A stretch of 64,000 bases of DNA, taken from assembly GCA_963759245.1 (NCBI GenBank), contig CAVWYN010000003.1, positions 896,672 through 960,671 on the forward strand, read 5' to 3'. Shown one piece after another: positions 1-64,000 of the stretch. Positions within the stretch are counted from its first letter, which is position 1. Each line of letters opens with the position of its first letter. Under the pieces are notes generated by a model. The model saw only the letters and a list, made by a program, of their open reading frames with translations. It had not been told where the DNA came from and made no database searches. A program made the position numbers and the translations under genes. The stretch is from Vulcanimicrobiota bacterium (GTDB taxonomy: Bacteria; Vulcanimicrobiota; Vulcanimicrobiia; Vulcanimicrobiales; Vulcanimicrobiaceae).

Positions 1-17
1 TTACCCTCATGACGCGA

Positions 18-1535
18 TTAGCGCGCGGTGGATTCATTCGTTAGCTGCGACAGCCGCTTCAGGACGATCGGTGACTTGGGATTCAGCGCGAGCTCGCCTT
101 GGAGAGCCTGCTTTGCTAGGTCGGGCCTGCCGAGGCGCGTCGCAAGGTCCGCGAGCACGAGATGCGGTGACTCGAAGTACAATGCGGGAAACTCGGCATA
201 GGTCAAACGATCGCCGTTATCTGCGATCGCAGACGCACGCTGCAACAGCGTGATTTCCAGACGAGCATTGCCATTTGCACCGGCAATCTCTGCCTGGAGC
301 GTCAATCGCATCGCCTTGACGGTGTCGGCCCACGAGGGAGAATCCGGCGGAGCTGCCGGCATCTCGCCGAGCGACTTTTTTGCCTTAGCCACGTCGCCTA
401 ACTCGGCGAAAGCGACGCCGCGTGTGAACTCAATCGTATCGCTTTGCCCCTTCGTAAAGGGAACCGTCAGCACGTCGCGCCAGTCTTGTTCGGCGAGAAG
501 TTGCCGCGCGAGCAGCACAGGCTCGCCGGCCTGTCTTGCCGCCGCGACCGCCTCCTGAAGTCTTCCGGTTTCCGTCAGCGCGTAGAGCAAAAACTCCACG
601 TTGTGAAAGTGGTAGTAGCGAGCTGCTCCATAGTAACCCGGGTGGCAGCATCGGAAATCGGCGTAGTCCATTTCGACGGATCGCCGAGCGACGTCGAGGG
701 CTTCGTCATACAGCCCGACCTTGAAGAAGATATGGCCGGGCATATGGGTCAAATGCGAGTCTTGGGGCGGCAACGTAAACGAGCCGAGGCGTCTCGCCGC
801 GTCGACTGCGAGCTGCTGCTCGTTCGCCTCGTCCGCGGTGTGGATGAAGAAGTGCAGGAGGCCCGCGTGATTTGGGAATCGCGCCAGCTCGGCTTGGAAG
901 TACGGCAGTAGCTTCGAAACGCTTTGAACGTACGCTATCCGTTGTTTCTGTGACAGGGTGTCCTTGGCGTTTGCGCCGCCCGCGACTGCGACGTACAGTG
1001 CGCTCTCGCCGTACAGCGCCGCGGCGTCCGGATCGCCAGGATACGACGCGTTGACGCGTCGCATCGCGTCGCGATATTTCTTGAGGAGCGCCGCCCTGTC
1101 GGACTTCGGATCTTCGCTGAATCTCAAGGCCGCAGCCTCGATCAACGCCCGTTCCTCGGGCGACGCGTAAGCTTCGAGAGTCTGCGCTTGCCCGATCGCC
1201 TCGGCTGCCTGCTGCTCGCGATCGTCCGTCGAAGCGACGTTCAAGTTGCCGGCGTTCGACAGCGCAATGCCCCAATAGGCCATTGCCAGATGATGGTCCA
1301 GGTCGGCCGCAGTGTAAAATTCGTGTTCGGCAGCCTCAGGATCGTAGGCGTAGTAGTCGAGCAGCCCGCGGTCGAAGGCGGCCTGTGCGTGCGGATCGGA
1401 CGTTGTGACAACGTGATGGAGCGTTACCGGAGCATTCTGATTATCCGGCGACGACGCGGATGCGGCGGCGATACTGAAGACGACGGCTACCAAGAACACG
1501 TTGAGCCTCCGTTCGTTGGAAGTCTCGCACTGCAC
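18..1535 (-). CDS. secreted helical-repeat (TPR-like) protein, function unknown
   Basis: 505-aa ORF with a hydrophobic signal-like N-terminus (LNVFLVAVVFSIAAASA) and Ala/Leu/Tyr-rich helical-repeat composition. No catalytic motif recognised. Confidence 0.5.
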   Translation of the reverse strand: MQCETSNERRLNVFLVAVVFSIAAASASSPDNQNAPVTLHHVVTTSDPHAQAAFDRGLLDYYAYDPEAAEHEFYTAADLDHHLAMAYWGIALSNAGNLNVASTDDREQQAAEAIGQAQTLEAYASPEERALIEAAALRFSEDPKSDRAALLKKYRDAMRRVNASYPGDPDAAALYGESALYVAVAGGANAKDTLSQKQRIAYVQSVSKLLPYFQAELARFPNHAGLLHFFIHTADEANEQQLAVDAARRLGSFTLPPQDSHLTHMPGHIFFKVGLYDEALDVARRSVEMDYADFRCCHPGYYGAARYYHFHNVEFLLYALTETGRLQEAVAAARQAGEPVLLARQLLAEQDWRDVLTVPFTKGQSDTIEFTRGVAFAELGDVAKAKKSLGEMPAAPPDSPSWADTVKAMRLTLQAEIAGANGNARLEITLLQRASAIADNGDRLTYAEFPALYFESPHLVLADLATRLGRPDLAKQALQGELALNPKSPIVLKRLSQLTNESTAR

Positions 1536-1623
1536 GCATCTTAGGCAACCGCGCGCTCAAAGCATGCCAGGGCGCGCGACGGACTTCCAGAACGCTACCG
1601 GCGATGTTTAGGACGCTCTGCGG

Positions 1624-3183
1624 ATGAACGCGACTCCCGTCTTGATCGCCGGGGCGGGGCCGACCGGGCTAGTGCTCGCGCTGAGTCTCGCGCGGCGCGG
1701 CGTTTCGTTTCGGATCATCGACGAAGCCGACGGTCCGGGCGAACACTCGCGCGCCATGGTCGTGCAGGCGCGAACCTTGGAGTTCTACCAACAGTTCGGC
1801 TTTGCCGACGAGGTAATCGCCGAAGGGATCGTCGTGCCCCAGCTGCGCATGCGCGTAACCGATCGCGGCCAGCGCCCGCGCGAGGTTTTCTCACTAACGT
1901 TCCGGGATATCGGGGCCGGCATCAGCCCATACCCGTTCGCGCTGACGTATCCGCAGGACGATCACGAGAAATTCCTGGGAAAGAAGTTGGATGAGCTGGG
2001 CGTCCGTGTGGAGTGGAACACAAGGCTTGCGGCATTGTCGCCCTTCGACTCCGCTCAGGGTGACAATGCCGCTCAGGGTGACAATGCCGCCGTGACCGCG
2101 ACGATCGAGGGGCCGGGCGGCAGCGAGGAGATCGCGGCGCAGTATCTGTGCGGCTGCGACGGCGCGCATTCGGTCGTGCGCACGGCGCTCGGCGTCGGAT
2201 TTGCCGGCACGACGTACGACCAGCACTTCTTCGTGTGCGACGCGAAGATCGCAGGCGACTTCATCACCGACCTCATCTTCACGCTGGGCGAAGATACGTT
2301 GGTGCTGATACTGCCGGTCCGCTCGAGCGGCATGCATCGGCTGATAGGCCTGGTACCGGCGGGCATTTCAAACGGTGAAAGCGTGACGTTCGACGCGATC
2401 CGCGACCGAATCGAACCATTCTTGGGCATCAAGGTCAGCGAGGTCAACTGGTTTGCGACCTACCGCGTCCATCATCGCGTCGCCGAGAAATTCCGCGTCG
2501 GCCCGGTCTTTATTCTGGGCGATGCGGCGCACATTCATAGCCCCGTCGGCGGCCAAGGAATGAACACGGGCATTGGCGATGCGGTGAATTTGGGTTGGAA
2601 GTTAGCCGACGCCATCCGCGGCAGGACGGCGCGGGGCGTCCTCGATTCGTTCGAGGAAGAGCGCATCGGCTTCGCGCGAGCGCTGGTCGAAACGACCGAC
2701 CGCGCGTTCACGGCGATCATCGCACGCGGCGAGAGGGGAGAATTGACGCGTCGGATGATGTTGCCGCTAATCATGCGCTTCGCCACGCGCTTTGCGGCGG
2801 TGCGTCACGCGCTGTTCCGCGTCGTTTCGCAGACGAGAATCCGCTATCCACATTCGAGCTTGAGCGAAGGCAAGGCCGGCGCCGTGCTCGGCGGCGATCG
2901 TCTGCTGTGGGTTGCGAGCCTGCACAACTTCGCTCCGCTGTGTTCGCTGGATTGGCAGTTACACGCGTACGGGCAGGCTGGTACGAACGTCAGCGCGAGC
3001 TGCGCTCGACTTGGCGTTCCGGTTTATTCGTTTCCTTGGAACGAGGATGCGCGGCGCGCCGGCTTCCCGCGCGATGCGATGTACTTGGTCCGGCCGGATG
3101 GCTACGTGGGACTCGCGCTCGAAACCGACGATGCTACGCGGTTCGACGCGTACGCCGGACGAATCGGGCTGCGCGCCGCCTAG
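1624..3183 (+). CDS. FAD-dependent aromatic-ring monooxygenase (PheA/TfdB-like)
   Basis: N-terminal GAGPTGL dinucleotide-binding motif, plus CGCDGAHSVVR and GDAAHIHSPVGGQGMNTGIGDA FAD-site motifs. Carries an in-frame REP-derived insert (2034-2088). Confidence 0.85.
   Translation: MNATPVLIAGAGPTGLVLALSLARRGVSFRIIDEADGPGEHSRAMVVQARTLEFYQQFGFADEVIAEGIVVPQLRMRVTDRGQRPREVFSLTFRDIGAGISPYPFALTYPQDDHEKFLGKKLDELGVRVEWNTRLAALSPFDSAQGDNAAQGDNAAVTATIEGPGGSEEIAAQYLCGCDGAHSVVRTALGVGFAGTTYDQHFFVCDAKIAGDFITDLIFTLGEDTLVLILPVRSSGMHRLIGLVPAGISNGESVTFDAIRDRIEPFLGIKVSEVNWFATYRVHHRVAEKFRVGPVFILGDAAHIHSPVGGQGMNTGIGDAVNLGWKLADAIRGRTARGVLDSFEEERIGFARALVETTDRAFTAIIARGERGELTRRMMLPLIMRFATRFAAVRHALFRVVSQTRIRYPHSSLSEGKAGAVLGGDRLLWVASLHNFAPLCSLDWQLHAYGQAGTNVSASCARLGVPVYSFPWNEDARRAGFPRDAMYLVRPDGYVGLALETDDATRFDAYAGRIGLRAA
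2034..2088 (+). repeat. REP-like hairpin embedded in-frame in a CDS, with 18-bp tandem duplication of its 3' arm
   Basis: cattgtcgccc-TTCGACTCCGCTCA-gggtgacaatg forms an 11-bp stem with one G-U pair. gctcagggtgacaatgcc occurs twice in tandem (2053-2070, 2071-2088). Translates as PFDSAQGDNAAQGDNAA. Confidence 0.8.
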
Positions 3184-3698
3184 CCGGTTTCACGCGAGCG
3201 GCCCAACTCACGTGCGCGTTCGACCATCTCGCGCATGCGCGGATGTTCGCCCGGTATCGTCTTCACCCACGATTCAAAGCGCGGCACGGTCTCGCCCGTT
3301 CGAAACAAGAAGTACCACACGTTCATGTCGCCCATGAACGCGAAGCGCTTCTTGAAATCTTTTGCGAGCACGGCATAGGATTCGAACGATCGCAGGTAGT
3401 TCGCGAATCCGCCGAACTCACGGTCGGTTTCGAGCAACGCTCGGGCGTTATGAATGACGGCGCGAACTTTACGCCGGATCTTGAGGAGACCGGGGGTCGC
3501 GAGAACGCGTTCGACGTCGATATCGTCGTACGCCGCAACTTTGGCCGGATCGAAGTCTTCGAACGCTTTTCGGTAGGCGCCCGAGTGTTCAGCGATCTGG
3601 CTCCATCTGACGCCGGCTTGGAACACTGCCCGCGTCATCACTTCCAAGTAGTCCGCCAACGAGGCGGGCTGGATGACGTCGGGAATCGTGTCGGCCAT
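3180..3698 (-). CDS. DNA-3-methyladenine glycosylase I (Tag)-family protein
   Basis: The core FQAGVRWSQI...FEDFDPAKVAAYDDIDVERVL...IRRKVRAVIHNARALL aligns by eye with E. coli Tag. Start trimmed to M42 (MADTIPD) because the upstream ORF extension is a translated REP copy. Tag zinc-site residues not recognised. Confidence 0.6.
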   Translation of the reverse strand: MADTIPDVIQPASLADYLEVMTRAVFQAGVRWSQIAEHSGAYRKAFEDFDPAKVAAYDDIDVERVLATPGLLKIRRKVRAVIHNARALLETDREFGGFANYLRSFESYAVLAKDFKKRFAFMGDMNVWYFLFRTGETVPRFESWVKTIPGEHPRMREMVERARELGRSRETG

Positions 3699-3717
3699 CG
3701 AGTGTGGCGTATTCCCG

Positions 3718-3748
3718 TGTGGCCCTTCGACTCCGCTGAGGGTGGTAG
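3718..3748 (+). repeat. degenerate REP-like copy
   Basis: ggcccTTCGACTCCGCTGAgggtgg: the loop is conserved but the arms are only weakly complementary. Confidence 0.4.
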
Positions 3749-3892
3749 GGGGAAGGGCGGTGGAGGCAGGGACGGGCAAGGCGGAGGTCGCAGGAAGCGG
3801 CACAAATGCTGCTCTCGTCACGTGGTTGGATTCTCGGAAGTTTCAGTTGCGAAGTCCGCACGGTAGGCAGAGTCTAAGGAGTTTCGGGTTCC

Positions 3893-4201
3893 GTGTACGT
3901 CGATGAAATGCTCAACTGTGTGGACTGTGGACGTCAGTTTGTCTTCAGTTCGGGCGAACAACGCTTTTACGAGCAAAAAGGGTTCCAGAACAAGCCCAAT
4001 CGCTGTCCCGACTGCCGCCAGGCGCGCAAGCAGATGCGTTCCAGCGGCGGCGGCGGCGGCGATCGCACGGGGCGTCCCCGCGAGATGTTTACGGCGACGT
4101 GCAGCCAGTGCGGCGGCGTGGCGGAGGTTCCGTTCAACCCGCGCGGAGATAAACCGGTCTATTGCCGGGATTGCTTCGCGTCGCGCCCGTCGTATCACTG
4201 A
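3893..4201 (+). CDS. zinc-ribbon domain protein (two CxxC-x17-CxxC units)
   Basis: CVDCGRQFVFSSGEQRFYEQKGFQNKPNRCPDC and CSQCGGVAEVPFNPRGDKPVYCRDC, separated by a Gly-rich linker. Alternative start at 3908 (MLNCVDCG). Confidence 0.7.
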   Translation: MYVDEMLNCVDCGRQFVFSSGEQRFYEQKGFQNKPNRCPDCRQARKQMRSSGGGGGDRTGRPREMFTATCSQCGGVAEVPFNPRGDKPVYCRDCFASRPSYH

Positions 4202-5733
4202 CGCCACGCAGCTCTTCACCGCCTAAGCGCTCCTACGACGCAGTCGTCATCGGCGCAGGCCATAACGGCCTGGCGTGCGCTGCGCTATTGGCGCGCGCGG
4301 GGCGTTCGGTCGCGGTCTTCGAGCGATCCGCGCGGATCGGTGGAGCCGCGGTCAGCGAGACCGATATCTGGCCGGGATACACGCTGTCGACGGCGTCGTA
4401 CGTGTGCAGCCTGCTCGACCCGTGGCTGGTCGAGGTGCTCGACCTGCGATCGCACGGCCTGTCGTACTATCGAAAAGATCCCTACGCATTTACGCCGCTC
4501 GAGGACGGGCGGTCGCTGCTCCTGGGAACCGACCGGCAGAGCAACGCGCGCGAGATCGCCGCATTCGACCGCGCTGACGTGGCGGGCTTCGAAGCCTACG
4601 TCGAACGCACGGATCGCCTGGGCAGGGCGCTGTTCGATTCGTTCTCAGACGACGAACCGCGTTTCGATCGCTTCGACGCCGAGACGCAGGGGCTGCTGCG
4701 GGGCTCCGCGGCGGATCTGGTGGAGCGCTTCGTTTCGACCTCCGTACTCCAAGCCGAACTCGTTAACGACGGCTTAATCGGAACGTATCTCGGGCCGCGC
4801 GATGCCGGGACCGGCTACGTTCTCGCGCATCACCTCGCCGGCCGTTTGCTGGGCACGCAAGGCGCGTGGGCGTACGTGCGGGGCGGGATGGGATCGGTTT
4901 CGCGCGCGCTGGCTTCGGCCGCGATTTCATATGGTGCGGAGATTTTTCCGGATGCGGGGGTGACGCGAATCGTTTCCGACGGCGACGCCGCGTGTGGCGT
5001 AGAGGTCGACGATGGCGTGACGAGGGCGAGGGCGGTCGTTTCCAACGCGCATCCGCGGACGACGTTTTTCGAGCTCCTCGATCCTACGATGCTCGACGCC
5101 GACTTCGTTTCGAAGGTTGAGGGTTGGAAGAGCAGCGGCCCGTCGTTGAAGTTGAATTTGGCTCTCGGCGAGCTGCCGAACTTTACGTGCCGCCCCGGCA
5201 GCGACGCGCAGCCGCATCATCGAGCGACGATTCACGTCGCGCCCAGCATCGAGTACTTACAGAAAGCCTACGAGGATGCGCGCGCCGGTGGAGAGAGTGA
5301 CGAGCCGCTGATCGAGTGCTTCCTGCAGACGCCGACCGACCCCGGGCTCGCGCCGCCCGGCAAACACATCCTCTCCGTTTTTGCGCAGTATTTTCCGTAC
5401 GATCGCGCCGGAGGCTGGTCGGGAGCAATGCGCGAGGCCGCGGCCGACAAGATCGTCGCGATCCTGGCGCGACTTGCGCCGAATCTCCCGAACGCGATCG
5501 AGCATCGCCAAGTATTGGCTCCGCCCGATCTCGAGGCGCGCTTCGGTCTGATCGGCGGCCACATCTTTCACGGCGAGCTGCTTCCGGGACAGATTTATGA
5601 GGACCGGTTTGCCGCGCGCACGCCGGTGCGCAATCTGTATCTATGCGGATCGGGCACGCATCCCGGCGGTTGCGTCAGCGGCTTTCCCGGAAAACGCGCC
5701 GCCAACGCCGTTTTGCTTAATTTGGTGCGGTAA
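4162..5733 (+). CDS. phytoene-desaturase-family NAD(P)/FAD-dependent oxidoreductase
   Basis: YDAVVIGAGHNGLACAALLARAGRSVAVFERSARIGGA Rossmann motif and C-terminal NLYLCGSGTHPGGCVSG motif. The TTG start overlaps the upstream gene, so the exact start is uncertain. Confidence 0.8.
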   Translation: MPGLLRVAPVVSLTPRSSSPPKRSYDAVVIGAGHNGLACAALLARAGRSVAVFERSARIGGAAVSETDIWPGYTLSTASYVCSLLDPWLVEVLDLRSHGLSYYRKDPYAFTPLEDGRSLLLGTDRQSNAREIAAFDRADVAGFEAYVERTDRLGRALFDSFSDDEPRFDRFDAETQGLLRGSAADLVERFVSTSVLQAELVNDGLIGTYLGPRDAGTGYVLAHHLAGRLLGTQGAWAYVRGGMGSVSRALASAAISYGAEIFPDAGVTRIVSDGDAACGVEVDDGVTRARAVVSNAHPRTTFFELLDPTMLDADFVSKVEGWKSSGPSLKLNLALGELPNFTCRPGSDAQPHHRATIHVAPSIEYLQKAYEDARAGGESDEPLIECFLQTPTDPGLAPPGKHILSVFAQYFPYDRAGGWSGAMREAAADKIVAILARLAPNLPNAIEHRQVLAPPDLEARFGLIGGHIFHGELLPGQIYEDRFAARTPVRNLYLCGSGTHPGGCVSGFPGKRAANAVLLNLVR

Positions 5734-5745
5734 TACCGCGGCAAC

Positions 5746-6039
5746 GTGCCGTTCATATGCCGCGGTTACACTGATGGGATGCATATCACGTGGAAACCGG
5801 TTCGCGACGGCGGCGATGGAGAGCGCGCCGGCCTGCCTAGCAGCGCGTTCGCTTTTCCGGAGGAGCGGAAAGAGCCGTTGACCGACGCCGCACACGTGCG
5901 CAGTGCGATCGCGCGTTTTGCCGAGGTGCGCGGCGTCAACGATACGGAGCGCGCTCAGGCCTTCGCGAACATCAAAGCGGCCGCCGAGTACTTCGGCATC
6001 GACATGAAGGCTACGACGTGGAACGATCTGGTTGGGTGA
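5746..6039 (+). CDS. small conserved protein (DUF6582-like), function unknown
   Basis: SAFAFPEERKEPLTDAAHVRSAIARFAEVRGV motif recalled from that family. Alternative ATG start at 5779. Confidence 0.45.
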   Translation: MPFICRGYTDGMHITWKPVRDGGDGERAGLPSSAFAFPEERKEPLTDAAHVRSAIARFAEVRGVNDTERAQAFANIKAAAEYFGIDMKATTWNDLVG

Positions 6040-6943
6040 GCTTTAGGACCTCTTCATCGGCGAGCTTTCGGTTTCCGAGGAGAATTAATACGACGGAAGC
6101 GATAACCGCGGCGCCGCCGGCGAGAATCCTCCACGTAACCGGCTCGTGCAAGATGAGCGTCCCCAGGATGACCGCAACGACCGGGTTGACGTAGCCGTAC
6201 GTCGCGACGGTGGCCGTCGGCAGCGTGCGAACGGCGTAAGCGAACGCGCTATAACCCAGCATCGCGCCCGCAGTGATCAGCCAGACCATTCCCCATAGCG
6301 AAGGACCTGAGATCGCGGCGATCTTCAAGTGCGCCGGCTCTCCAGTGACCAGGCCGACGACCAGGCAAAACAGGCCTCCAGCGGTCATCTCTAACGCCGC
6401 GGTCGTCGGTTGATAGTCGTTGCCTCGGGCGTAGACCGATCCGGTCGCCCACGAGATCGACGCAATGAGAATGATACAGGCAAAGAGCACGTCCGAGTGA
6501 CCGGCGCTCTTGCCGACGAGTATCGCGATGCCCGCGGTGCCGAGCACGAGGCCGGCGATTGCCGCGCTGCTAGGCGCAGTTCTCGAGCGCAACGCGTCGA
6601 GAAGCAACATCCAAATCGGAGTGCCTGCGAGCAAGAGGGCAGCGGTTCCCGATTCGACGCGCGTCTCGGCAACGCAGAGCAGCCCGTTTCCGAGCACCAG
6701 GAGAAGCACCGCCACGATCGCGATGCGCACGAGCTCCGCCCGGCTCGGCAGCGCGGGCTTCCCCTTCGTCACGACCCACTGCAGTGCAAACATCAGCGAT
6801 CCCGCGACGAAGTAGCGGACGCCCGTCATGAGATACGGCGGAATGGTCTCGACCGCAACGCGAATGCCGAGATACGTCGATCCCCACACGAAGTAGACGA
6901 CGACGAGCGCGATCCACGGCAGCGCACGATTCCAGCGCGTCAT
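6011..6943 (-). CDS. EamA/DMT-superfamily transporter
   Basis: 310 aa, about 10 hydrophobic helices as two EamA-like halves, with a typical N-terminus (WIALVVVYFVWGSTYLGIR). Confidence 0.85.
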   Translation of the reverse strand: MTRWNRALPWIALVVVYFVWGSTYLGIRVAVETIPPYLMTGVRYFVAGSLMFALQWVVTKGKPALPSRAELVRIAIVAVLLLVLGNGLLCVAETRVESGTAALLLAGTPIWMLLLDALRSRTAPSSAAIAGLVLGTAGIAILVGKSAGHSDVLFACIILIASISWATGSVYARGNDYQPTTAALEMTAGGLFCLVVGLVTGEPAHLKIAAISGPSLWGMVWLITAGAMLGYSAFAYAVRTLPTATVATYGYVNPVVAVILGTLILHEPVTWRILAGGAAVIASVVLILLGNRKLADEEVLKLTQPDRSTS

Positions 6944-6959
6944 TGGCTAGACGACAATG

Positions 6960-6983
6960 AAAAACCGCCGAGAGTTTCGGCGG
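6960..6983 (-). terminator. intrinsic-terminator-like hairpin downstream of the 7008-7190 ORF
   Basis: ccgccga-gagtt-tcggcgg stem-loop followed on the minus strand by TTTTT. It lies only about 20 nt upstream of the eamA start. Confidence 0.5.
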
Positions 6984-7007
6984 CTAAGTTTTTGGCGCTA
7001 ACGCTTG

Positions 7008-7190
7008 TCAGCGATGAAAGATGATGGTGAGGATCGTAGTGATCCACGTAGCGACGATGGTGCCGATCACCCAATTGAACCGCTGGTCGACGCCTTCAAG
7101 CCTACGGTCAATGTTGCCGAGCCGCTCGTTGATCTGATCGAAGGCGCCTTCCAGGTGCGCGATTCGCGGCTCAAGCGGGTGTGTGTGCAT
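7008..7190 (-). CDS. small membrane-anchored protein, function unknown
   Basis: 60-aa ORF with a heptad-like N-terminal half (LEGAFDQINERLGNIDRRLEGVDQRF) and a C-terminal TM helix (VIGTIVATWITTILTIIF), followed by a terminator-like hairpin. Confidence 0.4.
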   Translation of the reverse strand: MHTHPLEPRIAHLEGAFDQINERLGNIDRRLEGVDQRFNWVIGTIVATWITTILTIIFHR

Positions 7191-7317
7191 ACGGCCTCCT
7201 CAGAGAGTCTATCATATAGCCGGTTTCCCCGCTTGCTTCTCGCACGCGACATTGCCCGTTACCCGGGAGGGCGGCGACCGAGTGGGGTGTCGGGACACCA
7301 GGCCCGAATATTTCGGA

Positions 7318-7524
7318 ATGATTCAAGCAATGATCAGATGCCCAAACACCGGCAAAGCGGTTCCAACAGGGATTGTATTCGGGTCTCTCGCGACGTTTGA
7401 CAATACCACGCTGGACAACAATAGCGTCCGTTGCGCGGCATGCGGGCAGCAGCACGTGGTCGATAACTCGACCGTCAAAGTGTTTCCCAGCGAGGCGCCG
7501 GACGGAAATGGAAGCCAAGCCTAG
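7318..7524 (+). CDS. small Cys-pair (zinc-ribbon-like) protein, function unknown
   Basis: ATG at 7318 gives MIQAMIRCPNTGK...VRCAACGQQH, with CPxxG and CxxC pairs. The ORF-track N-terminal extension was discarded. Confidence 0.35.
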   Translation: MIQAMIRCPNTGKAVPTGIVFGSLATFDNTTLDNNSVRCAACGQQHVVDNSTVKVFPSEAPDGNGSQA

Positions 7525-7537
7525 CAGCTAGGCAAGC

Positions 7538-7715
7538 GGTCTCGATCGCGACGCGAATGCCAGATACGTCGATCCCTACACGAGATAGACGACGACGAGC
7601 GCGATCCACGGCAGCGCACGATTCCAGCGCGTCACTGGGTAGACGACAATAAAAACCGCCGAGAGTTTCGGTTGCTAAGTTTTCGGCGCTAACGTTTTGT
7701 CAGCCATGAAAGATG
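7538..7715 (-). pseudogene. degenerate duplicate of the eamA 5' end, its upstream hairpin and the 3' end of the small ORF
   Basis: Hand alignment to 6845-7023 gives about 14 substitutions and 3 single-base indels. The eamA ATG becomes GTG and the frame is broken. Confidence 0.7.
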
Positions 7716-7806
7716 TCACCCTTCGACTCGCTGCGCTCGCTCAGGGCGACACGGGCAGTTCGTCCTTCGACTCCGCTCGCTCACGCTCGCTCCGCTCAGG
7801 ATGACA
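7715..7806 (+). repeat. two-hairpin REP/BIME-like composite
   Basis: gtcaccc-TTCGACTCGCTGCGCTCGCTCA-gggcgac, a spacer, then cgtcc-TTCGACTCCGCTCGCTCACGCTCGCTCCGCTCA-ggatgac. Near-identical architecture at 56883-56968. Confidence 0.8.
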
Positions 7807-7894
7807 CTTGAAGCGCGCGCTCGATTAGATGACATTTGGGTGAAGCAGGCGGTTTCTCAGTAACTTCTACGTCGTTTGGCTGTAGGATTGCACT

Positions 7895-8467
7895 ATGAAT
7901 AAAAGCTTTCTCGCGCTGGCGCTTGCGCTCAGCGTCATTCCAGTTGCGGCACGGGCCGACGACGCCGCGCCGCCCCAACTGACCCCAGCACAGCGGCAGG
8001 CGATGCAGCAGACCTTCGAACGCTTCGCCACACAAGAAAAGCAGCTGCACCAGCAGATGCGGGCGCAGATACTCACGGCCATGACGCCGGTGCAGCGCCG
8101 GGCCGTCGCTGCCACGATCGGCGACCTCGCGATCGAGCCCAATCCGGATCCGGTCGCGGCCGCGAAGCGCCTCGACGCGATTCTCTCGCCGGGCGAGCGG
8201 CAGCGCATCATCGCCGCGCATTCGGCTTTCCAGTCGCAGAGCCGCCAGCTTCACGACCAAATGCGCACCGAGCTGACCAGCGAGATGCCGGCCGACATGC
8301 AGTCGCGCTTCGCGAATCACGAGAAGGACGAGCACGAGATGGCGCCCAGGCAGCTCGACGCCGGGACGCTACTCCTTCGCGTGCTCGTGCCGCGTCCGCA
8401 GATGATGGAGATGGGCGATCACGGGCACTTCATGATGCACATGGAGGGTGCACCGCCGCCGAGGTAA
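7895..8467 (+). CDS. periplasmic LTXXQ-motif (Spy/CpxP/ZraP-like) protein with His/Met-rich tail
   Basis: Signal peptide (ALALSVIPVAARA), repeated LTPAQRQAM / MTPVQRRAV / LSPGERQRI motifs, and C-terminal MMEMGDHGHFMMHMEG. Confidence 0.55.
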   Translation: MNKSFLALALALSVIPVAARADDAAPPQLTPAQRQAMQQTFERFATQEKQLHQQMRAQILTAMTPVQRRAVAATIGDLAIEPNPDPVAAAKRLDAILSPGERQRIIAAHSAFQSQSRQLHDQMRTELTSEMPADMQSRFANHEKDEHEMAPRQLDAGTLLLRVLVPRPQMMEMGDHGHFMMHMEGAPPPR

Positions 8468-8482
8468 GAAACAGCGAGCGGC

Positions 8483-9697
8483 GTGAGGCCAAGTTCATGG
8501 CAGCGCACGCTCTGGCTCATGGTGACGGTGCAGGCGTTGATGTCCTTCGCCTTCTCCGTCTCCGGCCCGTTTCTACCGCTCTTCGTCATTCAGCTCGGCG
8601 TTACGCCGATCGCGAAGGTTTCTTTATGGGCGGGCGTCATCGCGTCGGCGAACTTCTTGTTCGCCGCGATCTTCTCGCCGTTCTGGGGCGGCATCGCCGA
8701 TCGGACCGGGCGCAAGGCGATGGTCCTGCGCTCGTGCCTGGCGATCTCGCTGTTCACCGCGCTGATGGGCCTCGTGCAAAACGTGTGGCAGCTCTTCGCC
8801 GCCCGCGCATGCATGGGGATCTTCAGCGGCTTTTCGGGCGCCGCGATCGCGATGGTCGGGACGCAGGTGCCCGAGGAGAGCCTCGGATTTTCGCTCGGGT
8901 GGATGGCGACCGGTCAGCTGATCGGCGGGTTGTGCGGTCCGCTTCTCGGCGGATTTCTCGCCGACAAGATGCACAACTACCGTCAGATTTTCTTCGTCAC
9001 ATCCGCGTTCACGCTGGCCGCGGCGCTGGTCTGCGCGCTGTTCGTACGCGAACGATTCGCGCGCGCCGATAGGTCCGAAGGTCAGACGTCGTTCCGGCAG
9101 AGTCTGCGCGAAATCGCACGCCACCCGCAGCTCGCGCCGATGTTCGTGGTCGTACTGCTCGCGCAAGTCGTAGCGTTCGGCGTGCAACCTATCGTGCCGC
9201 TCTTCGTGCGGGCGCTGGTGGGCAGCGGACCCTGGCTCGCGACCGCCGCCGGCCTTGCGTTCGCGGTGACGGGGCTCGCCGACCTCATCGCGTCGCCCTT
9301 CTTGGGAAAACGCAGCGATCGAATCGGTTACCGCCGCGTCTTGCTGATATCGCTCGTCGGCGTCGCGTGCTTCACGATTCCGCAAGCCTTTGCGCCCAGC
9401 ATCGCGGCATTCATCGCGCTGCGCTTCGGCGTCGGGCTGTTTCTAGGTGGCGTCCTGCCGACGGCCAACGCGCTCATCGGCCGGCTCTTTCCGCGAGAAC
9501 GACGCGGTCAGGTCTTTGGCATCACTTCGAGCGCCACGTTCTTGGGGATGTTTACCGGGCCGCTGCTCGGCGGAACGATCGCCGCGCGCTTCGGTTTCGA
9601 GGCCGTGTTCTTGACAATCGGCGCGATGGCGCTGGCGAACTTCGCGTGGGTTTGGTTTAGCGTGCGAACCGTTCCGGCAGCCGAACCGATTCGCTAA
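8483..9697 (+). CDS. MFS transporter
   Basis: 404 aa, about 12 TM helices, with MFS motif A GGIADRTGRK between TM2 and TM3. Confidence 0.85.
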   Translation: MRPSSWQRTLWLMVTVQALMSFAFSVSGPFLPLFVIQLGVTPIAKVSLWAGVIASANFLFAAIFSPFWGGIADRTGRKAMVLRSCLAISLFTALMGLVQNVWQLFAARACMGIFSGFSGAAIAMVGTQVPEESLGFSLGWMATGQLIGGLCGPLLGGFLADKMHNYRQIFFVTSAFTLAAALVCALFVRERFARADRSEGQTSFRQSLREIARHPQLAPMFVVVLLAQVVAFGVQPIVPLFVRALVGSGPWLATAAGLAFAVTGLADLIASPFLGKRSDRIGYRRVLLISLVGVACFTIPQAFAPSIAAFIALRFGVGLFLGGVLPTANALIGRLFPRERRGQVFGITSSATFLGMFTGPLLGGTIAARFGFEAVFLTIGAMALANFAWVWFSVRTVPAAEPIR

Positions 9698-10139
9698 ACG
9701 CCTTCACGAGACGTTCGATTCCGGCGCGATCCGCTTCACCGAACCGCGCCAACCGCGGGCTGTCGCAATCGAAGACGCCGGCGAACGCGCCGTCGATGAC
9801 GAGCGGCACGACGATCTCGGAGCGCGAGGCGACGTCGCACGCGATGTGATCGGCGAAGCTGCTGACGTCGTCGACGACGAGCGTCGAGCGCTGCGCGGCC
9901 GCTGCACCGCAGACGCCGCGTCCGGCCGCGATCCGCGTGCACGCGGGGCGTCCGCAGAACGGGCCGAGCGACAGATCGCCGGAGGGTGTCGCGAGGTAGA
10001 AGCCGGCCCAGTTGACGTCGGGCAGCGCGTGATAGACGAAGGCTGCGAAGTTTCCCGCGTTGGCGATGAAGTCGGTCTCTTCGGCGAGCAGCTCGCGAAC
10101 TTGCCGTTCGAGCTGGTCGTAGGATGCCGTCGCATTCAT
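9657..10139 (-). CDS. GAF-domain protein (free methionine-R-sulfoxide reductase-like)
   Basis: 160 aa from MNATASYDQ, with NWAGFYL...GPFCGRPACTRI...GVCG...IACD motifs typical of the YebR/MsrC-type GAF. The start ATG overlaps the upstream stop (ATGA at 10136-10139). The 444-aa ORF-track version was rejected. Confidence 0.7.
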   Translation of the reverse strand: MNATASYDQLERQVRELLAEETDFIANAGNFAAFVYHALPDVNWAGFYLATPSGDLSLGPFCGRPACTRIAAGRGVCGAAAAQRSTLVVDDVSSFADHIACDVASRSEIVVPLVIDGAFAGVFDCDSPRLARFGEADRAGIERLVKAFSESVRLPERFAR

Positions 10140-11155
10140 AGCGGGTACGGGTTCGGGGCGTAGATCGATTTGCGTGAGCCGTCCACAGTGAGCGTAAACC
10201 AGGGATCCGCCGTGCGTTTGCGCAGGAGGTCGAAACGCTCGCCGTCGCGCGCCACGTGCGAGACGCCAACCGTGTAGCGAAGCGGCCGCTCCGGCTCGAG
10301 AAGCGGGGGCGTCGCGGCGCGTACGAGATAGGCGCCGCGTCCGCCCGCGGCGTTGAGCACCGTGGCGGTCCCGTCGGGATCGACGACGACCGAGCTCGCC
10401 TGATCGATGCCCAGCCCGTAGACCACAGAGGCGTTCGGCAGCAGGCGATCGTGGAGAATTCGTGCCAGAAAGACGACCATTCGTCCGAAGCGGTCGCGCA
10501 CGACGAGATGCGTGTCGGTGATCGTGTCGGCCAATACCGGCCACGCGAAGAGTCCCGTCGTAAAACTTATGCGCGCCTCGAGCGGATCGGCGACGGCATC
10601 GCGCGTGTGCGTATCGTGATTCAGACGGTCCGCGGCTACGGAATCGTAGACGACCGCGCCTTGGATCGCCAAGCCGGCGCTGCCGCCGCCCACGACTCCG
10701 CCGCGCGCGTAGACGCGTTTGACTGCCGCGATGAGCGCCGAGCCCTTCCACGCGACGTAATGCGCTTGATCCCCGCCCGCAAAGTAGACGGCGTCGGCGC
10801 GGTCGACGACCGGCGCGACCGAATCTACCTCGGCGCTCGACGCGCAGGGCGGGATCAGGACGGTCTGCACCGACGCGAAGTTCCCATATTCGTAGAACGG
10901 ACGGTCGTAGATGTTTCGATCCGACGCGCGCAATACGACAATATTGCCGCCGCGCGCGTTCGTATTTCCTAACAGCCGCCGATGCAGCCATCGCAACGAC
11001 GAGTTGGGCGCCTCCAACGCGCCCGCGCCGTCCAGCAGCAGGCCCGGGCCGTGCAGCCGCGCCGTTGCAACATACGTTCCGTAGCGCGGAAATACGGTAA
11101 TCGAGCAGTTGGGCGGTGCGATCGATAGCGCGGCGACGAGCGCCGTGGCAAGCAT
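10136..11155 (-). CDS. peptidase S51 / cyanophycinase-like protein
   Basis: AVYFAGGDQ and GGVVGGGSAGLAIQG (nucleophile-elbow GGSAG) motifs. Confidence 0.65.
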   Translation of the reverse strand: MLATALVAALSIAPPNCSITVFPRYGTYVATARLHGPGLLLDGAGALEAPNSSLRWLHRRLLGNTNARGGNIVVLRASDRNIYDRPFYEYGNFASVQTVLIPPCASSAEVDSVAPVVDRADAVYFAGGDQAHYVAWKGSALIAAVKRVYARGGVVGGGSAGLAIQGAVVYDSVAADRLNHDTHTRDAVADPLEARISFTTGLFAWPVLADTITDTHLVVRDRFGRMVVFLARILHDRLLPNASVVYGLGIDQASSVVVDPDGTATVLNAAGGRGAYLVRAATPPLLEPERPLRYTVGVSHVARDGERFDLLRKRTADPWFTLTVDGSRKSIYAPNPYPL

Positions 11156-11158
11156 TGC

Positions 11159-11276
11159 GTCATCCTTCGACTCCGCTCAGGATGACACTGCTCCGCTCGG
11201 GATGACACTGCTTCGCTCGGGACGACACTAGTGGTACAATGGGAATCGGTCATCCTTCGACTCCGCTCAGGATGAC
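11159..11276 (+). repeat. REP-like locus: two hairpins plus a 3x20-bp tandem arm repeat
   Basis: gtcatcc-TTCGACTCCGCTCA-ggatgac at 11159-11186 and 11249-11276. ctccgctcaggatgacactg / ctccgctcgggatgacactg / cttcgctcgggacgacacta lie in tandem at 11171-11230. Confidence 0.85.
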
Positions 11277-11299
11277 AATGAAAAAGGAGGGTTTGCCGA

Positions 11300-12280
11300 A
11301 TGCGCACCCTGACACTGATCCTCGCGGCTTTATTCCTAGTATCGTGCGGAGGAACCGGCGTACCGACGATTCCGCAAAACGCCGTCGGACTCGGCGTGAG
11401 CCACACGATTACGCCGACCATACCGATCGTCGGCGGCTGCCAAATCTTTCCCGCGGATAACTGGTGGAACACCGACATCTCCAACTATCCGTTGGATCCG
11501 CTCTCGGACGCTTACATCAACGCGCTACCTGGAAATCTGCATCCCGACTTCGGCCAGAATCCGGATTATGGGATTCCGTTCAACATCGTTCCGAGCACGC
11601 AGAAAAAGGTGCCGGTCAAGTTCTACTACAAATCGCAGAGCGATCCCGGGCCGTACCCGATTCCGAAGAACGCGCAGATCGAAGGCGGTCGAAAGTCCAC
11701 CGGCGACCGGCACGTCTTAGTGTTGCAGCAGGGAACGTGCAAGCTTTACGAGATGTGGGACGCGCACGAGTACAATCACGGCCAGCGATGGACGGCGGGC
11801 TCGGGCGCGATCTTTCCGCTCAATACGAACAAGCTTCGCCCCGACGGCTGGACCTCAGCCGACGCCGCCGGGCTGCCGATCCTGCCGGCGCTGGTAAAGT
11901 GCGACGAAGTCAAGGCTGGACTCATCGAACACGCGCTGCGCGTGACCTTCAGCGCGACGCAGCGAGGCTACATTCATCCGGCAACGCATTTCGCCAGCAA
12001 CAGCTATAAGAAGACCCTCCCGCCGATGGGGCTGCGCATCCGGATGAAGGCGTCGTACAACATCTCGGGCATCACGGGACAGTCCTACGTCATCGCCGTC
12101 GCGATGAAGAAATACGGCATGTTCGTAGCCGACAACGGCTCGAACTGGTACTTCCAGGGCGAGGGCGGCACGAATTCGTCCTGCTGGAACGACAACGATC
12201 TGGACCAACTCAAAAACGTCCCCAATAGCGCCTTCGAGGTGGTGAAGACCGGAAAGATCCTGCGGAAAGGCGGTCTGTAG
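11300..12280 (+). CDS. lipoprotein of unknown function
   Basis: Lipobox LFLVSCGG, RBS AAGGAGG upstream, normal-complexity 326-aa ORF. No family recognised. Confidence 0.6.
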   Translation: MRTLTLILAALFLVSCGGTGVPTIPQNAVGLGVSHTITPTIPIVGGCQIFPADNWWNTDISNYPLDPLSDAYINALPGNLHPDFGQNPDYGIPFNIVPSTQKKVPVKFYYKSQSDPGPYPIPKNAQIEGGRKSTGDRHVLVLQQGTCKLYEMWDAHEYNHGQRWTAGSGAIFPLNTNKLRPDGWTSADAAGLPILPALVKCDEVKAGLIEHALRVTFSATQRGYIHPATHFASNSYKKTLPPMGLRIRMKASYNISGITGQSYVIAVAMKKYGMFVADNGSNWYFQGEGGTNSSCWNDNDLDQLKNVPNSAFEVVKTGKILRKGGL

Positions 12281-12636
12281 CAGGTACGCCGTAGACGCGG
12301 CAATCGCATGCTTGCCTTGCTTTGTCAAAAAAGTCTGAAGGGCGCGGGCATCGGCTGCCGGAAAACAGCGCTCTCCGAATGAGGCCTCGACGAGAATGCG
12401 CGTCGATTTCTGCGCAGTTGAAATGACGCAAAGATCGCCCGCAAACGCAAATGGAATGCGAAGCGCATCTCGATCGTTGTGACAGAGTTGAAGCTAAATA
12501 GTACGAACGTACTACAAATTAAATGCAATCAAGAAAAGTATTTGGATTAGTCGACATCTTCGAGGGGCACGCGAAAATCGCGCAGAACCGCTGCGATGCT
12601 CCTTGTGTTACTCCGACGCTTGGGGAATCCGGGAGC

Positions 12637-12671
12637 AAGGATCGCCCATCTCGCGGGCGATCCTTCTTTTT
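12637..12671 (+). terminator. strong intrinsic terminator with no annotated gene immediately upstream
   Basis: Perfect 11-bp stem aaggatcgccc / gggcgatcctt, 7-nt loop, then cTTTTTc. It lies 357 nt downstream of the nearest + strand stop codon (12280). Confidence 0.75.
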
Positions 12672-12832
12672 CATGCGCGGTCTCCTAGCCTTCGATTGAT
12701 GACCGAGTAAAGTACTTTAATTAACGTTAAGCTTCAGTAACAGTGCGCCGCCTTTCGTTATCTCGACTACTTGATAACGCATGTGGGCGGAAGGTAATTT
12801 AGACAGATGCATAAGAATCGGAGCAGACGATA

Positions 12833-13159
12833 ATGGAGAAGATCATCGAACCGAGCATGCTGCGCGCCGAATATCCGAGGAGCCGGCACACATCATGGAT
12901 CGCCTTCATCCTCGGAGCTTTGGTATTCATCGCGGTTTTGGCAGCGTGCGTCCAACTGTTCGTGCGGTATCAGTACATGCTCGACAACGGCGTCGTGTAC
13001 CGCATCGACCGAATTACTCACCAGGTATGTCGAGTAGTTCAGGGGGGCGTGAATTGCGCGCCACCATCACGGAGCAGGAGCGTTAGTACGAGCGTCAGCC
13101 CGAGCCTCAGCACGAGCGTGAGCGGAACGGTAGCCCATCCTGCGCGCAAGAAAACCTAA
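12833..13159 (+). CDS. small single-pass membrane protein with Ser-rich tail
   Basis: TM helix WIAFILGALVFIAVLAACV and C-terminal SRSRSVSTSVSPSLSTSVSG low-complexity tail. No family recognised. Confidence 0.4.
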   Translation: MEKIIEPSMLRAEYPRSRHTSWIAFILGALVFIAVLAACVQLFVRYQYMLDNGVVYRIDRITHQVCRVVQGGVNCAPPSRSRSVSTSVSPSLSTSVSGTVAHPARKKT

Positions 13160-13162
13160 CCG

Positions 13163-13993
13163 CTAGATAGGTCGCTCGCCCACGATCGTCGCACGCCGCA
13201 CTCGCCGGTGCTGCGGATAGTAGTCCGCAAGCGCGCAGTGCTGCGTCCAGCGGTTGTCCCAGAACGCGACGTTGCCGGCGCGCCAGCTCCAGCGGACCTG
13301 GAACTCGGGCTGAGCCATGTGCTCGAAGAGAAGACGCAGCAGCACGTCGCTCTCGCGCGGGTTTACGCCTTCGATGTGCGTGGTGAAGTCCGCGTTTACG
13401 AATAGCGCCTTGCGCCCCGTCGCGGGATTCGTTCGCACGACTGGATGCGAGACCGGGGGATGCCGCGCGTATATCTGATCGCGCCGATCTTCGATTCCGA
13501 GAGCGCGGAAGCGGTCGGGCGTGAAGTTCTTCGCAAAAGAGTGAACGGCGCGTAGCCTCGACACGAGGTCCTGAAGCGGCGCCGACAGGCTTTCGTACGC
13601 GAGATACATGTTCGCCCAGAGCGTATCGCCACCGAGCCTTGGGATCTCTTCGGCGTAGAGGACGGCGCCCAGCGGCGGGGTTTCGAGGTAGGTGACGTCG
13701 TTGTGCCAGCGGTCGCTGTTCGCGCGATGGTCCGCGTCGTGCTCGAGGATCATGATCTCGGGTGCTTCGTCGTGTCCAGCGTAGAACGGGTGAAGGTAGA
13801 GCGGTCCGAAACGCGCGGCGAAGTCGCGTTGCTGGATGGGCGTCAAGGTCTGTTCTTCGAAGAAGAGGACGAGATGCTCGCCCAGGGCGTCGCGGATATC
13901 CGCGACGTGCTCGTCGGTTAGCGGCGCGGCGAGATCGAGGCCCTCGACAGTCGCGCCGATCGCGGGTGTGAGCCGCCGGAGTTTAAGAGCCAC
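13163..13993 (-). CDS. TauD/TfdA-family Fe(II)/2-oxoglutarate dioxygenase
   Basis: WHNDVTY (HxD iron ligands), the typical LGATVEGLDL N-terminus and the C-terminal WDNRWTQHCA motif. Confidence 0.85.
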   Translation of the reverse strand: MALKLRRLTPAIGATVEGLDLAAPLTDEHVADIRDALGEHLVLFFEEQTLTPIQQRDFAARFGPLYLHPFYAGHDEAPEIMILEHDADHRANSDRWHNDVTYLETPPLGAVLYAEEIPRLGGDTLWANMYLAYESLSAPLQDLVSRLRAVHSFAKNFTPDRFRALGIEDRRDQIYARHPPVSHPVVRTNPATGRKALFVNADFTTHIEGVNPRESDVLLRLLFEHMAQPEFQVRWSWRAGNVAFWDNRWTQHCALADYYPQHRRVRRATIVGERPI

Positions 13994-14086
13994 TTAAGTC
14001 GCGTTAGCCTGTTCTTAACCGGCCGATAAGTCGAGCGCGGTAACTTAGCACATACGTACTCTTTTCCGGATGAGGAGCATTGATTC

Positions 14087-16882
14087 GTGCGCCCGTTTCT
14101 CGCTGCCTGTGTCCTGTTTTTTGCTTCCGCTGCGATGCCCGCGTTAGCGCAGAGCCCATCAGCGACCACCGCGATGGCGACGACGCTGATCAACGGCCGC
14201 GTGTTAGATCAATCCACCGGCCTCCCGATTGCGGGCGCCTCGGTCGAGACGATCGGAGCGACGAAGGAGTCGGCGGCGACCGATAGCAACGGACGATTCT
14301 CGATTTCGAGCCTGGTGCCGGGGCGGTATCAGCTCCGCGTGGGCCATCACGGCTACCAGACGGCCATCTCCGACAGCGTGCTGGTGACCGTGGCGCAGGG
14401 CGCGGACGTCACGCTCGTGCTCGCGCGGCAAAGCTCGGGTGCGACGGACCTTCGCACGATCGGCCACACCTCCACGCGCGCTTCGCAGGCTCTGCAGCGT
14501 TCCTCGGTCATCTATCAATCGGTGAGCGCGGAGACGATCCAGAACTTGGGATTCTTTCGCACGGGCGACTATCTGCGGACGCTGCCCCAAATCAACATGG
14601 CGGTCGGAACGACCGGCGGCAGCGATACGCCCTCGCCGGGTGACGACCAGTACCTCGACTTTCGCGGCATCGGAAACCTAGAGACGACGACGTTACTCGA
14701 CGGGCATCCGATCGGTGGGGGACTCAATCGAGGCAAGAACTTCGGATACAACTGGGAGTCGTCGCCTACGTTTGCGCTGCGCGACGTCGTCGTGGTCTAC
14801 GGCTCGGGACTCACCGGACTCTCGCCGTACAGCGCGCTGGGCGGGGTGGCCAACATGGTCACGCTCGATCCGACGCCCAGGGCGCAATGGAGCTTCACCC
14901 AGGGCTACGGCACGTTCTCGAAGCTGGCGACGACGATCACGGGAACCGGCATGCTGGGTCAGCACTTCGGCTATGCGGTCGCGTACGGGACGCAAGGCAT
15001 CTACGGGCCCTACCGAAACGACTCGTTCTATCAACCCGGCGCGGCATACGATCAGGCGGCGCCGCGCAACTCCGCCGTGTACGACCTCGCCGTTTATCCG
15101 TACGGGACGGGCGTCGCGAACCGCGGAGCGATGGCGAAGTTTCAGTACGTCTTCGGCGATATGTCAAGGCCGTCGCACCTGACCGCCTCGGCCACCTGGT
15201 CGGACTACTGGGACGACAAGACCGGAAACGGCGACCAGGACTATCTGCCGTACGGCACTGCCCTTGCGTTGGGCAAGGCCCTGTTGGCTAGTTACTCGCC
15301 CGGAAAACCGACGAAGCCGCCGTACTCGGTCAGCAACCTTCCGAACTGCCCGGACGGAAGGTTCCTGGGGTTCAGCGTGAACGGCAACCCCTACGGCTTC
15401 GGTACGAATGGTTTGCCCGACGGCGGCCCGCACTGCGTGACGCCGAATCAGTACGCCAACTTCGCGGGCGGCTGGCAAGGCGCCGGCACGACGTGGCAGG
15501 CGCTACACATGAGCCAGTACGACCTGCGGTTCGATACGCCGACCCCGACCGGGCAGCTCGTGGTCGACGGGTTCACCAACAACTGGTTCCAGCTGTACGA
15601 TCGGACGTTCCAGTTGCCGTTCACTCCCGCGACGGCGCCGGGCGGCGCCGGATACGGTCCGAACCCGTACTTTACGAGTCCCGCCGTAGCGACGACGGGT
15701 CTGAGCGCGACCGACGAGTTCTTCGGGCGCACCAGCGATTTCGGCTTCGGTATTGCGGCCAACAACTACGCGTATAAGGAGCTGACGATCGGCTTGCCCC
15801 CTTCGGACCCGGTCGTCAACGACGCGTACGGCTACATGCAGTACGTGTATCATCCCGAGCAGCGGCCCTATTCAGTGTATTTCAATGCCGCGCAAGTCTA
15901 CGCGTCTACCACGACGACGTGGGCGTTCAACCCGCGTCTCGCGTTCGTCTATAATCTGACGCGCAACGACGTTTTCCGGGTCGCGGCGGGCTCCGCGGAA
16001 ACGCAGCCGTATGCGTCGATGATCTTCACCCCGGCGTCGCTGGTTGCGGTGGGCGCGCTCGCGGGCAACGTCAACTGCTCCGGTCTCACGATCATCGGAT
16101 CCGTCGGGAATCCGACGCTGCTTCCGGAGCGCGCCGACGACGTCGACATCAGCTACGGGCACCGCTTCGGTTTCGACTCGCTCATCCAGGCGGAGGCCTA
16201 CAGCGAGAACGTGAACAGCAAGATCTTCCCCGAGCCGATCAACGTCAATACGCTTCCCGCCGGTTTCATCAACACGATGAAGTACCAAAGCTACGTCAAC
16301 TCGCAGTGCGGCGGTAAGCCAGGCACCGGAGCGCTCGGGGTCAACTCGTATCACAACATCGGGCGTCTTTTGGCGCAGGGCCTCGATATTCAGGGGCGTC
16401 AACGCGTCACCCGCAATTTATTCTTCGACTACGGCTATTCGATCGAGAACGCGGTGCTGAAATCGGCCGACGTTGTGCTGTTGCAGAACAACCCGACGTA
16501 CATCGTCGGCGCGCAGCTGCCCGGCGTCCCGGCGCACAAGTGGCAGGTCTCCGCCGACGTTACGGTCGGCAGGAACGTAGATCTCCGCCTGACTCAGTAT
16601 TACGTCGGAGCGAACAACTCGAAGAACATCGGCGCGTATAACTACGGAGAGCTGAGCGCGAACGTACCCTGGGGATCGGGCAGGTTCAACGTTGCGGTGA
16701 CGAACCTGTGGAACCAGTACGCCCAGTGGAACGGCCTGATCGGCTACGGCCTGCCTCTTGCGATGAACCACTATGCGACGGCGGCGCAGTACGCGCCCTT
16801 CATCGGCGCGGGGGCGACGGAGTCGTATGGCATCCCGCCGCGCCAGATCTACTTCGCGTACACCTTCTTGTTGAGGCAGTGA
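14087..16882 (+). CDS. TonB-dependent-receptor-like outer-membrane protein with N-terminal carboxypeptidase-regulatory-like domain
   Basis: Signal peptide, the INGRVLDQSTGLPIAGASVE...GRYQLRVGHHGYQ beta-sandwich, a plug-like region, then a long Gly/Tyr/Asn-rich beta-barrel-type sequence. The C-terminal residue is not the canonical aromatic. Confidence 0.7.
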   Translation: MRPFLAACVLFFASAAMPALAQSPSATTAMATTLINGRVLDQSTGLPIAGASVETIGATKESAATDSNGRFSISSLVPGRYQLRVGHHGYQTAISDSVLVTVAQGADVTLVLARQSSGATDLRTIGHTSTRASQALQRSSVIYQSVSAETIQNLGFFRTGDYLRTLPQINMAVGTTGGSDTPSPGDDQYLDFRGIGNLETTTLLDGHPIGGGLNRGKNFGYNWESSPTFALRDVVVVYGSGLTGLSPYSALGGVANMVTLDPTPRAQWSFTQGYGTFSKLATTITGTGMLGQHFGYAVAYGTQGIYGPYRNDSFYQPGAAYDQAAPRNSAVYDLAVYPYGTGVANRGAMAKFQYVFGDMSRPSHLTASATWSDYWDDKTGNGDQDYLPYGTALALGKALLASYSPGKPTKPPYSVSNLPNCPDGRFLGFSVNGNPYGFGTNGLPDGGPHCVTPNQYANFAGGWQGAGTTWQALHMSQYDLRFDTPTPTGQLVVDGFTNNWFQLYDRTFQLPFTPATAPGGAGYGPNPYFTSPAVATTGLSATDEFFGRTSDFGFGIAANNYAYKELTIGLPPSDPVVNDAYGYMQYVYHPEQRPYSVYFNAAQVYASTTTTWAFNPRLAFVYNLTRNDVFRVAAGSAETQPYASMIFTPASLVAVGALAGNVNCSGLTIIGSVGNPTLLPERADDVDISYGHRFGFDSLIQAEAYSENVNSKIFPEPINVNTLPAGFINTMKYQSYVNSQCGGKPGTGALGVNSYHNIGRLLAQGLDIQGRQRVTRNLFFDYGYSIENAVLKSADVVLLQNNPTYIVGAQLPGVPAHKWQVSADVTVGRNVDLRLTQYYVGANNSKNIGAYNYGELSANVPWGSGRFNVAVTNLWNQYAQWNGLIGYGLPLAMNHYATAAQYAPFIGAGATESYGIPPRQIYFAYTFLLRQ

Positions 16883-16961
16883 AAATCAAGAGTTATCAAA
16901 TTGGCGTGACGTTGATCTAGAGCAGCCTTTCTGGTAAAGAGAGGCTAAGGAGGTCGACGTC

Positions 16962-17414
16962 ATGATCTCACGGGCAATATTGATACTCCCGCGCCTTTTC
17001 TTGGGAGTCATCTTTTCGGTCGCCGCGTTTCACAAGATTGCCGGCGGAGGATTCCCGAGTCACCTCGCGGCGTTTCTCGACCAGACGTTGCCGAACGCAA
17101 CCGGCGCATATCAAGCGTTTGCGCGAGCAGTCGTCTTGCCGAACGCACCCGTCGTTGCGATTCTCGTGATGATCGGGGAGACGTTCGTGGCAGTCGCGAT
17201 GCTCGTCGGGGGTGCAACGCGCCTTGCCGCGGGCGTTGCGATCTTGCTGCTTTTAAACTATATGTTGGCCAAGGGAATGACTTTTTGGAGCCCAGCGAGC
17301 AACGATGCCGCGGATATCGTCCTGGCGATCCTCGTCGGCGTAGGCGCCGCGGGGCGCGTGTGGGGGCTCGATGCCGTGCTGAAACGGCGCTACCCGCGCG
17401 TACCGCTTTGGTAG
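16962..17414 (+). CDS. DoxX-like membrane protein
   Basis: 4 TM helices, a RLFLGVIF..HKI start and an IGETFVAVAMLVG...LLLNYML pattern. Same architecture as 52031-52564. AAGGAGG RBS. Confidence 0.55.
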   Translation: MISRAILILPRLFLGVIFSVAAFHKIAGGGFPSHLAAFLDQTLPNATGAYQAFARAVVLPNAPVVAILVMIGETFVAVAMLVGGATRLAAGVAILLLLNYMLAKGMTFWSPASNDAADIVLAILVGVGAAGRVWGLDAVLKRRYPRVPLW

Positions 17415-17516
17415 CGAACGCGGCGGCAGTGATTCAGGTGCAAGCACCGTTCGCCGCGCTCGATCTCCAGGACTAAACCGCGGTCGTGCGGAAAGCCGCC
17501 GAACGCAGCGTCGATC

Positions 17517-18455
17517 TTGCGCGAGGAGAGTCCCGTGACTGCATATCCCGGCGGCCGAATCATAGCGACGACCACACTGGCTGCTGCAGTTGCGTTCCTA
17601 TCGGCTTGCGAGAGCGCGACAAATAACAGAACGCTTCCCTCCGGCAATGGCCTTGCGACATCGCCGACGCACGAGCAGAAGTTCTCGTATACGGGCACAC
17701 CGCAGCAGTTCAACGTTCCGCAGAACGTATCGAAGGTTACGGTTGATGCTCTTGGTGCGAGGGGAGCCGGAACCAACGGCGCCGGAGCGCGCGTGCTAGC
17801 AACCATTCCGGTCACTCCGGGAGAGACGTTGGCCGTGTACGTCGGTGGACAGGGTAACGCTGCGAACGGCGGTTACAACGGCGGCGCGAGCGGCGGACCT
17901 TCGGGGCCGGGACAGGGCGGATTCGGCGGGGGAGGCGCGTCCGATATACGCGCGGGCGGCGACAAGCTATCCGATCGCATTCTCGTTGCTGCAGGCGGCG
18001 GCGGCACGGGCGGCACCGGCGCCAGCACGGGCGGCGGCGCGGGTGGAAACGGCGGCGCTCGCTTCGGCGGGAGCGGCCAAGGCGGCGGGGGTTCGACTGG
18101 AGCAGGAGGCGGGGCCGGCGGCGGTACGCAGCACCGCGGCGGCCATGCCGGCGCCGGTGGAAATGCGGGCTACTTTTACGGTTATCCCGGAGTTCGCGGA
18201 TCGCTCGGCAGCGGCGGAAGCGGAGGCGCGGCCGCCGGCTATGGTTCTAGCGCCGGGGGCGGCGGTGGCGGTGGCGGCGGCGGTTACTTTGGCGGCGGCG
18301 GCGGTGGCGGCGGCGGCAGCGACTCGTTCGTTGGCGCGAGCGGAGGCGGTGGTGGCGGCGGCTCATCGTACGTCGAGCCGAGCGCGCTGACGCAACACCA
18401 GTGGCGCGGCTGGAAAGATGCGACGGGCGATGGCGTTATCGTCATCCGCTGGTAA
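17517..18455 (+). CDS. glycine-rich lipoprotein
   Basis: Lipobox FLSAC, a structured N-terminal part (FSYTGTPQQFNVPQNVSKVTVDALGARGAG...ETLAVYVGGQG), then GGxGG-rich repeats up to G9 runs. Start uncertain (TTG 17517 or GTG 17535). Confidence 0.6.
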   Translation: MREESPVTAYPGGRIIATTTLAAAVAFLSACESATNNRTLPSGNGLATSPTHEQKFSYTGTPQQFNVPQNVSKVTVDALGARGAGTNGAGARVLATIPVTPGETLAVYVGGQGNAANGGYNGGASGGPSGPGQGGFGGGGASDIRAGGDKLSDRILVAAGGGGTGGTGASTGGGAGGNGGARFGGSGQGGGGSTGAGGGAGGGTQHRGGHAGAGGNAGYFYGYPGVRGSLGSGGSGGAAAGYGSSAGGGGGGGGGGYFGGGGGGGGGSDSFVGASGGGGGGGSSYVEPSALTQHQWRGWKDATGDGVIVIRW

Positions 18456-18813
18456 AGCTCCGGCCGACTTCGGCGATTACGCGGGCCGTTTTCCAGCGAA
18501 GGTGCAGAGCCTGCTGCGGAAGATGCGAGCTGCGATCAGGAAGGCGGCACCGAACGCGCAGGAGGCGATAAGTTACGGAATCCCGGCGTTCACTTTGAAC
18601 GGCAAGAGGTTCGTGTGGTTCGCGGCGTTCAAATCGCACATCGGCTTTTATCCGGGCGCAGCGGCGCTCGCGGCCTTCAAGAAAGAACTGTCGGGGTATA
18701 AGAGCGCGAAGGGCTCGGTGCAGTTTCCGTTCGACGAGCCGTTGCCGTTGGCGTTGGTCGATCGCATCGTGAAGTTCGCGGCGAGCAAGGTGAAAGCATC
18801 GGCACGAGATTGA
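18418..18813 (+). CDS. DUF1801 (YdhG-like) domain protein
   Basis: LRKMRAAIRKAAPNAQEAISYGIPAFTLNGKRFVWFAAFKSHIGFYP pattern. The start (18418 or 18430) overlaps the upstream gene. Confidence 0.65.
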   Translation: MRRAMALSSSAGKAPADFGDYAGRFPAKVQSLLRKMRAAIRKAAPNAQEAISYGIPAFTLNGKRFVWFAAFKSHIGFYPGAAALAAFKKELSGYKSAKGSVQFPFDEPLPLALVDRIVKFAASKVKASARD

Positions 18814-18897
18814 CGTCGAAGGTCTTGCTCGGCGCCGATCCGACGTCAAACACTGGCGTCTCCCTAACGTTCCCCCGGCGGCAGGCAGCCCAAGAGT

Positions 18898-19947
18898 TTA
18901 TGGGCCGAAAGCTAATGCAGTCGGGTTGCTCACGCCTTGGGAGATCGTGCGTAGCACGTTCTTGTGGCCAGGCGCGTACACCGTCACGCTGCTGGCGTTC
19001 GCGTTTTGGTTTGCCACGTAAAGATTTCCCGAGCCGTCAAAGCTCAGCATACCCGCGTGGTGCACGCCTTGGCGGATCGTCCGCAGTAACGACGTTTTGC
19101 CCGAGGCGTAGACTGTAACCTTACCATACTGGTTTGCAACATAGAGATTGCCGGCGTGATCAAGCGCTAGCGAAAGCGGCACTTTCACATTCTGAGAGAT
19201 CGTCCGCAGCACCGACTTTTTGCCTGGTGCGTAGACCGTTACGTCGGTATTATTGATCCGATTTCCGACATAGAGGTTGCCGGTGCCGTCAAACGCGAGC
19301 GCAAGCGGATCACCTACACCCTGGGAGATTGTCCGCAGTACCGACGTCGTGCCTGAGGCGTAAACCGTTACGTTGTTACCAATGTAGTTTACGACGTAGA
19401 GGTTGCCGGCGCTGTCGAAAGCCAGCCCGGACGGCCCGTCCAGGCCCTCGGAGATGGTGCGCAGCACGTTCTTGCTGCCCGGGGCATAGACCGTTACTCT
19501 GCCACTGCCGTAGTTTTCAACATAGAGATCGCCGGCGCCGTCAAACGCGAGCGCATTCGGTTGGTTCACGCCATTGGAGATCGTTCGGAGTTCGGACTTT
19601 TGGCCCGGAGCGTAAACCGTCACGGTGCTGTTGGCATAATTTGCGACGTAGAGATTGCCCGCGCCGTCAAACGCTAGCGCTTCCGGCCTGCTCAGGCCCT
19701 GGGAGATCGTCCGCAGCAATGACGTTTTGCCCCGGGAGTAGACTGTCACGGTGCTACTGCTGGAGCCGGTGTTTGCGACATACAAATTGACGCGCGCGAA
19801 CGCGGGGAGTGACGCCGAGTTTCGGGCGATGGACTGTGATGGAGCGAGGCTAGTCGGCACCGACGGGGAGAGACTGCTACCGGCGCCGCATGCAACCAAA
19901 AGCCCTGTACTGAGACATGCTCCGACAAAATTGTAGCGGTGTTTCAT
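18898..19947 (-). CDS. NHL-type beta-propeller lipoprotein (seven ~42-aa blades)
   Basis: Lipobox LLVACGAG, then seven tandem units of the form NLYVAN...VTVYAPG.K..LRTIS.G...P..LAFD..G. Confidence 0.75.
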   Translation of the reverse strand: MKHRYNFVGACLSTGLLVACGAGSSLSPSVPTSLAPSQSIARNSASLPAFARVNLYVANTGSSSSTVTVYSRGKTSLLRTISQGLSRPEALAFDGAGNLYVANYANSTVTVYAPGQKSELRTISNGVNQPNALAFDGAGDLYVENYGSGRVTVYAPGSKNVLRTISEGLDGPSGLAFDSAGNLYVVNYIGNNVTVYASGTTSVLRTISQGVGDPLALAFDGTGNLYVGNRINNTDVTVYAPGKKSVLRTISQNVKVPLSLALDHAGNLYVANQYGKVTVYASGKTSLLRTIRQGVHHAGMLSFDGSGNLYVANQNANASSVTVYAPGHKNVLRTISQGVSNPTALAFGP

Positions 19948-20391
19948 GAGCTCGAATCCTACTCTCCGAAGCTCGTCTTACGGCTCCGGGATGGATTATG
20001 CGCCTGCGATACATCTTCCGAAGAGTGGACCGCGCGTCATCGAGGCCTAAGCGAAGATCGCAGGACTGGCGCGGAAGGGACCGGCGCGGCGAGAAGGACA
20101 CAGCGACGAACAAACCATTCGACGCATTCGGGAACCCTCGGTCCCACCATGCGCCCTTTTGCTGCCGTTGTCAAGGCTTGCGAGGTCTTCGTCTCTCTTC
20201 GACGCAAACGCGGCGGCGGTGAAGTGCGGGGCTCTGAGTCGAGCATCGGGGCGCCAATATAATTTTAAACTTCGTAAGCAGGTTTGTCCGCACGACTGCG
20301 AGGGCTGCGCCTGAATATTCAGTAACGGTCGCCTCTAGGGACTACCAGCGCGGCGTGGAACTTTGCTAGCTCTCCGTTAGGAGGTTCCGAT

Positions 20392-20850
20392 ATGTTTCGA
20401 CAGGTCCAGACGCTCGCAGTACTTGCAGGTATTTCGATACTGACTGCATGCGCATCAGGCCAACCTTTTTACCAGGCGGGCTCGGGCGTCGCGCCATCTG
20501 CGCAAAGAGTGAGCTCTCCATCTTCGATAGCGCCCGATAAGGGCTGCGGAGGAGTGCACGGCGTGAAGGTTACGCCATGCCCAATCCGGCTCGGCCGGCA
20601 CACAAAGTCAGGTATCGTCGTGACCGTGAGCGGGCCCAGGGTCGTCAGTTCTGCGCTTGGCACCATCCAGTCGTGCTATAGCGGTTACAATTGCTACAAC
20701 GTAGCGCGGTATGGCAGCGGTCAGACTCAGTGGCTGATTACGTCGGGCAGTTACTGCGGGCGCGCCATCCTGGAGTTTGAGGGGGAAAATGCACGCGGCA
20801 GACACGTGGGATATGCGTTTCTCGAGATTGCCAACAAGTATTGCCCGTAA
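20392..20850 (+). CDS. small Cys-rich lipoprotein, function unknown
   Basis: Lipobox ILTACASG and RBS GGAGG upstream. No family recognised. Confidence 0.5.
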   Translation: MFRQVQTLAVLAGISILTACASGQPFYQAGSGVAPSAQRVSSPSSIAPDKGCGGVHGVKVTPCPIRLGRHTKSGIVVTVSGPRVVSSALGTIQSCYSGYNCYNVARYGSGQTQWLITSGSYCGRAILEFEGENARGRHVGYAFLEIANKYCP

Positions 20851-20889
20851 CGTATTTCCCTTGGACCAAGTGAAAGCGCAGCGGAAGGC

Positions 20890-22221
20890 ATGAATCGCCG
20901 TAGCTTCGTCAACCGCGCGACCGTTGGCCTCGGCGCGGCTGCGCTTGGCGTCGTCGGCTGCGCACGATCCACTTCAACGAACGAATCGACCGAAAGGACG
21001 AGCACTATGACGCAAACACTCGAACCCACCGGCAGCGGCGCGACCGCGATCCGTCCGTTTCCTAAGCTGAACGTTGCGGACTCGGAGCTCGACGATCTCC
21101 GTCGTCGGATCAAGGCGACTCGATGGCCGTCGCGCGAGTTGGTCAAGGACGATTCGCAAGGCGTGCAGCTGGCCACCTCGCAGGCGATCGCGGATTACTG
21201 GGGCAGCGGTTACAATTGGCGAGCGTGCGAGGCAAAGCTGAACGCAATACCCCAGTTCTTGACCGAGATCGATGGGCAGGAGATCCACTTCATTCACGTG
21301 CGCTCAAGAAACGAGAAAGCATTGCCGCTAATCGTGACACATGGATGGCCGGGGTCGATCATCGAGCAGCTCAAGATCATCGAACCGCTGACCGACCCAA
21401 CGGCGCACGGTGCGAGCGCAAGCGACGCCTTCGATCTCGTAATCCCGTCGATGCCGGGACACGGATTTTCGCCGGCACCCACGACATTGGGCTGGGATCC
21501 CGTGCGCATCACAAAGGCATGGATGGTACTGATGAACCGACTTGGCTACGATCGCTTTGTCGCGCAAGGCGGTGATTGGGGAGCAAACGTCACCCAAGAG
21601 TTAGCGTTGCTCGCCCCGACCAAAGTGATGGCCATCCACACGAACATGCCTGGTACGGTCCCTGCGGACATCTTGGCTGCCGCTAAATCGGGCACCAAGT
21701 CGCCGGTGGTCCTCTCAGGCGACGAACTCCATGCCTTCGAGCAGTTGAGCGATTTTTACGCGAAGCATCTCGGTTACTCGGTCGAAATGTCGAACCGCCC
21801 GCAAACGCTCTACGGGCTCAGCGATTCGCCAATTGCGCTCGCGGCCTGGATGCTCGATCACGACAAGGATAGTTACGAGATGATCGCGCCTGCATTTTTT
21901 GGGAATCCCGGTGGCCTCTCGCGTGATGACGTGCTTGACAACGTCACTCTCTACTGGCTAACGAATTCAGGAGTTCCATCGGCCCGTCTCTACTGGGAAG
22001 ATAGACTCGACTTCTTCGACGTCAAGGGTGTTACGATACCGGTGGGCGTGAGCGCGTTCCGGTACGAACTCTACCAGGCACCGCGCAGCTGGTCGGAAAA
22101 AGCCTATCCCAAACTCGTCTACTACAAGAAGCACGACGTAGGCGGCCACTTTGCCGCGTGGGAGCAGCCGCAACTCTTCTGCGAAGACGTTCGCGCTACG
22201 TTCCGTTCGGTAAGGGCCTGA
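20890..22221 (+). CDS. epoxide hydrolase (alpha/beta hydrolase with EHN N-terminal domain), Tat-signal-like leader
   Basis: MNRRSFV...GAAALGVVGCA leader, IRPFPKLNVADSELDDLRRRIKATRWP (EHN domain), HGWPGS oxyanion motif and GGDWGA nucleophile elbow. Confidence 0.85.
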   Translation: MNRRSFVNRATVGLGAAALGVVGCARSTSTNESTERTSTMTQTLEPTGSGATAIRPFPKLNVADSELDDLRRRIKATRWPSRELVKDDSQGVQLATSQAIADYWGSGYNWRACEAKLNAIPQFLTEIDGQEIHFIHVRSRNEKALPLIVTHGWPGSIIEQLKIIEPLTDPTAHGASASDAFDLVIPSMPGHGFSPAPTTLGWDPVRITKAWMVLMNRLGYDRFVAQGGDWGANVTQELALLAPTKVMAIHTNMPGTVPADILAAAKSGTKSPVVLSGDELHAFEQLSDFYAKHLGYSVEMSNRPQTLYGLSDSPIALAAWMLDHDKDSYEMIAPAFFGNPGGLSRDDVLDNVTLYWLTNSGVPSARLYWEDRLDFFDVKGVTIPVGVSAFRYELYQAPRSWSEKAYPKLVYYKKHDVGGHFAAWEQPQLFCEDVRATFRSVRA

Positions 22222-22257
22222 AACGAAACTATTCGCGATCCTTCTGTCTTTGGTAAG

Positions 22258-23205
22258 TTAGGGAATTCTCACGACCAGCTTGCCGCGTGTGTGCTTCGTC
22301 GGATCCACGAGATCCGATAACGCCTCTGGCGCTTCCTGGAACGAATAGGTTTTTCCGATTTCGATCCGCAACTCGCCGGTTGAAGCGAGGCGTGCGAGTT
22401 CGCTGAGGTCACCGGGCTGCGGCCTATTCTGAATGTAATGCACTTGCACGCCGTTTGGGTAGGCGCTCTGCTCCGGCCCGTACAGCGAGGAGACCAGCGT
22501 TCCTCCCTTTTTAAGCGCACTCGCCGTGGCCAGGAGCGCTTCCCCGCTGTCGACGACGTCGGCGATGGCATCGATTCCGTCGGAATAGCGCTCGCGCACT
22601 TGGGTGACGACGTCACCGGCAGTGTAGTCAACGACTTCACCGGCGCCGAGCGAGCGGGCATAATCTGTATCTTCGGGTCGCGCCGTGGCAATGATGTGAG
22701 CGCCGCGCATTTGCCCAAATTGCATAAGGAAGAGTCCGAGACCGCCGGTCGCACCAATGATCAGCAAACGCTGGCCCTCACGCAGGTCGAGCGCTCGAAG
22801 AATCGTCATCGCCGTTAGGCCCGCCTCGGGTATTGCGGCTGCATCAACAAAATCGAGCGCGTCAGGTTTTTTCGCGAGGCCGCTTGCGCGCGCGGAGATG
22901 GCGGCCAATTCGCCAAGCGTTCCGCCAGCGGTGAAAAATCCAAGCACCGCGTCGCCCGGTGCGTATTCCGTCACGCTGCCGCCGACGGTGTCGATCACGC
23001 CGGAGCCATCCATGCCCGGCACGTACGGGGCCTTTATGGGCACGAATTCCTTCACCGCGCCACTAATAAGCTTTACGTCAAAGGGGTTGACCGCGGCGGC
23101 GCGCATGCGCACGAGCACCGAGCCCGCTTCGACCTGCGGCGACTCGATTTCGCCAAAACGAAGCTGCGAAGGCGGGCCGTAGCCATCAGCAATCCACGCT
23201 TTCAT
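22258..23205 (-). CDS. MDR-family NAD(P)H:quinone oxidoreductase
   Basis: Zeta-crystallin-like pattern with GATGGLGLFLMQF cofactor motif. 315 aa. Confidence 0.85.
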   Translation of the reverse strand: MKAWIADGYGPPSQLRFGEIESPQVEAGSVLVRMRAAAVNPFDVKLISGAVKEFVPIKAPYVPGMDGSGVIDTVGGSVTEYAPGDAVLGFFTAGGTLGELAAISARASGLAKKPDALDFVDAAAIPEAGLTAMTILRALDLREGQRLLIIGATGGLGLFLMQFGQMRGAHIIATARPEDTDYARSLGAGEVVDYTAGDVVTQVRERYSDGIDAIADVVDSGEALLATASALKKGGTLVSSLYGPEQSAYPNGVQVHYIQNRPQPGDLSELARLASTGELRIEIGKTYSFQEAPEALSDLVDPTKHTRGKLVVRIP

Positions 23206-23321
23206 ACCGGCGCATGACCGGCCTGGGTCACCCGGGGTTGCGGCGCCGGAGTTAGCTTCGCTCGGCAGCTCCGGGCGATTCTTGACAAGATTGTCCAGAA
23301 TGTGTTATTCTGATTGGCGCA

Positions 23322-23918
23322 ATGCCTCGAACTAAAGAATTCGACCGCGACACGGCGGTGGAGACCGCGATCGCGGTTTTCCGAACCAACGGCTACCAAG
23401 CAACTACCACAGACGATCTGCGTCACGCCATCGGAATCGGTCGTCAGAGCCTCTATGACACCTTCGGTGGGAAAAAGCCCCTGTACGTCGAGGCACTCCG
23501 CTGTTATAACGACCAACGACTGGCGCTCTTCACCCGGCTCATTGCGGATGCGCCGTCGGCGCTCGACGGCATAACGGAAGTTCTGGTCGCGACGGCGCGT
23601 GAAAGCGCCCGCGAACGCTCGCTCCGCTGCCTGGGTGTTGAAGCGGCGTCAACGTTTTCAGGCGACGATGCCGAAGTCGGTGCCGTCGTAAACGCCACGG
23701 CGCGCGCGATGAAGGCGCTGTTCAGAGACGTCGTCGCGCGCGCAAAAGCGGAAGGCGCACTGCGACAATCGCTCGACGTGGACGAGGTCGTACGGCTTGT
23801 GAACTGCGTATTGCTAGGGCTGCGCGTCGCGGCGCGCGGCGGAGCGCCGCCCTCGGAGCTTCGTTCCATCGCCAAGACGCTCGTGAGGGGGCTGTGCACC
23901 GAGGAGACTGTGGCATGA
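23322..23918 (+). CDS. TetR/AcrR-family transcriptional regulator
   Basis: N-terminal HTH (YQATTTDDLRHAIGIGRQSLYDTFGGK). Divergent from the oxidoreductase gene. Confidence 0.85.
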   Translation: MPRTKEFDRDTAVETAIAVFRTNGYQATTTDDLRHAIGIGRQSLYDTFGGKKPLYVEALRCYNDQRLALFTRLIADAPSALDGITEVLVATARESARERSLRCLGVEAASTFSGDDAEVGAVVNATARAMKALFRDVVARAKAEGALRQSLDVDEVVRLVNCVLLGLRVAARGGAPPSELRSIAKTLVRGLCTEETVA

Positions 23919-24673
23919 GCACGACTGTTGCGACTGGCGCGCGCGCCCTAGAGGGCAAGGTCGCGCTCGTCCTAGGTGGTTCGCGGGGCATAGGCGCCGC
24001 AATCGTACGACGACTATCGGCGGAAGGCGCAACCGTAGCCTTCACGTATGCGGCGAGCCGCGAGCCGGCGGAGCTTCTCGCAAAGGAGATCTGTGCCTCG
24101 GGTTTGCGAGCACGCGCGGTTTGGGCGGATAGCTCTGACGCTGACGCGATCGCCGCTGCGGTCGAAAAGGTCGTCGGCGCCAATGGGAAGCTCGACATAT
24201 TGGTGGTTAATGCTGGGATTCTGATCACAGGTGCTATCGACGCCGTTTCGCTCGCAGATTTTGACCGCATGCTAGCGGTTAACGTCCGGGGTGTATTCGT
24301 TGCGGTGCAGGCTGCCGTCTCGTATTTGCCTGCCGGCGGACGCATCGTTACGATCGGGAGCGTCAATGCAGAGCGCGCCGCGTTCCCGGGTGCGAGCGTC
24401 TATTCGATGACCAAGGGCGCGGTCGCGTCGATGGTGCGCGGAATCGCGATCGACCTGGCACCGCGCGGTATCACCGTTGTGAACGTGCAGCCCGGACCGA
24501 CGAAGACCGATATGACGCCCGAAGAGTATATCCCGACCTTGCGAAAGTTAATCCCACTGCAACGGTTGGGCACCCCCGATGAAATCGCGAGCCTGGTTTC
24601 CTATTTGGTAGGACCGGAGTCGAGTTTCATCACCGGCACGAGCTTCACGATAGACGGCGGATATCTGTCATGA
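23915..24673 (+). CDS. SDR-family oxidoreductase
   Basis: GGSRGIGAA cofactor motif, NAG, and YSMTKGA (YxxxK). The start ATG overlaps the tetR stop (ATGA at 23915-23918). Confidence 0.85.
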   Translation: MSTTVATGARALEGKVALVLGGSRGIGAAIVRRLSAEGATVAFTYAASREPAELLAKEICASGLRARAVWADSSDADAIAAAVEKVVGANGKLDILVVNAGILITGAIDAVSLADFDRMLAVNVRGVFVAVQAAVSYLPAGGRIVTIGSVNAERAAFPGASVYSMTKGAVASMVRGIAIDLAPRGITVVNVQPGPTKTDMTPEEYIPTLRKLIPLQRLGTPDEIASLVSYLVGPESSFITGTSFTIDGGYLS

Positions 24674-24695
24674 TTTGGGCCGGAGCAGCGTCGAC

Positions 24696-25664
24696 CTAGC
24701 GGCTGGAAGCGGGGCTAACGACTGCGGAGAACGGATAGAAAACGCCGTTAGTAATCGTCTTCGTCGCCGCTCCGCCCGAGGGGTAGGGATACACTAAGAC
24801 GGCCGAGCCGCTAAAGAACTGATTGGCCGTGACGACGCTCGAGCCCACGATCCCAAACTGACCGACGGGGTCGCCTGCGCCCGTTAAGTGCGTCGTTCCT
24901 TGCAGCGTTGCCTTGCTGCCGGCGAACGTATACTGATAGATTGCCGCGCCGGCAGAATCGCCTAGTGCGACGTACTTCCCGTCCCATTGGATGCCGCCCG
25001 GCCCCGCGATACTCTGGCCCAACAGGATCGGATTGATCTTGCCGCCTCCCTTGCGCAGCTCGCCGAACTCGAAGCCGTCGCCGTAAGAGCCGAAGAGGCC
25101 GTCGACGTAAAGGTTCCCCTTCGGATCGTAGCCGAGGTAATAATAGTAGTAGAAACCGTAACCAACGTACGATTTTGGAAATCCCCTGGCTTTGCGATAG
25201 ATGGCGACGTTACCCGAGCGAGCCGAGTTGTCCGAATAGTTCGCCACCGCGAGATTTCCCGTCGTCGGGTCGATGGCACAGCCGTAAGCCCGATATGACG
25301 GATCGTTCACGGTATGGATCGGCTTCGTGCCGCCGTGTGCGTATTCGTAGATCTTCCCAAACTTGCCATCGGTGATGTAGACGTCGCCGGTCTTGTCGAC
25401 GCACTCGCCGTACGGCGTATAAAAGTTTTGGAGCGTCCCCACCAGCTTGCCCCTCGGATACGAATACACCGTAATCGTGTAGACGTTCGCGACGTAGAGC
25501 AGGTCCTCGCTCTTGGCTTCCGGCAGCATCCAGGATTGCTCCCGGCCGGCGTTTTGCGCGCTCGGCGCATTTTGTTGCACCGGCGGCGTGGTTGACGTTT
25601 GCGGTGCGCCGCACGCGGCGAGCGCCGCGAACGCAACAGAACCGAGCATGGAGTGCCGACGCAT
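24696..25664 (-). CDS. beta-propeller-like lipoprotein, subfamily A
   Basis: Lipobox ALAACG. Colinear with 33897-34889 and 42580-43548 (VYSYPRGK, IYEYAHGGTKPI, QWDGKYVALGD). Confidence 0.65.
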   Translation of the reverse strand: MRRHSMLGSVAFAALAACGAPQTSTTPPVQQNAPSAQNAGREQSWMLPEAKSEDLLYVANVYTITVYSYPRGKLVGTLQNFYTPYGECVDKTGDVYITDGKFGKIYEYAHGGTKPIHTVNDPSYRAYGCAIDPTTGNLAVANYSDNSARSGNVAIYRKARGFPKSYVGYGFYYYYYLGYDPKGNLYVDGLFGSYGDGFEFGELRKGGGKINPILLGQSIAGPGGIQWDGKYVALGDSAGAAIYQYTFAGSKATLQGTTHLTGAGDPVGQFGIVGSSVVTANQFFSGSAVLVYPYPSGGAATKTITNGVFYPFSAVVSPASSR

Positions 25665-25681
25665 GTTCGAAGTCTCCTTGT

Positions 25682-26905
25682 TTAGTAACTGAACTCCTGA
25701 AGCTGGTTGAGATTCGGGTTGTTGAAGTCGTTGACGTATCCCGTCCGATTTGAGGGGTTGACGGCGAGGTGCGGGACAATCACCGTAAACGGACTGATGA
25801 AGTTGAAGCCGTTGATGTACTCGACGAGTTTGCCGCGCTCGTCGTACACGATGACGGTGCTTCCAGTCGGCGAGAAGGTCGAGTTCAACTGTGCCACCAG
25901 AAACAGATGGTGGACCGGGTCGGCCGCTACGGCGGCGCCCTGCGTTAGGGGCCCCTTGCTGTAGAGCACGGGAATCTTCACGGCCTTGCCCTTTCCGGTC
26001 GACAGCTTATAAAACTCGACGTCCGTGTCGCCCGTGGTCGTCGTGCACATCGTATCCGTCGTGGGGTCGATCGCCATGCCGTTGGGGAAACCGAAGCCCA
26101 CGCCATAGAAGCTGCGCAAGTGCTGCCCCGTCGCCGCATCCATCACGTAAAAGGTCGGCGACTCGTGCGGGTTGTACCGGGGCCGGCCGAGATAGGCGAC
26201 TACCGCTTCATTCGTCGTGGCGTCTACCGCTGCATAGTTCGGGAAGCCGTTTTGGAAAAGGAAAGCCCTTGGGAAGTCCAGCCGCTTTCCCCAAGCGTTG
26301 CGAACGGTGTCGTACGTATACAGGCCGATTTGATCGACGCCCCGCTTGTCCGGGTAGCCGGCCATCATCACCTGACTCGACGAGGCCTGATTGTTCGTGA
26401 AGAAGTTCGGGACGATCCCGACCATCCGGCTCGGCTTCGAGCGCCTGGTGATCTTCTCGCCCGTCACGGGGTCGATCAGGTCGAAGTAATCGTTGCGTTC
26501 CAGCTGAGAGTGCTGGATCTCCTGGCGTTCCACGTCGACGATCCCGACGTCGTTCCCGGCGATCGCATCCGCCACGGGCTCCGGGTTGAGGCCATACGTC
26601 TTCTGAACGACTTTGGTGATCTTGCCGGTGGTTTCATCGAACGTTTCGATCGCGTTGATCGTGGTGCTTCCGAGCACAGTTTCCGTGAGCACCCCGTCGT
26701 TTCCATTCTGGTCGATGTCCCAGCCGAAGATTTGGCCCCCGAACTGTGACGTCACGACCGGACCCAGCGCGCCGGCGTTCCGGCGCACGTCTGCCCCTTG
26801 CAGCGCCGGCGCCACCGGCGATTGTGCCGGCAAACCCGAACCGCCACATGCTGAAACTAAAATCGCGAGTGCGCCGGCGTACGCCGGCTGCATGATGTTA
26901 CGCAT
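25682..26905 (-). CDS. lipoprotein of unknown function (beta-rich)
   Basis: Start trimmed to MRNIMQ (ATG 26905) with AAGGAG 8 nt upstream. Lipobox LVSACGGSG. 17 nt upstream of the next lipoprotein gene. Confidence 0.6.
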   Translation of the reverse strand: MRNIMQPAYAGALAILVSACGGSGLPAQSPVAPALQGADVRRNAGALGPVVTSQFGGQIFGWDIDQNGNDGVLTETVLGSTTINAIETFDETTGKITKVVQKTYGLNPEPVADAIAGNDVGIVDVERQEIQHSQLERNDYFDLIDPVTGEKITRRSKPSRMVGIVPNFFTNNQASSSQVMMAGYPDKRGVDQIGLYTYDTVRNAWGKRLDFPRAFLFQNGFPNYAAVDATTNEAVVAYLGRPRYNPHESPTFYVMDAATGQHLRSFYGVGFGFPNGMAIDPTTDTMCTTTTGDTDVEFYKLSTGKGKAVKIPVLYSKGPLTQGAAVAADPVHHLFLVAQLNSTFSPTGSTVIVYDERGKLVEYINGFNFISPFTVIVPHLAVNPSNRTGYVNDFNNPNLNQLQEFSY

Positions 26906-27003
26906 ACGGGAACGCTCCTTAACTTGCGCGTATGCTCGCGGGAAAGTATGAGGAAAGTCTGAAGCCGAGAGTGGCAGAACTGACCAAGTGATGACCGTCC
27001 TTC

Positions 27004-28680
27004 TCACCCTCCGGAAGCGATCGGCGGAGGCACTGCCCGCAAGGCGATCGCAAGTTCGTTCGCGAGCGCTCGGTGGACGCGGCGCCCGGTAACGCGTCCC
27101 GAACAGGCGTAGGCGCGTTGCTTCGACCGCTGATTTCCACACTTAGCGAGGATCGCGACCGCAGCGTCGATGCATTCCTGCGCCGCCGATCGGTTGCCAA
27201 GCCCATCGAGCGCCTCAGCCTGAATCCGCAGCGCATCTCCAGCGATGCGTTGGGGACGCCCGGGTTGCTCGCGTGTTTGGACGAGCCGAGCCAACGTGAG
27301 AGCCGAGTCAAACCGTCGCAACGCCAGATGCGCCTCCGCGGCCGCAATCTCAGTTGCCGCCCTACTCACTCCGCCGACGTCGACGCTGCCCGCAAGCGAG
27401 GTAAGTTCCAGAGCGCCTCCGGCGTTTCCGCAGGCGAGTTCTAGCGCAGCCATGCTGAGACAAGCATAGACCCAGACTTGAGCGCTGCCGATCGCTTTTG
27501 CGGCGTGCATTGCGGAGTTGCCGGCAATGCGCCCCTCCGGCAGATTGCCTGCCATGACGAACGACTCGCACAGATAGCACAAGGCGACGGGAAGCATCCC
27601 GGTGACCTGGGCGTTCGCCATGATGGCGACGGCCTCGCGCAAGTACTCGAGCGACCTTGCCATGCGCCCGTCGACATACCATTGGCTCAAGCCGAGGCTA
27701 ATCAAGAGCTCCCCGGAGAGGTCGGGCGGCTTATGCGCCATGCGATCGAGGATGCGACCCGCCTCGCCCAACCGTTTCAGTGCAGAGTCTGAGTTTTCTT
27801 CAACCGCGAGAGCGAAGGTGGCAGACCGCAAGAACGCCGTCACTGCAATGCGCGACGCCTCGGGTTCGCCGCAAGCACTGATACGCGCAGCGCCGCGCGC
27901 TGCGTGGTCGCAGGCGGAGCGCGTAGCCGTCAGGTCGCCGGCAGCCCACGACTGCATCGCTCGCCCGAGTTCGAGCTCGGTCGAAACGATCAACTCGTCG
28001 TGAGTGTCACCCAGGGATGCGCCGGCGCGGCGCGCCTCCGCGAAGAATTCTCGGCTCTGCGCAGCGTCGCCGCCGTCTGCTGCGAGCTCCACTCCCAGGC
28101 AGCAGGCGCGAACGTAGTCCCGGGCGCTCGTCGTCGCTCGGAGGATCGACTCGAGCAGCAGGAATGCCGCCGGCATATCGCCGACGCGCGTCAGATTGAC
28201 GACGCGATCGAGATCCAACTCAAATGCGGCCGGCACTCTCAGGACCGCTTCGGATGGTCGCGCGAGTTCCGCTCTCACCAAGGCCGCGAGCCGTTCCATT
28301 GCGCGGCGCCGTTCGCGATAGAACTCGCGCAGCGAGATTCCAAGGTCGACGGCAACGGCCGAGTGTTTCTCGCGCCGGACGTCGCAGCGCTCCAGGATGG
28401 AGCGTTGACGCGAGCCATGCAGCGCAGCCGCGGCATCGGTCTCGAGCGACGCAATCGAGGCAAGTACGATCGCCTTGATCCGCAGCGCGATCATTCGGCC
28501 ATCGAGCTCGCCGCCGTCGACTCCCGGGACGCCGGCAAAACATCGCGCGACGAGGTCGTTTTGGCGAAGGCGGCCAGGCAGGTCGAGGTTGCGCAGAAGA
28601 TGGCTCATCGCTAGAGAATCTCTGGACCTGACTCCCCTCGCCGGGGTGCCATCCGGATCGGTCGTAGGCAAGCGAGACAT
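27004..28680 (-). CDS. putative regulator: sigma-70 region-4-like HTH + long helical-repeat (TPR-like) domain (paralog 3)
   Basis: LGISLREFYRERRRAMERLAALV matches the ISRRQFFRERR segment of 45940-47451 and 49329-50843. About 400 aa of Ala/Leu-rich repeats follow. Start could be 28680 or 28608. Confidence 0.5.
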   Translation of the reverse strand: MSRLPTTDPDGTPARGVRSRDSLAMSHLLRNLDLPGRLRQNDLVARCFAGVPGVDGGELDGRMIALRIKAIVLASIASLETDAAAALHGSRQRSILERCDVRREKHSAVAVDLGISLREFYRERRRAMERLAALVRAELARPSEAVLRVPAAFELDLDRVVNLTRVGDMPAAFLLLESILRATTSARDYVRACCLGVELAADGGDAAQSREFFAEARRAGASLGDTHDELIVSTELELGRAMQSWAAGDLTATRSACDHAARGAARISACGEPEASRIAVTAFLRSATFALAVEENSDSALKRLGEAGRILDRMAHKPPDLSGELLISLGLSQWYVDGRMARSLEYLREAVAIMANAQVTGMLPVALCYLCESFVMAGNLPEGRIAGNSAMHAAKAIGSAQVWVYACLSMAALELACGNAGGALELTSLAGSVDVGGVSRAATEIAAAEAHLALRRFDSALTLARLVQTREQPGRPQRIAGDALRIQAEALDGLGNRSAAQECIDAAVAILAKCGNQRSKQRAYACSGRVTGRRVHRALANELAIALRAVPPPIASGG

Positions 28681-28786
28681 CGCGCAGGACCGTTCGCCCC
28701 GAGACCGAGTCACGCATCCAGCGGAAGTGGTGCCTGCCGAGCCGAACCTTACTCTCTTCCCCCAGTACTCTCGGAGGCAGAAAATC

Positions 28787-29335
28787 ATGCTTCGTATCAT
28801 TTTTCTTGGAGTGGTAGCCGTAGTCGTTGCAATCGTCGCGCCAATCAGCGTTCAGGCTCAGCCGGCCGCAACGTCAGACTCGGACTACTTGGCAAAGGTT
28901 ATGACCGCCGCGCCGGCGCCCGTCGTTAAAGGTGCGACGATCGTCCAGATGCAGAAAGACGGCACCATGCGGACCCTTCAGAAAGGCTCGAACGGCTTCA
29001 CCTGCATGGTCGCCGCTGACAATTCCATGTGCTTAGACAACAACGCCATGCAATGGGCGCACGCGTGGATGACGCACGCGACTCCGCCCGATAGCGTCGG
29101 CTTCGTCTATATGTTGTCGGGTGACAACGGCGCAAGCAATACCGATCCGTTCGCGACCGCGCCGGCCGACGGTAACCATTGGGTAAAAACCGGACCCCAC
29201 GTGATGATCGTCGGGCCCTCTGCTAAAACGATGGGCTACCCGATGACCGCCGATGCCGATCCAACGAAGCCGTATGTGATGTGGGCCGGCACGCCATACG
29301 CGCATTTGATGATTCCGGTAGCCTCTCCACCGTAA
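28787..29335 (+). CDS. secreted protein of unknown function
   Basis: ATG 28787 with GGAGG 9 nt upstream and signal peptide MLRIIFLGVVAVVVAIVAPISVQA. The ORF-track 5' extension was rejected. Confidence 0.55.
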   Translation: MLRIIFLGVVAVVVAIVAPISVQAQPAATSDSDYLAKVMTAAPAPVVKGATIVQMQKDGTMRTLQKGSNGFTCMVAADNSMCLDNNAMQWAHAWMTHATPPDSVGFVYMLSGDNGASNTDPFATAPADGNHWVKTGPHVMIVGPSAKTMGYPMTADADPTKPYVMWAGTPYAHLMIPVASPP

Positions 29336-29394
29336 TTCAGCAAAAAGGAGGCCGAGCGCGGTTGCGCTCGACCTCCTTGCTTGATTTAGGATCC

Positions 29395-30450
29395 CTATGG
29401 AACGAGAGTTGGCGTGACGGCCACGCCGTACGGAAACCCAAGCCCGGAGATGCTCTTTTCCGGCGAGCCGCCAATCGGGTAGCGATACTCATTCGAGCCG
29501 TGGATGCCGGGATCGACCGTGTAGAGATTGGCGCCTGACGCCAGGAACGCGAATCCCTCGGGGGTCTGCGACCCAGTGAGCGTGGTGGTCGAAACGGAGC
29601 TTCCGAGAGAGCCTTTTGTGGGCTGGTTGTACGTGAAGATCGTAAAAGCGCTCGCAGAGTTGTCGTAGTCGAGGAGGGCGATCCGATTCGCCTTGTCGAT
29701 TTCGACACCGCCGCCCCACGTGAGGGCGTTGGCGGTCGTGAGTAGTGCGATCTTCTTTGCTTTGCAACCGCCGGTGATTTCGCCCACAACGTCTTTAGCG
29801 CTCGAATTGTTTCCTTCGATGAAGAGATCGCCTGCAGCGTCGAATGCGCCGTATCTCACCTGCGTAAAGTTCGTCGCATCGCTGACCGTCGCGCACGCGG
29901 TCGTCGAGTTCTTTGCATACAACGTGACGCTGCCTGGGCCGCAGGTTGGATAGCTGCACTGATTCGCGACGGCGACGACGCCATGGCGCGAGACGGCAAC
30001 GTCCACCGGGATATAGCCCGGATCGGTGAGCGTCGCCTTCGCCCCCTTCGTGTAAGGTGGCCCGTAGACGGTAACATCCAAGTTGTTGACTTGGACGACG
30101 TATAGGTTCCGCGCGGTATCGGTCGCGAGACCCTGTGGGGCATTCAGCTTGGTTATTTGCCCAACCATCTTGTTCCCGGCACTCTGCAAGTAGATATTGA
30201 CGACGCCTCCATTGAGGTCGGAGACGAAGACGAGCGGCTTAGCCACGGCATCGGGATCCATGAAGCTGGGCGTCGTCACCTCGCGGCCCGGAATGATGGC
30301 CGTGTAGGCGGGACGACCGCTGTTATTGATGCGACTGCTTTGCGCTTGCAGGGGCGGAGATATTTGCGACGAGCCGCTCGAGCAACCGGCTAGCATCGCG
30401 AGTGCGGCGGATGCGCTGAGCGCATAACCGGCCGCGGAATAGATACGCAT
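29395..30450 (-). CDS. beta-propeller-like lipoprotein, subfamily B
   Basis: ATG 30450 with GAGGAG upstream. Lipobox MLAGCSSG. Blade-like repeats (NLYVVQVNNLDVTVYGPPY..., VTLYAKNS..., FTIFTYNQP...). Confidence 0.65.
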   Translation of the reverse strand: MRIYSAAGYALSASAALAMLAGCSSGSSQISPPLQAQSSRINNSGRPAYTAIIPGREVTTPSFMDPDAVAKPLVFVSDLNGGVVNIYLQSAGNKMVGQITKLNAPQGLATDTARNLYVVQVNNLDVTVYGPPYTKGAKATLTDPGYIPVDVAVSRHGVVAVANQCSYPTCGPGSVTLYAKNSTTACATVSDATNFTQVRYGAFDAAGDLFIEGNNSSAKDVVGEITGGCKAKKIALLTTANALTWGGGVEIDKANRIALLDYDNSASAFTIFTYNQPTKGSLGSSVSTTTLTGSQTPEGFAFLASGANLYTVDPGIHGSNEYRYPIGGSPEKSISGLGFPYGVAVTPTLVP

Positions 30451-30630
30451 AGGACGAGTTCTCCTCAAAAAGGGTTGAAAAAACTGCGATGTTCTCGGCA
30501 AAGCAGAGCGTGCGCTTCCTGGGTTGGGGCTCTTGCCACCATTCGATGCCGTCAGCGTGCTGTTATCATTGTCTGCGTTCGGAGAGAAGAAATCCAGGTA
30601 CACCCGTGCAAATATCCGTGCAAATCCATA

Positions 30631-33159
30631 ATGGAAGCTGCAGCTCGACCACACTTCGGGGCACTGCTGAGGCAGTTTCGGCTCGATGCCGGAATGACGC
30701 AGCAAGAGTTAGCTGAGCGGGCGAATCTGAGCGTCGAGGCCATCAGCCTACTGGAGCGCGGCGCCCGGACGCGGCCTCAACGGGAGACGGTGGTCTTACT
30801 GGGACGCGCGCTCGACCTGTCGCCTAAGCGGAAGGCGCTCCTGGTAAACGCCATCGGAATCGCGCACCCATCCCGCCAACGCGCGAACAGTGAGGCATTG
30901 AGTGCATCGCTGCTGCAACTCGTGCGTCCCGACACGATAGCGACCGCGAGGAATAATCTCCCACAGCAATTGACGTCATTCGTGGGGCGGCAGCGCGAGC
31001 TCGGAGAGATCGAAGCGCTCCTTCGCGAGCACCGGCTAGTCACCGTCGTGGGTTCCGGCGGAGTCGGCAAGACACGGGTTGCGGTGCAGCTGGGAAGCAG
31101 CTTGCTCAATGGTTTCCCGGACGGTGTGTGGCTGGCAGACCTTGCGCCACTTGCGGACGCAACGCTAACGGGAAGCGTAGTCTTGACCGCCCTGCAACTT
31201 GCGTCCGGCACTGGATCAGCGTTAGACGTTATCGTCGCGAACCTCAAGGCCCGACGACCGCTGCTGATCCTGAACAACTGCGAGCACGTGATCGTTCAGG
31301 CGCGTGACGTCGCGGCCCGCATCGTCGAGTCGTGCCCATACGTGCGCGTCTTGTCGACCAGCCGGGAAGCGCTGGGGGTCGCCGGCGAGCGCGTCTATCG
31401 CTTGCCGTCGCTTGCGGCTCCCCCCGATTCGCGCGGGAGTGCGCGAGACACTTTGCCGTATGACGCAGTCGAGCTCTTCGTGGATCGCGCGCTTGCGGTT
31501 AACGCCTACTTCGCTTTGAGCGACGACAACGCGCCGGATGTTGCCGAGATATGCCGCCGGCTGGACGGCATCCCGCTCGCAATCGAGCTCGCCGCCGCGC
31601 GCGTGAACGTACTCGCGCCTCGCCAGATCGCTCGGCGCCTCGACCAACGCTTCCATCTTCTCACCGGCGGGGACTCAAGAGCCTTGCCGAGGCACCAGAC
31701 GATGACCGCTCTCATGGACTGGAGCTACGACCTGCTGACGGCGCGCGAACAAAGGTTCTTCGAGTCGCTTTCGATCTTTGCCGGCGGCTGTACGATCGAC
31801 GCTGCGACGACAGCCTGCGCCGCCGAGGGGGAAGGCGAAATCCAAATAGTCGACCTCGTCGCGTCGCTCGCGACGAAGTCGCTGCTGGTAGCCGAGTTAA
31901 CCGGTAACGAGGAGCGCTATCGCCTCTTAGAATCATCGCGGCAATACGCGCGGGAGAAGCTGGCGGCGCGCGGTGAGCTGGACAGCGTCGCGCGGCGCCA
32001 TGCGCTCGTCTACGTAGAGTTAGCCGAGCAGCTCGAACGCGCGTGGGGAACGACGCCCGATCGTGCGTGGCTTCCACAAGCGCAAGTGGAGTTAGAGAAC
32101 TGGCGCGCCGCCTTGGAGTGGGCGCTCGGGAAACGTGGCGACGTCGTCTTGGGGCAACGTCTGGCCGCTGCCCGAACGGTGCGGCGTACCTTCACGCTTG
32201 CCGAGGGACGACGCTGGGTGCGAGCTTCACTTGAATTGGTCGATCGGCTCACGCCGCCAGCTCTGGTGGCGCGGCTCGAACAGGCTGAGGCGGATGCCGC
32301 TGGGGAGCTCGGTGAACACCAGGTTGCATTGGCCGCGGCCGAGCGGGCTCTGGCACGGTATCGCCAGCTGGGTGACATATTGGGCAGCGCTCAGGCGCAA
32401 GACTCGGCAGCGGGCTCGCTCGTGCTTTTGGGGAGACCCGCGGAGGCGGAGCCGATGCTGCGCGAAGCCTTGGAGGCGGCGCGCACCCTGGGCGATCGCC
32501 GGTTAACCGCCAGGGCCTTACAGAAAATCGGTTGGATCGAGTCCGCTGCCGGTGATTTCGCCGGGGCTCGCGTCCACCTTACCAAGGCGCTCGCGATGGC
32601 GCAGGTACTCGGGACCGAGTCTTTCGCCGCGTCCGTAGCCGTAAGTCTTGCAGACAACGAGTTTCGCGCCGGCGACTGTGAAGCGGCGCTGCGACTCACG
32701 GCGGATTTGGTCGCGAACTCCAGCTCGCTGAGCGCGTCGCCAATCATCGCCGTTGCGCTCGTCAACATGGCAGCGTATCTCATCGCGTTAGGTCGATACG
32801 ACGAGGCGCGAGTGAACGCAACCGATGCACTCGAGCGCGCTCGGGCGCTCCGGGTGGTCGTGTTAGTGGATCTGTCGCTACTACATCTTGCCCTGGTAGC
32901 CGTTCTGAAGCCGGACATCGAACGCCGAAGATCGTCGACGAAATACGTGGCAGCGGCTCGGCTATTCGGATTCGTCGACGCTCACCTTGCCACGATGGGA
33001 GGGATCGGCTACTCCGGCTTGCAGCGCGAATACGATCGCGCGCTCGCCGTGCTGCACGACGCGATCGACGCGGGGGATCTCGTGCATCTGATGGCCGCCG
33101 GCGCGATCATGATCGAAGACGAGGCAATCGACCAAGCGCACGCGATCGATCGAATGTGA
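30631..33159 (+). CDS. STAND-class regulator: XRE-type HTH + NB-ARC-like P-loop NTPase + TPR
   Basis: HTH LRQFRLDAGMTQQELAERANLSVEAISLLERG, P-loop VVGSGGVGKTRVA, Walker-B-like LLILNNCEH, then a long TPR-like C-terminus. ATG at 30631. Confidence 0.8.
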   Translation: MEAAARPHFGALLRQFRLDAGMTQQELAERANLSVEAISLLERGARTRPQRETVVLLGRALDLSPKRKALLVNAIGIAHPSRQRANSEALSASLLQLVRPDTIATARNNLPQQLTSFVGRQRELGEIEALLREHRLVTVVGSGGVGKTRVAVQLGSSLLNGFPDGVWLADLAPLADATLTGSVVLTALQLASGTGSALDVIVANLKARRPLLILNNCEHVIVQARDVAARIVESCPYVRVLSTSREALGVAGERVYRLPSLAAPPDSRGSARDTLPYDAVELFVDRALAVNAYFALSDDNAPDVAEICRRLDGIPLAIELAAARVNVLAPRQIARRLDQRFHLLTGGDSRALPRHQTMTALMDWSYDLLTAREQRFFESLSIFAGGCTIDAATTACAAEGEGEIQIVDLVASLATKSLLVAELTGNEERYRLLESSRQYAREKLAARGELDSVARRHALVYVELAEQLERAWGTTPDRAWLPQAQVELENWRAALEWALGKRGDVVLGQRLAAARTVRRTFTLAEGRRWVRASLELVDRLTPPALVARLEQAEADAAGELGEHQVALAAAERALARYRQLGDILGSAQAQDSAAGSLVLLGRPAEAEPMLREALEAARTLGDRRLTARALQKIGWIESAAGDFAGARVHLTKALAMAQVLGTESFAASVAVSLADNEFRAGDCEAALRLTADLVANSSSLSASPIIAVALVNMAAYLIALGRYDEARVNATDALERARALRVVVLVDLSLLHLALVAVLKPDIERRRSSTKYVAAARLFGFVDAHLATMGGIGYSGLQREYDRALAVLHDAIDAGDLVHLMAAGAIMIEDEAIDQAHAIDRM

Positions 33160-33167
33160 GCCGCCTC

Positions 33168-33812
33168 TCATCGATTCCAAAAGAAACTTCCGAGGTTAAA
33201 AAGCACGTGGACGACCACCGCCGGTACTAAACTGCCGCTTCGGGCGCGCAATTCTCCCGCCAGTACTCCCAAACAGAGCGCGGCGATCGCAGTAAACGCC
33301 GCGACCTCGAGATGAACGAGGCCGAAGACTACCGCCGTAGCAAGCGCTGCATGTGAGATGGAAAGGCGACCAAACGGCACACTGCCGCTCCAGTACCGCG
33401 CAACCGCGGTTTGAATGAGTCCTCTGAAGATAATCTCTTCCTGAATCGGAGCGCACAGGCCAAAGAACAGCAGCGCCTTCCAGAATGGGATGACGAGTCC
33501 GCTGAGCGGTCCCGCCGAACCGAAGCGATGATCGAGCCATGTCAAAGCAAGCGCGGCCGGGACGCCAATAATAAACGCCCAAATCACATACCTGCGAGCC
33601 GAGGGCGCAAATCCAAAGCCCGTCCACGTGTATCCAGCCCACTTACGAAGAGAAGCCATCAGTCCAAGCGCAATCAGCGTGCTGATGACGATGATCGCCG
33701 GTACGCTCGTCTCAAGCGATGCGTGCATCGCCCCGACGATGAGAAACGTCGGCACGTAGGTCACGAGAAGCAATCCGAGACAGGCTCCGATTGCGCGCAG
33801 TGAAGCACTCAT
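33168..33812 (-). CDS. CPBP-family intramembrane glutamic endopeptidase
   Basis: APIQEEIIFRG motif 1, FGLVH motif, HVLFN motif, and a multi-TM profile. Confidence 0.8.
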   Translation of the reverse strand: MSASLRAIGACLGLLLVTYVPTFLIVGAMHASLETSVPAIIVISTLIALGLMASLRKWAGYTWTGFGFAPSARRYVIWAFIIGVPAALALTWLDHRFGSAGPLSGLVIPFWKALLFFGLCAPIQEEIIFRGLIQTAVARYWSGSVPFGRLSISHAALATAVVFGLVHLEVAAFTAIAALCLGVLAGELRARSGSLVPAVVVHVLFNLGSFFWNR

Positions 33813-33896
33813 GGCGGTTCTCCTATAGGAGGCATGGAGCGAAACACAGAACGCCTGAAAACCGAAACACAGACTCTCGTTGTGGAGGTGCTGGGC

Positions 33897-34889
33897 GTGA
33901 AGGTTTCTCTCGTTGCATCATTCGCAGTCGTTGTATTGGCCGGATGCGGCAATGGCGTCGCGACGCAATCGCCGAGCGCAGTTACAAATATGAGCGCCCA
34001 CGGGACGCCGTCGCGTTCGTGGATGGACCCAACGGCCAAGGCAGAGAATCTTGTGTATCTCTCCACGTTCCCATTCCAGGGACGCCCCGACATCGAGGTC
34101 TTCTCCTGGGGGAAGCGCGAGTTGGTTGGAACCCTGACGGGGTTCGTCGCCCCGCAATACTTGTGCTCCGACAAAGCGGGAGACGTTTTTATTCCCGACG
34201 GCGGCACGTCGCAGATCTTTGAGTATGCGCACGGCGGCACGAGCCCCATCGCCACCTTACACGACACCGGCCATACGCCGCGCGCATGCTCCGCCGACGG
34301 GGTTACGGGGGACCTTGCCGTCGTCGACTCTGGGTCCGGCACCGGTGATGTCGCGATTTATCGAAATGCCTCGGGCAACCCGACGCGGCACATTAACACT
34401 CACTTCACAACATACGAATTCTGCGGCTACGACGATGCGGGCAACCTGTTTGTCGATGGAACGAACCATTTGGAGCACTTTCTATTCGCCGAAATCCCTA
34501 AAGGCAGCAGGTTCTTGACGGTTATCGACCTGGGTGGACACGTCCTAAAACCCAGCGCGGTCCAGTGGGATGGGAAATATATGGCGGTCGGCGACGAGGT
34601 GGGCAACATGGTGTACGAATTTACAATAGCCGGATCGACCGGCACGCTTCAAGGTAGAACCGATCTCGAACGCGGGGAGGGCCCGATTCGCCAATTCTGG
34701 ATACCGAAGTTCGGGAACGGTAAAGTGAATCCACAAGGTACGCATATCGTTGCGACACAGTACAACTTTTCTCGATTCGACGCCGGCGACTTTGGTTTTT
34801 GGGACTATCCAGCCGGGGGCGGGCCCAGGCATTTGATCGTGGGCCCGGACCACCCAGACGGCGTGACCGTCAGCATAGCCACGAAATAG
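33897..34889 (+). CDS. beta-propeller-like lipoprotein, subfamily A
   Basis: GTG 33897 with GGAGG upstream. Lipobox VLAGCGNG. IFEYAHGGTSPIATL and QWDGKYMAVGD are colinear with the paralogs. Confidence 0.65.
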   Translation: MKVSLVASFAVVVLAGCGNGVATQSPSAVTNMSAHGTPSRSWMDPTAKAENLVYLSTFPFQGRPDIEVFSWGKRELVGTLTGFVAPQYLCSDKAGDVFIPDGGTSQIFEYAHGGTSPIATLHDTGHTPRACSADGVTGDLAVVDSGSGTGDVAIYRNASGNPTRHINTHFTTYEFCGYDDAGNLFVDGTNHLEHFLFAEIPKGSRFLTVIDLGGHVLKPSAVQWDGKYMAVGDEVGNMVYEFTIAGSTGTLQGRTDLERGEGPIRQFWIPKFGNGKVNPQGTHIVATQYNFSRFDAGDFGFWDYPAGGGPRHLIVGPDHPDGVTVSIATK

Positions 34890-34907
34890 AGCCGTGAAGA
34901 CTTCGCC

Positions 34908-36950
34908 ATGAGGCGGGTTGCATGGCGCCCGCTGCTCCTGACGATTTGCGCTCTTGCCGCGCTCGTCCAGGTAGCGGGCGTAGTCGACGCGACCGGAATC
35001 GGCGGCGCTCCACCGTGGCTGGGCTGGTGGGGAGCCAATGCCGGCGGTTCCTCGACCCCTTTTAATCTCGCGATTACTTCGGTCCAACCGGACGGGCCGG
35101 CTGCCTATGCCGGCCTCCGTCGAGGCGACCTCGTGGACGTCCGTGCGAACAGCCTTGCCGAGCGTTACTCCCTTTTCCAAGTGCCGCTCAACGGACGATC
35201 TCTCATCCTTTCAGTGCACAGGGGTTCGCTGCAAGAAAAGCTTACGGTCAGACCGCGAGCGCTAAAACTTACGTGGAGCTTCTGGCTCAACGCGTTTGCG
35301 GCTTTCTGGCTGCTGCTGTTTGCCGCTCTGATTGCGTGGCGCGGCGCCGACATACCCCAGATGCGACTGCTATCGCTGTGGATCGCGGCGTTTGTTCTTA
35401 CCGGCTCCTTACTCGGTTTCGCGGTCCCCTGGGCCTGGCTGGACGTTCTCTTGAATATCTGCGCAAGCGTAACTGCGCCGCTGTCGGTGGCGTTGTTGGC
35501 GGCGTTTGCAAGCGGCTTCGCCCAACCTATCTCGCGGCTTCGTCGTATCGCGCAATGGCTGTGTTACACGTTCCTCGCGATCCTCACCGCGATCTCCTTA
35601 GTTGGGATTGGCGGAGTTGTCACGCTGCGGTTCGATCCGGTTCCTTTCGTTGAAGGGACCGCGGGGCTATTTACGGCTGCGGCCGCGGTCTTCATGGCGG
35701 TGCTCTGCGGCCTCCTGGCAATCGCCGCATCGCGCGGCGTCGAGCGCCAGCGAGCGGTATGGACGCTCGTGCCGCTTGCAGCATTTTTTTGCTTTTTTAT
35801 AGCGCAGGTGATCGCAAGCTCGTCGTCGGCATCCTACGCCGACTCGATCGTCGTTGGTCTTGTCAGTACTCTGGTCTTACTCACCGCGCCGGTTGCGCTG
35901 ACCTACGCGGCGCTGAGCCGCCGGCTGATCGACGTCGGCTTCTTTTTGAACCGCGCCGCCGTCTTCACGATCGTTTCGGCGATTGTGATCGGGGCATTCA
36001 TTCTGGCCGAGTGGGCTGCCAGTGCCTGGCTCGCCAGCACCACCCACACTACCAGCGCAATCGTCGGCATGGTCGTGGCGCTCGGCCTCGGCATATCGCT
36101 GCGATACATCCATCGCTACGTCGAGCGATTCGTCGATCGGGTTTTTTTCCGCAAGCGACACGAGGATGAGGCGGCGTTACGCCGCTTCGCGCACGAGGCG
36201 TCCTATATCTCCGGCCGATCCACGCTGCTCGATAGGGCGGTGGACACGGTCAGGCAGCACACGAGCGCGGACGACGCGGCAATTCTCGTTCGCAACGGCA
36301 CGGCGGCATACGCTTTCGCGGCGAATGGCGAGCGGGCGGAGGTCGGCGAAAACGATCCGGGCATCATCGCGCTGCGCGCGTGGAACAAGCCAATCGACCT
36401 GCACCTGTTTCCTGGTTCGCGGCTGCGCGGCGAGTTCGCGTTCCCCATGACCTCGCGCGGCGACCTTGTCGGCGCGCTCATCTGCGGGCCCAAGCGCGAC
36501 GGCGAGTCCTATGCGCCCGACGAATCCGAGGCCTTGCTGGCTCTCGCACACGGGGTGGGGACTGCGCTAGACACCCTGTCGAGCCAAAGCGATGGCGTCA
36601 TAGAGTCGATACGAGAGACGCAAGGGCTGATGCTGCAAGAGCTTCAGAATCTTCCGCGTGCGATCGTGAACGCGTTGCGCGAGGAGGGCGAATTTGGAAA
36701 AGGGCAGCTAGCCGGCGATAACCTGCGAACGCGAGGCGCCGTGCGTGACTTCGCGGAGCCGCTGCATCGATTTGCTCGGGATCTTGATTCGATCGGCAAG
36801 TCGCAAAAATGCGAGGATCCTAATGTGCCACCACGTCATATCGATCTCAAACCAGCGCAGACCGTGGCGCGCCGAAAACGGAAAGGCGTGATGATTGTTA
36901 TGCCAGCCTTCGCCCCACGATATGAGCGCGACCCACCAGCAGTTAGTTGA
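34908..36950 (+). CDS. membrane sensor-like protein: PDZ-like + polytopic TM + C-terminal GAF-like domain
   Basis: PDZ-like VQPDGPAAYAGLRRGDLV, about 8-10 TM helices, and a GAF-like C-terminus colinear with the 56959-58830 paralog. The last ~75 codons overlap the convergent desaturase and look non-native. Confidence 0.6.
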   Translation: MRRVAWRPLLLTICALAALVQVAGVVDATGIGGAPPWLGWWGANAGGSSTPFNLAITSVQPDGPAAYAGLRRGDLVDVRANSLAERYSLFQVPLNGRSLILSVHRGSLQEKLTVRPRALKLTWSFWLNAFAAFWLLLFAALIAWRGADIPQMRLLSLWIAAFVLTGSLLGFAVPWAWLDVLLNICASVTAPLSVALLAAFASGFAQPISRLRRIAQWLCYTFLAILTAISLVGIGGVVTLRFDPVPFVEGTAGLFTAAAAVFMAVLCGLLAIAASRGVERQRAVWTLVPLAAFFCFFIAQVIASSSSASYADSIVVGLVSTLVLLTAPVALTYAALSRRLIDVGFFLNRAAVFTIVSAIVIGAFILAEWAASAWLASTTHTTSAIVGMVVALGLGISLRYIHRYVERFVDRVFFRKRHEDEAALRRFAHEASYISGRSTLLDRAVDTVRQHTSADDAAILVRNGTAAYAFAANGERAEVGENDPGIIALRAWNKPIDLHLFPGSRLRGEFAFPMTSRGDLVGALICGPKRDGESYAPDESEALLALAHGVGTALDTLSSQSDGVIESIRETQGLMLQELQNLPRAIVNALREEGEFGKGQLAGDNLRTRGAVRDFAEPLHRFARDLDSIGKSQKCEDPNVPPRHIDLKPAQTVARRKRKGVMIVMPAFAPRYERDPPAVS

Positions 36951-37583
36951 TTGGTCGGGAGTTCGGTAGGTGCGATAGCCAAGCATATGCGACGCGCTGT
37001 TGACCAGCCACGTCGAATGATAACTGATCACGAGCCGGACGAAAATACCCCAAACCACCCACGACCATCCGCCGAGCGCAAAGAGTCCCACCCCTAGCGC
37101 GATCTGAAGCGGGATGTTGACGTATTGGAGGACGCGATAGAATGGCTCGTTGTAGAGGTCGGGTGCGAAGTGAAGCATTTCCGCGTCGGAGGGCAGCGCG
37201 ATGTTGTGCCGATAGACCCACTCCACGTGCGCCCACCTGAACCCGCCATGGATGCTATGGGGATCGCCCTCTTGATCGGCATGCGCATGATGCTTGCGGT
37301 GCACCGCCACCCATCGGATCGGATCGCCCTGAAGAGCGAGCGTTCCGAAAATCGCCAGCAGGTATTCGAACGGTTTGAGAAGGCGCAAGCTGCGATGCGT
37401 CAGGGTGCGGTGGAAGCACAGTGAAATGCCCAAAGCTATAGTCGCATACGAAACGACGGCCGCGGCTGCCAGAGCCGGCCACTGAAAGAAGCCCGGCCAG
37501 AACGCCGCAAGCGCCCCGATGTGAATTCCGAGCAGTCCGAACCCTTTAATGGATGCAAAAAACCGATCCATGCGCCTCCCCAT
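36708..37583 (-). CDS. acyl-CoA/acyl-lipid delta-9-type fatty-acid desaturase
   Basis: Three His boxes: HRTLTH, HRKHHAH and HNNHHAF. Membrane-helix pattern. Confidence 0.85.
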   Translation of the reverse strand: MGRRMDRFFASIKGFGLLGIHIGALAAFWPGFFQWPALAAAAVVSYATIALGISLCFHRTLTHRSLRLLKPFEYLLAIFGTLALQGDPIRWVAVHRKHHAHADQEGDPHSIHGGFRWAHVEWVYRHNIALPSDAEMLHFAPDLYNEPFYRVLQYVNIPLQIALGVGLFALGGWSWVVWGIFVRLVISYHSTWLVNSASHMLGYRTYRTPDQSTNCWWVALISWGEGWHNNHHAFPFSARHGLRWFEIDMTWWHIRILAFLRLADRIKIPSKSMQRLREVTHGASRSQVIAG

Positions 37584-38054
37584 TTAAGCTATACAGGCGC
37601 GTTTTCGAGTGGCCGCTCCACCATTCCCACTAAACGCATAGCTAACTTTGGGTGCGAACCGCCGCGGTCCCGTCGCATCATCTAGGCATTCAACGACGCG
37701 AACGACGTCTTCCATCTTTAGCAGATCGAAGAGCTTTCGGACGAGCGGTTGACCGAGGATCACGGTTTCACGGTCGAACCCTTTGTCGAGGCGACGCCCG
37801 TGCATTCTTAACATCTCGGTTATGCACGTAGCGTCTAGGTAGCTTACGTCGCTAAAGTCAATGATGACGTCCGGCTCCCTGCAAAGGCCCTCGAGTTCCG
37901 CAGACCATTGCCGCTTGCACGTTACGTCGTATTCTCCAGAAAAGACCATTAGGGCCGGTCGCGACTTCAAGGGTTCTCCGTTCGGACCTGTGGGAGTGAG
38001 CGTTACCTCGGTCCGGTTTCTCGCAGGTTTAGGCCTCTTTAGTGTAGCGCGCAC
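37584..38054 (-). CDS. STAS-domain protein (anti-sigma-antagonist fold)
   Basis: ALMVFSGEYDVTCKRQWSAELEGL...VIIDFSDVSYLDATCITEMLRM pattern. Its stop directly abuts the desaturase start. True start uncertain. Confidence 0.55.
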   Translation of the reverse strand: MRATLKRPKPARNRTEVTLTPTGPNGEPLKSRPALMVFSGEYDVTCKRQWSAELEGLCREPDVIIDFSDVSYLDATCITEMLRMHGRRLDKGFDRETVILGQPLVRKLFDLLKMEDVVRVVECLDDATGPRRFAPKVSYAFSGNGGAATRKRACIA

Positions 38055-38067
38055 CAGACGGAGGGCG

Positions 38068-39132
38068 CTATCCTGAAAACTGCCCCGTGCCCGCCGCGTT
38101 CTCCCACCCCAGCACGCGAGCGATCAGCTCGGTGCGGTTCCGGGTTTCGGTCTTGTCGACCATGCTCCTAACGTGATGCTGAACGGTCGAAGAGGCGATG
38201 TGCAGCTTTTGGCCGATCGCCTCGAGCCTCTCCCCATCGAGCAGCATCGCCAGCACCTGCAGCTCACGCGGGGAGATATGGAAGCGGGCGGCCGGGCCGC
38301 TCAAAGATTTCGGCGGCTTAAAGCGATCGATACGAACGCCGATGAAGAGTCCCGCCGGGCCCGACATCGGCTGCGTCCGGACGACTAAGAACGGGACGGG
38401 ATGCGCTATGCCCGCCGTTTGCGTGCCGGAGTCACCCTGCCAGTCGGCGATCAGGCCCCGGACGGCTTCTTCGAGCACTCCGGGCAGACGGTCGGCTATC
38501 CTGGTCCGCAGCCCGGTAAGCGCGACGCGGCGTTGCTGTTCGTCCGTCCACGCGAGCACGATCTGAAGGTCGCGGTCCAGCACGTAGAACGATTCGCCCG
38601 AAGCCTCCAACGCTTCGGTATCCCGTGCCGCATCGGCCGGCCGATCGTCGACGTCGGGGCGAGCGTGTCCGGCGCTGGGGGAGTCTAGACGCAGCGCGGA
38701 GAGGCGCTCCGAGGTCCCGTCGAGGGCCAACGCCAGGACGCTGATCTCGCTCGAGGTGAACGGTCCCAGCTCGCTCGTGCGCAGGAGGGTGAGGATCCCG
38801 AAGCTGGCGGTGGAATCGGCGAATAACAGCGTGATTCCGCTTTCGAAATCGCCGAGGGGACCGAGTGTCGCAGCGATGCGAGGGCCCTTCTTGGTTTTCT
38901 CGCGTTGGCGGTCGAACTCGACCTTGAGCCGCGACAGCTCGCCTCCGTTTGCCTGGTGGTCGAGCAAGAGACCGGCTAGTTCCCCGTCGGGCATCAGACG
39001 CGCAAACGACCAAAGCGAGGCTGGCACTACGCGAAGGATCGCGTTGATGATGGGATACGCCGGATCCGACTCCGGCACGACGTCGGCCACGAGTTTCAAT
39101 TCAGGCCGGCCGGCGGTATCGGACTTTTTCAC
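38068..39132 (-). CDS. LuxR-family transcriptional regulator with non-receiver N-terminal sensor region
   Basis: C-terminal HTH ISPRELQVLAMLLDGERLEAIGQKLHIASSTVQHHVRSMVDK. About 280 N-terminal aa with no receiver motifs. GTG start. Confidence 0.8.
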   Translation of the reverse strand: MKKSDTAGRPELKLVADVVPESDPAYPIINAILRVVPASLWSFARLMPDGELAGLLLDHQANGGELSRLKVEFDRQREKTKKGPRIAATLGPLGDFESGITLLFADSTASFGILTLLRTSELGPFTSSEISVLALALDGTSERLSALRLDSPSAGHARPDVDDRPADAARDTEALEASGESFYVLDRDLQIVLAWTDEQQRRVALTGLRTRIADRLPGVLEEAVRGLIADWQGDSGTQTAGIAHPVPFLVVRTQPMSGPAGLFIGVRIDRFKPPKSLSGPAARFHISPRELQVLAMLLDGERLEAIGQKLHIASSTVQHHVRSMVDKTETRNRTELIARVLGWENAAGTGQFSG

Positions 39133-39225
39133 GATGGTCAGTTTCTCGCCACGATGGTAAGCTTAGGGACGCTTCTTCCTCTCCGCGGCGACGCACTGCC
39201 TCGTCCGCCCGAAAGCGTAATAATT

Positions 39226-39615
39226 ATGGCCCGCGTATGCTGCTTGGCCGCAATCGACCCCAAGCATATCCCGTTGTTGGGCGCCGCGCTCATCGGCGCC
39301 GGCGAGCCGGGCCTCACGATCGTCGCCCATCTCGATGTCGCCGCGTTAGGCAGACTCTCGCCGGACGTTCTCATCGCCGATATCGATCGACTAGACGTAG
39401 ACCCGCTCGAAATGTTGCGGCAGCTGCGTTTCGTCTTACCGGAATGCGTCATAGTGGTCTACAGCGGTTCCGTAAAGCGCTCTTGGAGCCGCGCATGTCA
39501 TCTCGCGGGCGCCAGCTGCGTGCTCTCCAAAGAGTCACGTGAGTCACAACTCGTATTCGGCTTGCAACACGCGATGCAGAGCGGCTGCTTTACCGACCCG
39601 CGCTTTGCCGCGTAA
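39226..39615 (+). CDS. stand-alone receiver (REC)-like protein
   Basis: CheY-like pattern: DVLIADID (acceptor Asp), VIVVYSG (Ser/Thr position), CVLSK (Lys). The N-terminal acidic pair is reduced to a single Asp. ATG at 39226. Confidence 0.55.
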   Translation: MARVCCLAAIDPKHIPLLGAALIGAGEPGLTIVAHLDVAALGRLSPDVLIADIDRLDVDPLEMLRQLRFVLPECVIVVYSGSVKRSWSRACHLAGASCVLSKESRESQLVFGLQHAMQSGCFTDPRFAA

Positions 39616-39724
39616 CGAAATATCGCAACTCTACTCGAGCTTTTGGGGTTACAAAGCTCGGAAGGAATATGGAATTTCTGGAAGCGCTGCATACGTTGGC
39701 GTGCGATAGATTTCCACTCGGCTT

Positions 39725-40060
39725 ATGATACAAAGTCCATTGGCGATTGCCACGCTCGCTATTAAAGGGTCCGTCCGAGGGCTGACCTGCCCGGAGCGCT
39801 CCGAACCGGTCTACGGCGGGTATGCGAATGCACGCGGTGAGATCGTATTGTTTACAAAAGACCTCGCCTATCGCGTCAACTTCAAGAATCAGATTTTGAA
39901 GCCGCGGCCGTCGCTAAATGTTGGTGCGCAGGCGCGCTACGATGCGACTGAAGCGGGCGAGGACTTTGCGTACGGCAACCAGACCTTCCGCCGGCTAAGC
40001 TTTCAGCAGATCGCGGACATTTGCGCGGCTCACCATTTTAGGGTCGGCTCGAGATTCTAA
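39725..40060 (+). CDS. hypothetical protein
   Basis: 111-aa ORF with normal amino-acid complexity in a visibly AT-richer stretch. No motif recognised. Confidence 0.35.
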   Translation: MIQSPLAIATLAIKGSVRGLTCPERSEPVYGGYANARGEIVLFTKDLAYRVNFKNQILKPRPSLNVGAQARYDATEAGEDFAYGNQTFRRLSFQQIADICAAHHFRVGSRF

Positions 40061-40084
40061 GCCGTAGAAAGCGGAGCGAAGTCA

Positions 40085-40357
40085 ATGTATTTTAGCGAAC
40101 AGATCGATAAGTCGAACTTCGAGGGCCTGGAGCAGATTTCGGAATCCGATCAATTCGTGATGTATGCCGTGGGCAACCAAACGTATCTGTTGGTGCAACG
40201 GCATCAGGGAACACCGTGGATGACCCTGCGCCTCTCGGGCGACGGGTTGTTCCGAATCTCCGCGCTGCTCAACGACGCGATGCGGCATCTTTATCGAGAC
40301 GTGTCATCGCGTCTTTCTCCGAACCACGTGGCCGAAGAAGGCCAAGGTCGCCAATGA
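40085..40357 (+). CDS. hypothetical protein
   Basis: 90-aa ORF with normal composition. Its stop overlaps the start of the next ORF (ATGA at 40354-40357). Confidence 0.35.
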   Translation: MYFSEQIDKSNFEGLEQISESDQFVMYAVGNQTYLLVQRHQGTPWMTLRLSGDGLFRISALLNDAMRHLYRDVSSRLSPNHVAEEGQGRQ

Positions 40358-40614
40358 ATGCTATGGAGCGCGTCTGGACGCGCATGAAAGTTAGCGCAAA
40401 CAAATCTGCGGACCGCAAGACTCTAATCGGTATGCGAGAATCGCGAAGTGCCGTACTGAAGCTCTGCCGCCAAGAAAAGGCGAACACCCCACCACGAGAT
40501 GCGCTGCAGTACCTAGCCAAAGAGTTGGTGCGCCTCACGCTGGAGGCGCAGTTTCCGGTGGCGTCAACCTCTGTCTTGCCGAACGCAGCGAGCGGCAAGA
40601 GGGGCTTGCATTGA
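40354..40614 (+). CDS. hypothetical protein
   Basis: 86-aa ORF from the ATG at 40354, coupled to the upstream ORF. Basic, helical-looking. Confidence 0.3.
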   Translation: MNAMERVWTRMKVSANKSADRKTLIGMRESRSAVLKLCRQEKANTPPRDALQYLAKELVRLTLEAQFPVASTSVLPNAASGKRGLH

Positions 40615-40641
40615 CAGTTCTCAATATAGTGCTAATATTGA
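40611..40641 (+). promoter_or_regulatory. sigma-70-type promoter with overlapping palindromic operator for the ars operon
   Basis: TTGACA (40611-40616), 16 nt, TAATAT (40633-40638). Inverted repeat tcaatat-N7-atattga (40621-40641). The arsR ATG lies 7 nt after the -10 box, so the mRNA may be leaderless. Confidence 0.6.
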
Positions 40642-40644
40642 AGA

Positions 40645-40980
40645 ATGCCGATACAACGGTGCTGCCCGCCCGCGACCGTCGTGGACGAAGACTTTTCCGA
40701 TGCAGCGCTGCTGCTCAAGGCACTGGCTGACCCACACCGCCTGGCGATCATGGCGACGCTCGCAGCCTCCGAGGACGAGGTTTGCGTCTGCGATTTCACC
40801 GACGGCTTGCCGCTGAATCAGCCGACCGTCTCGCATCATCTTCGCATCTTGCGCGAGGCGGAGCTGGTCACATGCGAGCGCCGCGGGACGTGGGTTTACT
40901 ATCGTCTCGCACGGGGTGCGGCGGGCAGAGCGCGCGATGCCTTGGCCTGCGCATTTCAGCGGCGGAAGGCAGCGGCATGA
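40645..40980 (+). CDS. arsR: ArsR/SmtB-family metalloregulator
   Basis: ALADPHRLAIMATL, CVCDF metalloid-site motif, and the NQPTVSHHLRILREAELV recognition helix. Confidence 0.85.
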   Translation: MPIQRCCPPATVVDEDFSDAALLLKALADPHRLAIMATLAASEDEVCVCDFTDGLPLNQPTVSHHLRILREAELVTCERRGTWVYYRLARGAAGRARDALACAFQRRKAAA

Positions 40981-41414
40981 AGACGCATCTGAGCTTTCCC
41001 ACCACCGACCTTGCCAAAAGCGTGCGGTTCTACGCGACGCTGCTCGATGAAACGCCGGCGAAGCAATTCGATGACTATGCGCTTTTCATTGCCGAACGGC
41101 CCGGTCTCGAACTCGCGCTCGGGGTCGCGCAATTCGTTTCGCCCACACCGGACACTCACTACGGAATCGTGGTTGAGTCGGCTGCGGCGGTGGAGACCGC
41201 CATCGAGCGGTTTGAACGAGCGGGATTGGCGTCGTCGATCGAGCGCGATGAGACCTGCTGCTATGCGAGGCAGACGAAGGTTTGGGCGGTCGATCCCGAC
41301 GGTCGCCAGTGGGAAGTCTATACCGTTCACGAGGATACGGATGAGCGCGGTGTTTCCGACCCAACCTGTTGTGCCGAGGATAGCGGCGCGTGTTGCGCCC
41401 AAGCGCCAACGTGA
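40977..41414 (+). CDS. arsI: ArsI/CadI-family VOC metalloenzyme (C-As lyase-like)
   Basis: TCCYARQTKVWAVDPDGRQWEVYTV with the vicinal Cys pair, DYALFIAERPGLELAL, and a C-terminal PTCC..ACC tail. ATGA overlap with arsR. Confidence 0.7.
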   Translation: MKTHLSFPTTDLAKSVRFYATLLDETPAKQFDDYALFIAERPGLELALGVAQFVSPTPDTHYGIVVESAAAVETAIERFERAGLASSIERDETCCYARQTKVWAVDPDGRQWEVYTVHEDTDERGVSDPTCCAEDSGACCAQAPT

Positions 41415-42085
41415 CGCTTCTCCGGCGGTGCGTCGCGGAAGGGTTGGGCTCGGCATTTTTGTTAGCGGCGGTCGTAGGGTCGGGCATCATGGCGCAGCGC
41501 CTCTCCGGAGGGAACGTTGCCATCGCGCTTCTCGCGAATACGCTCGCAACGGCCGGCGTATTAGTCTGCCTTATCGCGGCCTTAGGTCCGATCTCCGGCG
41601 CGCACTTCAACCCGGCTGTTTCGCTGGCCGACGCCCTCGGCGGCGGTCTGCGGTGGCGCGAGCTGCCGGCTTACGTGGGCTCACAACTCGCCGGTGCGGT
41701 CGTCGGCGTCGCAACCGCAGACTCGATGTTCGGCCTGGCGCCATTCTCGCTCGCTACTCGCGTCAGAAGCGGCCCGGGGCAGTGGCTTGGTGAATTCGTC
41801 GCAGCCTTTGGTCTGATGATCGTGATTTGGGGTTGCGTTCGATTTCGGTCGCGACTCCTTCCGTTTGCCGTTGGAGCCTACATTGGGGCGGCGTATTGGT
41901 TTACTTCCTCTACGTCGTTCGCGAATCCAGCGGTGACGATCGCGCGGTCGTTGTCGGACACATTTACGGGAATCCGCCCCGCCGACGTCGCGCCATTCGT
42001 CGCCGCGCAACTCGCCGGAGCCGTCGGCGCCACGGGATTATTCCTGTGGCTCCTCCCTCACGACGGAGAAACCGGTGCCGCGTAA
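41411..42085 (+). CDS. MIP-family channel (aquaglyceroporin, AqpS-like arsenite channel)
   Basis: Two NPA boxes (HFNPAVSLA and ANPAVTIAR). GTGA overlap with the arsI stop. Alternative GTG start at 41390. Confidence 0.8.
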   Translation: MTLLRRCVAEGLGSAFLLAAVVGSGIMAQRLSGGNVAIALLANTLATAGVLVCLIAALGPISGAHFNPAVSLADALGGGLRWRELPAYVGSQLAGAVVGVATADSMFGLAPFSLATRVRSGPGQWLGEFVAAFGLMIVIWGCVRFRSRLLPFAVGAYIGAAYWFTSSTSFANPAVTIARSLSDTFTGIRPADVAPFVAAQLAGAVGATGLFLWLLPHDGETGAA

Positions 42086-42473
42086 GCCGTTCGTGCTCTT
42101 TGTCTGTCGCCACAATACCGGCCGAAGCCAGATGGCAGAAGCGTATCTCCGCTATTTCGCCGGTGACGCCGTTGACGTAGCGTCGGCGGGCACCGAGCCG
42201 GCCGACGCGCCCGATCCTGGAGTCGTGAGCGCTATGGCCGAAGACGGCATCGATATTTCGACGGCGCGCCCTAAGCTACTGAATCCGGGAATGATCGGCC
42301 GTGCGACCCGCATCATTACGATGGGTTGCGACGTTGATGGTGTTCTACGCGTCGACGAAGATTGGGGATTACCGGATCCGAAGGGACAGCCGCTCGAACG
42401 AGTAGGTTCGATACGCGACCTGATTAAAGCAAAAGCGCTGGCGGTCGCAGCGGACTTAAGAAAAACTTCCTGA
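42075..42473 (+). CDS. arsC: arsenate reductase, LMW-PTPase type
   Basis: VLFVCRHNTGRSQMAEA (CX5R P-loop). 132 aa. Overlaps the channel gene by 11 nt. Confidence 0.85.
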   Translation: MPRKPFVLFVCRHNTGRSQMAEAYLRYFAGDAVDVASAGTEPADAPDPGVVSAMAEDGIDISTARPKLLNPGMIGRATRIITMGCDVDGVLRVDEDWGLPDPKGQPLERVGSIRDLIKAKALAVAADLRKTS

Positions 42474-42579
42474 GCACCAGAAAATCGAAAGCGGGCCAGC
42501 AGTCCGCAGGTGAGTAGGTCGTGCCGGACGCACTCTCGAGAGCACTAGCCTTTTTACGGCTTGTTCGAAGGAGAGCGTT

Positions 42580-43548
42580 ATGAGAGTGATCGTCGCCTTA
42601 ATGCGAAGCACGCTTTGTGCCGTCGCGTGTGTTGCTTTTATGGCCGGTTGCGGCGGATCACGATCTTCGATAGTGCCGCCCGAAACATTTCAGGCCAACG
42701 GGATCGACTCTCGCGCCGGACACGACCAACGTTCGGCGCCCCTGCATGACAACGGGCGCAGTCTTCTTTACGTCGCCGCTGGCTCGGTCGAGGTTTACAC
42801 TTATCCTCGCGGCAAACAGCTCGGTTCGCTCGGATGGGGAGGCTATCTCTGCTCGGACCGGTTCGGGAATATCATCGTCGCTGGGGCCGAAGGCATAAGC
42901 TACGTCTGGGTCTTTCCGCATGGAGGCAGCAACCCAATTGCGACCCTGTACAACCCAGAGAGTCCTGGCGGCTGCTCCGTAGAGCAGAGCAGCGAAAACA
43001 TAGCCGTCGCCAGTGCAGATTCGGGTGCCGTGGTCGTCTTTCCGTATAATCCCAAGCGTGGCTGGAGGCTAGCCCACGACTACCACGATCCGAACATGCG
43101 TGGAGGCCAGTATTGTACCTACGATCCCCTTGGCGACATTTTTGTCGACGGGTATGACACAAGCGCCTCATTCATGCTCGCAGAGTTGCCCAAAGGGAGT
43201 TCGACGTTTACTACGATCACTCTGGATCAGGTCGTACACAGACCCGGTTCCATGCAGTGGTATGGCAAGTATCTAGCGATCGAGGACGCGGGCGAGACGG
43301 GCTCAGTCCCGGCCAAGATTTACCGACTTGCAATAAATGGAAGCTCGGGGCATAGGGTGAGTGTCACAATTCTGAAGGACTCGGTCGCAAATGGCCAATT
43401 TTTGATATACAACCGCACCGTCATTGGTCCGATGAAGTATAATTCCGTATACGGACTTGGCTTCTGGCGCTTTCCGAGCGGCGGCACACCATTCAGGACC
43501 ATTTCCACGTATACAATCCCAGGTGGGGAGGCCCTCAGCCTTAAGTAA
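42580..43548 (+). CDS. beta-propeller-like lipoprotein, subfamily A
   Basis: Lipobox FMAGCGGS. VEVYTYPRGK, VWVFPHGGSNPIATL and QWYGKYLAIED are colinear with the paralogs. Confidence 0.65.
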   Translation: MRVIVALMRSTLCAVACVAFMAGCGGSRSSIVPPETFQANGIDSRAGHDQRSAPLHDNGRSLLYVAAGSVEVYTYPRGKQLGSLGWGGYLCSDRFGNIIVAGAEGISYVWVFPHGGSNPIATLYNPESPGGCSVEQSSENIAVASADSGAVVVFPYNPKRGWRLAHDYHDPNMRGGQYCTYDPLGDIFVDGYDTSASFMLAELPKGSSTFTTITLDQVVHRPGSMQWYGKYLAIEDAGETGSVPAKIYRLAINGSSGHRVSVTILKDSVANGQFLIYNRTVIGPMKYNSVYGLGFWRFPSGGTPFRTISTYTIPGGEALSLK

Positions 43549-43859
43549 GCTCCTCTGTCGCGGACGTTGTAACGCTGTTGGGGTTGACGCGATCGATACC
43601 GGCCGTCCTTGCAGAGCCATGCTGGGCGAGAGGAGCACCTACTACGATGCAAGATCATTTCGTGCGCATCCAGGGATATCCGCGCCGCGTTCGGATCGTG
43701 ACACTATCGTTGACGGCGTTCGTTGCTACCAGCCTTTCTTGGGGTGCCAACAGGATGTTTGATTATAATTGATATTAGAATGATTTGACCGTTACAGTCG
43801 TCTTCAGACTTTTCTCACGGATGAGCCCTAACGTTCGTCGAGCAGATTGGAGTTCTGAA

Positions 43860-44357
43860 ATGACTGTTAACGGTAGTTCCGCCTTCGCGCCGATCGTAGC
43901 GGCGCTTCTTCTCGTTCTCGCCGGATGCAGCTCCGGTACAATGAGCCCCGGCATCCCCGATGCTCAGGTTCACGCCGATGGAAGTGGTACGGGAAATGCA
44001 ACGTGCCAGCCGGACTTCACGTTTGCGCTCAGTCCGTCAAGTGCGACGATCACAAGCGGTCAGAGCGTAAGGGTCAGCGCCGAGATGACTAGCCTTTGCG
44101 GATTGGCCGGGACCATCAATGTGGGCATTCGTAAGATTTCTCCCCAGCCGAGCGGGAGTAATGGGTTTACTATCAAGCAACCGCGTTATGACATTCCGCT
44201 GGATGCAAACGGTACCGCAGTGGCCTACATTACCTTAGGAGCAACTCCGAAGACTTTGAAGACGACATACACGCTTACGGTTCAAGGAGAAGATATCTCG
44301 GGCGGCTGCTGTTACGGGCTAAAGCACTCGGCGACATTTGAACTGACCGTCAAATAG
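43860..44357 (+). CDS. small lipoprotein, function unknown
   Basis: ATG 43860 preceded by GGAG. Lipobox VLAGCSSG. Beta-rich. Confidence 0.5.
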   Translation: MTVNGSSAFAPIVAALLLVLAGCSSGTMSPGIPDAQVHADGSGTGNATCQPDFTFALSPSSATITSGQSVRVSAEMTSLCGLAGTINVGIRKISPQPSGSNGFTIKQPRYDIPLDANGTAVAYITLGATPKTLKTTYTLTVQGEDISGGCCYGLKHSATFELTVK

Positions 44358-44391
44358 CCTCCGCGAAAACGCCCTGCGTCGATCGCGAGAG

Positions 44392-44742
44392 TTAGCAGAG
44401 AGACTCGACGAGCGTGTGGGCCAGGTTGGCATTTCCATACCATCCGACGCTCCACAGGCTGTTGGAGATCGTGGTGATACTTTGCAGTTGGTCGAAGCGC
44501 TTTGAGGGATTGGGGCTGTGCACGACGCTCCAACGCTTGCCATCCCACCGCTCGATGAGCGTTCGATAGATTTCTGCGGATGGAACGATATAGTATCCGA
44601 TCGCCCAAACGTTGCCGCCACCCGCAGCGACATCGAAGAGGTCGTTTCCGCCGGAGCCGACGTTTTGGGTTGTAACGACTCGCCAGCTGGTACCGTCCCA
44701 GTGTTCCGCTAGCGTGTGTAGGGTAGGGGCGCCTCCGATCAA
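44392..44742 (-). pseudogene. 5'-truncated remnant of a WDG-repeat secreted-protein gene
   Basis: Repeated EHWDGTSWRVV / ERWDGKRWSVV units start mid-repeat. An in-frame stop lies 4 codons upstream, with no signal peptide and no continuation in other frames. Confidence 0.5.
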
Positions 44743-44920
44743 AGAATACGGCTACGTTAAAATCGTAAAGAATCGCTGAAGCAAGAACGGTCTTCAGCGC
44801 ATCGGAGCGCACTTTGGCACCAAACGCGACACTAGGTGGTCTTTTTCTCGACGGGAGATACTCCATTGCCCGCGATTCTAAGTCGTCAGAAGGGCATGCC
44901 GCCGCCGCACGGCCAAAACA

Positions 44921-45922
44921 TTGAGTAACGTGATCCGCAGATCGACCTTTTTGTCAGTACTTGAAGGCGGGACCCTCGGCGCGGTTGTGAGCGCCGGCCC
45001 GCGGAGCGCCGGTCTGGGCGCTCTAGTTGAGCGCTCTTTGGCGAATCTACCCAAACCAAACGGCGCGGCAGTCGTTGTGGACAAGAGCGGCAAACGCCAT
45101 ACGTACATTCGAGTCAACTCTGGTGACGTGTTTCTTGCGGGCAGCGCGTTCAAGATTTTCGTTCTTACGGAGTTCCTTCGAACGGTCGAGCGCGGCCGCG
45201 TGTCACTCGGGCAACTATTGTCAATCGACGAATCCGTCCTCGTGCCCGGCTCTCCGGCGCTGTTCCCCGACGGTAAGAATATTACGCTACGCGGTCAAAT
45301 TCCGGCACGGATCGCCGCCCAGCTCATGATTGACTACAGCGACAACACGGCGACGGACATGATGTTGAAGTTAGTTGGCCCGAGCAACGTACGTTCGCTG
45401 ATCCGAGAGGCTGGACTTTCGACGGTCAAAATTCCGGATAGCATAAAACGCTTCTTTGCGTATTCGAGTGGCTATCCGGCCGATTTCGATCCGCCCCTGA
45501 CGCTGTTCACGGAAGGGAAAGAGGTTCCGGGAATCGTCCAGGGTCCGCCTCGTGACACGCTCAACGACGTCGAGACCACGTGCGGATCACTTGACGACTA
45601 TCTAACGTTTTACCGGCAGGCGGACACGGGCTCGTTCTTCCGCGAGTCGACAACGTTAAACCTATGGCGCTCGCTGTCGCTCAGTTCACTCAACGGGCGA
45701 ATCGTACCGCTCGGTTCCGTCGCGTACACGAAGGGCGGCAGCGTCGATGGCAACGGCGCGACGAGCGCCCTGCTCGCCGCGGGCAGGATGTACACTGGTC
45801 CGGAGCACGTTGCTACCTACGCCATCGCGACAAACTGGCGTACGAAGCAACCGGTCAGCGAGATCGAACCGACCTTCGTCAAGGTTTGCGCAGCGATCTT
45901 GAGCGCCGCGTCGTTAACCTAA
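44921..45922 (+). CDS. class-A beta-lactamase-related serine hydrolase
   Basis: SAFK (SxxK), YSDN (SDN) and TKGGS (KTG-like) motifs in the canonical order. Non-ATG start. Confidence 0.65.
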   Translation: MSNVIRRSTFLSVLEGGTLGAVVSAGPRSAGLGALVERSLANLPKPNGAAVVVDKSGKRHTYIRVNSGDVFLAGSAFKIFVLTEFLRTVERGRVSLGQLLSIDESVLVPGSPALFPDGKNITLRGQIPARIAAQLMIDYSDNTATDMMLKLVGPSNVRSLIREAGLSTVKIPDSIKRFFAYSSGYPADFDPPLTLFTEGKEVPGIVQGPPRDTLNDVETTCGSLDDYLTFYRQADTGSFFRESTTLNLWRSLSLSSLNGRIVPLGSVAYTKGGSVDGNGATSALLAAGRMYTGPEHVATYAIATNWRTKQPVSEIEPTFVKVCAAILSAASLT

Positions 45923-45939
45923 CTCACCGCGTCACGGCA

Positions 45940-47451
45940 CTACGACGCCTTCGTTCCTTCCCGGTAGCGGCGGATCTCCCCGGCCGCGCCATGCAAGCGC
46001 AGGAGTTCCTCGGCATTCCTCTTGAGCGTGAGGGCCGCTTTTGAGTCGCCGCTTTTTACCCGAATTTCGGCCATGAGGGCAAGAGCAGATGCGCGCGTCC
46101 GATTGTTGCCAAGCCGGCGCGACAAGCTCTCCACCTCCGCTGCGAGGTCCAACGCATCGGTAAAGCGGCCGAGCCTAAAGCACGCCGCGGATTGTGCGAG
46201 AATCGCGCGTGTCATCGCCTCAGAGCTCGAAGGAACGGAAGCACGCGCCTTAGTTGCGTATTGCATCGCCGACGCGGGTTTCTCATTTGCCGCGCAGAAA
46301 AGTGCTGCTTCGAGGGAGAGATACGGCACTTGCAAGGTTTTTGCAAGCGCGGCGAGTTCGCGAGCAAGTGGCAGACGCTCTACGGGATTCAAAATGGTTT
46401 TCACCCAGGCTCGCTCGATGGCAAACCGCACGACCTGATAGTTGAAGCCAAGCCGTTGCGCGGCGGCGTAGGCTTGCTCGATCAACGCCAGCGCGCTTTC
46501 GAAGCGACCACTGAAGCTTTCCGTTCCGGATTCGATCGAGGCCAGGTCAAACGTCGCTTCGCAAATCGCGTCGTTCGACCCGGCGGCGTATTTGCACGAG
46601 CGCACGTGCTCAAGCGCGCCGGCAACGTCACCGAGGTGGAGCGCTAGCTCGGCCTGGCGTATCGAGAGTGCCCGCAAAAGCTCGGAACGGCGCGCGTCCG
46701 GCGGAGCCTGGAGACGCGAGAGTGCCAGCGTTCCGCGCGCGAGCTCCAGATGCGCTCGCTGGTAGTCCGAAAGCAAAAAATAACATCGACTTCGCGCGAG
46801 GCTCACCCGCGCCGATGCGATCTCGCGATCGTCAACAGTTGGAAGAAGAGCCGCCTCCGCGGATGCTTGGGTGCAACGGTCCGCCGCATCCCCAAATTCG
46901 AGCCTCTGCATCGCACAATCCGCAAACAGCACGAGCGCTTTGGAACGCGTGTCACCCGGCGGAAGCGCCGCGCACAGATCTGCGAGAAGTAGGTCGGCCG
47001 ACTGCAACTTGCCGGCCTCGAACGCGAGATACGCCTCGTTGAGCGCGAGCTGGCCTCGACTGGGTCGCACGATGACGGTGTCCGCCACAGGCGCCGGCCC
47101 ACACTCCAGCGACGCGCAAAGCTCGTCGCAGAGGATTCTTCGTTCGCGAAAGAATTGCCGTCGAGAAATGGAGAGCGCGACAGTCAGCGAAGACCAGTGC
47201 TCCCCGCGAAGAATGTGCCGGTCAAAAATCTCACGGAGTCGAAGTGCGCGCTCGCCTTTCGAAGCAGGCTGCCGGGAGCAAATGACGTCGACCAGGCGGC
47301 TCAGCCGATCGTGCAAAGCGCGCACGAGCAACGGTTGCGGCAGGGCTGCCGCGGCCTCGCCGAGCGCAAGCCATGTTAACGGATGTTTGCGTAGGGATCG
47401 TCCGTCGCGCAGATGGCGAAAAAAGAGTCGAGACGTCGGTTCTCGTTTCAC
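45940..47451 (-). CDS. putative regulator: sigma-70 region-4-like HTH + helical-repeat domain (paralog 1)
   Basis: Full-length colinear with 49329-50843 (MKREPTSRLFFRHLRDG.. vs MKPEPISLRFFRHLREG..; LSISRRQFFRERRILCDEL vs LYISRREFFRIRELLCNEL). The GTG start overlaps the S41 stop (GTGA). Confidence 0.55.
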   Translation of the reverse strand: MKREPTSRLFFRHLRDGRSLRKHPLTWLALGEAAAALPQPLLVRALHDRLSRLVDVICSRQPASKGERALRLREIFDRHILRGEHWSSLTVALSISRRQFFRERRILCDELCASLECGPAPVADTVIVRPSRGQLALNEAYLAFEAGKLQSADLLLADLCAALPPGDTRSKALVLFADCAMQRLEFGDAADRCTQASAEAALLPTVDDREIASARVSLARSRCYFLLSDYQRAHLELARGTLALSRLQAPPDARRSELLRALSIRQAELALHLGDVAGALEHVRSCKYAAGSNDAICEATFDLASIESGTESFSGRFESALALIEQAYAAAQRLGFNYQVVRFAIERAWVKTILNPVERLPLARELAALAKTLQVPYLSLEAALFCAANEKPASAMQYATKARASVPSSSEAMTRAILAQSAACFRLGRFTDALDLAAEVESLSRRLGNNRTRASALALMAEIRVKSGDSKAALTLKRNAEELLRLHGAAGEIRRYREGTKAS

Positions 47452-49121
47452 CGATGAGGAGGACTCTGGCCCGACGCGCCTAGCCGCGTGAGGGCGTCGC
47501 GACTGCTTTGGAGTGCCGGATCGAGCTCAAGCGCACGGCGGTAGCTCTCGATCGCCGCCGTGCGATTGCCAGCGTCCGCGTAGGCCTCGCCGAGACTGTC
47601 GGCTGCGTTTGCCGAACCCTGGTTCGCCTCGGCGTTCACGGTAAACACGGCGATTGCTTCGCTGAGTCGCCGATTTGAGATCAGCGCGTAGCCAAGGTTG
47701 TTCAGTTTGCGTTCCATTTGAGTGAACTGATAGCGGTGTAGTGGATTCGACGCGTAGGCGCGATACGCCGCAAGGCCGCCGGCTGGTCCGCCGGCTGCAA
47801 CTCCCTTGAGCACGGAGTCTCCCAGCGATTCCCCCGGGCGATAGGCCAAGATGACGTCGAGCGCGGGGTCGCGACCGGCGACGTAATCGGCGAATGTCGG
47901 ATCGGCTGCGAGTTCGGGATCCGTCTCGATCCGTTTGTCGCGCGGGTCCATGTCTTGCCACCAGACCGAGGCCATGAAGACGCGCAGATGGCTGTTAGGA
48001 AGCTCGATCGGCGTTGGATCGCCGTAGGAGTTCACGTGCTGGCCCGTCGGCTGACCCACGAAAATCGCATTCGTGTAGTTTTCCAGCCGATTAACGAGGT
48101 TTTGTGCCGCAGAATACGTGTTCCGGCTGGTTAGGACGAAGAGGTGTCCGAGGCGATCGATCGACTGCATTCGAACCAAGCCGACGATTATGGGTGTGAT
48201 TAGATGGTTGTCGCCGCCGTCGTTCGTGCGAATATCCAGAACGAGCTTATCGACCCGCAGTCTCGATGCTTTTTGGAAAGCGTCGCTAAAAAATTGTTCG
48301 ACCGTTTCGTCTTTGGCATCTTCGACTTCATTGAACTGAATGTAGAAGAGGCGCTGCTCGGGCAGATATGTTGACCAAAAGGTGCGGTCGGGATGGGTCA
48401 GCCACAGCGGAGCGGGACCGGCACCGCGCGCGTCGAGCCAACCCGCAATGGGAGCATGGCCGAAGAGCGTTTGCATCGTCACCTGCGGCGTAACGGTGAA
48501 TCGGCGCATTGCAGTGCCTTTTGCGACTGTGAACGTGGCGCTGTCCGACGTCGGCTCGACCCCGAGTCCGTGCAAGACTCGGCCCGACGTCATGAGCAGC
48601 GGGCCAATCACCTCGAGCAATCCTGGATTGCCAGCGTCATGCGGCATCACAGCGAGGAGCTGCGTGTAAATGGCGTTCGCGTCAGTGCTGCCGATGCTGA
48701 CGAGACGGCCGCCCACTGCGTCGGCATACTTGGGCGCGGCACTTTCGACGTAAAGGCCATCGTCGTAATGGCGCAGGCGCAAGGGGAAGTAACTATCTTG
48801 CGGGAGACCGCGCGGACCGGTGTGGCTATCCACCGGCATGGCGGCTATCTCAAAAAGCCGCAGCGCGATCTGATCGTCGTTGAGCGTCGGAATGTCGGCG
48901 TTGAGCTGGTTTACTGCCTGACGGAACGTGTCGGGCGTCATCGTGTGAAAGAGGTCTTTGTGCTTTAGCGGCATCTCGTGCGCAAGAAACTGCAAGTCGG
49001 CTCGCCACTGATCGACCGTAAGCGGGACCGGTGCACGATCGCTCTGGGCGTATGTCGTGGCCGTGCCGAGCCCGAACGCGGCGAGCGCAGATGCGACGGC
49101 CAGAACAACAATCGTTCTCAT
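47448..49121 (-). CDS. peptidase S41-like protein with C-terminal TPR repeats, secreted
   Basis: Signal peptide, LVLDIRTNDGGD and TSRNTYSAAQ motifs in S41 order, and a C-terminal TPR (AIESYRRALELDP). Confidence 0.65.
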   Translation of the reverse strand: MRTIVVLAVASALAAFGLGTATTYAQSDRAPVPLTVDQWRADLQFLAHEMPLKHKDLFHTMTPDTFRQAVNQLNADIPTLNDDQIALRLFEIAAMPVDSHTGPRGLPQDSYFPLRLRHYDDGLYVESAAPKYADAVGGRLVSIGSTDANAIYTQLLAVMPHDAGNPGLLEVIGPLLMTSGRVLHGLGVEPTSDSATFTVAKGTAMRRFTVTPQVTMQTLFGHAPIAGWLDARGAGPAPLWLTHPDRTFWSTYLPEQRLFYIQFNEVEDAKDETVEQFFSDAFQKASRLRVDKLVLDIRTNDGGDNHLITPIIVGLVRMQSIDRLGHLFVLTSRNTYSAAQNLVNRLENYTNAIFVGQPTGQHVNSYGDPTPIELPNSHLRVFMASVWWQDMDPRDKRIETDPELAADPTFADYVAGRDPALDVILAYRPGESLGDSVLKGVAAGGPAGGLAAYRAYASNPLHRYQFTQMERKLNNLGYALISNRRLSEAIAVFTVNAEANQGSANAADSLGEAYADAGNRTAAIESYRRALELDPALQSSRDALTRLGASGQSPPHR

Positions 49122-49211
49122 GCCTTACCCCTGAGGCTTTGGCAGAGAGCCTCACCGGCTCTACGGGCTCGCGACTGCGGTTGTTTCGACGCTCATGGCT
49201 CCGCACCGTAT

Positions 49212-49252
49212 TTGGCACGAATCGAGTCACTGAGTGCCGTGGTTCGTGCCAA
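49212..49252. promoter_or_regulatory. 10-bp perfect inverted repeat in the divergent intergenic region
   Basis: ttggcacgaa (49212-49221) and ttcgtgccaa (49243-49252), separated by 21 nt. Lies between the S41 gene and regulator paralog 2. No T-run follows. Confidence 0.4.
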
Positions 49253-49328
49253 GTCTGGAGCATCCGGGGCACCAGAGCGAGGGCCTTTCGGCCTCCCTGC
49301 GAGTAACTGATTAGTAGGGAACGATACC

Positions 49329-50843
49329 GTGAAACCCGAGCCGATCAGTCTACGCTTCTTCCGCCATCTCCGAGAAGGGCAACTTCTTCGAGAGAATCCT
49401 CTAACGTGGCTTGCGGTCGGCGAGGCTGCCAGAACGTTGCCGCCGCCGCTGCTCGTCCGTGCAGTGCACGATCGCCTCAGCGACCTCGTCGCCCAAATAT
49501 GCACCGCTCCCGCGTACGTTTCGAGACCGGAACGAGCGCGTCGACTTCAAGAGATCTTTCGCAGGAACGTTCTCGGAGGCGAGCACTGGTCGATACTGAG
49601 CGCCGACCTCTATATTTCGCGGCGTGAATTCTTCCGCATACGCGAGCTGCTGTGTAACGAGCTTTGCAAGTTGCTCCAACTCGGGCCGCAATCGCCCGCG
49701 AGCGCCGCTATCATGCAACCAAGTCGCGAACGGCTCGCATACAACGAAGCCTATATGGCGCTTGAGGCGGGTAATATTGAGTCGGCAGAACGGATTCTAG
49801 AGACCCTTTGCGCGGGTAGGCCGTCCGGCGACATGCACTCCGAAGCCTTGCTGCTTGCGGCGGACTGCGCCATGGAGCGCCTCCGCTTCGATGCCGCCGC
49901 GGCCCTGTGTTCGCTCGCATTCGAGGCGGCCCGGATCGTCACAGACTGCGACGACCGCGCGATCGCGTCGGCTCGCGTGAGCGTAGCGAGGAGTCGCTAC
50001 TACATGCTAGTGTCAGACTATCGCCGTGCCGATATGGAGATCGACGCTGCGTTGAGCGGCTTGTCACGCCTGTCATGTGCGCCGGATCCGCGACGTTGCG
50101 AACTCATGAAGGTGATTTTGGCACGGCAGGCCGAGTTAGCGATCCACGTCGGCGACTTTAACCGCGCCCTGGAGCAGGTGCACCGAGCTAAGTACACCAC
50201 CGGTACGAACGACACCGTTTCCGCGGCCTCTTTTGACCTTGCCGTATCCGAGGCCGCCACCGAGACCTTCGCCGGACACTTTCAAAACGCGATGCTGTTG
50301 CTGGAGGAAGCGCTCGCGCGCGCCGAGCGGTTATGCTTCAATCGTCAGATCGCAAGACTCTCAATCGAGCACGCGTGGGTCGAATGCAGTGCTGACAGTC
50401 GTCGTGGGTTGTTGCTAGCCCCAAGAGTCGCCGCCGTCGCAGAGGCCGTGCGTGTGCCGGCGCTGACCCTGGAAGCCTCGCTCTTTTGTGCGGTGAACGA
50501 GCGGCCGAAGGTGGCGATCGCGTACGCATCACGAGCGCGTTATGCCAGCCCTCCGAGTTCCCTATCCGCGGCTCGCGCAACTGCCGCCCTTGCAGTGGCC
50601 TGCTACGAGCTGGGGCGTCTTGCCGACGCGCTCGACCTCGCTCGGGAGGTCGAAAAGTTATCGGAAGCGCTCGACAATAATCGCATACGCGCCTGTTCGC
50701 TGGCACTCATGGCGAGGGTCGAGCTTAAGGCACGCAATCGAAGAAGCGCGAAAGCTCTGAAGGACGACGCGGAAGAGCTCCTACGCCGATACGCTGCCCT
50801 TTCTGAGCGCAACACGTTCGCGCACTGGACACAGTCCTCCTAA
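49329..50843 (+). CDS. putative regulator: sigma-70 region-4-like HTH + helical-repeat domain (paralog 2)
   Basis: See 45940-47451. Followed 93 nt downstream by a propeller lipoprotein gene. Confidence 0.55.
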   Translation: MKPEPISLRFFRHLREGQLLRENPLTWLAVGEAARTLPPPLLVRAVHDRLSDLVAQICTAPAYVSRPERARRLQEIFRRNVLGGEHWSILSADLYISRREFFRIRELLCNELCKLLQLGPQSPASAAIMQPSRERLAYNEAYMALEAGNIESAERILETLCAGRPSGDMHSEALLLAADCAMERLRFDAAAALCSLAFEAARIVTDCDDRAIASARVSVARSRYYMLVSDYRRADMEIDAALSGLSRLSCAPDPRRCELMKVILARQAELAIHVGDFNRALEQVHRAKYTTGTNDTVSAASFDLAVSEAATETFAGHFQNAMLLLEEALARAERLCFNRQIARLSIEHAWVECSADSRRGLLLAPRVAAVAEAVRVPALTLEASLFCAVNERPKVAIAYASRARYASPPSSLSAARATAALAVACYELGRLADALDLAREVEKLSEALDNNRIRACSLALMARVELKARNRRSAKALKDDAEELLRRYAALSERNTFAHWTQSS

Positions 50844-50936
50844 ACCCAAGAGTGCCGAACTTCGTGCCGAGTCCGAAGCGCCTGTACGGCGTATCCGCCC
50901 CTAGCTGATATCGTTATGGCGCTGGAGGATCTGAGG

Positions 50937-51947
50937 ATGCGTTCAAATTTCTTCGTCGCCGCGTTACGCTTGACGCTCGTGAGTTGCGCCCTTGCCGCTT
51001 GCACCTACGCGGGTTCGGGCAGCCCCGTGCCGGCAAACACGCGCCCTCTCACGCAGATCCCCGCCACCTTGCAAGCCTTCGTCGGCTCGGGGCACGGCGT
51101 GGGGCTGAACCTGGTCGATGCGGCAAAGATAAAACCCCAACTCTACGTCAGCCAGTTCGCGACGACGGCAGTGAACGACTACTCCGCTCACAACAGGGGC
51201 GACGCTGCACCATTCTGTCAAATTGTCGGAACGAACTTCGTCAACTCGCTTGGCGTCGACAGCTCAGGCACCGTTTGGATCCCGCAGGGTAACCCGATTA
51301 AAATCACGTCAAACGGAGCGAACTGCGGTCCCGCGGGTACGACCTTATCCGATCCGAACGGCCAGCCGGTCGCCATCGCCTTCGATTCCAAAGGCACACG
51401 CTACGTCGCCGACATCCAAAACAACTCGAGCGGCCCCGGAGACATCTCCGTCTATCCCGCGGGATCCACGTCGCCGACGCGGACGCTCACGGGCAACTAT
51501 GTTTTTGCCGTCTTAGGCGTTGGCGTAGACTCAAAAGATAACGTTTACATGTCGTTCATCGATAGAAAGAACCGCGGCAACGTGATCGAGTTTGCGCACG
51601 GACAGATGCCCGGCAAGAATCTGACCGAAGTCCGGACCGGAACTACTCCGGGAAGTATCACCTTCGACCGTCATGACAACCTGATCATCCAAGATCAGGG
51701 GACTCGCATGACCGAGATCTACGCGCCGCCGTATACCGGTAAACACCGGAAGATCGCCCTGAAAGGCTACACCGTGCAATGCAGCCTCAACAAAAGAGAA
51801 ACCGCTCTGGCGTGCGCCGACTACGAGAATTCGACGGTCGATGTGTTCAGATACCCGTCGGGCAAGTATCTTTACAGCTTCAACAACGGCATCTCTGTCA
51901 GCGGGGAGCTGATTGGTCTTGCCTTCGATCCCGCCGCTCCGAATTGA
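50937..51947 (+). CDS. beta-propeller-like lipoprotein, subfamily B
   Basis: ATG 50937 with GGAGG upstream. Lipobox ALAACT. Blade-like units (GDISVYPAGSTSPTRTL, NVIEFAHGQMPG, TEIYAPPYTG, VDVFRYPSGK). Confidence 0.65.
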   Translation: MRSNFFVAALRLTLVSCALAACTYAGSGSPVPANTRPLTQIPATLQAFVGSGHGVGLNLVDAAKIKPQLYVSQFATTAVNDYSAHNRGDAAPFCQIVGTNFVNSLGVDSSGTVWIPQGNPIKITSNGANCGPAGTTLSDPNGQPVAIAFDSKGTRYVADIQNNSSGPGDISVYPAGSTSPTRTLTGNYVFAVLGVGVDSKDNVYMSFIDRKNRGNVIEFAHGQMPGKNLTEVRTGTTPGSITFDRHDNLIIQDQGTRMTEIYAPPYTGKHRKIALKGYTVQCSLNKRETALACADYENSTVDVFRYPSGKYLYSFNNGISVSGELIGLAFDPAAPN

Positions 51948-52030
51948 GCGATCGGTAATTCTGATGACCTTTTGTTCTCTTGTTAGGTTTTTTTGAGGAC
52001 TTTTTACTCGGCGAGACCTAGGCTTGACGA

Positions 52031-52564
52031 GTGCGAGGTACGTTCGGGACAGCTTTGAAGTCACGCGTTTACGCTATCTGCACGGGGCTGCGCGTCTACG
52101 CCGGCGTGCTTTGGCTGCTCTATGGAACCTCGAAGCTGCCCGACTGGCTCTTCAGCGGCAGCGAACTCGTGAAGACGACGCGGGACATGATCAAAACGAC
52201 TGGGGGGCCTTATCACAATTTCGTCGTGAGCGTGGTGATCCCGCACGGACAAACCTTCGCCGCACTCATCGCAGTGGGCGAGACGCTCTGCGGTATCTCG
52301 CTGCTGCTTGGGCTTTTTGGGAAGCTTGGGGGCATAGGTGGCATGTTCCTGACACTAAACTACTGGATGACGGGAGGGCAATATTCAAGCTACTGGGGTC
52401 TCATCAGTCTTGAGGCGGTCATTTTCGTGCTCAGCCTCTTGACCGTGCTGTTACCTACGGAAGAGTACCTCAGCGTGGATAAAGTACTTGTGCGGCTGCC
52501 GTTTGCCAAACGCATCTATCGCGCTCGAGGACAGGATGGCACCCAGCACCAGCTAAACGGCTAG
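52031..52564 (+). CDS. DoxX-like membrane protein
   Basis: Same helix pattern as 16962-17414 (VGETLCGISLLLG...LTLNYWM). Confidence 0.5.
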   Translation: MRGTFGTALKSRVYAICTGLRVYAGVLWLLYGTSKLPDWLFSGSELVKTTRDMIKTTGGPYHNFVVSVVIPHGQTFAALIAVGETLCGISLLLGLFGKLGGIGGMFLTLNYWMTGGQYSSYWGLISLEAVIFVLSLLTVLLPTEEYLSVDKVLVRLPFAKRIYRARGQDGTQHQLNG

Positions 52565-52857
52565 CCTCTGCGATCTCGTCTGCGCGGCGCAAAGGTGCAA
52601 CTTACGCAGGCGAATCGCTGGCGATTACGCCGCGTTGGAGCCTTTCGTGGATCGTCCTTGAGCGGCTCAGGGAATCCGCTGCTGCCGTCGCAGCCTTCGG
52701 GCAGCTGCCGCGCGACATGCGCGAAGCACTTACCGGAGGGCCGCGCCGGGCACTTCCGGCGGATGGCAACCGGCCGGCAACCGCGGAGCCCCGGCACCAG
52801 AAGGCTCACAGGAGACTAGGCCTCAAGAGTCCTGTAAAATAAAGCAAGGCACCGTGC

Positions 52858-52935
52858 GCGCCCGTAGCTCAAACTGGATAGAGCAGGGGACTCCTAAGCC
52901 CAAGGTTGCCAGTTCGATTCTGGCCGGGCGCACCA
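52858..52935 (+). tRNA. tRNA-Arg (anticodon CCT)
   Basis: Hand-folded cloverleaf: acceptor GCGCCCG/CGGGCGC, D arm GCTC/GAGC, anticodon loop CTCCTAA, T arm GCCAG-TTCGATT-CTGGC, encoded CCA. The anticodon stem has only three central G-C pairs. Confidence 0.8.
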
Positions 52936-53035
52936 TGCTTCGACTCCGCTCAGCATGACAGTGGCAGCTCCGTCCTTCGTCCTGCCTGCGCTCAAGGATG
53001 GCAGGTGTTGCGCGCCTTCGCTAAAGGCGGCTGCT
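52934..53035 (+). repeat. REP-like hairpin cluster abutting tRNA-Arg
   Basis: CATGC-TTCGACTCCGCTCA-GCATG, whose 5' arm begins with the CA of the tRNA CCA end. Followed by related hairpins (ccgtcctt...aaggatgg; gcctt-cgcta-aaggc). Confidence 0.75.
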
Positions 53036-53155
53036 TCCTTATAAAGGGCTTCCTGGCCGAGGCGACCCGGGCAGACGGGTCTACGAGGGACTCCGCTTGC
53101 TTCCTAGGTGGTGGCCGTTGCGGCCCGCCGGGTGGTATGCTAGCATGAACCTTGG

Positions 53156-53179
53156 AACGGACCGGCGGTCCGTTTTATT
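53156..53179 (+). terminator. terminator-like hairpin 20 nt upstream of rpmG
   Basis: aacggacc-ggc-ggtccgtt followed by a T-rich tract (ttttatt). Either the tRNA-Arg unit terminator or an rpmG attenuator. Confidence 0.45.
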
Positions 53180-53199
53180 CATGTTGTGGTAGACTACTG

Positions 53200-53364
53200 A
53201 TGGCAAAGAAAGAGACGCGCGTGGTGGTGGTTCTGGCCTGCACGGTGTGCAAGCGCCGTAACTACAACACGCAGAAGAACAAATCGAAGACGACGGACCG
53301 GCTGGAGCTGAAGAAATACTGCCGCTTCTGCCGCAAGCACAACCCACACCGCGAGACCAGATAG
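53200..53364 (+). CDS. rpmG: 50S ribosomal protein L33
   Basis: [54 protein letters not shown], 54 aa with CxxC...CxxC. Conserved position before tRNA-Trp and secE. Confidence 0.95.
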
Positions 53365-53372
53365 AAGAGCGG

Positions 53373-53448
53373 AGGGCGGTAGCTCAATTGGTAGAGTCCT
53401 GGTCTCCAAAACCAGTTGTTGCAGGTTCGAGTCCTGTCCGCCCTGCCA
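53373..53448 (+). tRNA. tRNA-Trp (anticodon CCA)
   Basis: Hand-folded 76-nt cloverleaf: acceptor AGGGCGG/CCGCCCT, anticodon arm CTGGT-CTCCAAA-ACCAG, T loop TTCGAGT, encoded CCA. Confidence 0.95.
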
Positions 53449-53474
53449 CCCTTCGACTCGGCTCAGGGTGACAA
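53447..53474 (+). repeat. REP-like hairpin abutting tRNA-Trp
   Basis: CACCC-TTCGACTCGGCTCA-GGGTG. The 5' arm begins with the CA of the tRNA CCA end. Confidence 0.8.
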
Positions 53475-53489
53475 TATGGAAGTGAATAT

Positions 53490-53714
53490 TTGGTGAACGA
53501 ACAGCAGAAGAGAACGGCTCAGTCGATGGCGGGCGGCGATTTCGTTCGCGGCGTCATCGCGGAGCTGCGCCGCGTCACGTGGCCGACGCGCGACGAATGG
53601 ATCTCGGCTACGGTGCTGACGATCGCGCTGGTCGTGGGCATCGGACTCTTCACGTTCGTTGTCGACCAGCTTTTCGGCTGGCTCTTCAGTCTGATCCATC
53701 CCGCGACGGGATAA
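53490..53714 (+). CDS. secE: preprotein translocase subunit SecE
   Basis: FVRGVIAELRRVTWPTRDEW followed by a single TM helix. Conserved position before nusG. TTG or GTG start. Confidence 0.85.
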   Translation: MVNEQQKRTAQSMAGGDFVRGVIAELRRVTWPTRDEWISATVLTIALVVGIGLFTFVVDQLFGWLFSLIHPATG

Positions 53715-53724
53715 CCCAATAGTC

Positions 53725-54445
53725 ATGTACGATATCGAGAATCAAGAGCTCGGGACGGCCGAGCCGCCGCACGAAGAAGCGATCATCGACGACACCCAAA
53801 TGGGCGACGTCGCCGGCGCGACCGAAGCGCCGCTCGCCGAGGAGGCGCCTCAATTCAGAGGCCGAGCCCGGCGCTGAGCTGGAGGCCGAGGCCGCTCCGG
53901 CCAAGCCGAAGGACAACCGGAACTGGTTCGTCGTGCACACGTACTCCGGGTACGAAAACAAGGTCAAGGCGAATCTCGAGCGCCGCATCCATTCGATGGG
54001 CATGCAGGACAAGATCTTCCGCGTGCTCGTTCCCATGGAAGACGAAGTCGAGTTCAAGGACGGCAAGCGCAAGATCACGCCCAAGAAAGTCTTCCCGGGC
54101 TACGTGCTCGTCGAGATGATCATGGACGATCAGTCCTGGTACGTCGTGCGCAACACGCAGGGCGTGACGGGATTCGTGGGAAGTCCGGGGCCGGGCGAGA
54201 AACCTGTCCCGCTGCAAGACAAAGAGGTCAAGACGATCCTCAAGCAGATGGGCATCGAGGCGCCGAAGCTCAAGATCGACTTCAAGAAGGGCGACCGCGT
54301 CAAGGTGACGTCGGGACCGTTCTTCGACTTCACCGGCGTCGTCGACGAGATCGCGCCGGAGAAGGAGCGCCTGCGCGCGCTCATCTCGATCTTCGGGCGC
54401 GAGACCCCGGTCGAGTTGGAGTTTTTCCAGGTAGAAAAAGTCTAG
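53725..54445 (+). CDS. nusG: transcription termination/antitermination factor NusG, with an apparent +1 frameshift near 53857
   Basis: NGN ([15 protein letters not shown]) and KOW ([20 protein letters not shown]) motifs. No canonical start (ATG/GTG/TTG) precedes the NGN strand in the main frame. The acidic N-terminal extension starting at ATG 53725 is in the -1 frame and stops at 53875. Confidence 0.8.
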
Positions 54446-54460
54446 TCAACGTAAAACTTC

Positions 54461-54545
54461 GTGTCATCCTTCGACTCCGCTCAGGATGACACACGCGCTT
54501 GTCCTTCGACTGCGGCGCTCCGCGCCTTCGCTCAGGATGACAAGC
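54461..54545 (+). repeat. two-hairpin REP/BIME-like composite between nusG and rplK
   Basis: gtgtcatcc-TTCGACTCCGCTCA-ggatgacac (9-bp stem), then cttgtcc-TTCGACTGCGGCGCTCCGCGCCTTCGCTCA-ggatgacaag. Confidence 0.85.
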
Positions 54546-54599
54546 AGACACTCGAGTGGAGGAGAAGCGACGAAGATCGCTTCGACAAAGGAGACATTC

Positions 54600-55025
54600 G
54601 TGGCCAAAAGAGTTGTAGGCAAGATCGGCCTACAGATTCCGGCAGGCAAGGCAACGCCCGCGCCGCCGATCGGTCCGGCACTCGGACCCTACTCGCTCAA
54701 CATCATGGATTTCTGCAAGCAGTACAACGAGCGTACTGCGTCGCAGGCGGGCATGATCATTCCGGTCGAGATCACGGTTTTCGAAGACCGGACGTTTACG
54801 TTTATCACGAAGACGCCGCCCGCGTCGTTCTTGATCAAGCAGGCGCTGAACCTCGAGTCGGGCAGCAAGGAGCCGAATCGCAATAAGGTCGGCAAACTGA
54901 CGAACAAACAGCTCGAAGAGATCGCCAAGGTCAAGATGCCGGACATCAACGCGAACGACATCGAGGCGGCGAAGAAGATCGTCGCGGGGACGGCGCGCTC
55001 GATGGGAGTCGAGGTGGAGGCGTAA
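54600..55025 (+). CDS. rplK: 50S ribosomal protein L11
   Basis: GTG 54600 with AAGGAG upstream. [39 protein letters not shown]. Confidence 0.95.
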
Positions 55026-55026
55026 G

Positions 55027-55728
55027 ATGCCGCAACATCATGGAAAACGATTCAAAGCGCTGGTCGCCGGCTTCGATTCGAAGCGGCTCTTCTCGACGCC
55101 TGAAGCGATCGCTATCGTGAAGCGCAACGCCAATGCGAAGTTCAACGAGACGGTCGAGGCGCACATTCGGCTCGGCGTCGATCCGAAGAAGAGCGATCAA
55201 AACGTGCGCGGCACGGTGCTCTTGCCGCACGGCACCGGACGCACGGTGCGAGTGATCGCTTTCGCCAAGGGCGATAATGCGAAGGCCGCGCAAGAAGCCG
55301 GCGCCGACATCGTCGGCGATCAGGATCTGATCGACCGCGTCAAGGCAGGGTTCATGGAGTTCGACGTGGCCGTGGCGACGCCGGATATGATGGCGCAGGT
55401 CGGCAAAGAGCTCGGGCGCATCCTCGCGCAGAAGATGCCGAACCCCAAGGCCGGCACGGTCACGCCGAACATCGGCAGCGCGATTCGAGACATCAAGGCC
55501 GGTAAGGTGGAGTTCCGCCCCGACAAGACCGGCATCATTCACACGATCGTCGGCAAGGCCGGCTTCGAAGAGCAGCACCTGCTCGAGAACATCACGACCC
55601 TGCTCGACGCGATCGTTCGCGCGAAGCCCGCGGCCGCGAAAGGCACGTACCTGCACAGCGTGACGCTCGCGAGCACGATGGGGCCGGGCGTTAAAGTCGA
55701 TCCGAATCGGGTGAAGGCGACGGCGTAG
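55027..55728 (+). CDS. rplA: 50S ribosomal protein L1
   Basis: [33 protein letters not shown]... 233 aa, 1 nt after rplK. Confidence 0.95.
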
Positions 55729-55762
55729 TCTGGGTCGCGTCCCGACGATCGAGACCCCGCGG

Positions 55763-56281
55763 TTGAGATTGCGCAACTGGCGGGATGCTGACGTAGAGTC
55801 GTGGGTTGCTATGAACGCCGATCCGCGCGTCACGGAGTTTCTCGGGAGAAGTTATACGCGCGCGCTTTCCGAGTCGCAAGCTTTTGCGATGCGGCGGCAG
55901 TTAGAGCTTCTTGGTTACGGATGGTGGGTCGTTGAAGTCCGCGGCGGAGCGCCGTTCGCCGGAGTCGTCGCCCTGCAAGACGTCCCGTTCGAGGCGCCGT
56001 TCACGCCCGCTCGAGAGGTCGGCTGGCGCTTCGCCTACGACCACTGGGGACACGGATACGCGACGGAAGGAGCGCGCGCTGCGCTTGATTTTGCGTTCGA
56101 ACGGCTGGGATGGCACGAGGTCGTCGCCTTCACCGCAGCGCTGAACCTTCGCTCGCAAAAGGTGATGGAGCGATTGGGGATGACCCACGATCCAAGCGAT
56201 GATTTCGACCATCCGCGAATCCCGGAGGGTGATCCGCTGCGCCGCCACCTGTTATATCGCGCTCGCCCGGTGGGGGTGTGA
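55763..56281 (+). CDS. GNAT-family N-acetyltransferase (RimJ/RimL-like)
   Basis: (IETP)RLRLRNWRDADVESWVAMNADPRVTEFLG N-terminal signature and a WGHGYATEGARAALDFAF acetyl-CoA motif. Similarity seems to extend ~6 codons upstream of the TTG start, with no canonical start there. Confidence 0.7.
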   Translation: MRLRNWRDADVESWVAMNADPRVTEFLGRSYTRALSESQAFAMRRQLELLGYGWWVVEVRGGAPFAGVVALQDVPFEAPFTPAREVGWRFAYDHWGHGYATEGARAALDFAFERLGWHEVVAFTAALNLRSQKVMERLGMTHDPSDDFDHPRIPEGDPLRRHLLYRARPVGV

Positions 56282-56855
56282 GTTGCGCGTCGGGCGCGAT
56301 GACGTGCTTCGGCAGCGGTTGCGGAGTTTCGCTCGTGGGCTCGGCGCAGACGAGTTTTTGAGTGCGATCCGTTGAGGCTTGCAGCACGTCGCCCCTAGCG
56401 ACCACAGCGTCGTGCGCGTGGACGCCGAAGCTCAAGAACCCCGACCGGACACCTCCGACGAACTTCTTTTCGAACGCGACGTAAATCGTGTCGCCGCAAA
56501 AGTTGACGATGTCGTCGAGATAGAAGTCTACCTCTTCCGAAGTTTCATTCTCGAATTGGCGCTTCGTTTGATTGGTCTGCGTGTCGTAGTGCCCTTCGGC
56601 TAGATCCCCGGATTTCGCGATGACGTAGCCGTTGACGATAACGTCTTGGTCGACTGCGAATTTGACCTTGTGCTCTGCCTGCGACGAACCGTACGCTCCG
56701 ACGCGCACTTCCTTCGTGACAAGGATCGGCACGACAACGCCGCGCTCGATCGTGATCGACGCTTCGGTCGCTTGCGGCTGCGGCGACGGCGTCGGGTCGG
56801 AGCCGAGAAGACAAAGCAGACCAGCTACCAAGAGCAGCGTTGAGCGTTTTGTCAT
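56130..56855 (-). CDS. lipoprotein-like secreted protein, function unknown
   Basis: ATG 56855 gives MTKRSTLLLVAGLLCLLGS. The last ~50 codons overlap the convergent GNAT gene and are Pro/Gly/Arg-rich, so the true 3' end is doubtful. Confidence 0.4.
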   Translation of the reverse strand: MTKRSTLLLVAGLLCLLGSDPTPSPQPQATEASITIERGVVVPILVTKEVRVGAYGSSQAEHKVKFAVDQDVIVNGYVIAKSGDLAEGHYDTQTNQTKRQFENETSEEVDFYLDDIVNFCGDTIYVAFEKKFVGGVRSGFLSFGVHAHDAVVARGDVLQASTDRTQKLVCAEPTSETPQPLPKHVIAPDAQLTPPPGERDITGGGAADHPPGFADGRNHRLDRGSSPIAPSPFASEGSALR

Positions 56856-56882
56856 GTAATAATTCTGCGCCGTCCTCACCTG

Positions 56883-56968
56883 GTCACCCTTCGACTCGCT
56901 ACGCTCGCTCAGGGCGACATCGCATGGGTCCTTCGACTCCGGCGCTGCGCGCCTCCGCTCAGGATGAC
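56883..56968 (+). repeat. two-hairpin REP/BIME-like composite overlapping a gene 3' end
   Basis: gtcaccc-TTCGACTCGCTACGCTCGCTCA-gggcgac, then gggtcc-TTCGACTCCGGCGCTGCGCGCCTCCGCTCA-ggatgac. The ggatgac arm encodes the final Ser-Ser-stop of 56959-58830. Confidence 0.85.
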
Positions 56969-58830
56969 ATTAGTTCGTGGATTTGAGCTTCGAGTTGGGT
57001 AATGCGGGCGTGCGCTTTGTCGGCGTCGATGTGGTCGTACGCCGCGCCGGCGTTGCGCGCGATCGCTTCGAGCAGGCTGCGCTCGTCGGCGGTCAGCGGA
57101 ACGCCGCTGCTGCGCGCGCCGTAGAGCACGAAGCCGAAGACGGAACCGCGCATGACCAACGGCACGACGAGCGACGGCGCTTTCGCGCCGCCGGGTAGAA
57201 TCGTTTCGGCGCGCGGGCGGCCGTCGAGGACGACCGGCGACAGCTGCGCGCGCAGCTCCACGATCAGCGGATCTTCCGGGTCGATCGTCTCGGCTTCGCG
57301 ATTGTTCCAGCCGCGAGCGGCGATCCGCTCGAACTCGCCGTTGGGCCCGCGAGCGAGAAACAGAGCGGCCGACGTCAGGCCGAGCACCCGAACGGGTTCC
57401 TCGACGAGAAACTCGATTAGCGTTTTCTCCGACGACGTATTCGCAAGCGCACGCGCTGCGGCGCGGAGCGCCTCTTCGGCTCGGCGCTGGTCACGGAAGA
57501 GGAACGTGTTCAAGAAATCTTCGACGCGTCCGTGGAGCGCGTTGAGGGAGAAGCCGATGAACAAGGCTGCGAAGAGGCTGAGGTAGATCGCTGGTCGCGT
57601 GCTCTCAAAGACTTGTTCGGCCCACCACTCGAGAATGCCGAAGAACAGCAACAGCACGGCCGTGATTGTCCCGTAGACCGCGGCGCGTCCGATGACGAAA
57701 CGAAAGTCGATGACGCGTTCGGAAAGAAATCCGTATACGACGAAGATCGAGCCGACGAGCCCGAACCAGGGGCCGAGTGCGTCGGTCCAATGCTGGACGT
57801 TGAGCAGCGTGACCGAGGTGTTGCCGAACAGGTTGCTGAGCGAGTTGGTGAGGGCCCACGTGAGGTCGAGGATCGGCGCGAGCGCGATGCCGGCGATCAC
57901 CCAGGTGACGCGGGCGCGGTCGATCAGCGTTGCGCCCGAAGCGATGTACGCCAGGCCGCCGAGCACGACGATGAGCAGCAGCGAATCGGTCAGGCTCATG
58001 AAGAGGTAGGCCGGTCCCGGGAAGCCGTAGCGCTGAAAGACCGTCCAGACGATCGGATCGAGCCACACGACGAAGTCGATCAGCGAGAGGAAGATCGCGG
58101 CGCCGAAGAACCACGGCCACGCTCGGCTCGGTCGTCCGTAAAGGCGTTGCGCAAAGATCAAGATCATAAGCTGTGCTAGGGGATAGACGACTTGCATGAA
58201 CAGATCGACGTCGAAGTTGATCGGCCAGGTCGCCAAATCGAGCGCGGTCTTGTTGACCTTGATCAGCATCAGCATCGTGTAGATATAGAATGCCAGCGTG
58301 ATCGGCCGCGGCCGCACCAAGAATAGCGCGCTGGCGAGCGCCAGGGAGAGAAAGAAGGCGAGCGGAACGCCGACGTCGCGCGTGAGCACGGCCCGAGGCG
58401 AGCGATCGATGGCGCCGGCGGTGAGCCGCACCGGGAACGTGCGGTTGTCGCGCGTGACCTGGACGACGAGGTGGGATTCCGATGGTGCGCCGCCGATGAG
58501 CGAGAAACGCTGCGCGGGCGTAAGGATTCCCAGGTTGATCCGGTCGCCCGTTTGCAGGCCGGAGGTCCTCGACGTTCCCGGCTCGACCTGGATGACGTCG
58601 GAGTTGCGTTGGAAGACGAATGCGTAGTAACCGATGTGCGTCGCGTTGTTTTCCACAATGACGAAGACCAGCACCATGAAGACGGTGCCGATCGCCACCA
58701 CGGCCAGCGAGAGGCGCTCGCAGACGAACGAGACGAGGGACTTCACTAGTCCGCTACGAGAACGTGACGAGTCCCGTACGAACGCTGTAGATTCCACCGA
58801 TAACCTGCGCGTCGCCACGAGCGACTGCAT
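56959..58830 (-). CDS. membrane sensor-like protein: PDZ-like + polytopic TM + C-terminal GAF-like domain (paralog of 34908-36950)
   Basis: PDZ-like SGLQTGDRINLG, about 9 TM helices and a GAF-like C-terminus. The start may be the GTG at 58746 rather than 58830, which overlaps the upstream gene by 77 nt. Confidence 0.6.
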   Translation of the reverse strand: MQSLVATRRLSVESTAFVRDSSRSRSGLVKSLVSFVCERLSLAVVAIGTVFMVLVFVIVENNATHIGYYAFVFQRNSDVIQVEPGTSRTSGLQTGDRINLGILTPAQRFSLIGGAPSESHLVVQVTRDNRTFPVRLTAGAIDRSPRAVLTRDVGVPLAFFLSLALASALFLVRPRPITLAFYIYTMLMLIKVNKTALDLATWPINFDVDLFMQVVYPLAQLMILIFAQRLYGRPSRAWPWFFGAAIFLSLIDFVVWLDPIVWTVFQRYGFPGPAYLFMSLTDSLLLIVVLGGLAYIASGATLIDRARVTWVIAGIALAPILDLTWALTNSLSNLFGNTSVTLLNVQHWTDALGPWFGLVGSIFVVYGFLSERVIDFRFVIGRAAVYGTITAVLLLFFGILEWWAEQVFESTRPAIYLSLFAALFIGFSLNALHGRVEDFLNTFLFRDQRRAEEALRAAARALANTSSEKTLIEFLVEEPVRVLGLTSAALFLARGPNGEFERIAARGWNNREAETIDPEDPLIVELRAQLSPVVLDGRPRAETILPGGAKAPSLVVPLVMRGSVFGFVLYGARSSGVPLTADERSLLEAIARNAGAAYDHIDADKAHARITQLEAQIHELMSS

Positions 58831-59344
58831 CGGAGACGATCTGCGACCCGTCGGTCATGGCCTTCACACTGAGTTCGACGTTGCGCGCGATGGCATTTTC
58901 ATGCCAGTCGCCCGCCGCGTCACGCGTGGCCGTGACCGCGGGCGCGATGGCGTTGACGAGCTCTTGGATGTGCCCCGGCTGCGTTTTGCCGTCCTGGACG
59001 TACTTGAGCGCGGCGCCGACGGCCCCGCAGTTCTCGTGACCGAGCACGACCACGAGCCTCGATTTGAGCGCATCGATCGCAAATTCGATCGAGCCGAGTC
59101 CGTCGCGGTTCAAGAAATTTCCGGCGACGCGCACGACGAACAGGCTTCCCGGAGCTTGGTCGAAGACGATCTCGACCGGAACGCGCGAGTCGGAACATCC
59201 GAGCACGACTGCAAACGGGCGTTGGCCGTTAGCCAGCGCGGCCACGCGAGCGCCGAATGGTTCGGAGCGCGGCGTCCCCGCGACGAAGCGAGCGTTGCCG
59301 GCTTGGAGCAACTCGAGCGCGCCGGCCGGCGACAGGTCGGCCAT
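58754..59344 (-). CDS. beta-class carbonic anhydrase
   Basis: CSDSRV and HENCGA zinc-ligand motifs. Start trimmed to MADLSPAG (ATG 59344). Confidence 0.85.
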   Translation of the reverse strand: MADLSPAGALELLQAGNARFVAGTPRSEPFGARVAALANGQRPFAVVLGCSDSRVPVEIVFDQAPGSLFVVRVAGNFLNRDGLGSIEFAIDALKSRLVVVLGHENCGAVGAALKYVQDGKTQPGHIQELVNAIAPAVTATRDAAGDWHENAIARNVELSVKAMTDGSQIVSDAVARGDAQVIGGIYSVRTGLVTFS

Positions 59345-59569
59345 GCGCACGGTTTCTTGGCAAAAGCCTTGCCTTCCCCGCCGGTCCTGTGATAGTCTAA
59401 CCGACGGCTCCAAAGACCGTAGCCGGCCGCAAGGCCTTAATGAATGGCTACCGAGGACGCGCAAACGAGAAGGCCTAGCGGCGCTGCGGCGTTGCAGGCT
59501 TCCCACGAGGCGCCCTCGCGAGGGGCGCTTTTTGAATTCGCACATCGCTTCGGATTGAAAGCAAAACCT
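59345..59569 (+). promoter_or_regulatory. rplJ 5' leader with terminator/attenuator hairpin (L10-leader-like)
   Basis: A 225-nt GC-rich untranslated region ending in the gcgccc-tcgcga-ggggcgc hairpin plus TTTTT (59509-59533), 37 nt before the rplJ ATG. Confidence 0.55.
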
Positions 59570-60101
59570 ATGCCGACCGCTCGAAAAGAAGCCACAGTCG
59601 AAGAGCTCACTAAACGGCTTGCCGCTTCGACAGAATTTGTTCTTTACGGATTACGCGGGCTTGAGCGTGAGCGATATCAGCAAGCTTCGCGGCGAGCTGC
59701 GTAAGGCCGGCGACACCTATGCGGTCGTGAAGAACACGCTTTTCAAGATCGCGGCCGGCGACCTCGCCGCGCAGGTCGAAGAGTTTCTTGCCGGGCCTAC
59801 CGGCATCGTTTTTGCCGGCTCCGATCCGGTCGCGCCGGCGAAGGCGCTCAAGACGTTCAGCGACACGGTCAAGAAAGTTGCGATCAAGGCGGCGTATATC
59901 GACGGAAAAGTCGTGAATGCGGCGCAGGTCGATACGCTTGCGAAGATTCCGCCGAAGCCGCAGTTGATCGCGGCGCTCGTCGGGACGCTTGCCGGTCCGC
60001 TTCGCGGGCTCGTCACCGTGCTCTCAGGAAATCAGCGTGGCCTCGTGCGCGTGCTCGACGGCATTCGCGAACAGAAAGCTAACGCAGCACCTACCGCTTA
60101 A
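59570..60101 (+). CDS. rplJ: 50S ribosomal protein L10, with an apparent +1 frameshift at ~59630
   Basis: ATG 59570 encodes [20 protein letters not shown] (L10 helix 1). The rest ([34 protein letters not shown]) is in the +1 frame. Skipping A59630 joins them into a canonical L10. Confidence 0.85.
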
Positions 60102-60118
60102 AGGAAACGAACAACATC

Positions 60119-60487
60119 ATGGCAGTTGCCGAACTCATCGATCAAATCGACAAACTCACCGTCCTCGAACTCGCCGACCTCGTAAAGCAACTCGAGGAGA
60201 AATATGGCGTCTCCGCGGCTGCGCCGGTCGCGATGATGGCTGCAGTGCCCGGTGCGGCTGCGCCGGAGGCCGAGAAGACCGAATTCGACGTCATCCTCTC
60301 GGAAATAGGTCCGGAGAAGATCAAGGTCATCAAGGCGGTGCGCGAGCTCACGAGCCTCGGCTTGACGGAGGCGAAAGCGTTCGTCGAGAGCGCGCCCAAG
60401 GCGGTCAAGGAAGGCGTCACCAAAGACGAGGCCGAGCAGGTCAAGAAGAAGCTCGAGGACGCCGGCGCGAAGGTCGAGATCAAGTAG
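60119..60487 (+). CDS. rplL: 50S ribosomal protein L7/L12
   Basis: N-terminal dimerisation helix, an Ala/Pro hinge, and C-terminal [24 protein letters not shown]...[12 protein letters not shown]. Confidence 0.95.
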
Positions 60488-60511
60488 CGCTCTCCGCTTT
60501 TTAGATAGTTC

Positions 60512-61012
60512 GTGCAAGCGAACTCCGGCGTGCCTGCGGGATGGCTGCAGCTCTTACCGCTCCTCATCGTCGTAGTCATTCTGGCGATTCGGCTGATTCG
60601 TCCCCAGCGGATCAGCGTGACGCGGATGTGGATCACGCCGATCGTGTTGTGCGTTCTAACGGGCTGGGCGATCTACGGGAATCAGATGCTCAACCCGGCC
60701 CCGCCGCTCGAGATCACGCTGGGCCTGATCGTGGGCGCCCTAGTGGGCACGCCGTTCGGAATTCTGCGCGGGATGCACACCGACGTGCGTCCCACCGACC
60801 GGCGGGGCGTGATGTCCCTCGGCTCATCTTGGATGACGCTCGTGATTTTCGCGGGCGCGTTCGCGTTGCGCTACGGCGTCCGCACGCTGATGCCGCTGCA
60901 CGGAAGCCTCGCCGCCACGATCGGCGATGCGCTGCTCGCCTTCGCGATCGCGTTTCTCGCGGCGAGCTACATCGTTATCTTTAGAAAGTACGAAGAGCTA
61001 GTCAAGGCGTAG
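60512..61012 (+). CDS. membrane protein (DUF1453/CcdC-like, tentative)
   Basis: 4-5 TM helices with a short basic loop pattern. The family call is from memory only. Confidence 0.4.
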   Translation: MQANSGVPAGWLQLLPLLIVVVILAIRLIRPQRISVTRMWITPIVLCVLTGWAIYGNQMLNPAPPLEITLGLIVGALVGTPFGILRGMHTDVRPTDRRGVMSLGSSWMTLVIFAGAFALRYGVRTLMPLHGSLAATIGDALLAFAIAFLAASYIVIFRKYEELVKA

Positions 61013-61907
61013 GCTTACCGTAGAGAAATTCGATCGCAGCCGGAAACCGGGCGCCAAACGCGCCCGGTTCGTGTTTTGCGCACGTCACGACATCTAGGAG
61101 CACCTTCGAACGACCGCGGGAAGCGCTGAGGATGGCTGCTCGCAGCCGCAGGACGTCTTGCAGTTCCTCTCCGGCGGGGTGAGTCAACGTGCAGCTCGCT
61201 GCGCCGTCTTCGTTCGTACCGATGCCGATGGAGATGCGCGGTGGGACGATCGGCATAGATTGGACCACGCGAATGAGGTGATAGTTATCGGGATATACGG
61301 AGGGACTCTCGATGAGGAGCCGCCCGAACCGCCCAGGTTCGCGCGCTGCCGTGTAAATCGCGATCAGGGCGCCGTACGAGGCGCCACCTATTCCCGTATA
61401 CCGAGGAGCGGTTAACGTCCTGAAGTGCGATTGGACGTACGGCATTACCTCATGAACCACGAACGAGGGGTAGTTCTTGCCGTGCGGCTGCGGTAACGCT
61501 GGGCGAAGCGTGGTGTCGGGCCAAGGCAGATATTCATTTGGGCGTTTGCGGTGACCGGCATTGTCGATTCCGACGATGATCATCGGCGCGATCGCGCGGT
61601 CGGCGTAGAGGCGTTCCATCCGGTCAAGCAGCGACCATGAGCCGTTGTGGAAGGTTGACGTTCGTGGATCGAAGAGGTCCTGGCCATCGTTGAGGTAGAG
61701 CACGGGACAACGTCGCAGGCGCTGGTCGGTCGAATCGTAGCCCGGCGGCAGAAGTATGCGAAGTAGGCGGTCGTTATCAAAGATCGTGCTGTGAAAGTAA
61801 ACCAGCTGCAGCGAAGTGGAAGGAGTGGGCTGCGCGGCGAGCAGCGTCATCGTTGCGAATAAACACACTAGCCGTCTTCCTAATCGCTCATTCATTGGGC
61901 GCGGCAT
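61002..61907 (-). CDS. alpha/beta-hydrolase esterase (putative-esterase / siderophore-esterase-like family)
   Basis: Signal peptide, PVLYLNDGQDLF, IVGIDN and IGGASYGA (GxSxG) motifs. Confidence 0.7.
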   Translation of the reverse strand: MPRPMNERLGRRLVCLFATMTLLAAQPTPSTSLQLVYFHSTIFDNDRLLRILLPPGYDSTDQRLRRCPVLYLNDGQDLFDPRTSTFHNGSWSLLDRMERLYADRAIAPMIIVGIDNAGHRKRPNEYLPWPDTTLRPALPQPHGKNYPSFVVHEVMPYVQSHFRTLTAPRYTGIGGASYGALIAIYTAAREPGRFGRLLIESPSVYPDNYHLIRVVQSMPIVPPRISIGIGTNEDGAASCTLTHPAGEELQDVLRLRAAILSASRGRSKVLLDVVTCAKHEPGAFGARFPAAIEFLYGKPTP

Positions 61908-61985
61908 AGCGCGCTTGAATAACGTTTTCCTTCAGCGCGAGCGATGCGGCAGCGCTTGAATTAAGTTGATAATACGGAGTCGTCG

Positions 61986-62456
61986 TTAGGTTTTAGTGCA
62001 GACCGTGTGCGAGCGCGCCGTCTTCCCGGGTCCGGTCGGGCTCGCGAAGTCGAACGTGTATTCCGCGGAGCTAATGACCTTGACGACGGCCTTTCCGTCA
62101 TCGGCGGGGTCGCCGTCGATCCACTGCGAGCCGTTGAAGTCGCGCGACGTGCTGTAGCGTGTGTAGTACGAGCCGTTGGCGGAGACGGAGACGATGCTCC
62201 AGCGCTTCGCAGCGGCGTCGAAGCCGACGAACGTTATGGCGGTTCCGGCAGGCTGGCCGTTTTGTGCCGGGTACGTCGCGTCCAGGCGCAGCCACGAGCC
62301 GTACGGTCTGTTGACGGTGAGTAGCCGCCACGTCTGGCCGCCGCTATCGCGCTGCCGGCACTCGTAGCGTCCCGTTAGGCGATGCATGTCTTGCTGCGGC
62401 GTCGTCGCCGTCAGACTCAGAACAATCGCTACGGCGATGAGACTCGAACGAAGCAC
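61986..62456 (-). CDS. secreted protein of unknown function
   Basis: Signal peptide MLRSSLIAVAIVLSLTA. 156 aa, beta-rich. Confidence 0.45.
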   Translation of the reverse strand: MLRSSLIAVAIVLSLTATTPQQDMHRLTGRYECRQRDSGGQTWRLLTVNRPYGSWLRLDATYPAQNGQPAGTAITFVGFDAAAKRWSIVSVSANGSYYTRYSTSRDFNGSQWIDGDPADDGKAVVKVISSAEYTFDFASPTGPGKTARSHTVCTKT

Positions 62457-62465
62457 GTTTCTCGG

Positions 62466-63332
62466 TCAGCCTCGCAGGGTGGCGGGCGTGACGCCGAGGA
62501 TTCGGCGCATGCAGCGCGCCATGTGGCTTTGGTTGGCGAAGCCGGCCTGCAACGCGACGTCCGCGAGCGGCGGGTCGCCGCACTGCAAGAGCTCGGCGGC
62601 GTATTCAACGCGACGGCGGATCACGTATTGATGCACCGGCATGCCGGCGGCTTGTTTGAAGAGCGTCTTGAAGTGCGACGGGCTGACGCCGGCGATCTTG
62701 GCTAGTTCCAGCAATGAGAGATCGCTTGCGATGTTGCCTTGCACGTAGTCGAAGACGCGCGCGAGGCGGCGGCGCGATAACTTTGCGTCGCCGAGCGGAG
62801 CGCATGCGGGCACGTACGTCTGCACGAGATGCGAGGCGAGCGCGAGGCCGAGACTTTCGCCGTACAGGCGACCCGCCGGGCCAGGGGTTTCGAGCTCGGC
62901 CTTGACAGCCCAACCTATGTGCTCGATGCGGGGATCGCGCACGTGGAGTTGCGGAGCGATCGCGACGCGCTCGGGATCGACGCCCATCGCGTCGGCGGCC
63001 CAAAAAATCAGCGACGGACTCACATACATCGAGAGCTTGACCGTCGCCGATTCGGTCTCCCAAACTCGCGGCATGCCGGGTGGAACGATCTTCACGTCAC
63101 CCGGAGCCTGAAGGCGCCGCAGCGTCTGTCCGTCGCAGCGGCTCGTGACCAGGAGAGGCCGGCCGACTTGCATGCTGACGTTATGGCGCACGAACTGCTG
63201 CTCGGAGAATCCCGCGGACGCCTCATATAGGATGGCCTCGAAGCCGCTCCAATGGCGATCCGTACTGCTCGAGCGGACGCGAAAAACCATCTCGCGGTCC
63301 TCGTGTCTGCTCCAAACACGCTCTTGCCACAT
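62466..63332 (-). CDS. AraC-family transcriptional regulator
   Basis: C-terminal double HTH (LSLLELAKIAGVSPSHFKTLFKQAAGMPVHQYV...ADVALQAGFANQSHMARCMRRILGVTP). Confidence 0.85.
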   Translation of the reverse strand: MWQERVWSRHEDREMVFRVRSSSTDRHWSGFEAILYEASAGFSEQQFVRHNVSMQVGRPLLVTSRCDGQTLRRLQAPGDVKIVPPGMPRVWETESATVKLSMYVSPSLIFWAADAMGVDPERVAIAPQLHVRDPRIEHIGWAVKAELETPGPAGRLYGESLGLALASHLVQTYVPACAPLGDAKLSRRRLARVFDYVQGNIASDLSLLELAKIAGVSPSHFKTLFKQAAGMPVHQYVIRRRVEYAAELLQCGDPPLADVALQAGFANQSHMARCMRRILGVTPATLRG

Positions 63333-63460
63333 CTTGAATTGCGGGTAACGCGCTGCGGAAGGGGATTGTGACTGGCTGATTGTGTTCTGGGCCGCCCGAT
63401 TGTGGGCGACAGCTTGGCCGCCGGCCGCTACGCTTACGCAAAAACGAGCTGGAGGTTCAC

Positions 63461-64000
63461 GTGAGAGACCGATTTATCGCTTCGATTTTTGCCTTCACGC
63501 TTCTGAGCGGATGCGCGTCGGGCAGCACGGGCAGCAGCGGCGTCGTTCCGCTGCGCGGCCTGCACCCGGCGGGCTCGAGCAGCGGATACACGATAACGAC
63601 GCTGCCGTCGCTCGGGGGAACGAACAGCGCCGCGAACTCGATCAACGAGCGTGGCGAGCCGATGGGGACTTCATTCTTATCGGGCAACACGACGATGCAT
63701 GCGGCGCTTTGGCGCGACGGCAACGTCGTCGATCTGAAAACGCTGGGTGGCCCGAACAGCGCGGTCGAATGGCCGGTCGAGAACGATCACGGATACATTT
63801 CGGGCATCTCCGAGACGTCGCATAAGGATCCGCTTGGGGAGAGCGCGAGTTGGAGCTGTCACGCGTTCCTGCCCGATAACGGCAGCTCGGGGGACACGTG
63901 TGTCGCCTTCGTCTGGCATGACGGCAAGATGCACGCGTTGCCCACGCTCGGCGGAAATAACGGATACGGAGCGGGCATGAACGAGGGCGGCGAGATCGCG
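63461..64000 (+). CDS. lipoprotein with HAF-like extracellular repeats (3' partial, runs off the window)
   Basis: GTG 63461 five nt after GGAGG. Lipobox LLSGCASG. Repeated (L)P(S/T)LGG.N..A..(I/M)NE.G units. Open frame to the window end, verified codon by codon. Not in the ORF track because it has no stop. Confidence 0.6.
   Translation, partial: MRDRFIASIFAFTLLSGCASGSTGSSGVVPLRGLHPAGSSSGYTITTLPSLGGTNSAANSINERGEPMGTSFLSGNTTMHAALWRDGNVVDLKTLGGPNSAVEWPVENDHGYISGISETSHKDPLGESASWSCHAFLPDNGSSGDTCVAFVWHDGKMHALPTLGGNNGYGAGMNEGGEIA

Follow-up and report, generated by a model that had tools for sequence, protein, structure and literature searches.

The window, a 64,000-nt stretch of DNA, contains 13 copies of a short hairpin repeat at eight loci. 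We consider that these units are probably solitary copies of the end hairpin of an IS-like cassette encoding a GIY-YIG nuclease, a cassette that belongs within, or is sister to, the Ssn/SRM systems. The hairpins are grouped with the Ssn nuclease/hairpin-repeat systems, and not with REP/RAYT, because the hairpins of relatives flank a GIY-YIG gene. The window units themselves are solitary satellites, with the nuclease gene not among them. Neither the window (tblastn) nor the syntenic loci contain a GIY-YIG gene, and reliance on a nuclease encoded elsewhere in the same genome is therefore assumed.

Repeat units in the window

The units listed in Table 1 were located using a covariance model (CM) derived from 92 copies, drawn from other genomes and from the window itself, with both strands scanned and filters off. 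The unit consensus is GTCAYCC-TTCGACTCCGCTCA-GGRTGACA. All 13 units are on the + strand, and the both-strand scan revealed no independent minus-strand copy, the minus matches being weaker mirror images in the same places. A right-half marker, CTCAGGRYGAC, occurs 11 times in the window, always on the + strand (0.1 expected). The initial annotation, made from the sequence of the window, had claimed at least 13 hairpins at eight loci, all in one orientation, and this is borne out, as is every arm variant it listed. Composite loci also exist as it described, but they are not limited to the three two-hairpin mosaics that it counted; the locus at 52934 is a doublet too, with a degenerate unit behind it at 52966. 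The cluster in the tRNA/ribosomal-protein region consists of four loci, not five.

Table 1. Hairpin repeat units in the window, with their context and variation in related strains
Position	Strand	Unit	CM score (bits)	Context and variation
2034..2087	+	Short, 11-bp arms (CATTGTCGCCC / GGGTGACAATG); right half copied once in tandem (18 nt)	47.9	In-frame within FAD monooxygenase ORF 1624-3183, translated as ..LSPFDSAQGDNAAQGDNA..; 12-aa insertion relative to 12 homologues, also present in a 97%-identical relative; 18-nt unit in 3 copies in strain L267, 2 in the window
3716..3749	+	Degenerate, GTGGCCC TTCGACTCCGCTGA GGGTGGT	32	Divergent intergenic region, upstream (~20 nt) of where a minus-strand adenine glycosylase gene starts (context from gene calls of syntenic L267)
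7712..7753	+	22-nt loop (TTCGACTCGCTGCGCTCGCTCA), A.C mismatch in stem	19.1	
7760..7807	+	Long, expanded CGCTCG-rich loop	21.8	Additional units at this site in strains L267 and L268
11156..11229	+	Canonical short, plus two tandem 20-nt copies (right half + spacer)	49.8	Minus-strand gene with its start codon 4 nt from the beginning of the unit; right-half copy number varies in L267/L268
11246..11279	+	Canonical short	49.4	21 nt upstream of + gene at 11300; one further 22-nt right-half copy in L267/L268
52929..52962	+	Short, CATGC / GCATG arms	45.7	Left arm overlaps CCA end of tRNA-Arg (52858-52935); L120 has the orthologous tRNA-Arg without the unit behind it
52966..53005	+	Degenerate long	14.1 (E 0.1)	
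53442..53475	+	Short, left arm provided by CCA end of tRNA-Trp (53373-53448)	42.3	Site empty in strain L269 (CCA/GCTTT/TGGAAG), filled in the window; 9 nt of loop missing in L120
54460..54493	+	Canonical short	50.2	nusG-rplK spacer; compensatory T-A to C-G change in L120 orthologue
54498..54542	+	Long, inner GC-rich hairpin	14.9	Missing from L120 and from other strains
56880..56921	+	22-nt loop	18.6	Between convergent genes
56925..56969	+	Long, inner GGCGC/GCGCC hairpin	14.7	Right arm contains stop codon of minus-strand GAF-domain gene (56959-58830)

At the level of the family, covariation of the stem is real. In 92 copies picked by the loop alone, 84% of stem cells are paired, compared with 65.8% in shuffles, and covariation scores 0.508, versus 0.161 for shuffled copies and 0.06-0.12 for slid partners, a result repeated at n=228. 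The compensatory changes are confined to the four pairs adjoining the loop, and in ~45% of family members the outer GTCA of the left arm has no pairing partner or is missing. The right TGAC, read as GTCA by the recognised strand, shows 95-99% conservation, compared with 52-70% for the opposite arm (92 copies). The loop is 12 nt, because the first and last bases of what had appeared to be loop form a pair (T..A changing to C..G). Short units fold stably (z about -5), and the long units and those with a 22-nt loop show no folding advantage over shuffles (z -1.8 to +1.4).

A conserved tag, NGTCAY, is located 5' of the palindrome and makes the repeat directional, as in Ssn/SRM repeats; 62% of copies have it as TGTC and 16% as CGTC. 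A GTAG tag is not present in the consensus (nnnGTCAnnCTTCGACTCCGCTCAGnnTGACAnn), and no conserved tail was found in the family copies. Annotators render the repeat as junk peptides, e.g. PFDSAQGD.

The single orientation holds in the window and in the syntenic strains (11 + loci versus 1 -), but it is not a rule for the family, as mixed orientation is frequent outside this region. The initial annotation had also raised a relation to GC skew, and none was found across 116 other loci. The pattern is regional and the cassette model does not account for it. A same-strand run was also seen along a 144-kb stretch of another Eremiobacterota contig. Long runs of this type, there and in the window, might arise if only one strand is exposed to the nuclease.

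Distribution, turnover and the linked nuclease gene

An exact 28-mer from the repeat was found in at least 116 genome stretches, from Eremiobacterota (to which the window probably belongs), Bacteroidota, Ignavibacteriales, Zixibacteria, CPR and other groups. The initial view of a REP-like interspersed hairpin family is correct to this extent: the family is repeated far beyond the genome that includes the window, is composite and is strain-dynamic. The 28-nt end is identical letter-for-letter across CPR bacteria, Bacteroidota and Eremiobacterota.

Near-identical strains gain and lose units. Between strains whose flanks are 98-100% identical, one site is empty, nested insertions and loop-half deletions are seen, and right-half copy number shifts. 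The copy at 2034 maps to a surface loop of an enzyme whose gene is intact, and has been retained in two strains. Turnover of this kind, with its empty site and nested insertions, its arrays of half-repeats extending outward and its copy-number changes that keep the reading frame, is the type of evidence needed for choosing between cassettes as active mobile elements and cassettes as domesticated genome-dynamics devices.

In 9 of the 116 stretches (Bacteroidota and Eremiobacterota), the hairpin flanks a gene for a ~95-aa single-domain GIY-YIG protein (Pfam GIY-YIG, E 1e-16 to 1e-20). When neighbouring ORFs of at least 80 aa from the 116 hairpin loci were clustered, this was the only recurrent small family; the other recurrent clusters were ordinary ABC-transporter and beta-propeller-like proteins. 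Three other Eremiobacterota MAGs (L151, L152 and L175) encode the gene. Its anatomy is constant, with an inverted hairpin 10-130 nt upstream, a forward hairpin overlapping the 3' end, and the conserved TGTCA tips of both facing outward. In 80 metagenome loci selected by protein alone, the hairpin core has a density of 1.61 per kb up to 200 nt from the gene and 0.086 per kb elsewhere (19-fold). A stem-checked hairpin of the generic form is present at 66 of 88 gene loci, and at 22 of 37 loci the loops of the two flanks match exactly (3.6 expected).

The published criterion for an Ssn protein is membership of the cd10448 clade or homology to N. meningitidis SsnA at E<1e-10. Here, NTS-flanked Ssn recovered from IMG/VR took the place of N. 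meningitidis SsnA in the comparison. The genes for these proteins have the same outward-tag geometry (e.g. L324). The clade found here is 34% identical to these NTS-linked Ssn (BLASTP E 1e-12; tblastn 1e-9 to 1e-13) and is probably a sister clade to them. It is slightly nearer to the UPF0213 structures (38% identical), and its biochemistry could consequently differ from that of Ssn. The best structural relatives are UPF0213 PDB 1zg2 and 1ywl (profile E 1e-20 and 6e-17).

The hairpins are a sequence class that is invisible to the published SRM motif. Searched as HGTCWYN(0-2)YYVSBRHN(0-5)WNVSBRGN(0-2)RNCYNB, which recognised the NTS controls, the motif matched none of the window units and nothing in the 88 gene loci of the clade. 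The sole match in the window, at 61845, is within the 0-3 matches obtained in shuffles.

The proposed cassette has the order inverted hairpin, nuclease gene, forward hairpin. Cleavage by Ssn is specific to ssDNA and to one strand, and occurs upstream of the conserved CGTCAT tag (Chenal 2025; PMC11893778). By analogy with Neisseria SsnA, the nuclease of this clade would bind the hairpin only as single-stranded DNA, and only on the 5'-TGTCAY-hairpin strand, which would be the minus strand for every unit in the window, and would nick a few bases 5' of the tag. Repair of the nick, with copying between copies, may then spread the repeat, and could yield tandem outward duplications of the tag-bearing half, nested insertions and fast gain and loss between strains.

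A broader proposal, which we put forward only tentatively and regard as rather doubtful, is that these cassettes make up a separate class of IS-like mobile element, spread across phyla, whose sole protein would be a ~95-aa GIY-YIG nuclease acting on ssDNA hairpin ends. On this view, the solitary ends are what proliferates, enters genes in-frame and comes and goes from strain to strain. To our knowledge, the Ssn nucleases are the first site-specific endonucleases that act exclusively on ssDNA, and every nuclease/hairpin pair is a potential tool. The findings indicate a large unrecognised class of such pairs, missed by the published motif, in poorly studied phyla, with a hairpin that is well defined and extremely conserved. 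They also give a concrete partner enzyme for a repeat otherwise translated as junk peptide.

Other explanations for the hairpins

The hairpins may instead be an older, independent REP-like population, with the GIY-YIG gene a homing-type parasite that targets them, inserting next to a hairpin or between two, and does not multiply them. The large excess of solitary hairpins over gene copies would fit this, as would the L129 gene, which is embedded in a long hairpin array with a 52-nt period, and the weak coupling of protein similarity to loop type (0.569 versus 0.550, p 0.03). We nevertheless think it unlikely. The paired flanking hairpins are usually identical, inverted and with tips outward, as expected for the ends of an element and not for a split target, and the pairing of hairpin and gene is constant across phyla and loop types. 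Furthermore, SsnA cuts beside the repeat and not at a repeat-free allele (PMC11893778).

A role as host RNA elements, namely transcription terminators, mRNA stabilisers or tRNA-processing signals, had been suggested in part by the initial annotation. Units are found directly behind both tRNA genes (2/2) and in ribosomal-protein spacers, and other high-GC genomes show a preference for convergent intergenic regions (14 versus 3 divergent). This role is, in our view, improbable, and for terminators or stabilisers the evidence runs against the suggestion. No unit fits the terminator pattern of a short-loop, GC-rich hairpin with a T run behind it, the T run being absent from all, and no intrinsic terminator was called at the units from 52800 to 57100. 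In a scan against Rfam 15, only the two tRNAs reached the threshold and the units scored nothing up to E 10. Units also occur within one coding gene, in-frame, and at three divergent promoters, are absent behind tRNA-Trp and tRNA-Arg in close relatives, and differ between genomes in their orientation to flanking genes. SsnA is also inactive on RNA (PMC11893778). The frame originally adopted was that of a classical REP/BIME family whose mobility depends on a RAYT (Y1 transposase) gene at another place in the genome. It is the best-known precedent for short interspersed palindromes with composite loci, but we judge it very improbable here. The GTAG tag is missing, and the doublets in the window are all direct and not alternating, although inverted doublets occur in other phyla. 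ORF clustering at the 116 hairpin loci did not find a Y1 transposase as a recurrent flanking gene, an approach that a rare RAYT could escape, and the recurrent neighbour is the GIY-YIG nuclease. Moreover, the related CGTC-tagged repeats were found to lack flanking RAYT genes (Di Nocera 2013; PMC3733652).

Comparison with known systems

REP/REPIN-RAYT systems and the E. coli BIMEs resemble the preferred cassette model in outline, with a hairpin recognised as ssDNA, many non-autonomous copies and one small nuclease gene that has inverted copies of the repeat on its two sides. They differ in that the enzyme here is of the GIY-YIG type and not an HUH Y1 transposase, in addition to the differences in tag and doublets noted above. 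The Rickettsia palindromic elements are likewise inserted in-frame in genes, as the 2034 copy is, but belong to another sequence family and host, and in-frame 18-nt tandem variation is seen here. The CGTC-tagged repeats (PMC3733652), among them Neisseria dRS3 and Rickettsia RPE-4/6, share with the present family the form of an interspersed palindrome with a tag, the presence of some copies inside genes, the frequent dimers and the lack of an associated RAYT. Here, the tag is mostly TGTC, the loop is 12 nt and not 4-5 nt, and there is no CCA tail. Assignment to the CGTC-tagged REP class (CGTC tag, 8-9 bp stem, 4-5 nt loop and CCA-like tail) was rejected. UPF0213 and the prokaryotic Slx1-like GIY-YIG proteins have the same minimal single-domain form as the flanked protein; they have been regarded as repair proteins, and the study of Dunin-Horkawicz 2006 (PMC1564403) describes no association with repeats for them.

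The closest system is Ssn/SRM (PMC11893778). The repeat found here, TGTCAYCC-TGAGCGGAGTCGAA-GGRTGAC, encloses the tag in its stem and has a loop of 12 nt, whereas the NTS repeat is CGTCAT-TCCCGCG-MAV-CGCGGGAAT. The hosts also differ, being Eremiobacterota, Bacteroidota, Zixibacteria, CPR and others, and the protein clade, for which cleavage is predicted, is nearer to UPF0213. The likenesses are a single-domain GIY-YIG nuclease of ~95 aa, a gene lying between inverted hairpin repeats of 20-50 nt, and an NGTCAY tag at the outer 5' end that gives the repeat its direction. Two-sided flanking with the tags outward was observed in relatives, not within the window, namely in the 9 hairpin-selected loci and most of the 80 protein-selected loci. 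In both systems, many solitary copies are scattered through genomes and the family spans many phyla.

Hairpin units in the window

A search of the window with TTCGACTCCGCTCA, the 14-mer loop of the hairpin family (GTCAYCCTTCGACTCCGCTCAGGRTGACA), and with its one-mismatch variants gave matches only on the + strand, where the initial annotation had placed its hairpins. The right-half marker CTCAGGRYGAC was matched 11 times, always on the + strand (11/11), against 0.1 matches expected. When the sequence was read directly, the 8 loci were resolved into 13 units. A covariance model was built from 92 copies selected on the loop alone, the majority from other genomes and some from the window, and was used to scan both strands of the window without filtering. 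The + strand yielded the same 13 units and no others, and hits on the minus strand were limited to mirror images of these palindromes with weaker scores. Hence, the original count of at least 13 hairpins in one orientation at 8 loci is borne out. The short units (2034, 11156, 11246, 52929, 53442 and 54460) have the form GTCAYCC-TTCGACTCCGCTCA-GGRTGACA and their folding is far above that of shuffled sequences (z about -5). Neither the units with a 22-nt loop (7712 and 56880) nor the long units (7760, 54498, 56925 and 52966) fold better than shuffles.

That the arm changes covary was upheld. Among 228 unique copies selected on the loop, the three loop-adjacent pairs are paired in 81-90% of copies, compared to 42-64% in shuffles, and CG, GC, TA and AT interchange freely at these positions. 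In the 92-row alignment, 84% of cells are paired (65.8% in shuffles), and the covariation score is 0.508, versus 0.161 when shuffled and 0.06-0.12 with slid partners. The first and last bases of the nominal loop also covary, T..A with C..G, with 0 mixed cases among the gene-flanking copies. On the right side, TGAC is 95-99% invariant, with A as the next base in 62% of copies, whereas GTCA is found on the left in only about half of the copies. It follows that the right end is more than one half of a stem: its sequence is conserved as a tag.

Positions and contexts of the hairpin loci in the window and of an Ssn cassette in an IMG/VR stretch
Feature	Position	Context
Unit	2034	in-frame within FAD monooxygenase gene 1624-3183
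Locus	3716	between divergent genes
Locus	7712/7760	between divergent genes
Locus	11156/11246	between divergent genes
Two loci		adjoin the CCA ends of tRNA-Arg and tRNA-Trp
One locus		nusG-rplK spacer
One locus		between convergent genes; right arm contains the stop codon of the minus-strand gene
L324, NTS (Neisseria hairpin repeat)	7785	
L324, ssn gene	7826-8137	
L324, inverted NTS	8141	

The best matches for the window proteins are from Candidatus Cybelea, Baltobacteraceae and Eremiobacteraeota, and on these matches Eremiobacterota is the most likely phylum of the window. The monooxygenase includes 12 extra residues that are absent from 12 homologues and present in a 97%-identical relative. 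This insert (2034-2087) contains an 18-nt unit, found twice in the window and three times in the gene (912-2492) of the syntenic strain L267; the monooxygenase of P0001 is 2 aa shorter. The insert acts as a small, repeat-driven and in-frame protein-length polymorphism between near-identical strains. In the region 11150-11190, a unit begins at a distance of 4 nt from the ATG with which gene 10136-11155 (minus strand) starts and, read on the minus strand, places GAAGGA approximately 9 nt upstream of this start codon. The ribosome-binding site of this gene may thus be provided by the repeat.

Outside the repeat family, the window has a clean hairpin of terminator type, T run included (GGAACGGACCGGCGGTCCGTTTTATT), at 53153-53177, just upstream of rpmG; it is conserved in L120, the more distant Eremiobacterota MAG. 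Gene calls from the related strains L270 and L271 place an acetyltransferase, a minus-strand GAF-domain gene and a carbonic anhydrase at 55763-59600, between rplKA and rplJL. This interruption is unusual for a conserved cluster and is common to the related strains.

The initial annotation raised, as something to test, a role at the RNA level, as terminator, stabiliser or processing signal. This is unlikely, as none of the units between 52800 and 57100 was called as an intrinsic terminator and Rfam gave no match at any unit in the window, on which grounds a known RNA family or ribozyme was also rejected. Duplication of a tRNA T arm or 3' end was considered, as the loop sequence TTCGACT is T-loop-like, but a T stem is missing from the flanks and this origin was rejected. 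ARAGORN recognised two real tRNAs and no further tRNA in the window. In all of the DNA examined, a unit abuts the 3' end of about 3 of 26 tRNAs, so that adjacency to tRNAs is not general.

Turnover between strains and orientation

Contigs of very close strains, with flanks 98-100% identical, and the more distant Eremiobacterota MAG were used to examine turnover. The site 3' of tRNA-Trp is empty in one strain (CCA|GCTTT|TGGAAG) and filled in others (CCA|CCCTTCGACTCSGCTCAGGGTGACAATA|TGGAAG), and one of the genomes compared has a unit from which precisely the left half of the loop, 9 nt, is missing. The tRNA-Arg unit is absent from the distant MAG. Almost every strain has a different set of units in the nusG-rplK spacer, and in one strain a unit is inserted within the loop of another; a compensatory T-A to C-G change was also found between orthologous copies there. 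The copy number of the right-half arrays varies between strains, as does that of the in-frame 18-nt monooxygenase unit (2 versus 3). According to these differences, breakpoints are located within the loop and also a few bases beyond the TGACA tag on its outer side. The second position would match that of the SsnA cut relative to its tag, judging from one clean empty/filled pair, the phases of the tandem repeats being ambiguous.

All 13 units in the window are on the + strand (13/13), and with the syntenic strains added there are 11 + loci and 1 - locus; the tag-first strand, predicted to be the one recognised, is the minus strand everywhere in the window. The single orientation originally reported therefore applies to the window and its syntenic strains but is not a rule for the family, as other genomes often have both orientations within 8 kb. 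The window has a positive GC skew along its length. Orientation and skew were not linked in other genomes, where the forward strand was G-rich in 51 copies and C-rich in 52 (27 versus 32 within Eremiobacterota), and an orientation tied to replication was rejected. Orientation relative to genes, using crude ORF calls, was inconsistent between GC classes and was also rejected. In another Eremiobacterota genome (CAWHRL010000001.1, 824-968 kb, covered by L113, L145 and L165), each of the six clusters spread along 144 kb is on the + strand (0 on the - strand) and, unlike in the window, the forward strand is slightly C-rich. Regional co-orientation of the copies seems to be real.

Distribution and the associated GIY-YIG gene

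The element is repeated elsewhere, far beyond this genome. At least 116 stretches of species-representative genomes contain an exact copy of the full 28-mer GTCAYCCTTCGACTCCGCTCAGGRTGAC. Among the matches listed, the hosts are Eremiobacterota, Bacteroidota, Ignavibacteriales, Zixibacteria, Peregrinibacteria/Peribacteria, Spirochaetota, Acidobacteriota, Latescibacterota and others. The exact 18-nt core was found in 70 IMG/VR stretches with a G+C content of 31% to 69%. Many genomes contain a hairpin and an inverted partner copy with a different stem, and in Eremiobacterota hairpins are often followed by 2-6 tandem copies of the right half together with a locus-specific spacer of ~10 nt. One exact 28-mer lies on a 2.5-kb contig binned as Thaumarchaeota (L107), and here a binning error seems likelier than a genuine archaeal origin.

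In some GC-rich IMG/VR contigs (L003, L043 and L059), each half of the core is repeated on its own, as (CCTTCGACTC)n then (CGCTCAGGGCANGC)m, and the flanks (GGGCAGGC, GGGACCG) include no GTCA/TGAC stem, making these a further sub-class of the same core. In six others (L008, L011, L020, L025, L036 and L052), TTCGACTCCGCTCA pairs with its own reverse complement, TGAGCGGAGTCGAA, 10-20 nt downstream, and here the conserved core is an arm and not a loop.

When all ORFs of at least 80 aa in hairpin loci were clustered, one small family recurred beside the hairpin, at 9 loci in Bacteroidota and Eremiobacterota. The protein is ~95 aa with a single GIY-YIG domain (Pfam E 1e-16 to 1e-20), is not covered by any NCBIfam model, and has the UPF0213 proteins 1zg2 and 1ywl as its best solved relatives. 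The anatomy of the cassette is constant, with an inverted hairpin 10-130 nt upstream of the gene and a forward hairpin overlapping its 3' end, so that the protein terminates ..SPFDSAQGD.. Half-repeat arrays, where present, point outward.

In an independent test, 80 metagenome loci were picked solely for the similarity of their protein to a query from which the repeat-encoded tails had been trimmed. Within 200 nt of the gene, the core (up to 2 mismatches) has a density of 1.61 per kb, compared to 0.086 per kb elsewhere. Nearly all loci lacking the exact loop share the same design with other loop middles, e.g. TTCGACAAGCTCA, TTCGAGTGCCTCA and CTCGACTGCGCTCG, and long variants with an inner hairpin also occur among them. 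Of 88 gene loci of this clade, 66 have a stem-checked flanking hairpin. The loop is identical on both flanks of one gene at 22 of 37 loci (3.6 expected), and the signal for protein/loop co-evolution is weak. No GIY-YIG gene of this type is present in the window or its syntenic relatives.

In a Bacteroidia MAG (L129, ~6000-7000), a tandem array of at least 10 hairpins in a single orientation, with a 52-nt period, contains the GIY-YIG gene and its forward hairpin. In an Eremiobacterota stretch (L152, 2375-2700), the GIY-YIG copy is seemingly disrupted, aligning in two pieces in different frames, and is probably decaying with both hairpin flanks still present.

Comparison with Ssn/SRM and other systems

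In the literature searched, neither a mention of the core sequence nor a report of GIY-YIG combined with REP, RAYT or MITE was found; a search for GIY-YIG and inverted repeats led to Chenal et al. 2025. Prokaryotic Slx1-like stand-alone GIY-YIG proteins were treated as repair enzymes in a 2006 survey (PMC1564403). Ssn are single-domain GIY-YIG proteins of ~94 aa (CDD family cd10448), and their genes have hairpin repeats on both flanks, named NTS in Neisseria and SRM generically (Chenal 2025, PMC11893778). Binding of the hairpin by SsnA is restricted to ssDNA and to one of the two strands, and the cut is made a few nt upstream of a conserved CGTCAT tag, leaving dsDNA and RNA untouched (PMC11893778). 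The NTS-ssnA-NTS layout was likened to an insertion sequence, and what function there is outside Neisseria was left open (PMC11893778). The repeats dRS3 and Rickettsia RPE-4/6 were classed as CGTC-tagged and without a dedicated transposase (Di Nocera 2013, PMC3733652).

One IMG/VR stretch (L324, 6604-9523) contains a canonical NTS-ssn-NTS cassette between portal-like and terminase-like genes of a phage or prophage, indicating that Ssn cassettes travel in phage genomes too.

The first observation is confirmed and its reading as a REP-like structured repeat holds in kind, but the partner enzyme is probably an Ssn-like GIY-YIG nuclease and not a RAYT. NTS-flanked Ssn genes recovered from IMG/VR have the same outward-tag geometry as the cassettes described here, with 34% identity between their products and this clade (BLASTP E 1e-12). 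UPF0213 is 38% identical to this clade, whereas Ssn and UPF0213 share only 27%. The published SRM motif recognised the NTS controls but matched 0 window units and 0/88 gene loci of this clade. With a shared architecture and a homologous protein, but an unmatched motif and only this level of identity, these sequence comparisons point to a system that is homologous to Ssn/SRM and belongs to a distinct protein clade and repeat class. This kind of system has been known since 2025, and the hairpin class and protein clade described here are new to it.

Follow-up and report, generated by a model that had tools for sequence, protein, structure and literature searches.

Palindromic repeats in genes and the Cybelea family

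Short palindromic elements that lie in frame inside many unrelated housekeeping genes have been described in Rickettsia (Rickettsia palindromic elements, RPEs; Ogata et al., 2000, 2002; Claverie & Ogata, 2003, cited in PMC3733652 and reviewed in PMC10969869). A second class of small hairpin repeats consists of the NTS and other Ssn-related motifs (Chenal et al., 2025; PMC11893778), in which the Ssn proteins are site-specific ssDNA nucleases of the GIY-YIG type, the genes are arranged in an NTS-ssnA-NTS architecture and 2% of the NTS copies of N. meningitidis are located inside genes. The GTAG- and CGTC-tagged REPs (Di Nocera et al., 2013; PMC3733652) are short stem-loops that are mostly extragenic, although REPs of several species are on record as lying inside genes (PMC3733652; PMC10969869). 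Our literature search found no account of palindromic repeats from Eremiobacterota.

Candidatus Cybelea, in which the names on the homologues of the monooxygenase place the genome studied here, is a lineage of uncultured free-living soil bacteria of the Eremiobacterota (Baltobacterales). The stretch of DNA analysed here (64 000 nucleotides, C3:896672-960671; referred to as the window) belongs to a genome of 3.03 Mb that is 96.5% complete. It contains an FAD monooxygenase gene that carries a hairpin repeat within its reading frame, and we file this case with the protein-coding palindromic repeat insertions, a type that is already known.

The core of the repeat, CCTTCGACTCCGCTCAGG, is matched eight times in the window, compared with 0.12 matches expected, and 97 times genome-wide when up to two mismatches are allowed. 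A profile search of the genome with nhmmer returned 83 copies at E <= 1e-3 (the strong copies) and 195 at E <= 0.1. The consensus derived for the family, YGTC(R)YCCT - TCGACTCCGCTC - AGGRTGAC(R), is written out as nnnGTC(R)YCCTTCGACTCCGCTCAGGRTGACnn. The stem varies from 4 to 20 bp across family copies, and the 15 copies with stems of at least 11 bp have 13 distinct outer stems that are nevertheless still complementary. Additional 3'-arm motifs are found within 80 nt downstream of 26 of 80 copies, compared with additional 5' arms upstream of 11 of 80, which indicates that the family as a whole, rather than one gene, tends to amplify its 3' arm in tandem. According to a rough gene finder that was trained on the codon usage of the genome, about 65 of the 83 strong copies are extragenic, although called ORFs make up about 81% of the genome. 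The element is thus a short imperfect palindrome present in many copies and mainly outside genes, as are REPs and REPINs.

Several further copies are located in the window (7715-7806, 11159-11282, 52934-52960, 53447-53475, 54461-54542 and 56883-56969); they include a 20-nt triplication of the 3' arm (11171-11230) and copies that immediately follow two tRNA genes.

The core (with at most one mismatch) was detected in 23 of the 25 same-genus genomes, at 0-85 copies each, and in none of the 16 searched that lie outside the genus. Rfam contains no family that matches the hairpin at gathering thresholds, and gave only chance miRNA-level matches at E values of up to 10. A looser motif, CCTTCGAC-N2-3-GCTCAGG, with the recurrent flanks GGGCGAACGG, GGGTGACA and GGACAGGCT, was found in many phyla among the matches listed in a GTDB-wide scan (loci L100-L179), including Proteobacteria, Chloroflexota, Bacteroidota, Cyanobacteria, Acidobacteriota, CPR and others. 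This distribution points to a possible pan-bacterial super-family of such hairpins, and the Cybelea repeats would appear to be one local branch of it.

The orientation of the repeats along the whole of contig C3 is strongly biased, with a 35:1 excess of the '+' orientation at 0.3-1.2 Mb and mostly '-' copies beyond 1.5 Mb. Cumulative GC skew has its extremes at 1.17 and 2.81 Mb, and the switch in orientation is close to the first of these. When copies are compared with the adjacent gene, 17 point the same way and 19 the opposite way. Orientation tracks the replication arm and not the neighbouring gene, which is a clue to an ssDNA-based mechanism. A role as 3'-end or terminator elements is not supported by this 17:19 ratio or by the location of only about 29 of the 83 strong copies within 150 nt of the 3' end of a gene.

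The element had initially been labelled as REP-type. This label holds in so far as the element is a multicopy, mostly extragenic palindrome, but not with regard to the mobilizing machinery. No match to the RAYT family of Y1 HUH transposases (PF01797) was found in the 96.5%-complete genome, while the same search detected positive controls in six of 14 genomes, and the GTAG tetranucleotide is absent from the element end, which has the consensus YGTC. A classical RAYT-mobilized REP is ruled out by these two results. The CGTC class, which is without a dedicated transposase (PMC3733652), is closer in that many Cybelea copies begin with CGTC or TGTC; the outer stems of the Cybelea repeats differ from copy to copy yet remain complementary, which sets them apart from the tagged REPs. 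In place of a RAYT, the repeats are associated with GIY-YIG genes. Besides uvrC, the genome contains three small GIY-YIG ORFs, none of which gave a match in NCBIfam; the Pfam GIY-YIG scores of the nucleases are 58-60 bits. Two of the ORFs, both outside the window, have repeat arrays on both sides:

C3:603040-603354, - strand: single-domain GIY-YIG gene, ~100 aa
C3:2435374-2435667, + strand: single-domain GIY-YIG gene, ~100 aa

These two proteins share 67% sequence identity, and seven and 11 repeat profile hits, respectively, are located within 3 kb of their genes, compared with about 0.6 expected. A third copy (C3:391598-391801) is degenerate, with an internal stop, and adjoins a variant of the repeat. 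Close homologues of the nuclease (E < 1e-30) were detected in 19 of 24 genomes of the genus and nowhere else, and the repeat core is likewise restricted to the genus. The correlation between repeat and nuclease within the genus is imperfect: genome G012 has 78 copies and a weak nuclease match, while G001 and G021 have the gene and no core copies.

This arrangement resembles the NTS/Ssn system in several respects. In both, an oriented hairpin repeat of 20-50 nt, which on one strand starts with YGTCAY, numbers tens to hundreds of copies and forms arrays on both sides of small single-domain GIY-YIG genes, and in neither is there a transposase. The Cybelea repeats differ in having a conserved 12-nt loop, unlike the NTS, in which a short loop closes a GC-rich stem, and in that about 14% of the strong copies are in frame inside genes, which is well above the value for N. 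meningitidis. Furthermore, the published SRM pattern, HGTCWYN(0-2)YYVSBRHN(0-5)WNVSBRGN(0-2)RNCYNB, overlaps none of 82 strong copies and has 13 matches genome-wide compared with 26-36 in shuffled sequences; the negative NCBIfam result and the imperfect correlation of repeat and nuclease likewise speak against the link. The link to an Ssn-type nuclease, for which the shared architecture argues, is plausible but unproven.

The monooxygenase gene and its hairpin

The features of the locus are as follows (window coordinates):

1624-3183, + strand: host gene, encoding a group A flavin-dependent aromatic hydroxylase of 519 aa (PF01494) whose C-terminal domain is thioredoxin-like
2029-2044, + strand: 5' arm of the hairpin, GCGGCATTGTCGCCCT; the codons of its outer part, GCG GCA TTG TCG (A A L S), are probably native to the gene
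2045-2056, + strand: hairpin loop of 12 nt, TCGACTCCGCTC, conserved across the repeat family (from the sequence and the family searches)
2057-2072, + strand: 3' arm of the hairpin, AGGGTGACAATGCCGC (from the sequence and the RNA fold)
2053-2088, + strand: exact 18-nt tandem duplication, two copies of GCTCAGGGTGACAATGCC, encoding AQGDNA AQGDNA (from TRF and the allele alignment)
2041-2076 (approximate), + strand: net insertion relative to orthologues, residues ~140-151 (PFDSAQGDNAAQ), 11-12 aa or 33-36 nt

The 519-aa protein matches PF01494 (FAD_binding_3) with an E value of 5.6e-70 in Pfam. The GxGxxG (residues 10-15), DG (residues 179-180) and GD (residues 299-300) motifs are intact and correspond to invariant columns in alignments of 13 and of 118 sequences. 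The closest solved structures are those of rifampicin monooxygenase, PgaE, OxyS, phenol hydroxylase and 3-hydroxybenzoate hydroxylase, and Foldseek comparisons with PieE, MtmOIV, OxyS, phenol hydroxylase and PgaE gave TM scores of 0.72-0.83. The protein thus combines the PF01494 domain, the three flavin motifs and the PHBH-type fold of the group A flavin-dependent monooxygenases.

The hairpin (2029-2072) consists of 16 pairs, one of which is G.T, and is longer than the 11-bp stem assigned to it in the preliminary description. The other elements of that description, namely an in-frame read-through, a strong hairpin on the coding mRNA and an 18-bp duplication of the 3' arm, are borne out. The ORF is free of stops through the hairpin, with the translation around the site reading ...LAALSPFDSAQGDNAAQGDNAAVTATI... 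/ ...RLAALSPFDSAQGDNAAQGDNAAVTATIEGP... The RNA fold of 2020-2100 has a predicted free energy of -41.2 kcal/mol (z = -4.1), and none of 200 shuffled sequences was as stable. TRF detects a period of exactly 18 nt with 2.2 copies (2051-2090, 100% matches), in which the two units are 2053-2070 and 2071-2088.

An AlphaFold2 model of the monooxygenase, built from 118 sequences, has a mean pLDDT of 91.1 and a pTM of 0.92. The sole weak stretch comprises residues 141-160, with means of 57 and 74 for its two 10-residue blocks. In the model, this stretch is predicted to connect strands 134-138 and 157-163, immediately before the strand that enters the GCDGAHS (DG) motif, and the HMMER alignment to 5kow opens gaps opposite the insert. 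The site is presumably the β-turn of a meander on the outer face of the FAD-binding domain, as in the PHBH fold. The proposal of a surface-loop insertion between conserved FAD-binding blocks is therefore consistent with the model, in which the insert would form a low-confidence turn away from the FAD motifs.

Orthologues, alleles and alternative readings

Nine orthologues from the same genus (61-69% sequence identity) are without the 11-12 residues at exactly the position of the insert, as are the homologues from Bryobacteraceae and Solibacter. In the alignment of 118 sequences, the segment that corresponds to residues 133-166 of the window protein has 21-23 residues in 113 of the 118 homologues, compared with 34 in the window protein. 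This is the result of the orthologue comparison proposed in the preliminary description, and it identifies the residues as extra in the window protein. The insert-free state is found both in genomes that contain the repeat family (G018 and G022, 28-34 core copies) and in genomes without it (G001 and G021), and is thus independent of the absence of the family; in particular, the finding that had been named as one that would count against an insertion, namely the same residues in orthologues from family-free genomes, is not borne out.

The boundaries of the insert are ambiguous. Native-like codons are present at the site in some orthologues, namely TTG TCG CAG in L005 and L007 and GGC GAC a few codons further on in L003 and L009, and the ancestral site may already have resembled TGTCG...CAGGGTGAC. 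Since the arms may be partly native, the minimal inserted material could be only 15 nt (CCCTTCGACTCCGCT) and the 18-nt duplication, 11 residues in total. Alternatively, a larger insert could have been accompanied by the loss of native codons. The resemblance of the site to the arms, if real, hints at microhomology-guided integration, which is a speculation.

One further orthologue (P0019; 65% identity), which is not a sister of the window clade, carries a copy of another subfamily, TCCTTCGATAGCGGCGCTTCGAGCCGCGCTCAGGATGACAAG, at the identical position. Judged from these sequences, the monooxygenase site is one that was struck twice independently, in two lineages.

This independent insert from a different repeat subfamily reads TSF-DSGASSRAQDDK-GSV in the orthologous gene of another Cybelea species (L280:1501-3135; GCA_963752625.1, contig CAVVYX010000004.1; 65% identity).

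Four contigs (L021-L024) from four different JGI metagenome samples encode proteins that are 95-98% identical to the window protein, and all of them carry the hairpin. They differ from the window allele, which has two 18-nt units, in the make-up of the repeat: a 12-nt unit accompanies a single 18-nt unit in L021 (-6 nt) and the 18-nt pair in L023 and L024 (+12 nt), and L022 has an additional nested 5' arm (+15 nt). The reading frame is kept in every one of these alleles. Direct copies of GGTGACAAT, between which segments were deleted or duplicated, can explain all of the differences, and slipped-strand events would be the simplest source of the length variants. The pairwise dN/dS values among the four full-length insert-bearing alleles are 0.18-0.24, at dS values of 0.085-0.14, and since the insert is common to all four alleles, purifying selection acted after the insertion.

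These comparisons confirm what the preliminary description observed and support its interpretation: the insert is real, lineage-specific, tolerated and polymorphic, and we infer that it is neutral or nearly neutral for the enzyme. In our judgement it is very probable that a genus-specific hairpin repeat was inserted into a turn of the monooxygenase, was tolerated there and was diversified by slippage, with the gene under purifying selection.

Four other readings were weighed against this account. The first is that the insert has been co-opted, either with the mRNA hairpin tuning translation or stability or with the variable loop altering oligomerization or partner binding, such that the length polymorphism itself is selected. 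The strength of the predicted hairpin, the hypervariable but always in-frame length and the occurrence of inserts at the same site in two lineages would all be expected from co-option. We nonetheless regard it as improbable. The sister alleles have a mismatch in the outer stem (GGCAATGTC versus GACAATGCC), and the long stem is therefore not conserved; most orthologues are without the insert; and recurrence at one site is also predicted by a filter for permissive loops. The second reading, that the insert inactivates the enzyme and that the gene is a decaying pseudogene which is still open, would be in keeping with a doubling of the length of a β-turn in the FAD-binding domain. It is harder to reconcile with the low dN/dS values at a dS of about 0.1, with the lack of stops and frameshifts over ~1560 nt in four alleles, with the integrity of every flavin motif and with the toleration of the same element by the essential genes pheT, leuB and asd (see below), and we consider it very improbable.

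The third reading is that of a native, lineage-specific expansion of the loop by local duplication, in which the likeness to the repeat family is coincidental or the result of later conversion. The orthologues with TTG TCG CAG and GGC GAC would indeed have been arm-like before any insertion, and the length of the loop differs by one residue among homologues. However, the site has an 18/18 match to the core together with the complete 12-nt loop in a 3-Mb genome (nhmmer E = 1e-8), the peptide SPFDSAQGD recurs as a clean insert in pheT, the purP-like gene, hydantoinase and others, and the insert in P0019 is an independent event of a different subfamily at the same site; native expansion is largely refuted already and retains only the slightest likelihood. 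Finally, assembly errors are frequent at hairpins and short tandem repeats and the exact window protein is absent from the protein collection, but an assembly or polishing artefact as the source of the insert or of its 18-bp duplication is scarcely credible given four independent contigs with differing repeat make-up that are all in frame, two of which (L023 and L024) share the 18-nt pair and the additional 12-nt unit.

In-frame copies in other genes and the proposed origin

The copy in the monooxygenase is not a singular event, as the genome contains about a dozen in-frame genic copies. Twelve of the strong copies are located within ORFs that have coding signal on both sides (11 genes, including pheT, leuB, asd and a purP-like gene). 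Five genic cases were compared with about 24 relatives per gene:

pheT: clean insertion of 7 aa, EPFDSAQ
leuB: insertion of 6 aa, PVLSGVEEP, from a copy in reverse orientation
purP-like gene: insertion of 9-10 aa, VSPFDSAQGD
asd: in-frame insert, SFDSAQDDK
hydantoinase: two inverted copies in a linker

As in the RPEs, an in-frame insertion is accompanied by insert-free orthologues in the monooxygenase, pheT, leuB, asd and the purP-like gene. As described in the papers that cite and review the Rickettsia work, the RPEs are likewise repeated palindromes in frame, with orthologues that are without them and positions judged to be compatible with the fold. The two systems differ in size: in the same accounts, RPEs are ~100-150 bp in length and encode a conserved peptide of ~30-50 aa, whereas the element of Cybelea is 20-58 nt (7-19 aa), and the genic inserts, at 18-58 nt, are too short for such a peptide domain. 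As far as those accounts describe the RPEs, the Cybelea element is also distinguished by its host, a free-living soil lineage of Eremiobacterota, by its strain-level polymorphism in repeat number and by its association with GIY-YIG genes. Two of the six frames of the element contain stops; of the four that are open, three occur in the genic copies (PFDSAQG, LSGVEG and PSTPLR).

In the asd loop (L076-L092) and the hydantoinase linker (L246-L259), element-derived peptides are present in several other Cybelea species (e.g. LRQAQDD, PERSRG and SFDCAQDKL...). The frames and orientations differ, which suggests independent strikes in the same permissive loops; these loops could be either recurrent insertion hot spots or simply permissive.

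The origin that we propose for the monooxygenase insert would begin with the entry of a short, genus-specific hairpin repeat into the codons of the turn between two β-strands of the FAD-binding domain. The insert would have survived for two reasons: it entered in one of the four stop-free frames, which reads S-P-F-D-S-A-Q-G-D, and this polar peptide rich in Pro, Gly and Asp would be accommodated in a solvent-exposed turn away from the GxGxxG, DG and GD motifs. Slipped-strand events between direct copies of the 3' arm (18- and 12-nt units) would then have produced the in-frame length variants, while the enzyme remained under purifying selection. The small GIY-YIG (Ssn-like) proteins encoded between repeat arrays are putative single-strand nucleases that may spread or maintain the repeats on ssDNA exposed during replication.

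Colonization of genes in frame by tiny palindromes, which is best known from Rickettsia, thus extends to a free-living, uncultured soil phylum, and the repeats appear to belong to the recently described Ssn-partnered class, which is reported to be rare inside genes. For annotation, the family accounts for the recurrent peptides PFDSAQGD, VTLSGVEG and LRQAQDD in predicted proteins. The natural allelic series in one loop (-6, 0, +12 and +15 nt), together with the clean inserts in pheT, leuB and asd, provides material for tests of loop tolerance, and could also be used to ask whether Ssn-type nucleases spread their motifs. A broader proposal, that the Ssn-like hairpin repeats of Cybelea are a targeted source of new protein loops, which would arise through ssDNA intermediates and microhomology to the arms and be diversified by slippage, is put forward tentatively and is on balance unlikely. 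If true, it would explain the repeated independent strikes at the same codon positions (the monooxygenase in two lineages, and asd and hydantoinase in several) and the in-frame polymorphism of loop length in housekeeping enzymes.

Six strong copies provide the final codons or the stop of an ORF, and the remainder are extragenic. At C3:211967, 1529877, 1691015, 1931095, 2238320 and 2332097, the repeat is located within the last 15 codons of well scoring ORFs, which indicates that the C-terminus and the stop codon of these six ORFs are element-derived.

In the window, upstream of the - strand gene that ends at 3180, a degenerate copy, CCTTCGACTCCGCTGAGG (3724-3741), is located in the 5' extension of the ORF at 3180-3821 (- strand). 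This ORF is a DNA-3-methyladenine glycosylase gene that is called with 172 aa in the sister contigs, and the start of the glycosylase is therefore probably the internal MADTIPDV, which would place the repeat in the leader.

Follow-up and report, generated by a model that had tools for sequence, protein, structure and literature searches.

Genes and proteins at the locus

The window, the whole 64-kb stretch of DNA analysed here, contains three related genes for putative regulators, together with a peptidase gene and lipoprotein genes, which are arranged as follows:

45940..47451, minus strand: regulator copy 1, 503 aa, recognition helix ISRRQFFRERR; N-domain at residues 1-116 (47104-47451), helix-turn-helix (HTH) at residues 86-116, TPR solenoid at residues 132-499
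49329..50843, plus strand: regulator copy 2, 504 aa, GTG start, recognition helix ISRREFFRIRE
27004..28608, minus strand: regulator copy 3, 534 aa, start corrected, recognition helix ISLREFYRERR
47448..49121, minus strand: secreted peptidase of family S41, 557 aa, with TPR repeats as its C-terminal tail
50916..51947, plus strand: lipoprotein with an NHL-type beta-propeller, 343 aa, lipobox LAAC, presumably controlled by copies 1 and 2
25682..26905, minus strand: propeller lipoprotein directly downstream of copy 3, 407 aa from the ATG at 26905, lipobox VSAC
24696..25664, minus strand: NHL-type propeller lipoprotein, second gene after copy 3, 322 aa, lipobox LAAC
44392..44742, minus strand: truncated gene remnant retaining the C-terminal ~110 aa of a repeat lipoprotein of 404 aa

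Copies 1 and 2 are 53% identical from end to end (E 2e-165), and their open reading frames agree with a preliminary description of this DNA, which had presented them as full-length paralogs. The same description included copy 3 as a third, more diverged copy starting at 28680. Its place in the family stands, but the start had to be moved to 28608, since a database twin from the same 2.9-Mb contig and 10 close homologs are 531-534 aa long and begin with MSHLLRNL. In BLAST, copy 3 resembles copy 1 only over the N-domain and the first repeats (29% over 154 aa, E 6e-7); given its shared length and architecture and its match to the N-domain profile, we place it in the family without calling it a full-length paralog. 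In the source annotations, the three genes are listed as 'tetratricopeptide repeat protein' or hypothetical.

A family of HTH–TPR proteins

All three copies have a confidently modelled, all-helical N-domain of ~115 aa and, after it, ~11 TPR-like hairpins. In the AlphaFold models (pLDDT 88-89), the last three helices of the N-domain form a sigma-region-4-like HTH, and the 22 helices that follow are paired into the hairpins. The ISRRQFFRERR-type helix, which had been singled out from sequence as resembling sigma region 4.2, falls inside this predicted HTH, and the short helices that precede the sigma-4-like part span only ~40 residues. In Foldseek searches, the PDB structures that superpose best on the N-domain are sigma region-4 domains (SigD, 3vfz/3vep; sigmaE with -35 DNA, 2h27; SigA, 6onu; SigL, 3hug), with target-normalised TM-scores of 0.57-0.78 over 60-80 columns, rmsd values mostly of 2.4-3.5 Å (up to 5.5 Å for some SigL chains) and Foldseek E-values that are not significant (best 1.2). 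The N-domain has no sequence match in Pfam, NCBIfam or PDB, and on copies 1-3 every curated HTH model stays below its cut-off. Sub-threshold Pfam matches land exactly on the HTH, including Sigma70_r4_2 in one relative (E 3e-4). Among 65 distant members, HTH_23 matches 22, TPR_MalT (PF17874) matches 16, and Sigma70_r4_2 reaches E<=0.01 in 6. The best Sigma70_r4_2 score overall, 20.7 bits, lies below the cut-off of 25.7. Pfam and NCBIfam searches found no sigma region 2, kinase or receiver domain in copies 1-3, as had been noted before, and the regulators have neither a signal peptide nor a membrane segment, as read from their sequences.

A profile of the N-domain matched at least 539 protein clusters at E<=1e-3. 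Among the 150 clusters listed, almost all proteins are 500-560 aa long with the domain at the N-terminus. The family members that could be placed belong nearly all to the soil phylum Eremiobacterota. The N-domain is better conserved than the TPR part, and the arginine-rich recognition helix, with a (nearly) invariant S-R-R-x-F-x-R-x-R pattern, is the most conserved stretch family-wide. The domain also occurs in stand-alone proteins of 160-170 aa (loci L022 and L028) and in fusions with a STAND NTPase (P0061 and P0067, 845 and 865 aa), in which an AAA_16/NB-ARC NTPase is inserted between N-domain and TPR part; these fusions make up only 2/65 distant members. Copies 1-3 belong to a lineage-specific, so far undescribed family without a curated description, in line with the preliminary view of them as HTH and helical-repeat regulators of a candidate undescribed module.

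Neighbouring lipoprotein genes

Copies 2 and 3 are followed by propeller lipoprotein genes, as first reported. In phmmer searches against PDB, the products of 50916-51947 and 24696-25664 match the sensor domain of PknD (1rwi, E 1e-6) and, at E 2e-10 to 8e-15, the Pizza6/7 designs derived from it; the Pfam NHL model itself stays below threshold. Lipoboxes (LAAC, MAGC, LAGC, VSAC) could be read directly from the translations after hydrophobic N-termini. The lipoprotein and propeller association also holds across genomes and gains support from the operator-like motifs described below, which lie directly upstream of such genes: the order of copy 3 and two propeller genes is kept in L024 and L025, and a propeller gene lies directly adjacent on the same strand for 17/34 regulators. 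Since regulator loci are propeller-rich in general (~1 gene per 10 kb over the fetched loci; 7 in the window), this corresponds to an enrichment of only ~3-fold over local background. Copy-1 orthologs elsewhere are followed by lipoproteins of 166-178 aa, with a 48-aa deletion form in L003, and L001 contains an intact homolog of the remnant 44392..44742. Regulators of a Trans_reg_C+TPR type are found in the same propeller-rich loci (L003, L034).

Two direct-repeat motifs upstream of exported-protein genes

Two direct repeats recur at these loci: motif A (GTGMC-N4-TTMGTGCC), which accompanies copy-1/2-type regulators, and motif B (GGTCA-N4-TTGGTCA), which accompanies copy-3-type regulators. For both, the orientation is fixed and the site lies 48-125 nt upstream of a gene whose product is exported. 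The sites in the window are:

49214..49230, minus strand: motif A, GTGACTCGATTCGTGCC, facing the S41/copy-1 operon, 93 nt upstream of the S41 ATG
49234..49250, plus strand: motif A, GTGCCGTGGTTCGTGCC, facing copy 2, whose GTG start lies 79 nt downstream
50852..50868, plus strand: motif A, GTGCCGAACTTCGTGCC, 48 nt before the ATG of the propeller gene 50916..51947, conserved in L002
44816..44832, minus strand: degenerate motif A, GTGTCGCGTTTGGTGCC, 2 mismatches, 74 nt upstream of the remnant 44392..44742
26981..26996, minus strand: motif B, GGTCATCACTTGGTCA, between the copy-3 stop codon and the next propeller gene

The three exact matches to motif A in the window compare with 0.01 expected; all are intergenic and each is aimed at a downstream gene, the site at 50852..50868 starting 9 nt past the final base of the copy-2 ORF. 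Motif A forms a conserved island within otherwise diverged orthologous spacers, and in the alignment with the orthologous spacer of L002 no island is better conserved than the site at 49234..49250. In L001-L008, L017, L035, L036 and L037, motif A occurs either at the stop codon of a copy-1/2-type regulator or upstream of the gene; in L001 it also precedes the intact homolog of the remnant. L035 encodes a distant family member with a different target, and here too the site abuts the regulator gene. Copy 1, unlike its orthologs, has no site after its stop codon. For motif B, 16 sites at <=1 mismatch were found in 549 kb, all of which (16/16) adjoin copy-3-type regulators or their propeller genes and are oriented as the regulator. 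Without exception, the genes that follow motif sites encode proteins with a signal peptide or lipobox, or the regulators themselves; they comprise NHL-propeller lipoproteins, other lipoproteins, the S41 peptidase (here and at one ortholog locus) and some regulators. Many sites are followed downstream by another shared element, TTyCyTCAyrwwTT; neither a transcription start nor a -10 element was assignable at the motif sites.

The type of motif follows the type of recognition helix. Regulators with the copy-1/2-type helix (S-R-R-Q/E-F-F/Y-R) have motif A in 16/22 cases and motif B in 0/22, whereas those with the copy-3-type helix (S-L-R-E-F-Y-R) have motif B in 12/15 and motif A in 0/15; the remaining 6/22 and 3/15 have no site within 2.5 kb. 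At 45% identity, these proteins collapse to 6 S-R-R clusters (3 with motif) and 5 S-L-R clusters (2 with motif), and with so few clusters left the correspondence is phylogenetically shallow and may reflect a single switch.

The S41 peptidase

The gene at 47448-49121 has a Peptidase_S41 match of 38.2 bits (cut-off 24), and 120 of its homologs carry PF03572. Its description as a secreted peptidase with its own TPR tail was confirmed by a signal peptide, read directly from the sequence, and by TPR_1/TPR_2 matches at residues 506-536; the 4-nt overlap of its stop codon with the start of copy 1 (GTGA) is likewise real. The association of the two genes is not conserved in the cross-genome census. 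No S41 gene was found at any of 31 regulator loci, including those of the closest copy-1 orthologs (L001, L003, L004, L036), nor a regulator at any of five S41-ortholog loci, including orthologs at 78%, 67% and 66% identity, so that the adjacency is seen only in this window. Proteins of S41+TPR architecture occur widely in Acidobacteriota, Bacteroidota and Gemmatimonadota, phyla in which one narrow-pattern genome scan recovered no member of the regulator family. The S41 gene has motif A upstream both here and in the 78%-identical ortholog without a neighbouring regulator. Because it shares this motif with the other targets even where no regulator lies beside it, it looks like a regulated target, probably one co-transcribed with copy 1, rather than a gate.

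Proposed mechanism and alternative explanations

We consider it fairly likely that copies 1-3 act in the cytoplasm as one-component transcription factors of an HTH-TPR type, with lipoprotein genes, S41 and in some cases their own genes as targets. The N-domain HTH would bind motifs A and B as pairs of direct-repeat half-sites 11-12 bp apart, and the C-terminal ~370 aa, which form a TPR-like superhelix similar to the MalT sensor and to folds of the Rap type, would act as a sensor whose binding of a ligand or partner modulates activity. Operators 48-125 nt upstream of start codons would control exported proteins, mostly NHL-propeller lipoproteins, but also further lipoproteins, joined in this clade by the secreted S41-TPR peptidase. 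Other sites lie ahead of transcription units that contain the regulators themselves, which would imply autoregulation. In the window, the regulon would comprise the S41/copy-1 operon, copy 2, the propeller gene 50916-51947 and the decayed lipoprotein gene 44392-44742, and copy 3 would control the two propeller genes 25682-26905 and 24696-25664. As neither a transcription start nor a -10 element was assignable, activation rather than repression is a guess.

The preliminary description had instead suggested a possible protease-gated regulator; in such a model, S41 would cleave or release the HTH-TPR protein and thereby control lipoprotein expression. The GTGA overlap, which couples the two genes in this genome, and the TPR repeats in both proteins would fit this idea. 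It is nevertheless highly improbable, given that the pairing is unique to the window, that the S41+TPR architecture is widespread and older than the pairing, and that the S41 gene lies under the same motif as other targets. In addition, a cleavable signal peptide is present in S41, while the regulators lack signal and membrane segments alike, which would place the two in different compartments. Chance resemblance of generic TPR proteins to an HTH, in a neighbourhood that merely mirrors the abundance of propellers in these genomes, would agree with the source annotation and the seven propeller genes of the window; it is scarcely credible for an N-domain that is confidently folded, more conserved than the TPR part, found alone or fused to STAND NTPases and matched by HTH models in a third of distant members, next to a motif so far above expectation.

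The motifs could also be read by another factor, such as a dedicated ECF sigma factor or an unrelated repressor, with the HTH-TPR genes as co-regulated members or passengers. Their strict orientation and promoter-proximal position, the shared TTyCyTCAyrwwTT element as a sign of other promoter signals, and a motif/helix correspondence that could be phylogenetic inertia are compatible with this. We regard it as unlikely, since the spacing of the half-sites differs from that of -35/-10 elements, the sites abut regulator genes in nearly every locus, including the distant L035, the motif type switches with the regulator clade and never crosses, and no other regulator gene is consistently present in these loci. 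Finally, the N-domain might mimic sigma region 4 or serve as an RNA-polymerase or anti-sigma-like adaptor; the TPR part would then be a protein scaffold, and DNA sequence would not be read. Its closest structures include sigma-4 in complex with anti-sigma factors or WhiB1 (3hug, 3vep, 6onu), and TPR domains are generic protein-binding modules; the conservation of the arginine-rich recognition helix and the co-occurrence of specific DNA repeats with the regulator genes make such a role very unlikely.

Comparison with known regulator families

As one-component transcription factors, the HTH-TPR proteins would resemble the RRNPP(A) peptide receptors (Rap, Rgg, NprR, PlcR, PrgX), which are likewise soluble, cytoplasmic, multi-paralog proteins with an N-terminal HTH, a TPR superhelix as the sensor and dedicated neighbouring genes. 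An XRE-type HTH is absent in Rap. With the full-length model as query, Rap structures rank among the best Foldseek matches (4gyo, TM-score to target 0.70, rmsd 5.3 Å; Phi3T Rap, 8rst, 0.49), although generic TPR proteins match equally well or better. The proteins described here differ in their length (500-560 aa), in their putative direct-repeat operators and in an HTH that is sigma-4-like rather than of the XRE type: HTH_3, HTH_31 and HTH_19 match neither copies 1-3 nor the 65 distant members, and HTH_23 and Sigma70_r4_2 match instead. No short propeptide gene lies beside copies 1-3, whose neighbours are S41, a beta-lactamase-like gene and the 343- and 407-aa propellers; the 166-178-aa lipoproteins after copy-1 orthologs, with the 48-aa form in L003, are at most a lead in that direction. 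Their host phylum, Eremiobacterota, also sets the HTH-TPR proteins apart, as the descriptions of RRNPP systems concern Firmicutes and mobile elements of these bacteria (PMC10075063, PMC9765709).

A possible likeness to MalT/LAL STAND regulators is seen in the PF17874 sensor model, which besides the distant members noted above matches P0011, in the STAND NTPase of P0061 and P0067, and in a weak NCBIfam MalT match in copy 1 (residues 351-485); copies 1-3 otherwise show weak TPR_12 matches and lack an NB-ARC or AAA_16 NTPase. In contrast to the C-terminal LuxR/GerE HTH of MalT/LAL proteins, the DNA-binding domain is N-terminal and sigma-4-like; GerE has no match in the copies, and the TPR part runs to the C-terminus. 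Some ECF sigma factor groups, such as ECF42, carry C-terminal TPR extensions and would share with our proteins, besides a TPR part, a region-4-type HTH (sub-threshold Sigma70_r4_2, superposition on SigD, SigL and sigmaE). Here the domains come in the opposite order, the HTH preceding the TPR part. With no Sigma70_r2 match in copies 1-3 or the 65 distant members and so few residues before the HTH, these proteins cannot melt a -10 element or act alone as sigma factors. OmpR/PhoB-type and other activators of tandem direct repeats would be comparable in their mode of action only, through direct-repeat half-sites about one helical turn apart, in fixed orientation upstream of the promoter; as the HTH here is not winged, they are unrelated in sequence and fold, and there is no receiver domain.

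What this locus adds is an undescribed family of HTH-TPR proteins, the putative regulators, and two direct-repeat motifs that precede genes for exported proteins.

Regulator genes of the window

Three regulators are encoded in the window, each with an N-terminal helical part of about 115 residues that ends in a helix-turn-helix (HTH), here called the N-domain, followed by TPR-like repeats.

Regulator genes (coordinates, strand, product)
45940-47451, minus strand, copy 1, 503 aa
49329-50843, plus strand, copy 2, 504 aa
start at 28608 (corrected), minus strand, copy 3, 534 aa

These open reading frames agree with those of the preliminary description, except at the start of copy 3, which we place at 28608, the start shared by a database entry of the same contig and some ten close homologs. 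Copies 1 and 2 are full-length paralogs, as had been proposed (53% identity end to end, E 2e-165). Copy 3 had been called a third, diverged copy; apart from the moved start, this holds for its N-domain, since the N-domain profile matches copies 1, 2 and 3 and no other protein of the window. BLAST aligns it with copy 1 across the N-domain and no further than the first repeats (29% over 154 aa, E 6e-7). The stop codon of the secreted S41 peptidase gene (47448-49121, minus strand) overlaps the copy-1 start in a GTGA, again as described. The public annotation of copy 1 (P0001) is 382 aa long, with its start set 121 codons too far downstream, and the part absent from it is the conserved HTH domain; the long form is correct, because these 121 upstream codons are kept in every homolog. 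Named relatives of the window proteins belong to Candidatus Cybelea and Tumulicola (Eremiobacterota/Vulcanimicrobiota).

Direct reading of translations identified two further gene groups. An arsenic-resistance-like cluster (40645-42473, plus strand) encodes an ArsR/SmtB-type HTH protein, a glyoxalase-like protein, a MIP/aquaporin channel with two NPA motifs and a low-molecular-weight phosphatase-type ArsC. The second group, at 37584-39615, comprises a 354-aa protein ending in a LuxR-type HTH, a small STAS-like protein beside it and then a divergent receiver-like protein; it is unrelated to the HTH-TPR regulators.

Predicted fold

Structures were modelled with AlphaFold using family alignments as input, with a pLDDT of 88 for the entire regulator. 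The model consists of eight helices at residues 6-116, a disordered linker (residues 117-131) and 22 helices extending to the C-terminus, which form about 11 TPR-like hairpins. The model of the isolated N-domain (pLDDT 89) also has a helix-turn-helix, whose final helix is the conserved ISRRQFFRERR segment.

Curated HTH models all stayed below threshold in copies 1-3, and scanning the N-domains of copies 1 and 2 on their own gave no Pfam or NCBIfam match even at E<=10. One copy-3-type relative matches Sigma70_r4_2 exactly on the HTH segment (E 3e-4; 20.7 bits, cut-off 25.7). Among 65 distant family members, HTH_23 was found in 22, Sigma70_r4_2 in six and a MalT-like TPR model in 16, and none contained a sigma region 2, kinase or receiver. 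Compact superpositions of the N-domain in Foldseek, none of them with a significant E-value, are sigma region-4 domains (SigD 3vfz/3vep, sigmaE on -35 DNA 2h27, SigA 6onu, SigL 3hug), with target-normalised TM-scores of 0.57-0.78 over 60-80 columns and an rmsd of mostly 2.4-3.5 Å (up to 5.5 Å for some SigL chains); it is thus the pattern of TM-score and rmsd, not the E-values, that points to a sigma-4 likeness. The N-domain profile found nothing meaningful among PDB sequences (best E 0.064, an oxidoreductase), and the full-length model matches generic TPR proteins, Rap receptors among them (4gyo, TM-score to target 0.70). Taken together, models, sub-threshold matches and superpositions support the anatomy first proposed, in which a TPR solenoid comes after a sigma-4-like HTH domain.

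Family size and relation to known regulators

Close relatives recovered by word-based searches number only about 45, and every one comes from a soil metagenome or an Eremiobacterota MAG. An exhaustive search with the N-domain profile puts the family at 539 or more clusters (50% identity level) for E<=1e-3; 113 of them reach E<=1e-10. Among the 150 clusters listed, nearly all proteins are 500-560 aa long and carry the domain N-terminally; a few family members are stand-alone N-domains, and two have a STAND NTPase inserted ahead of the TPR. A narrow pattern recovered 25 loci from GTDB genomes, of which 23 belong to Eremiobacterota, one to Verrucomicrobiia and one to Binatus, and a metagenome scan added three more. 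Soils and cold deserts harbour abundant Eremiobacterota, whose gene regulation is, to our knowledge, essentially uncharted.

In combining an HTH with TPR, copies 1-3 functionally resemble RRNPP receptors and MalT-type sensors. RRNPP receptors, however, have an XRE-type HTH and an adjacent propeptide gene, whereas the HTH here is not XRE-type and no propeptide gene adjoins the regulators within the window. MalT-type sensors contain an NTPase and a LuxR HTH, both of which are absent here. The regulators lack the defining features of both families. With sigma factors they apparently share the region-4-like fold, but not region 2. Our literature search found no description of this HTH-TPR family and no mention of it in RRNPP and Eremiobacterota papers. 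We regard these regulators as an undescribed DNA-binding domain family without a curated model, with predicted operators and a predicted regulon, in a phylum of which little is known.

Motifs at regulator loci

Alignment of the regions flanking copy 2 with the orthologous L002 locus (loci fetched from other genomes carry L numbers) revealed two conserved islands, the first ahead of the regulator and the second in the spacer between regulator and propeller; each of them reads GAGTGCC-N4-TTCGTGCC-RAG. The direct repeat GTGMC-N4-TTMGTGCC (motif A) has three exact matches in the window, against 0.01 expected from shuffles. Copy-3-type regulators are without motif A and instead have the direct repeat GGTCA-N4-TTGGTCA (motif B). 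Both are predicted operators.

Motif sites in the window (coordinates, strand, position)
49234-49250, plus strand, motif A, 79 nt before copy 2
49214-49230, minus strand, motif A, back to back with the 49234-49250 site, 93 nt before S41
50852-50868, plus strand, motif A, 48 nt before the propeller ATG
44816-44832, minus strand, motif A with two mismatches, before the truncated remnant of a 404-aa repeat lipoprotein
26981-26996, minus strand, motif B, between copy 3 and its propeller

Motif A also accompanies the intact L001 homolog of the 404-aa repeat lipoprotein. In L001, L003, L004, L036, L037, L006-8, L017 and the distant member L035, the motif lies directly at the stop codon of a copy-1/2-type regulator, and in L006-8, L017 and L035 it takes the form of a TTAGTGCC variant; it is found upstream of the regulator in L002 and facing a divergent gene in L005. 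Every gene 3' of a motif A site encodes a signal-peptide or lipobox protein or a regulator. The non-regulator genes are propellers, 166-178-aa lipoproteins, a phosphoesterase, a beta-helix protein, a 421-aa lipoprotein, a ~1430-aa exported protein and S41. Copy-3 spacers are 86% identical among orthologs, too alike for phylogenetic footprinting, and motif B was taken from more distant loci. With at most one mismatch it occurs at 16 sites in 549 kb, all beside copy-3-type regulators or their propellers and all in the same orientation as the regulator.

Motif type corresponds to the recognition helix: regulators with an S-R-R helix have motif A in 16 of 22 cases and motif B in none, and those with S-L-R have motif B in 12 of 15 and motif A in none (Fisher p 3e-8, for cases that are not independent). 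Since the cases collapse to a handful of clusters at 45% identity, the pattern may reflect one ancestral switch. Arginine versus leucine at the second helix position is a candidate specificity determinant.

A second recurrent element, TTyCyTCAyrwwTT (e.g. tcttcacgatttt, tcctcatactttc), is located 22-44 nt downstream of motif A and B sites, at ~26935-26950 and ~44755-44770 (both minus strand) in the window and in L001, L003, L004, L005 and L036. It may be a core-promoter signal of the lipoprotein genes. Scanning 44.3-52.6 kb for promoter and terminator consensus sequences gave fewer sites than in shuffles and was thus uninformative.

Two promoter readings of the motifs were rejected. On the opposite strand, motif A resembles a sigma-54 promoter (GGCACG-N..-GGCAC), but GG and GC are one base too far apart and transcription would run antisense into the regulator genes. 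As -35/-10 elements, the half-sites are too closely spaced at 11-12 bp.

Propeller lipoproteins

The genes downstream of the regulators encode NHL-type beta-propellers, which match the PknD sensor domain and Pizza designs in a PDB sequence search (E down to 8e-15); their lipoboxes were read off the sequence directly. Seven paralogous genes are present in the window.

NHL-type propeller lipoprotein genes of the window
18898-19947
24696-25664
25682-26905
29395-30447
33834-34889
42580-43548
50916-51947

The proposed link between regulators and lipoprotein genes holds across genomes: a same-strand propeller gene is immediately adjacent to 17 of the 34 regulators from all loci. It lies downstream of window copies 2 and 3 and in L002, L006-8, L016/18 and L024/25, and upstream, with gaps of 11-40 nt, in L009, L010, L012, L013, L019, L021 and L026. 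The fetched loci as a whole contain about one propeller gene per 10 kb, and enrichment beside regulators is roughly three-fold, over at least six distinct orthologous arrangements. Motif A or B (at most one mismatch) precedes the gene or its containing operon in only three of the seven window propellers.

Propeller genes also neighbour other TPR regulators. One with an XRE-type HTH, an AAA_16/STAND NTPase and TPR_12 (30475-33159, plus strand) is flanked by the propeller genes at 29395-30447 (minus strand) and 33834-34889 (plus strand), and Trans_reg_C+TPR and GerE/MalT-type regulators occur among propeller genes in L003 and L034. Across the phylum, propeller lipoproteins may generally be paired with TPR regulators whose DNA-binding domains are of several types.

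The S41 peptidase

The S41 gene encodes a true Peptidase S41 member with a signal peptide and a TPR tail, and the S41 + TPR architecture is kept in about 120 homologs across several phyla. The preliminary description had proposed a protease-gated regulator. An S41 homolog is absent from all 31 regulator loci of other genomes, including the closest copy-1 orthologs (L001, L003, L004, L036), and no N-domain protein is encoded at five loci around S41 orthologs (78%, 67%, 66% identity). The regulators have neither a signal peptide nor a membrane segment, which would place the enzyme and its proposed substrate in different compartments. The association is not conserved in these loci and protease gating is not supported, which corrects a tempting first reading.

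In L029, with no regulator nearby, the S41 ortholog has two tandem motif-A-like sites upstream (5869-5885 and 5904-5920, plus strand) and its downstream neighbour is a Vgb_lyase/NHL-like propeller gene, not a regulator. Copy-1 orthologs precede a motif and a small lipoprotein gene of ~175 aa, present as tandem duplicates in L005. At this place the window has a class-A-like beta-lactamase-family gene (44921-45922, plus strand; Beta-lactamase2, E 7e-22) convergent with copy 1, so the S41/copy-1 arrangement appears to be a local rearrangement.

Genes of the ~175-aa lipoproteins and their forms (locus, coordinates)
L003, 3769-3915
L004, 9624-10142
L036, 4219-4731
L005, 2940-4024

Proposed mechanism and alternatives

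The most economical reading of the regulators is that of one-component transcription factors. Two sigma-4-like HTH domains would bind tandem half-sites, spaced at 11-12 bp and located directly ahead of target promoters, and the TPR superhelix would take in the signal. From the fixed orientation of the sites and their distance to the start codons (no TSS assigned), we infer that regulation may be by activation. The window regulon would include S41; copy 1 would lie on the S41 transcript, and we therefore propose that the S41/copy-1 operon is autoregulated.

The main alternative, that the motifs are read by another factor, keeps a low probability; against it speak the spacing of the half-sites, the constant position of the sites next to regulator genes and the switch of motif type with regulator clade. 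As for the signal taken in by such one-component factors, an RRNPP-like, peptide-based loop outside Firmicutes can be envisaged, in which the regulator would drive exported lipoproteins and the secreted C-terminal-processing S41 peptidase, the peptidase would free C-terminal peptides from those lipoproteins, and the cytoplasmic TPR domain would sense them. A hint that fits this loop is the L003 lipoprotein, a 48-aa form with an in-frame deletion, in which nothing is left but the lipoprotein signal and the 19 conserved residues of the C-terminus (RYAQxATGPNFGLKSC). Overall, we consider such a loop very improbable.

This analysis gives a large transcription factor family a DNA-binding fold, two predicted operators and an outlined regulon of exported NHL-propeller lipoproteins. 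These predictions offer an entry point to the function of a heavily expanded propeller-lipoprotein family.
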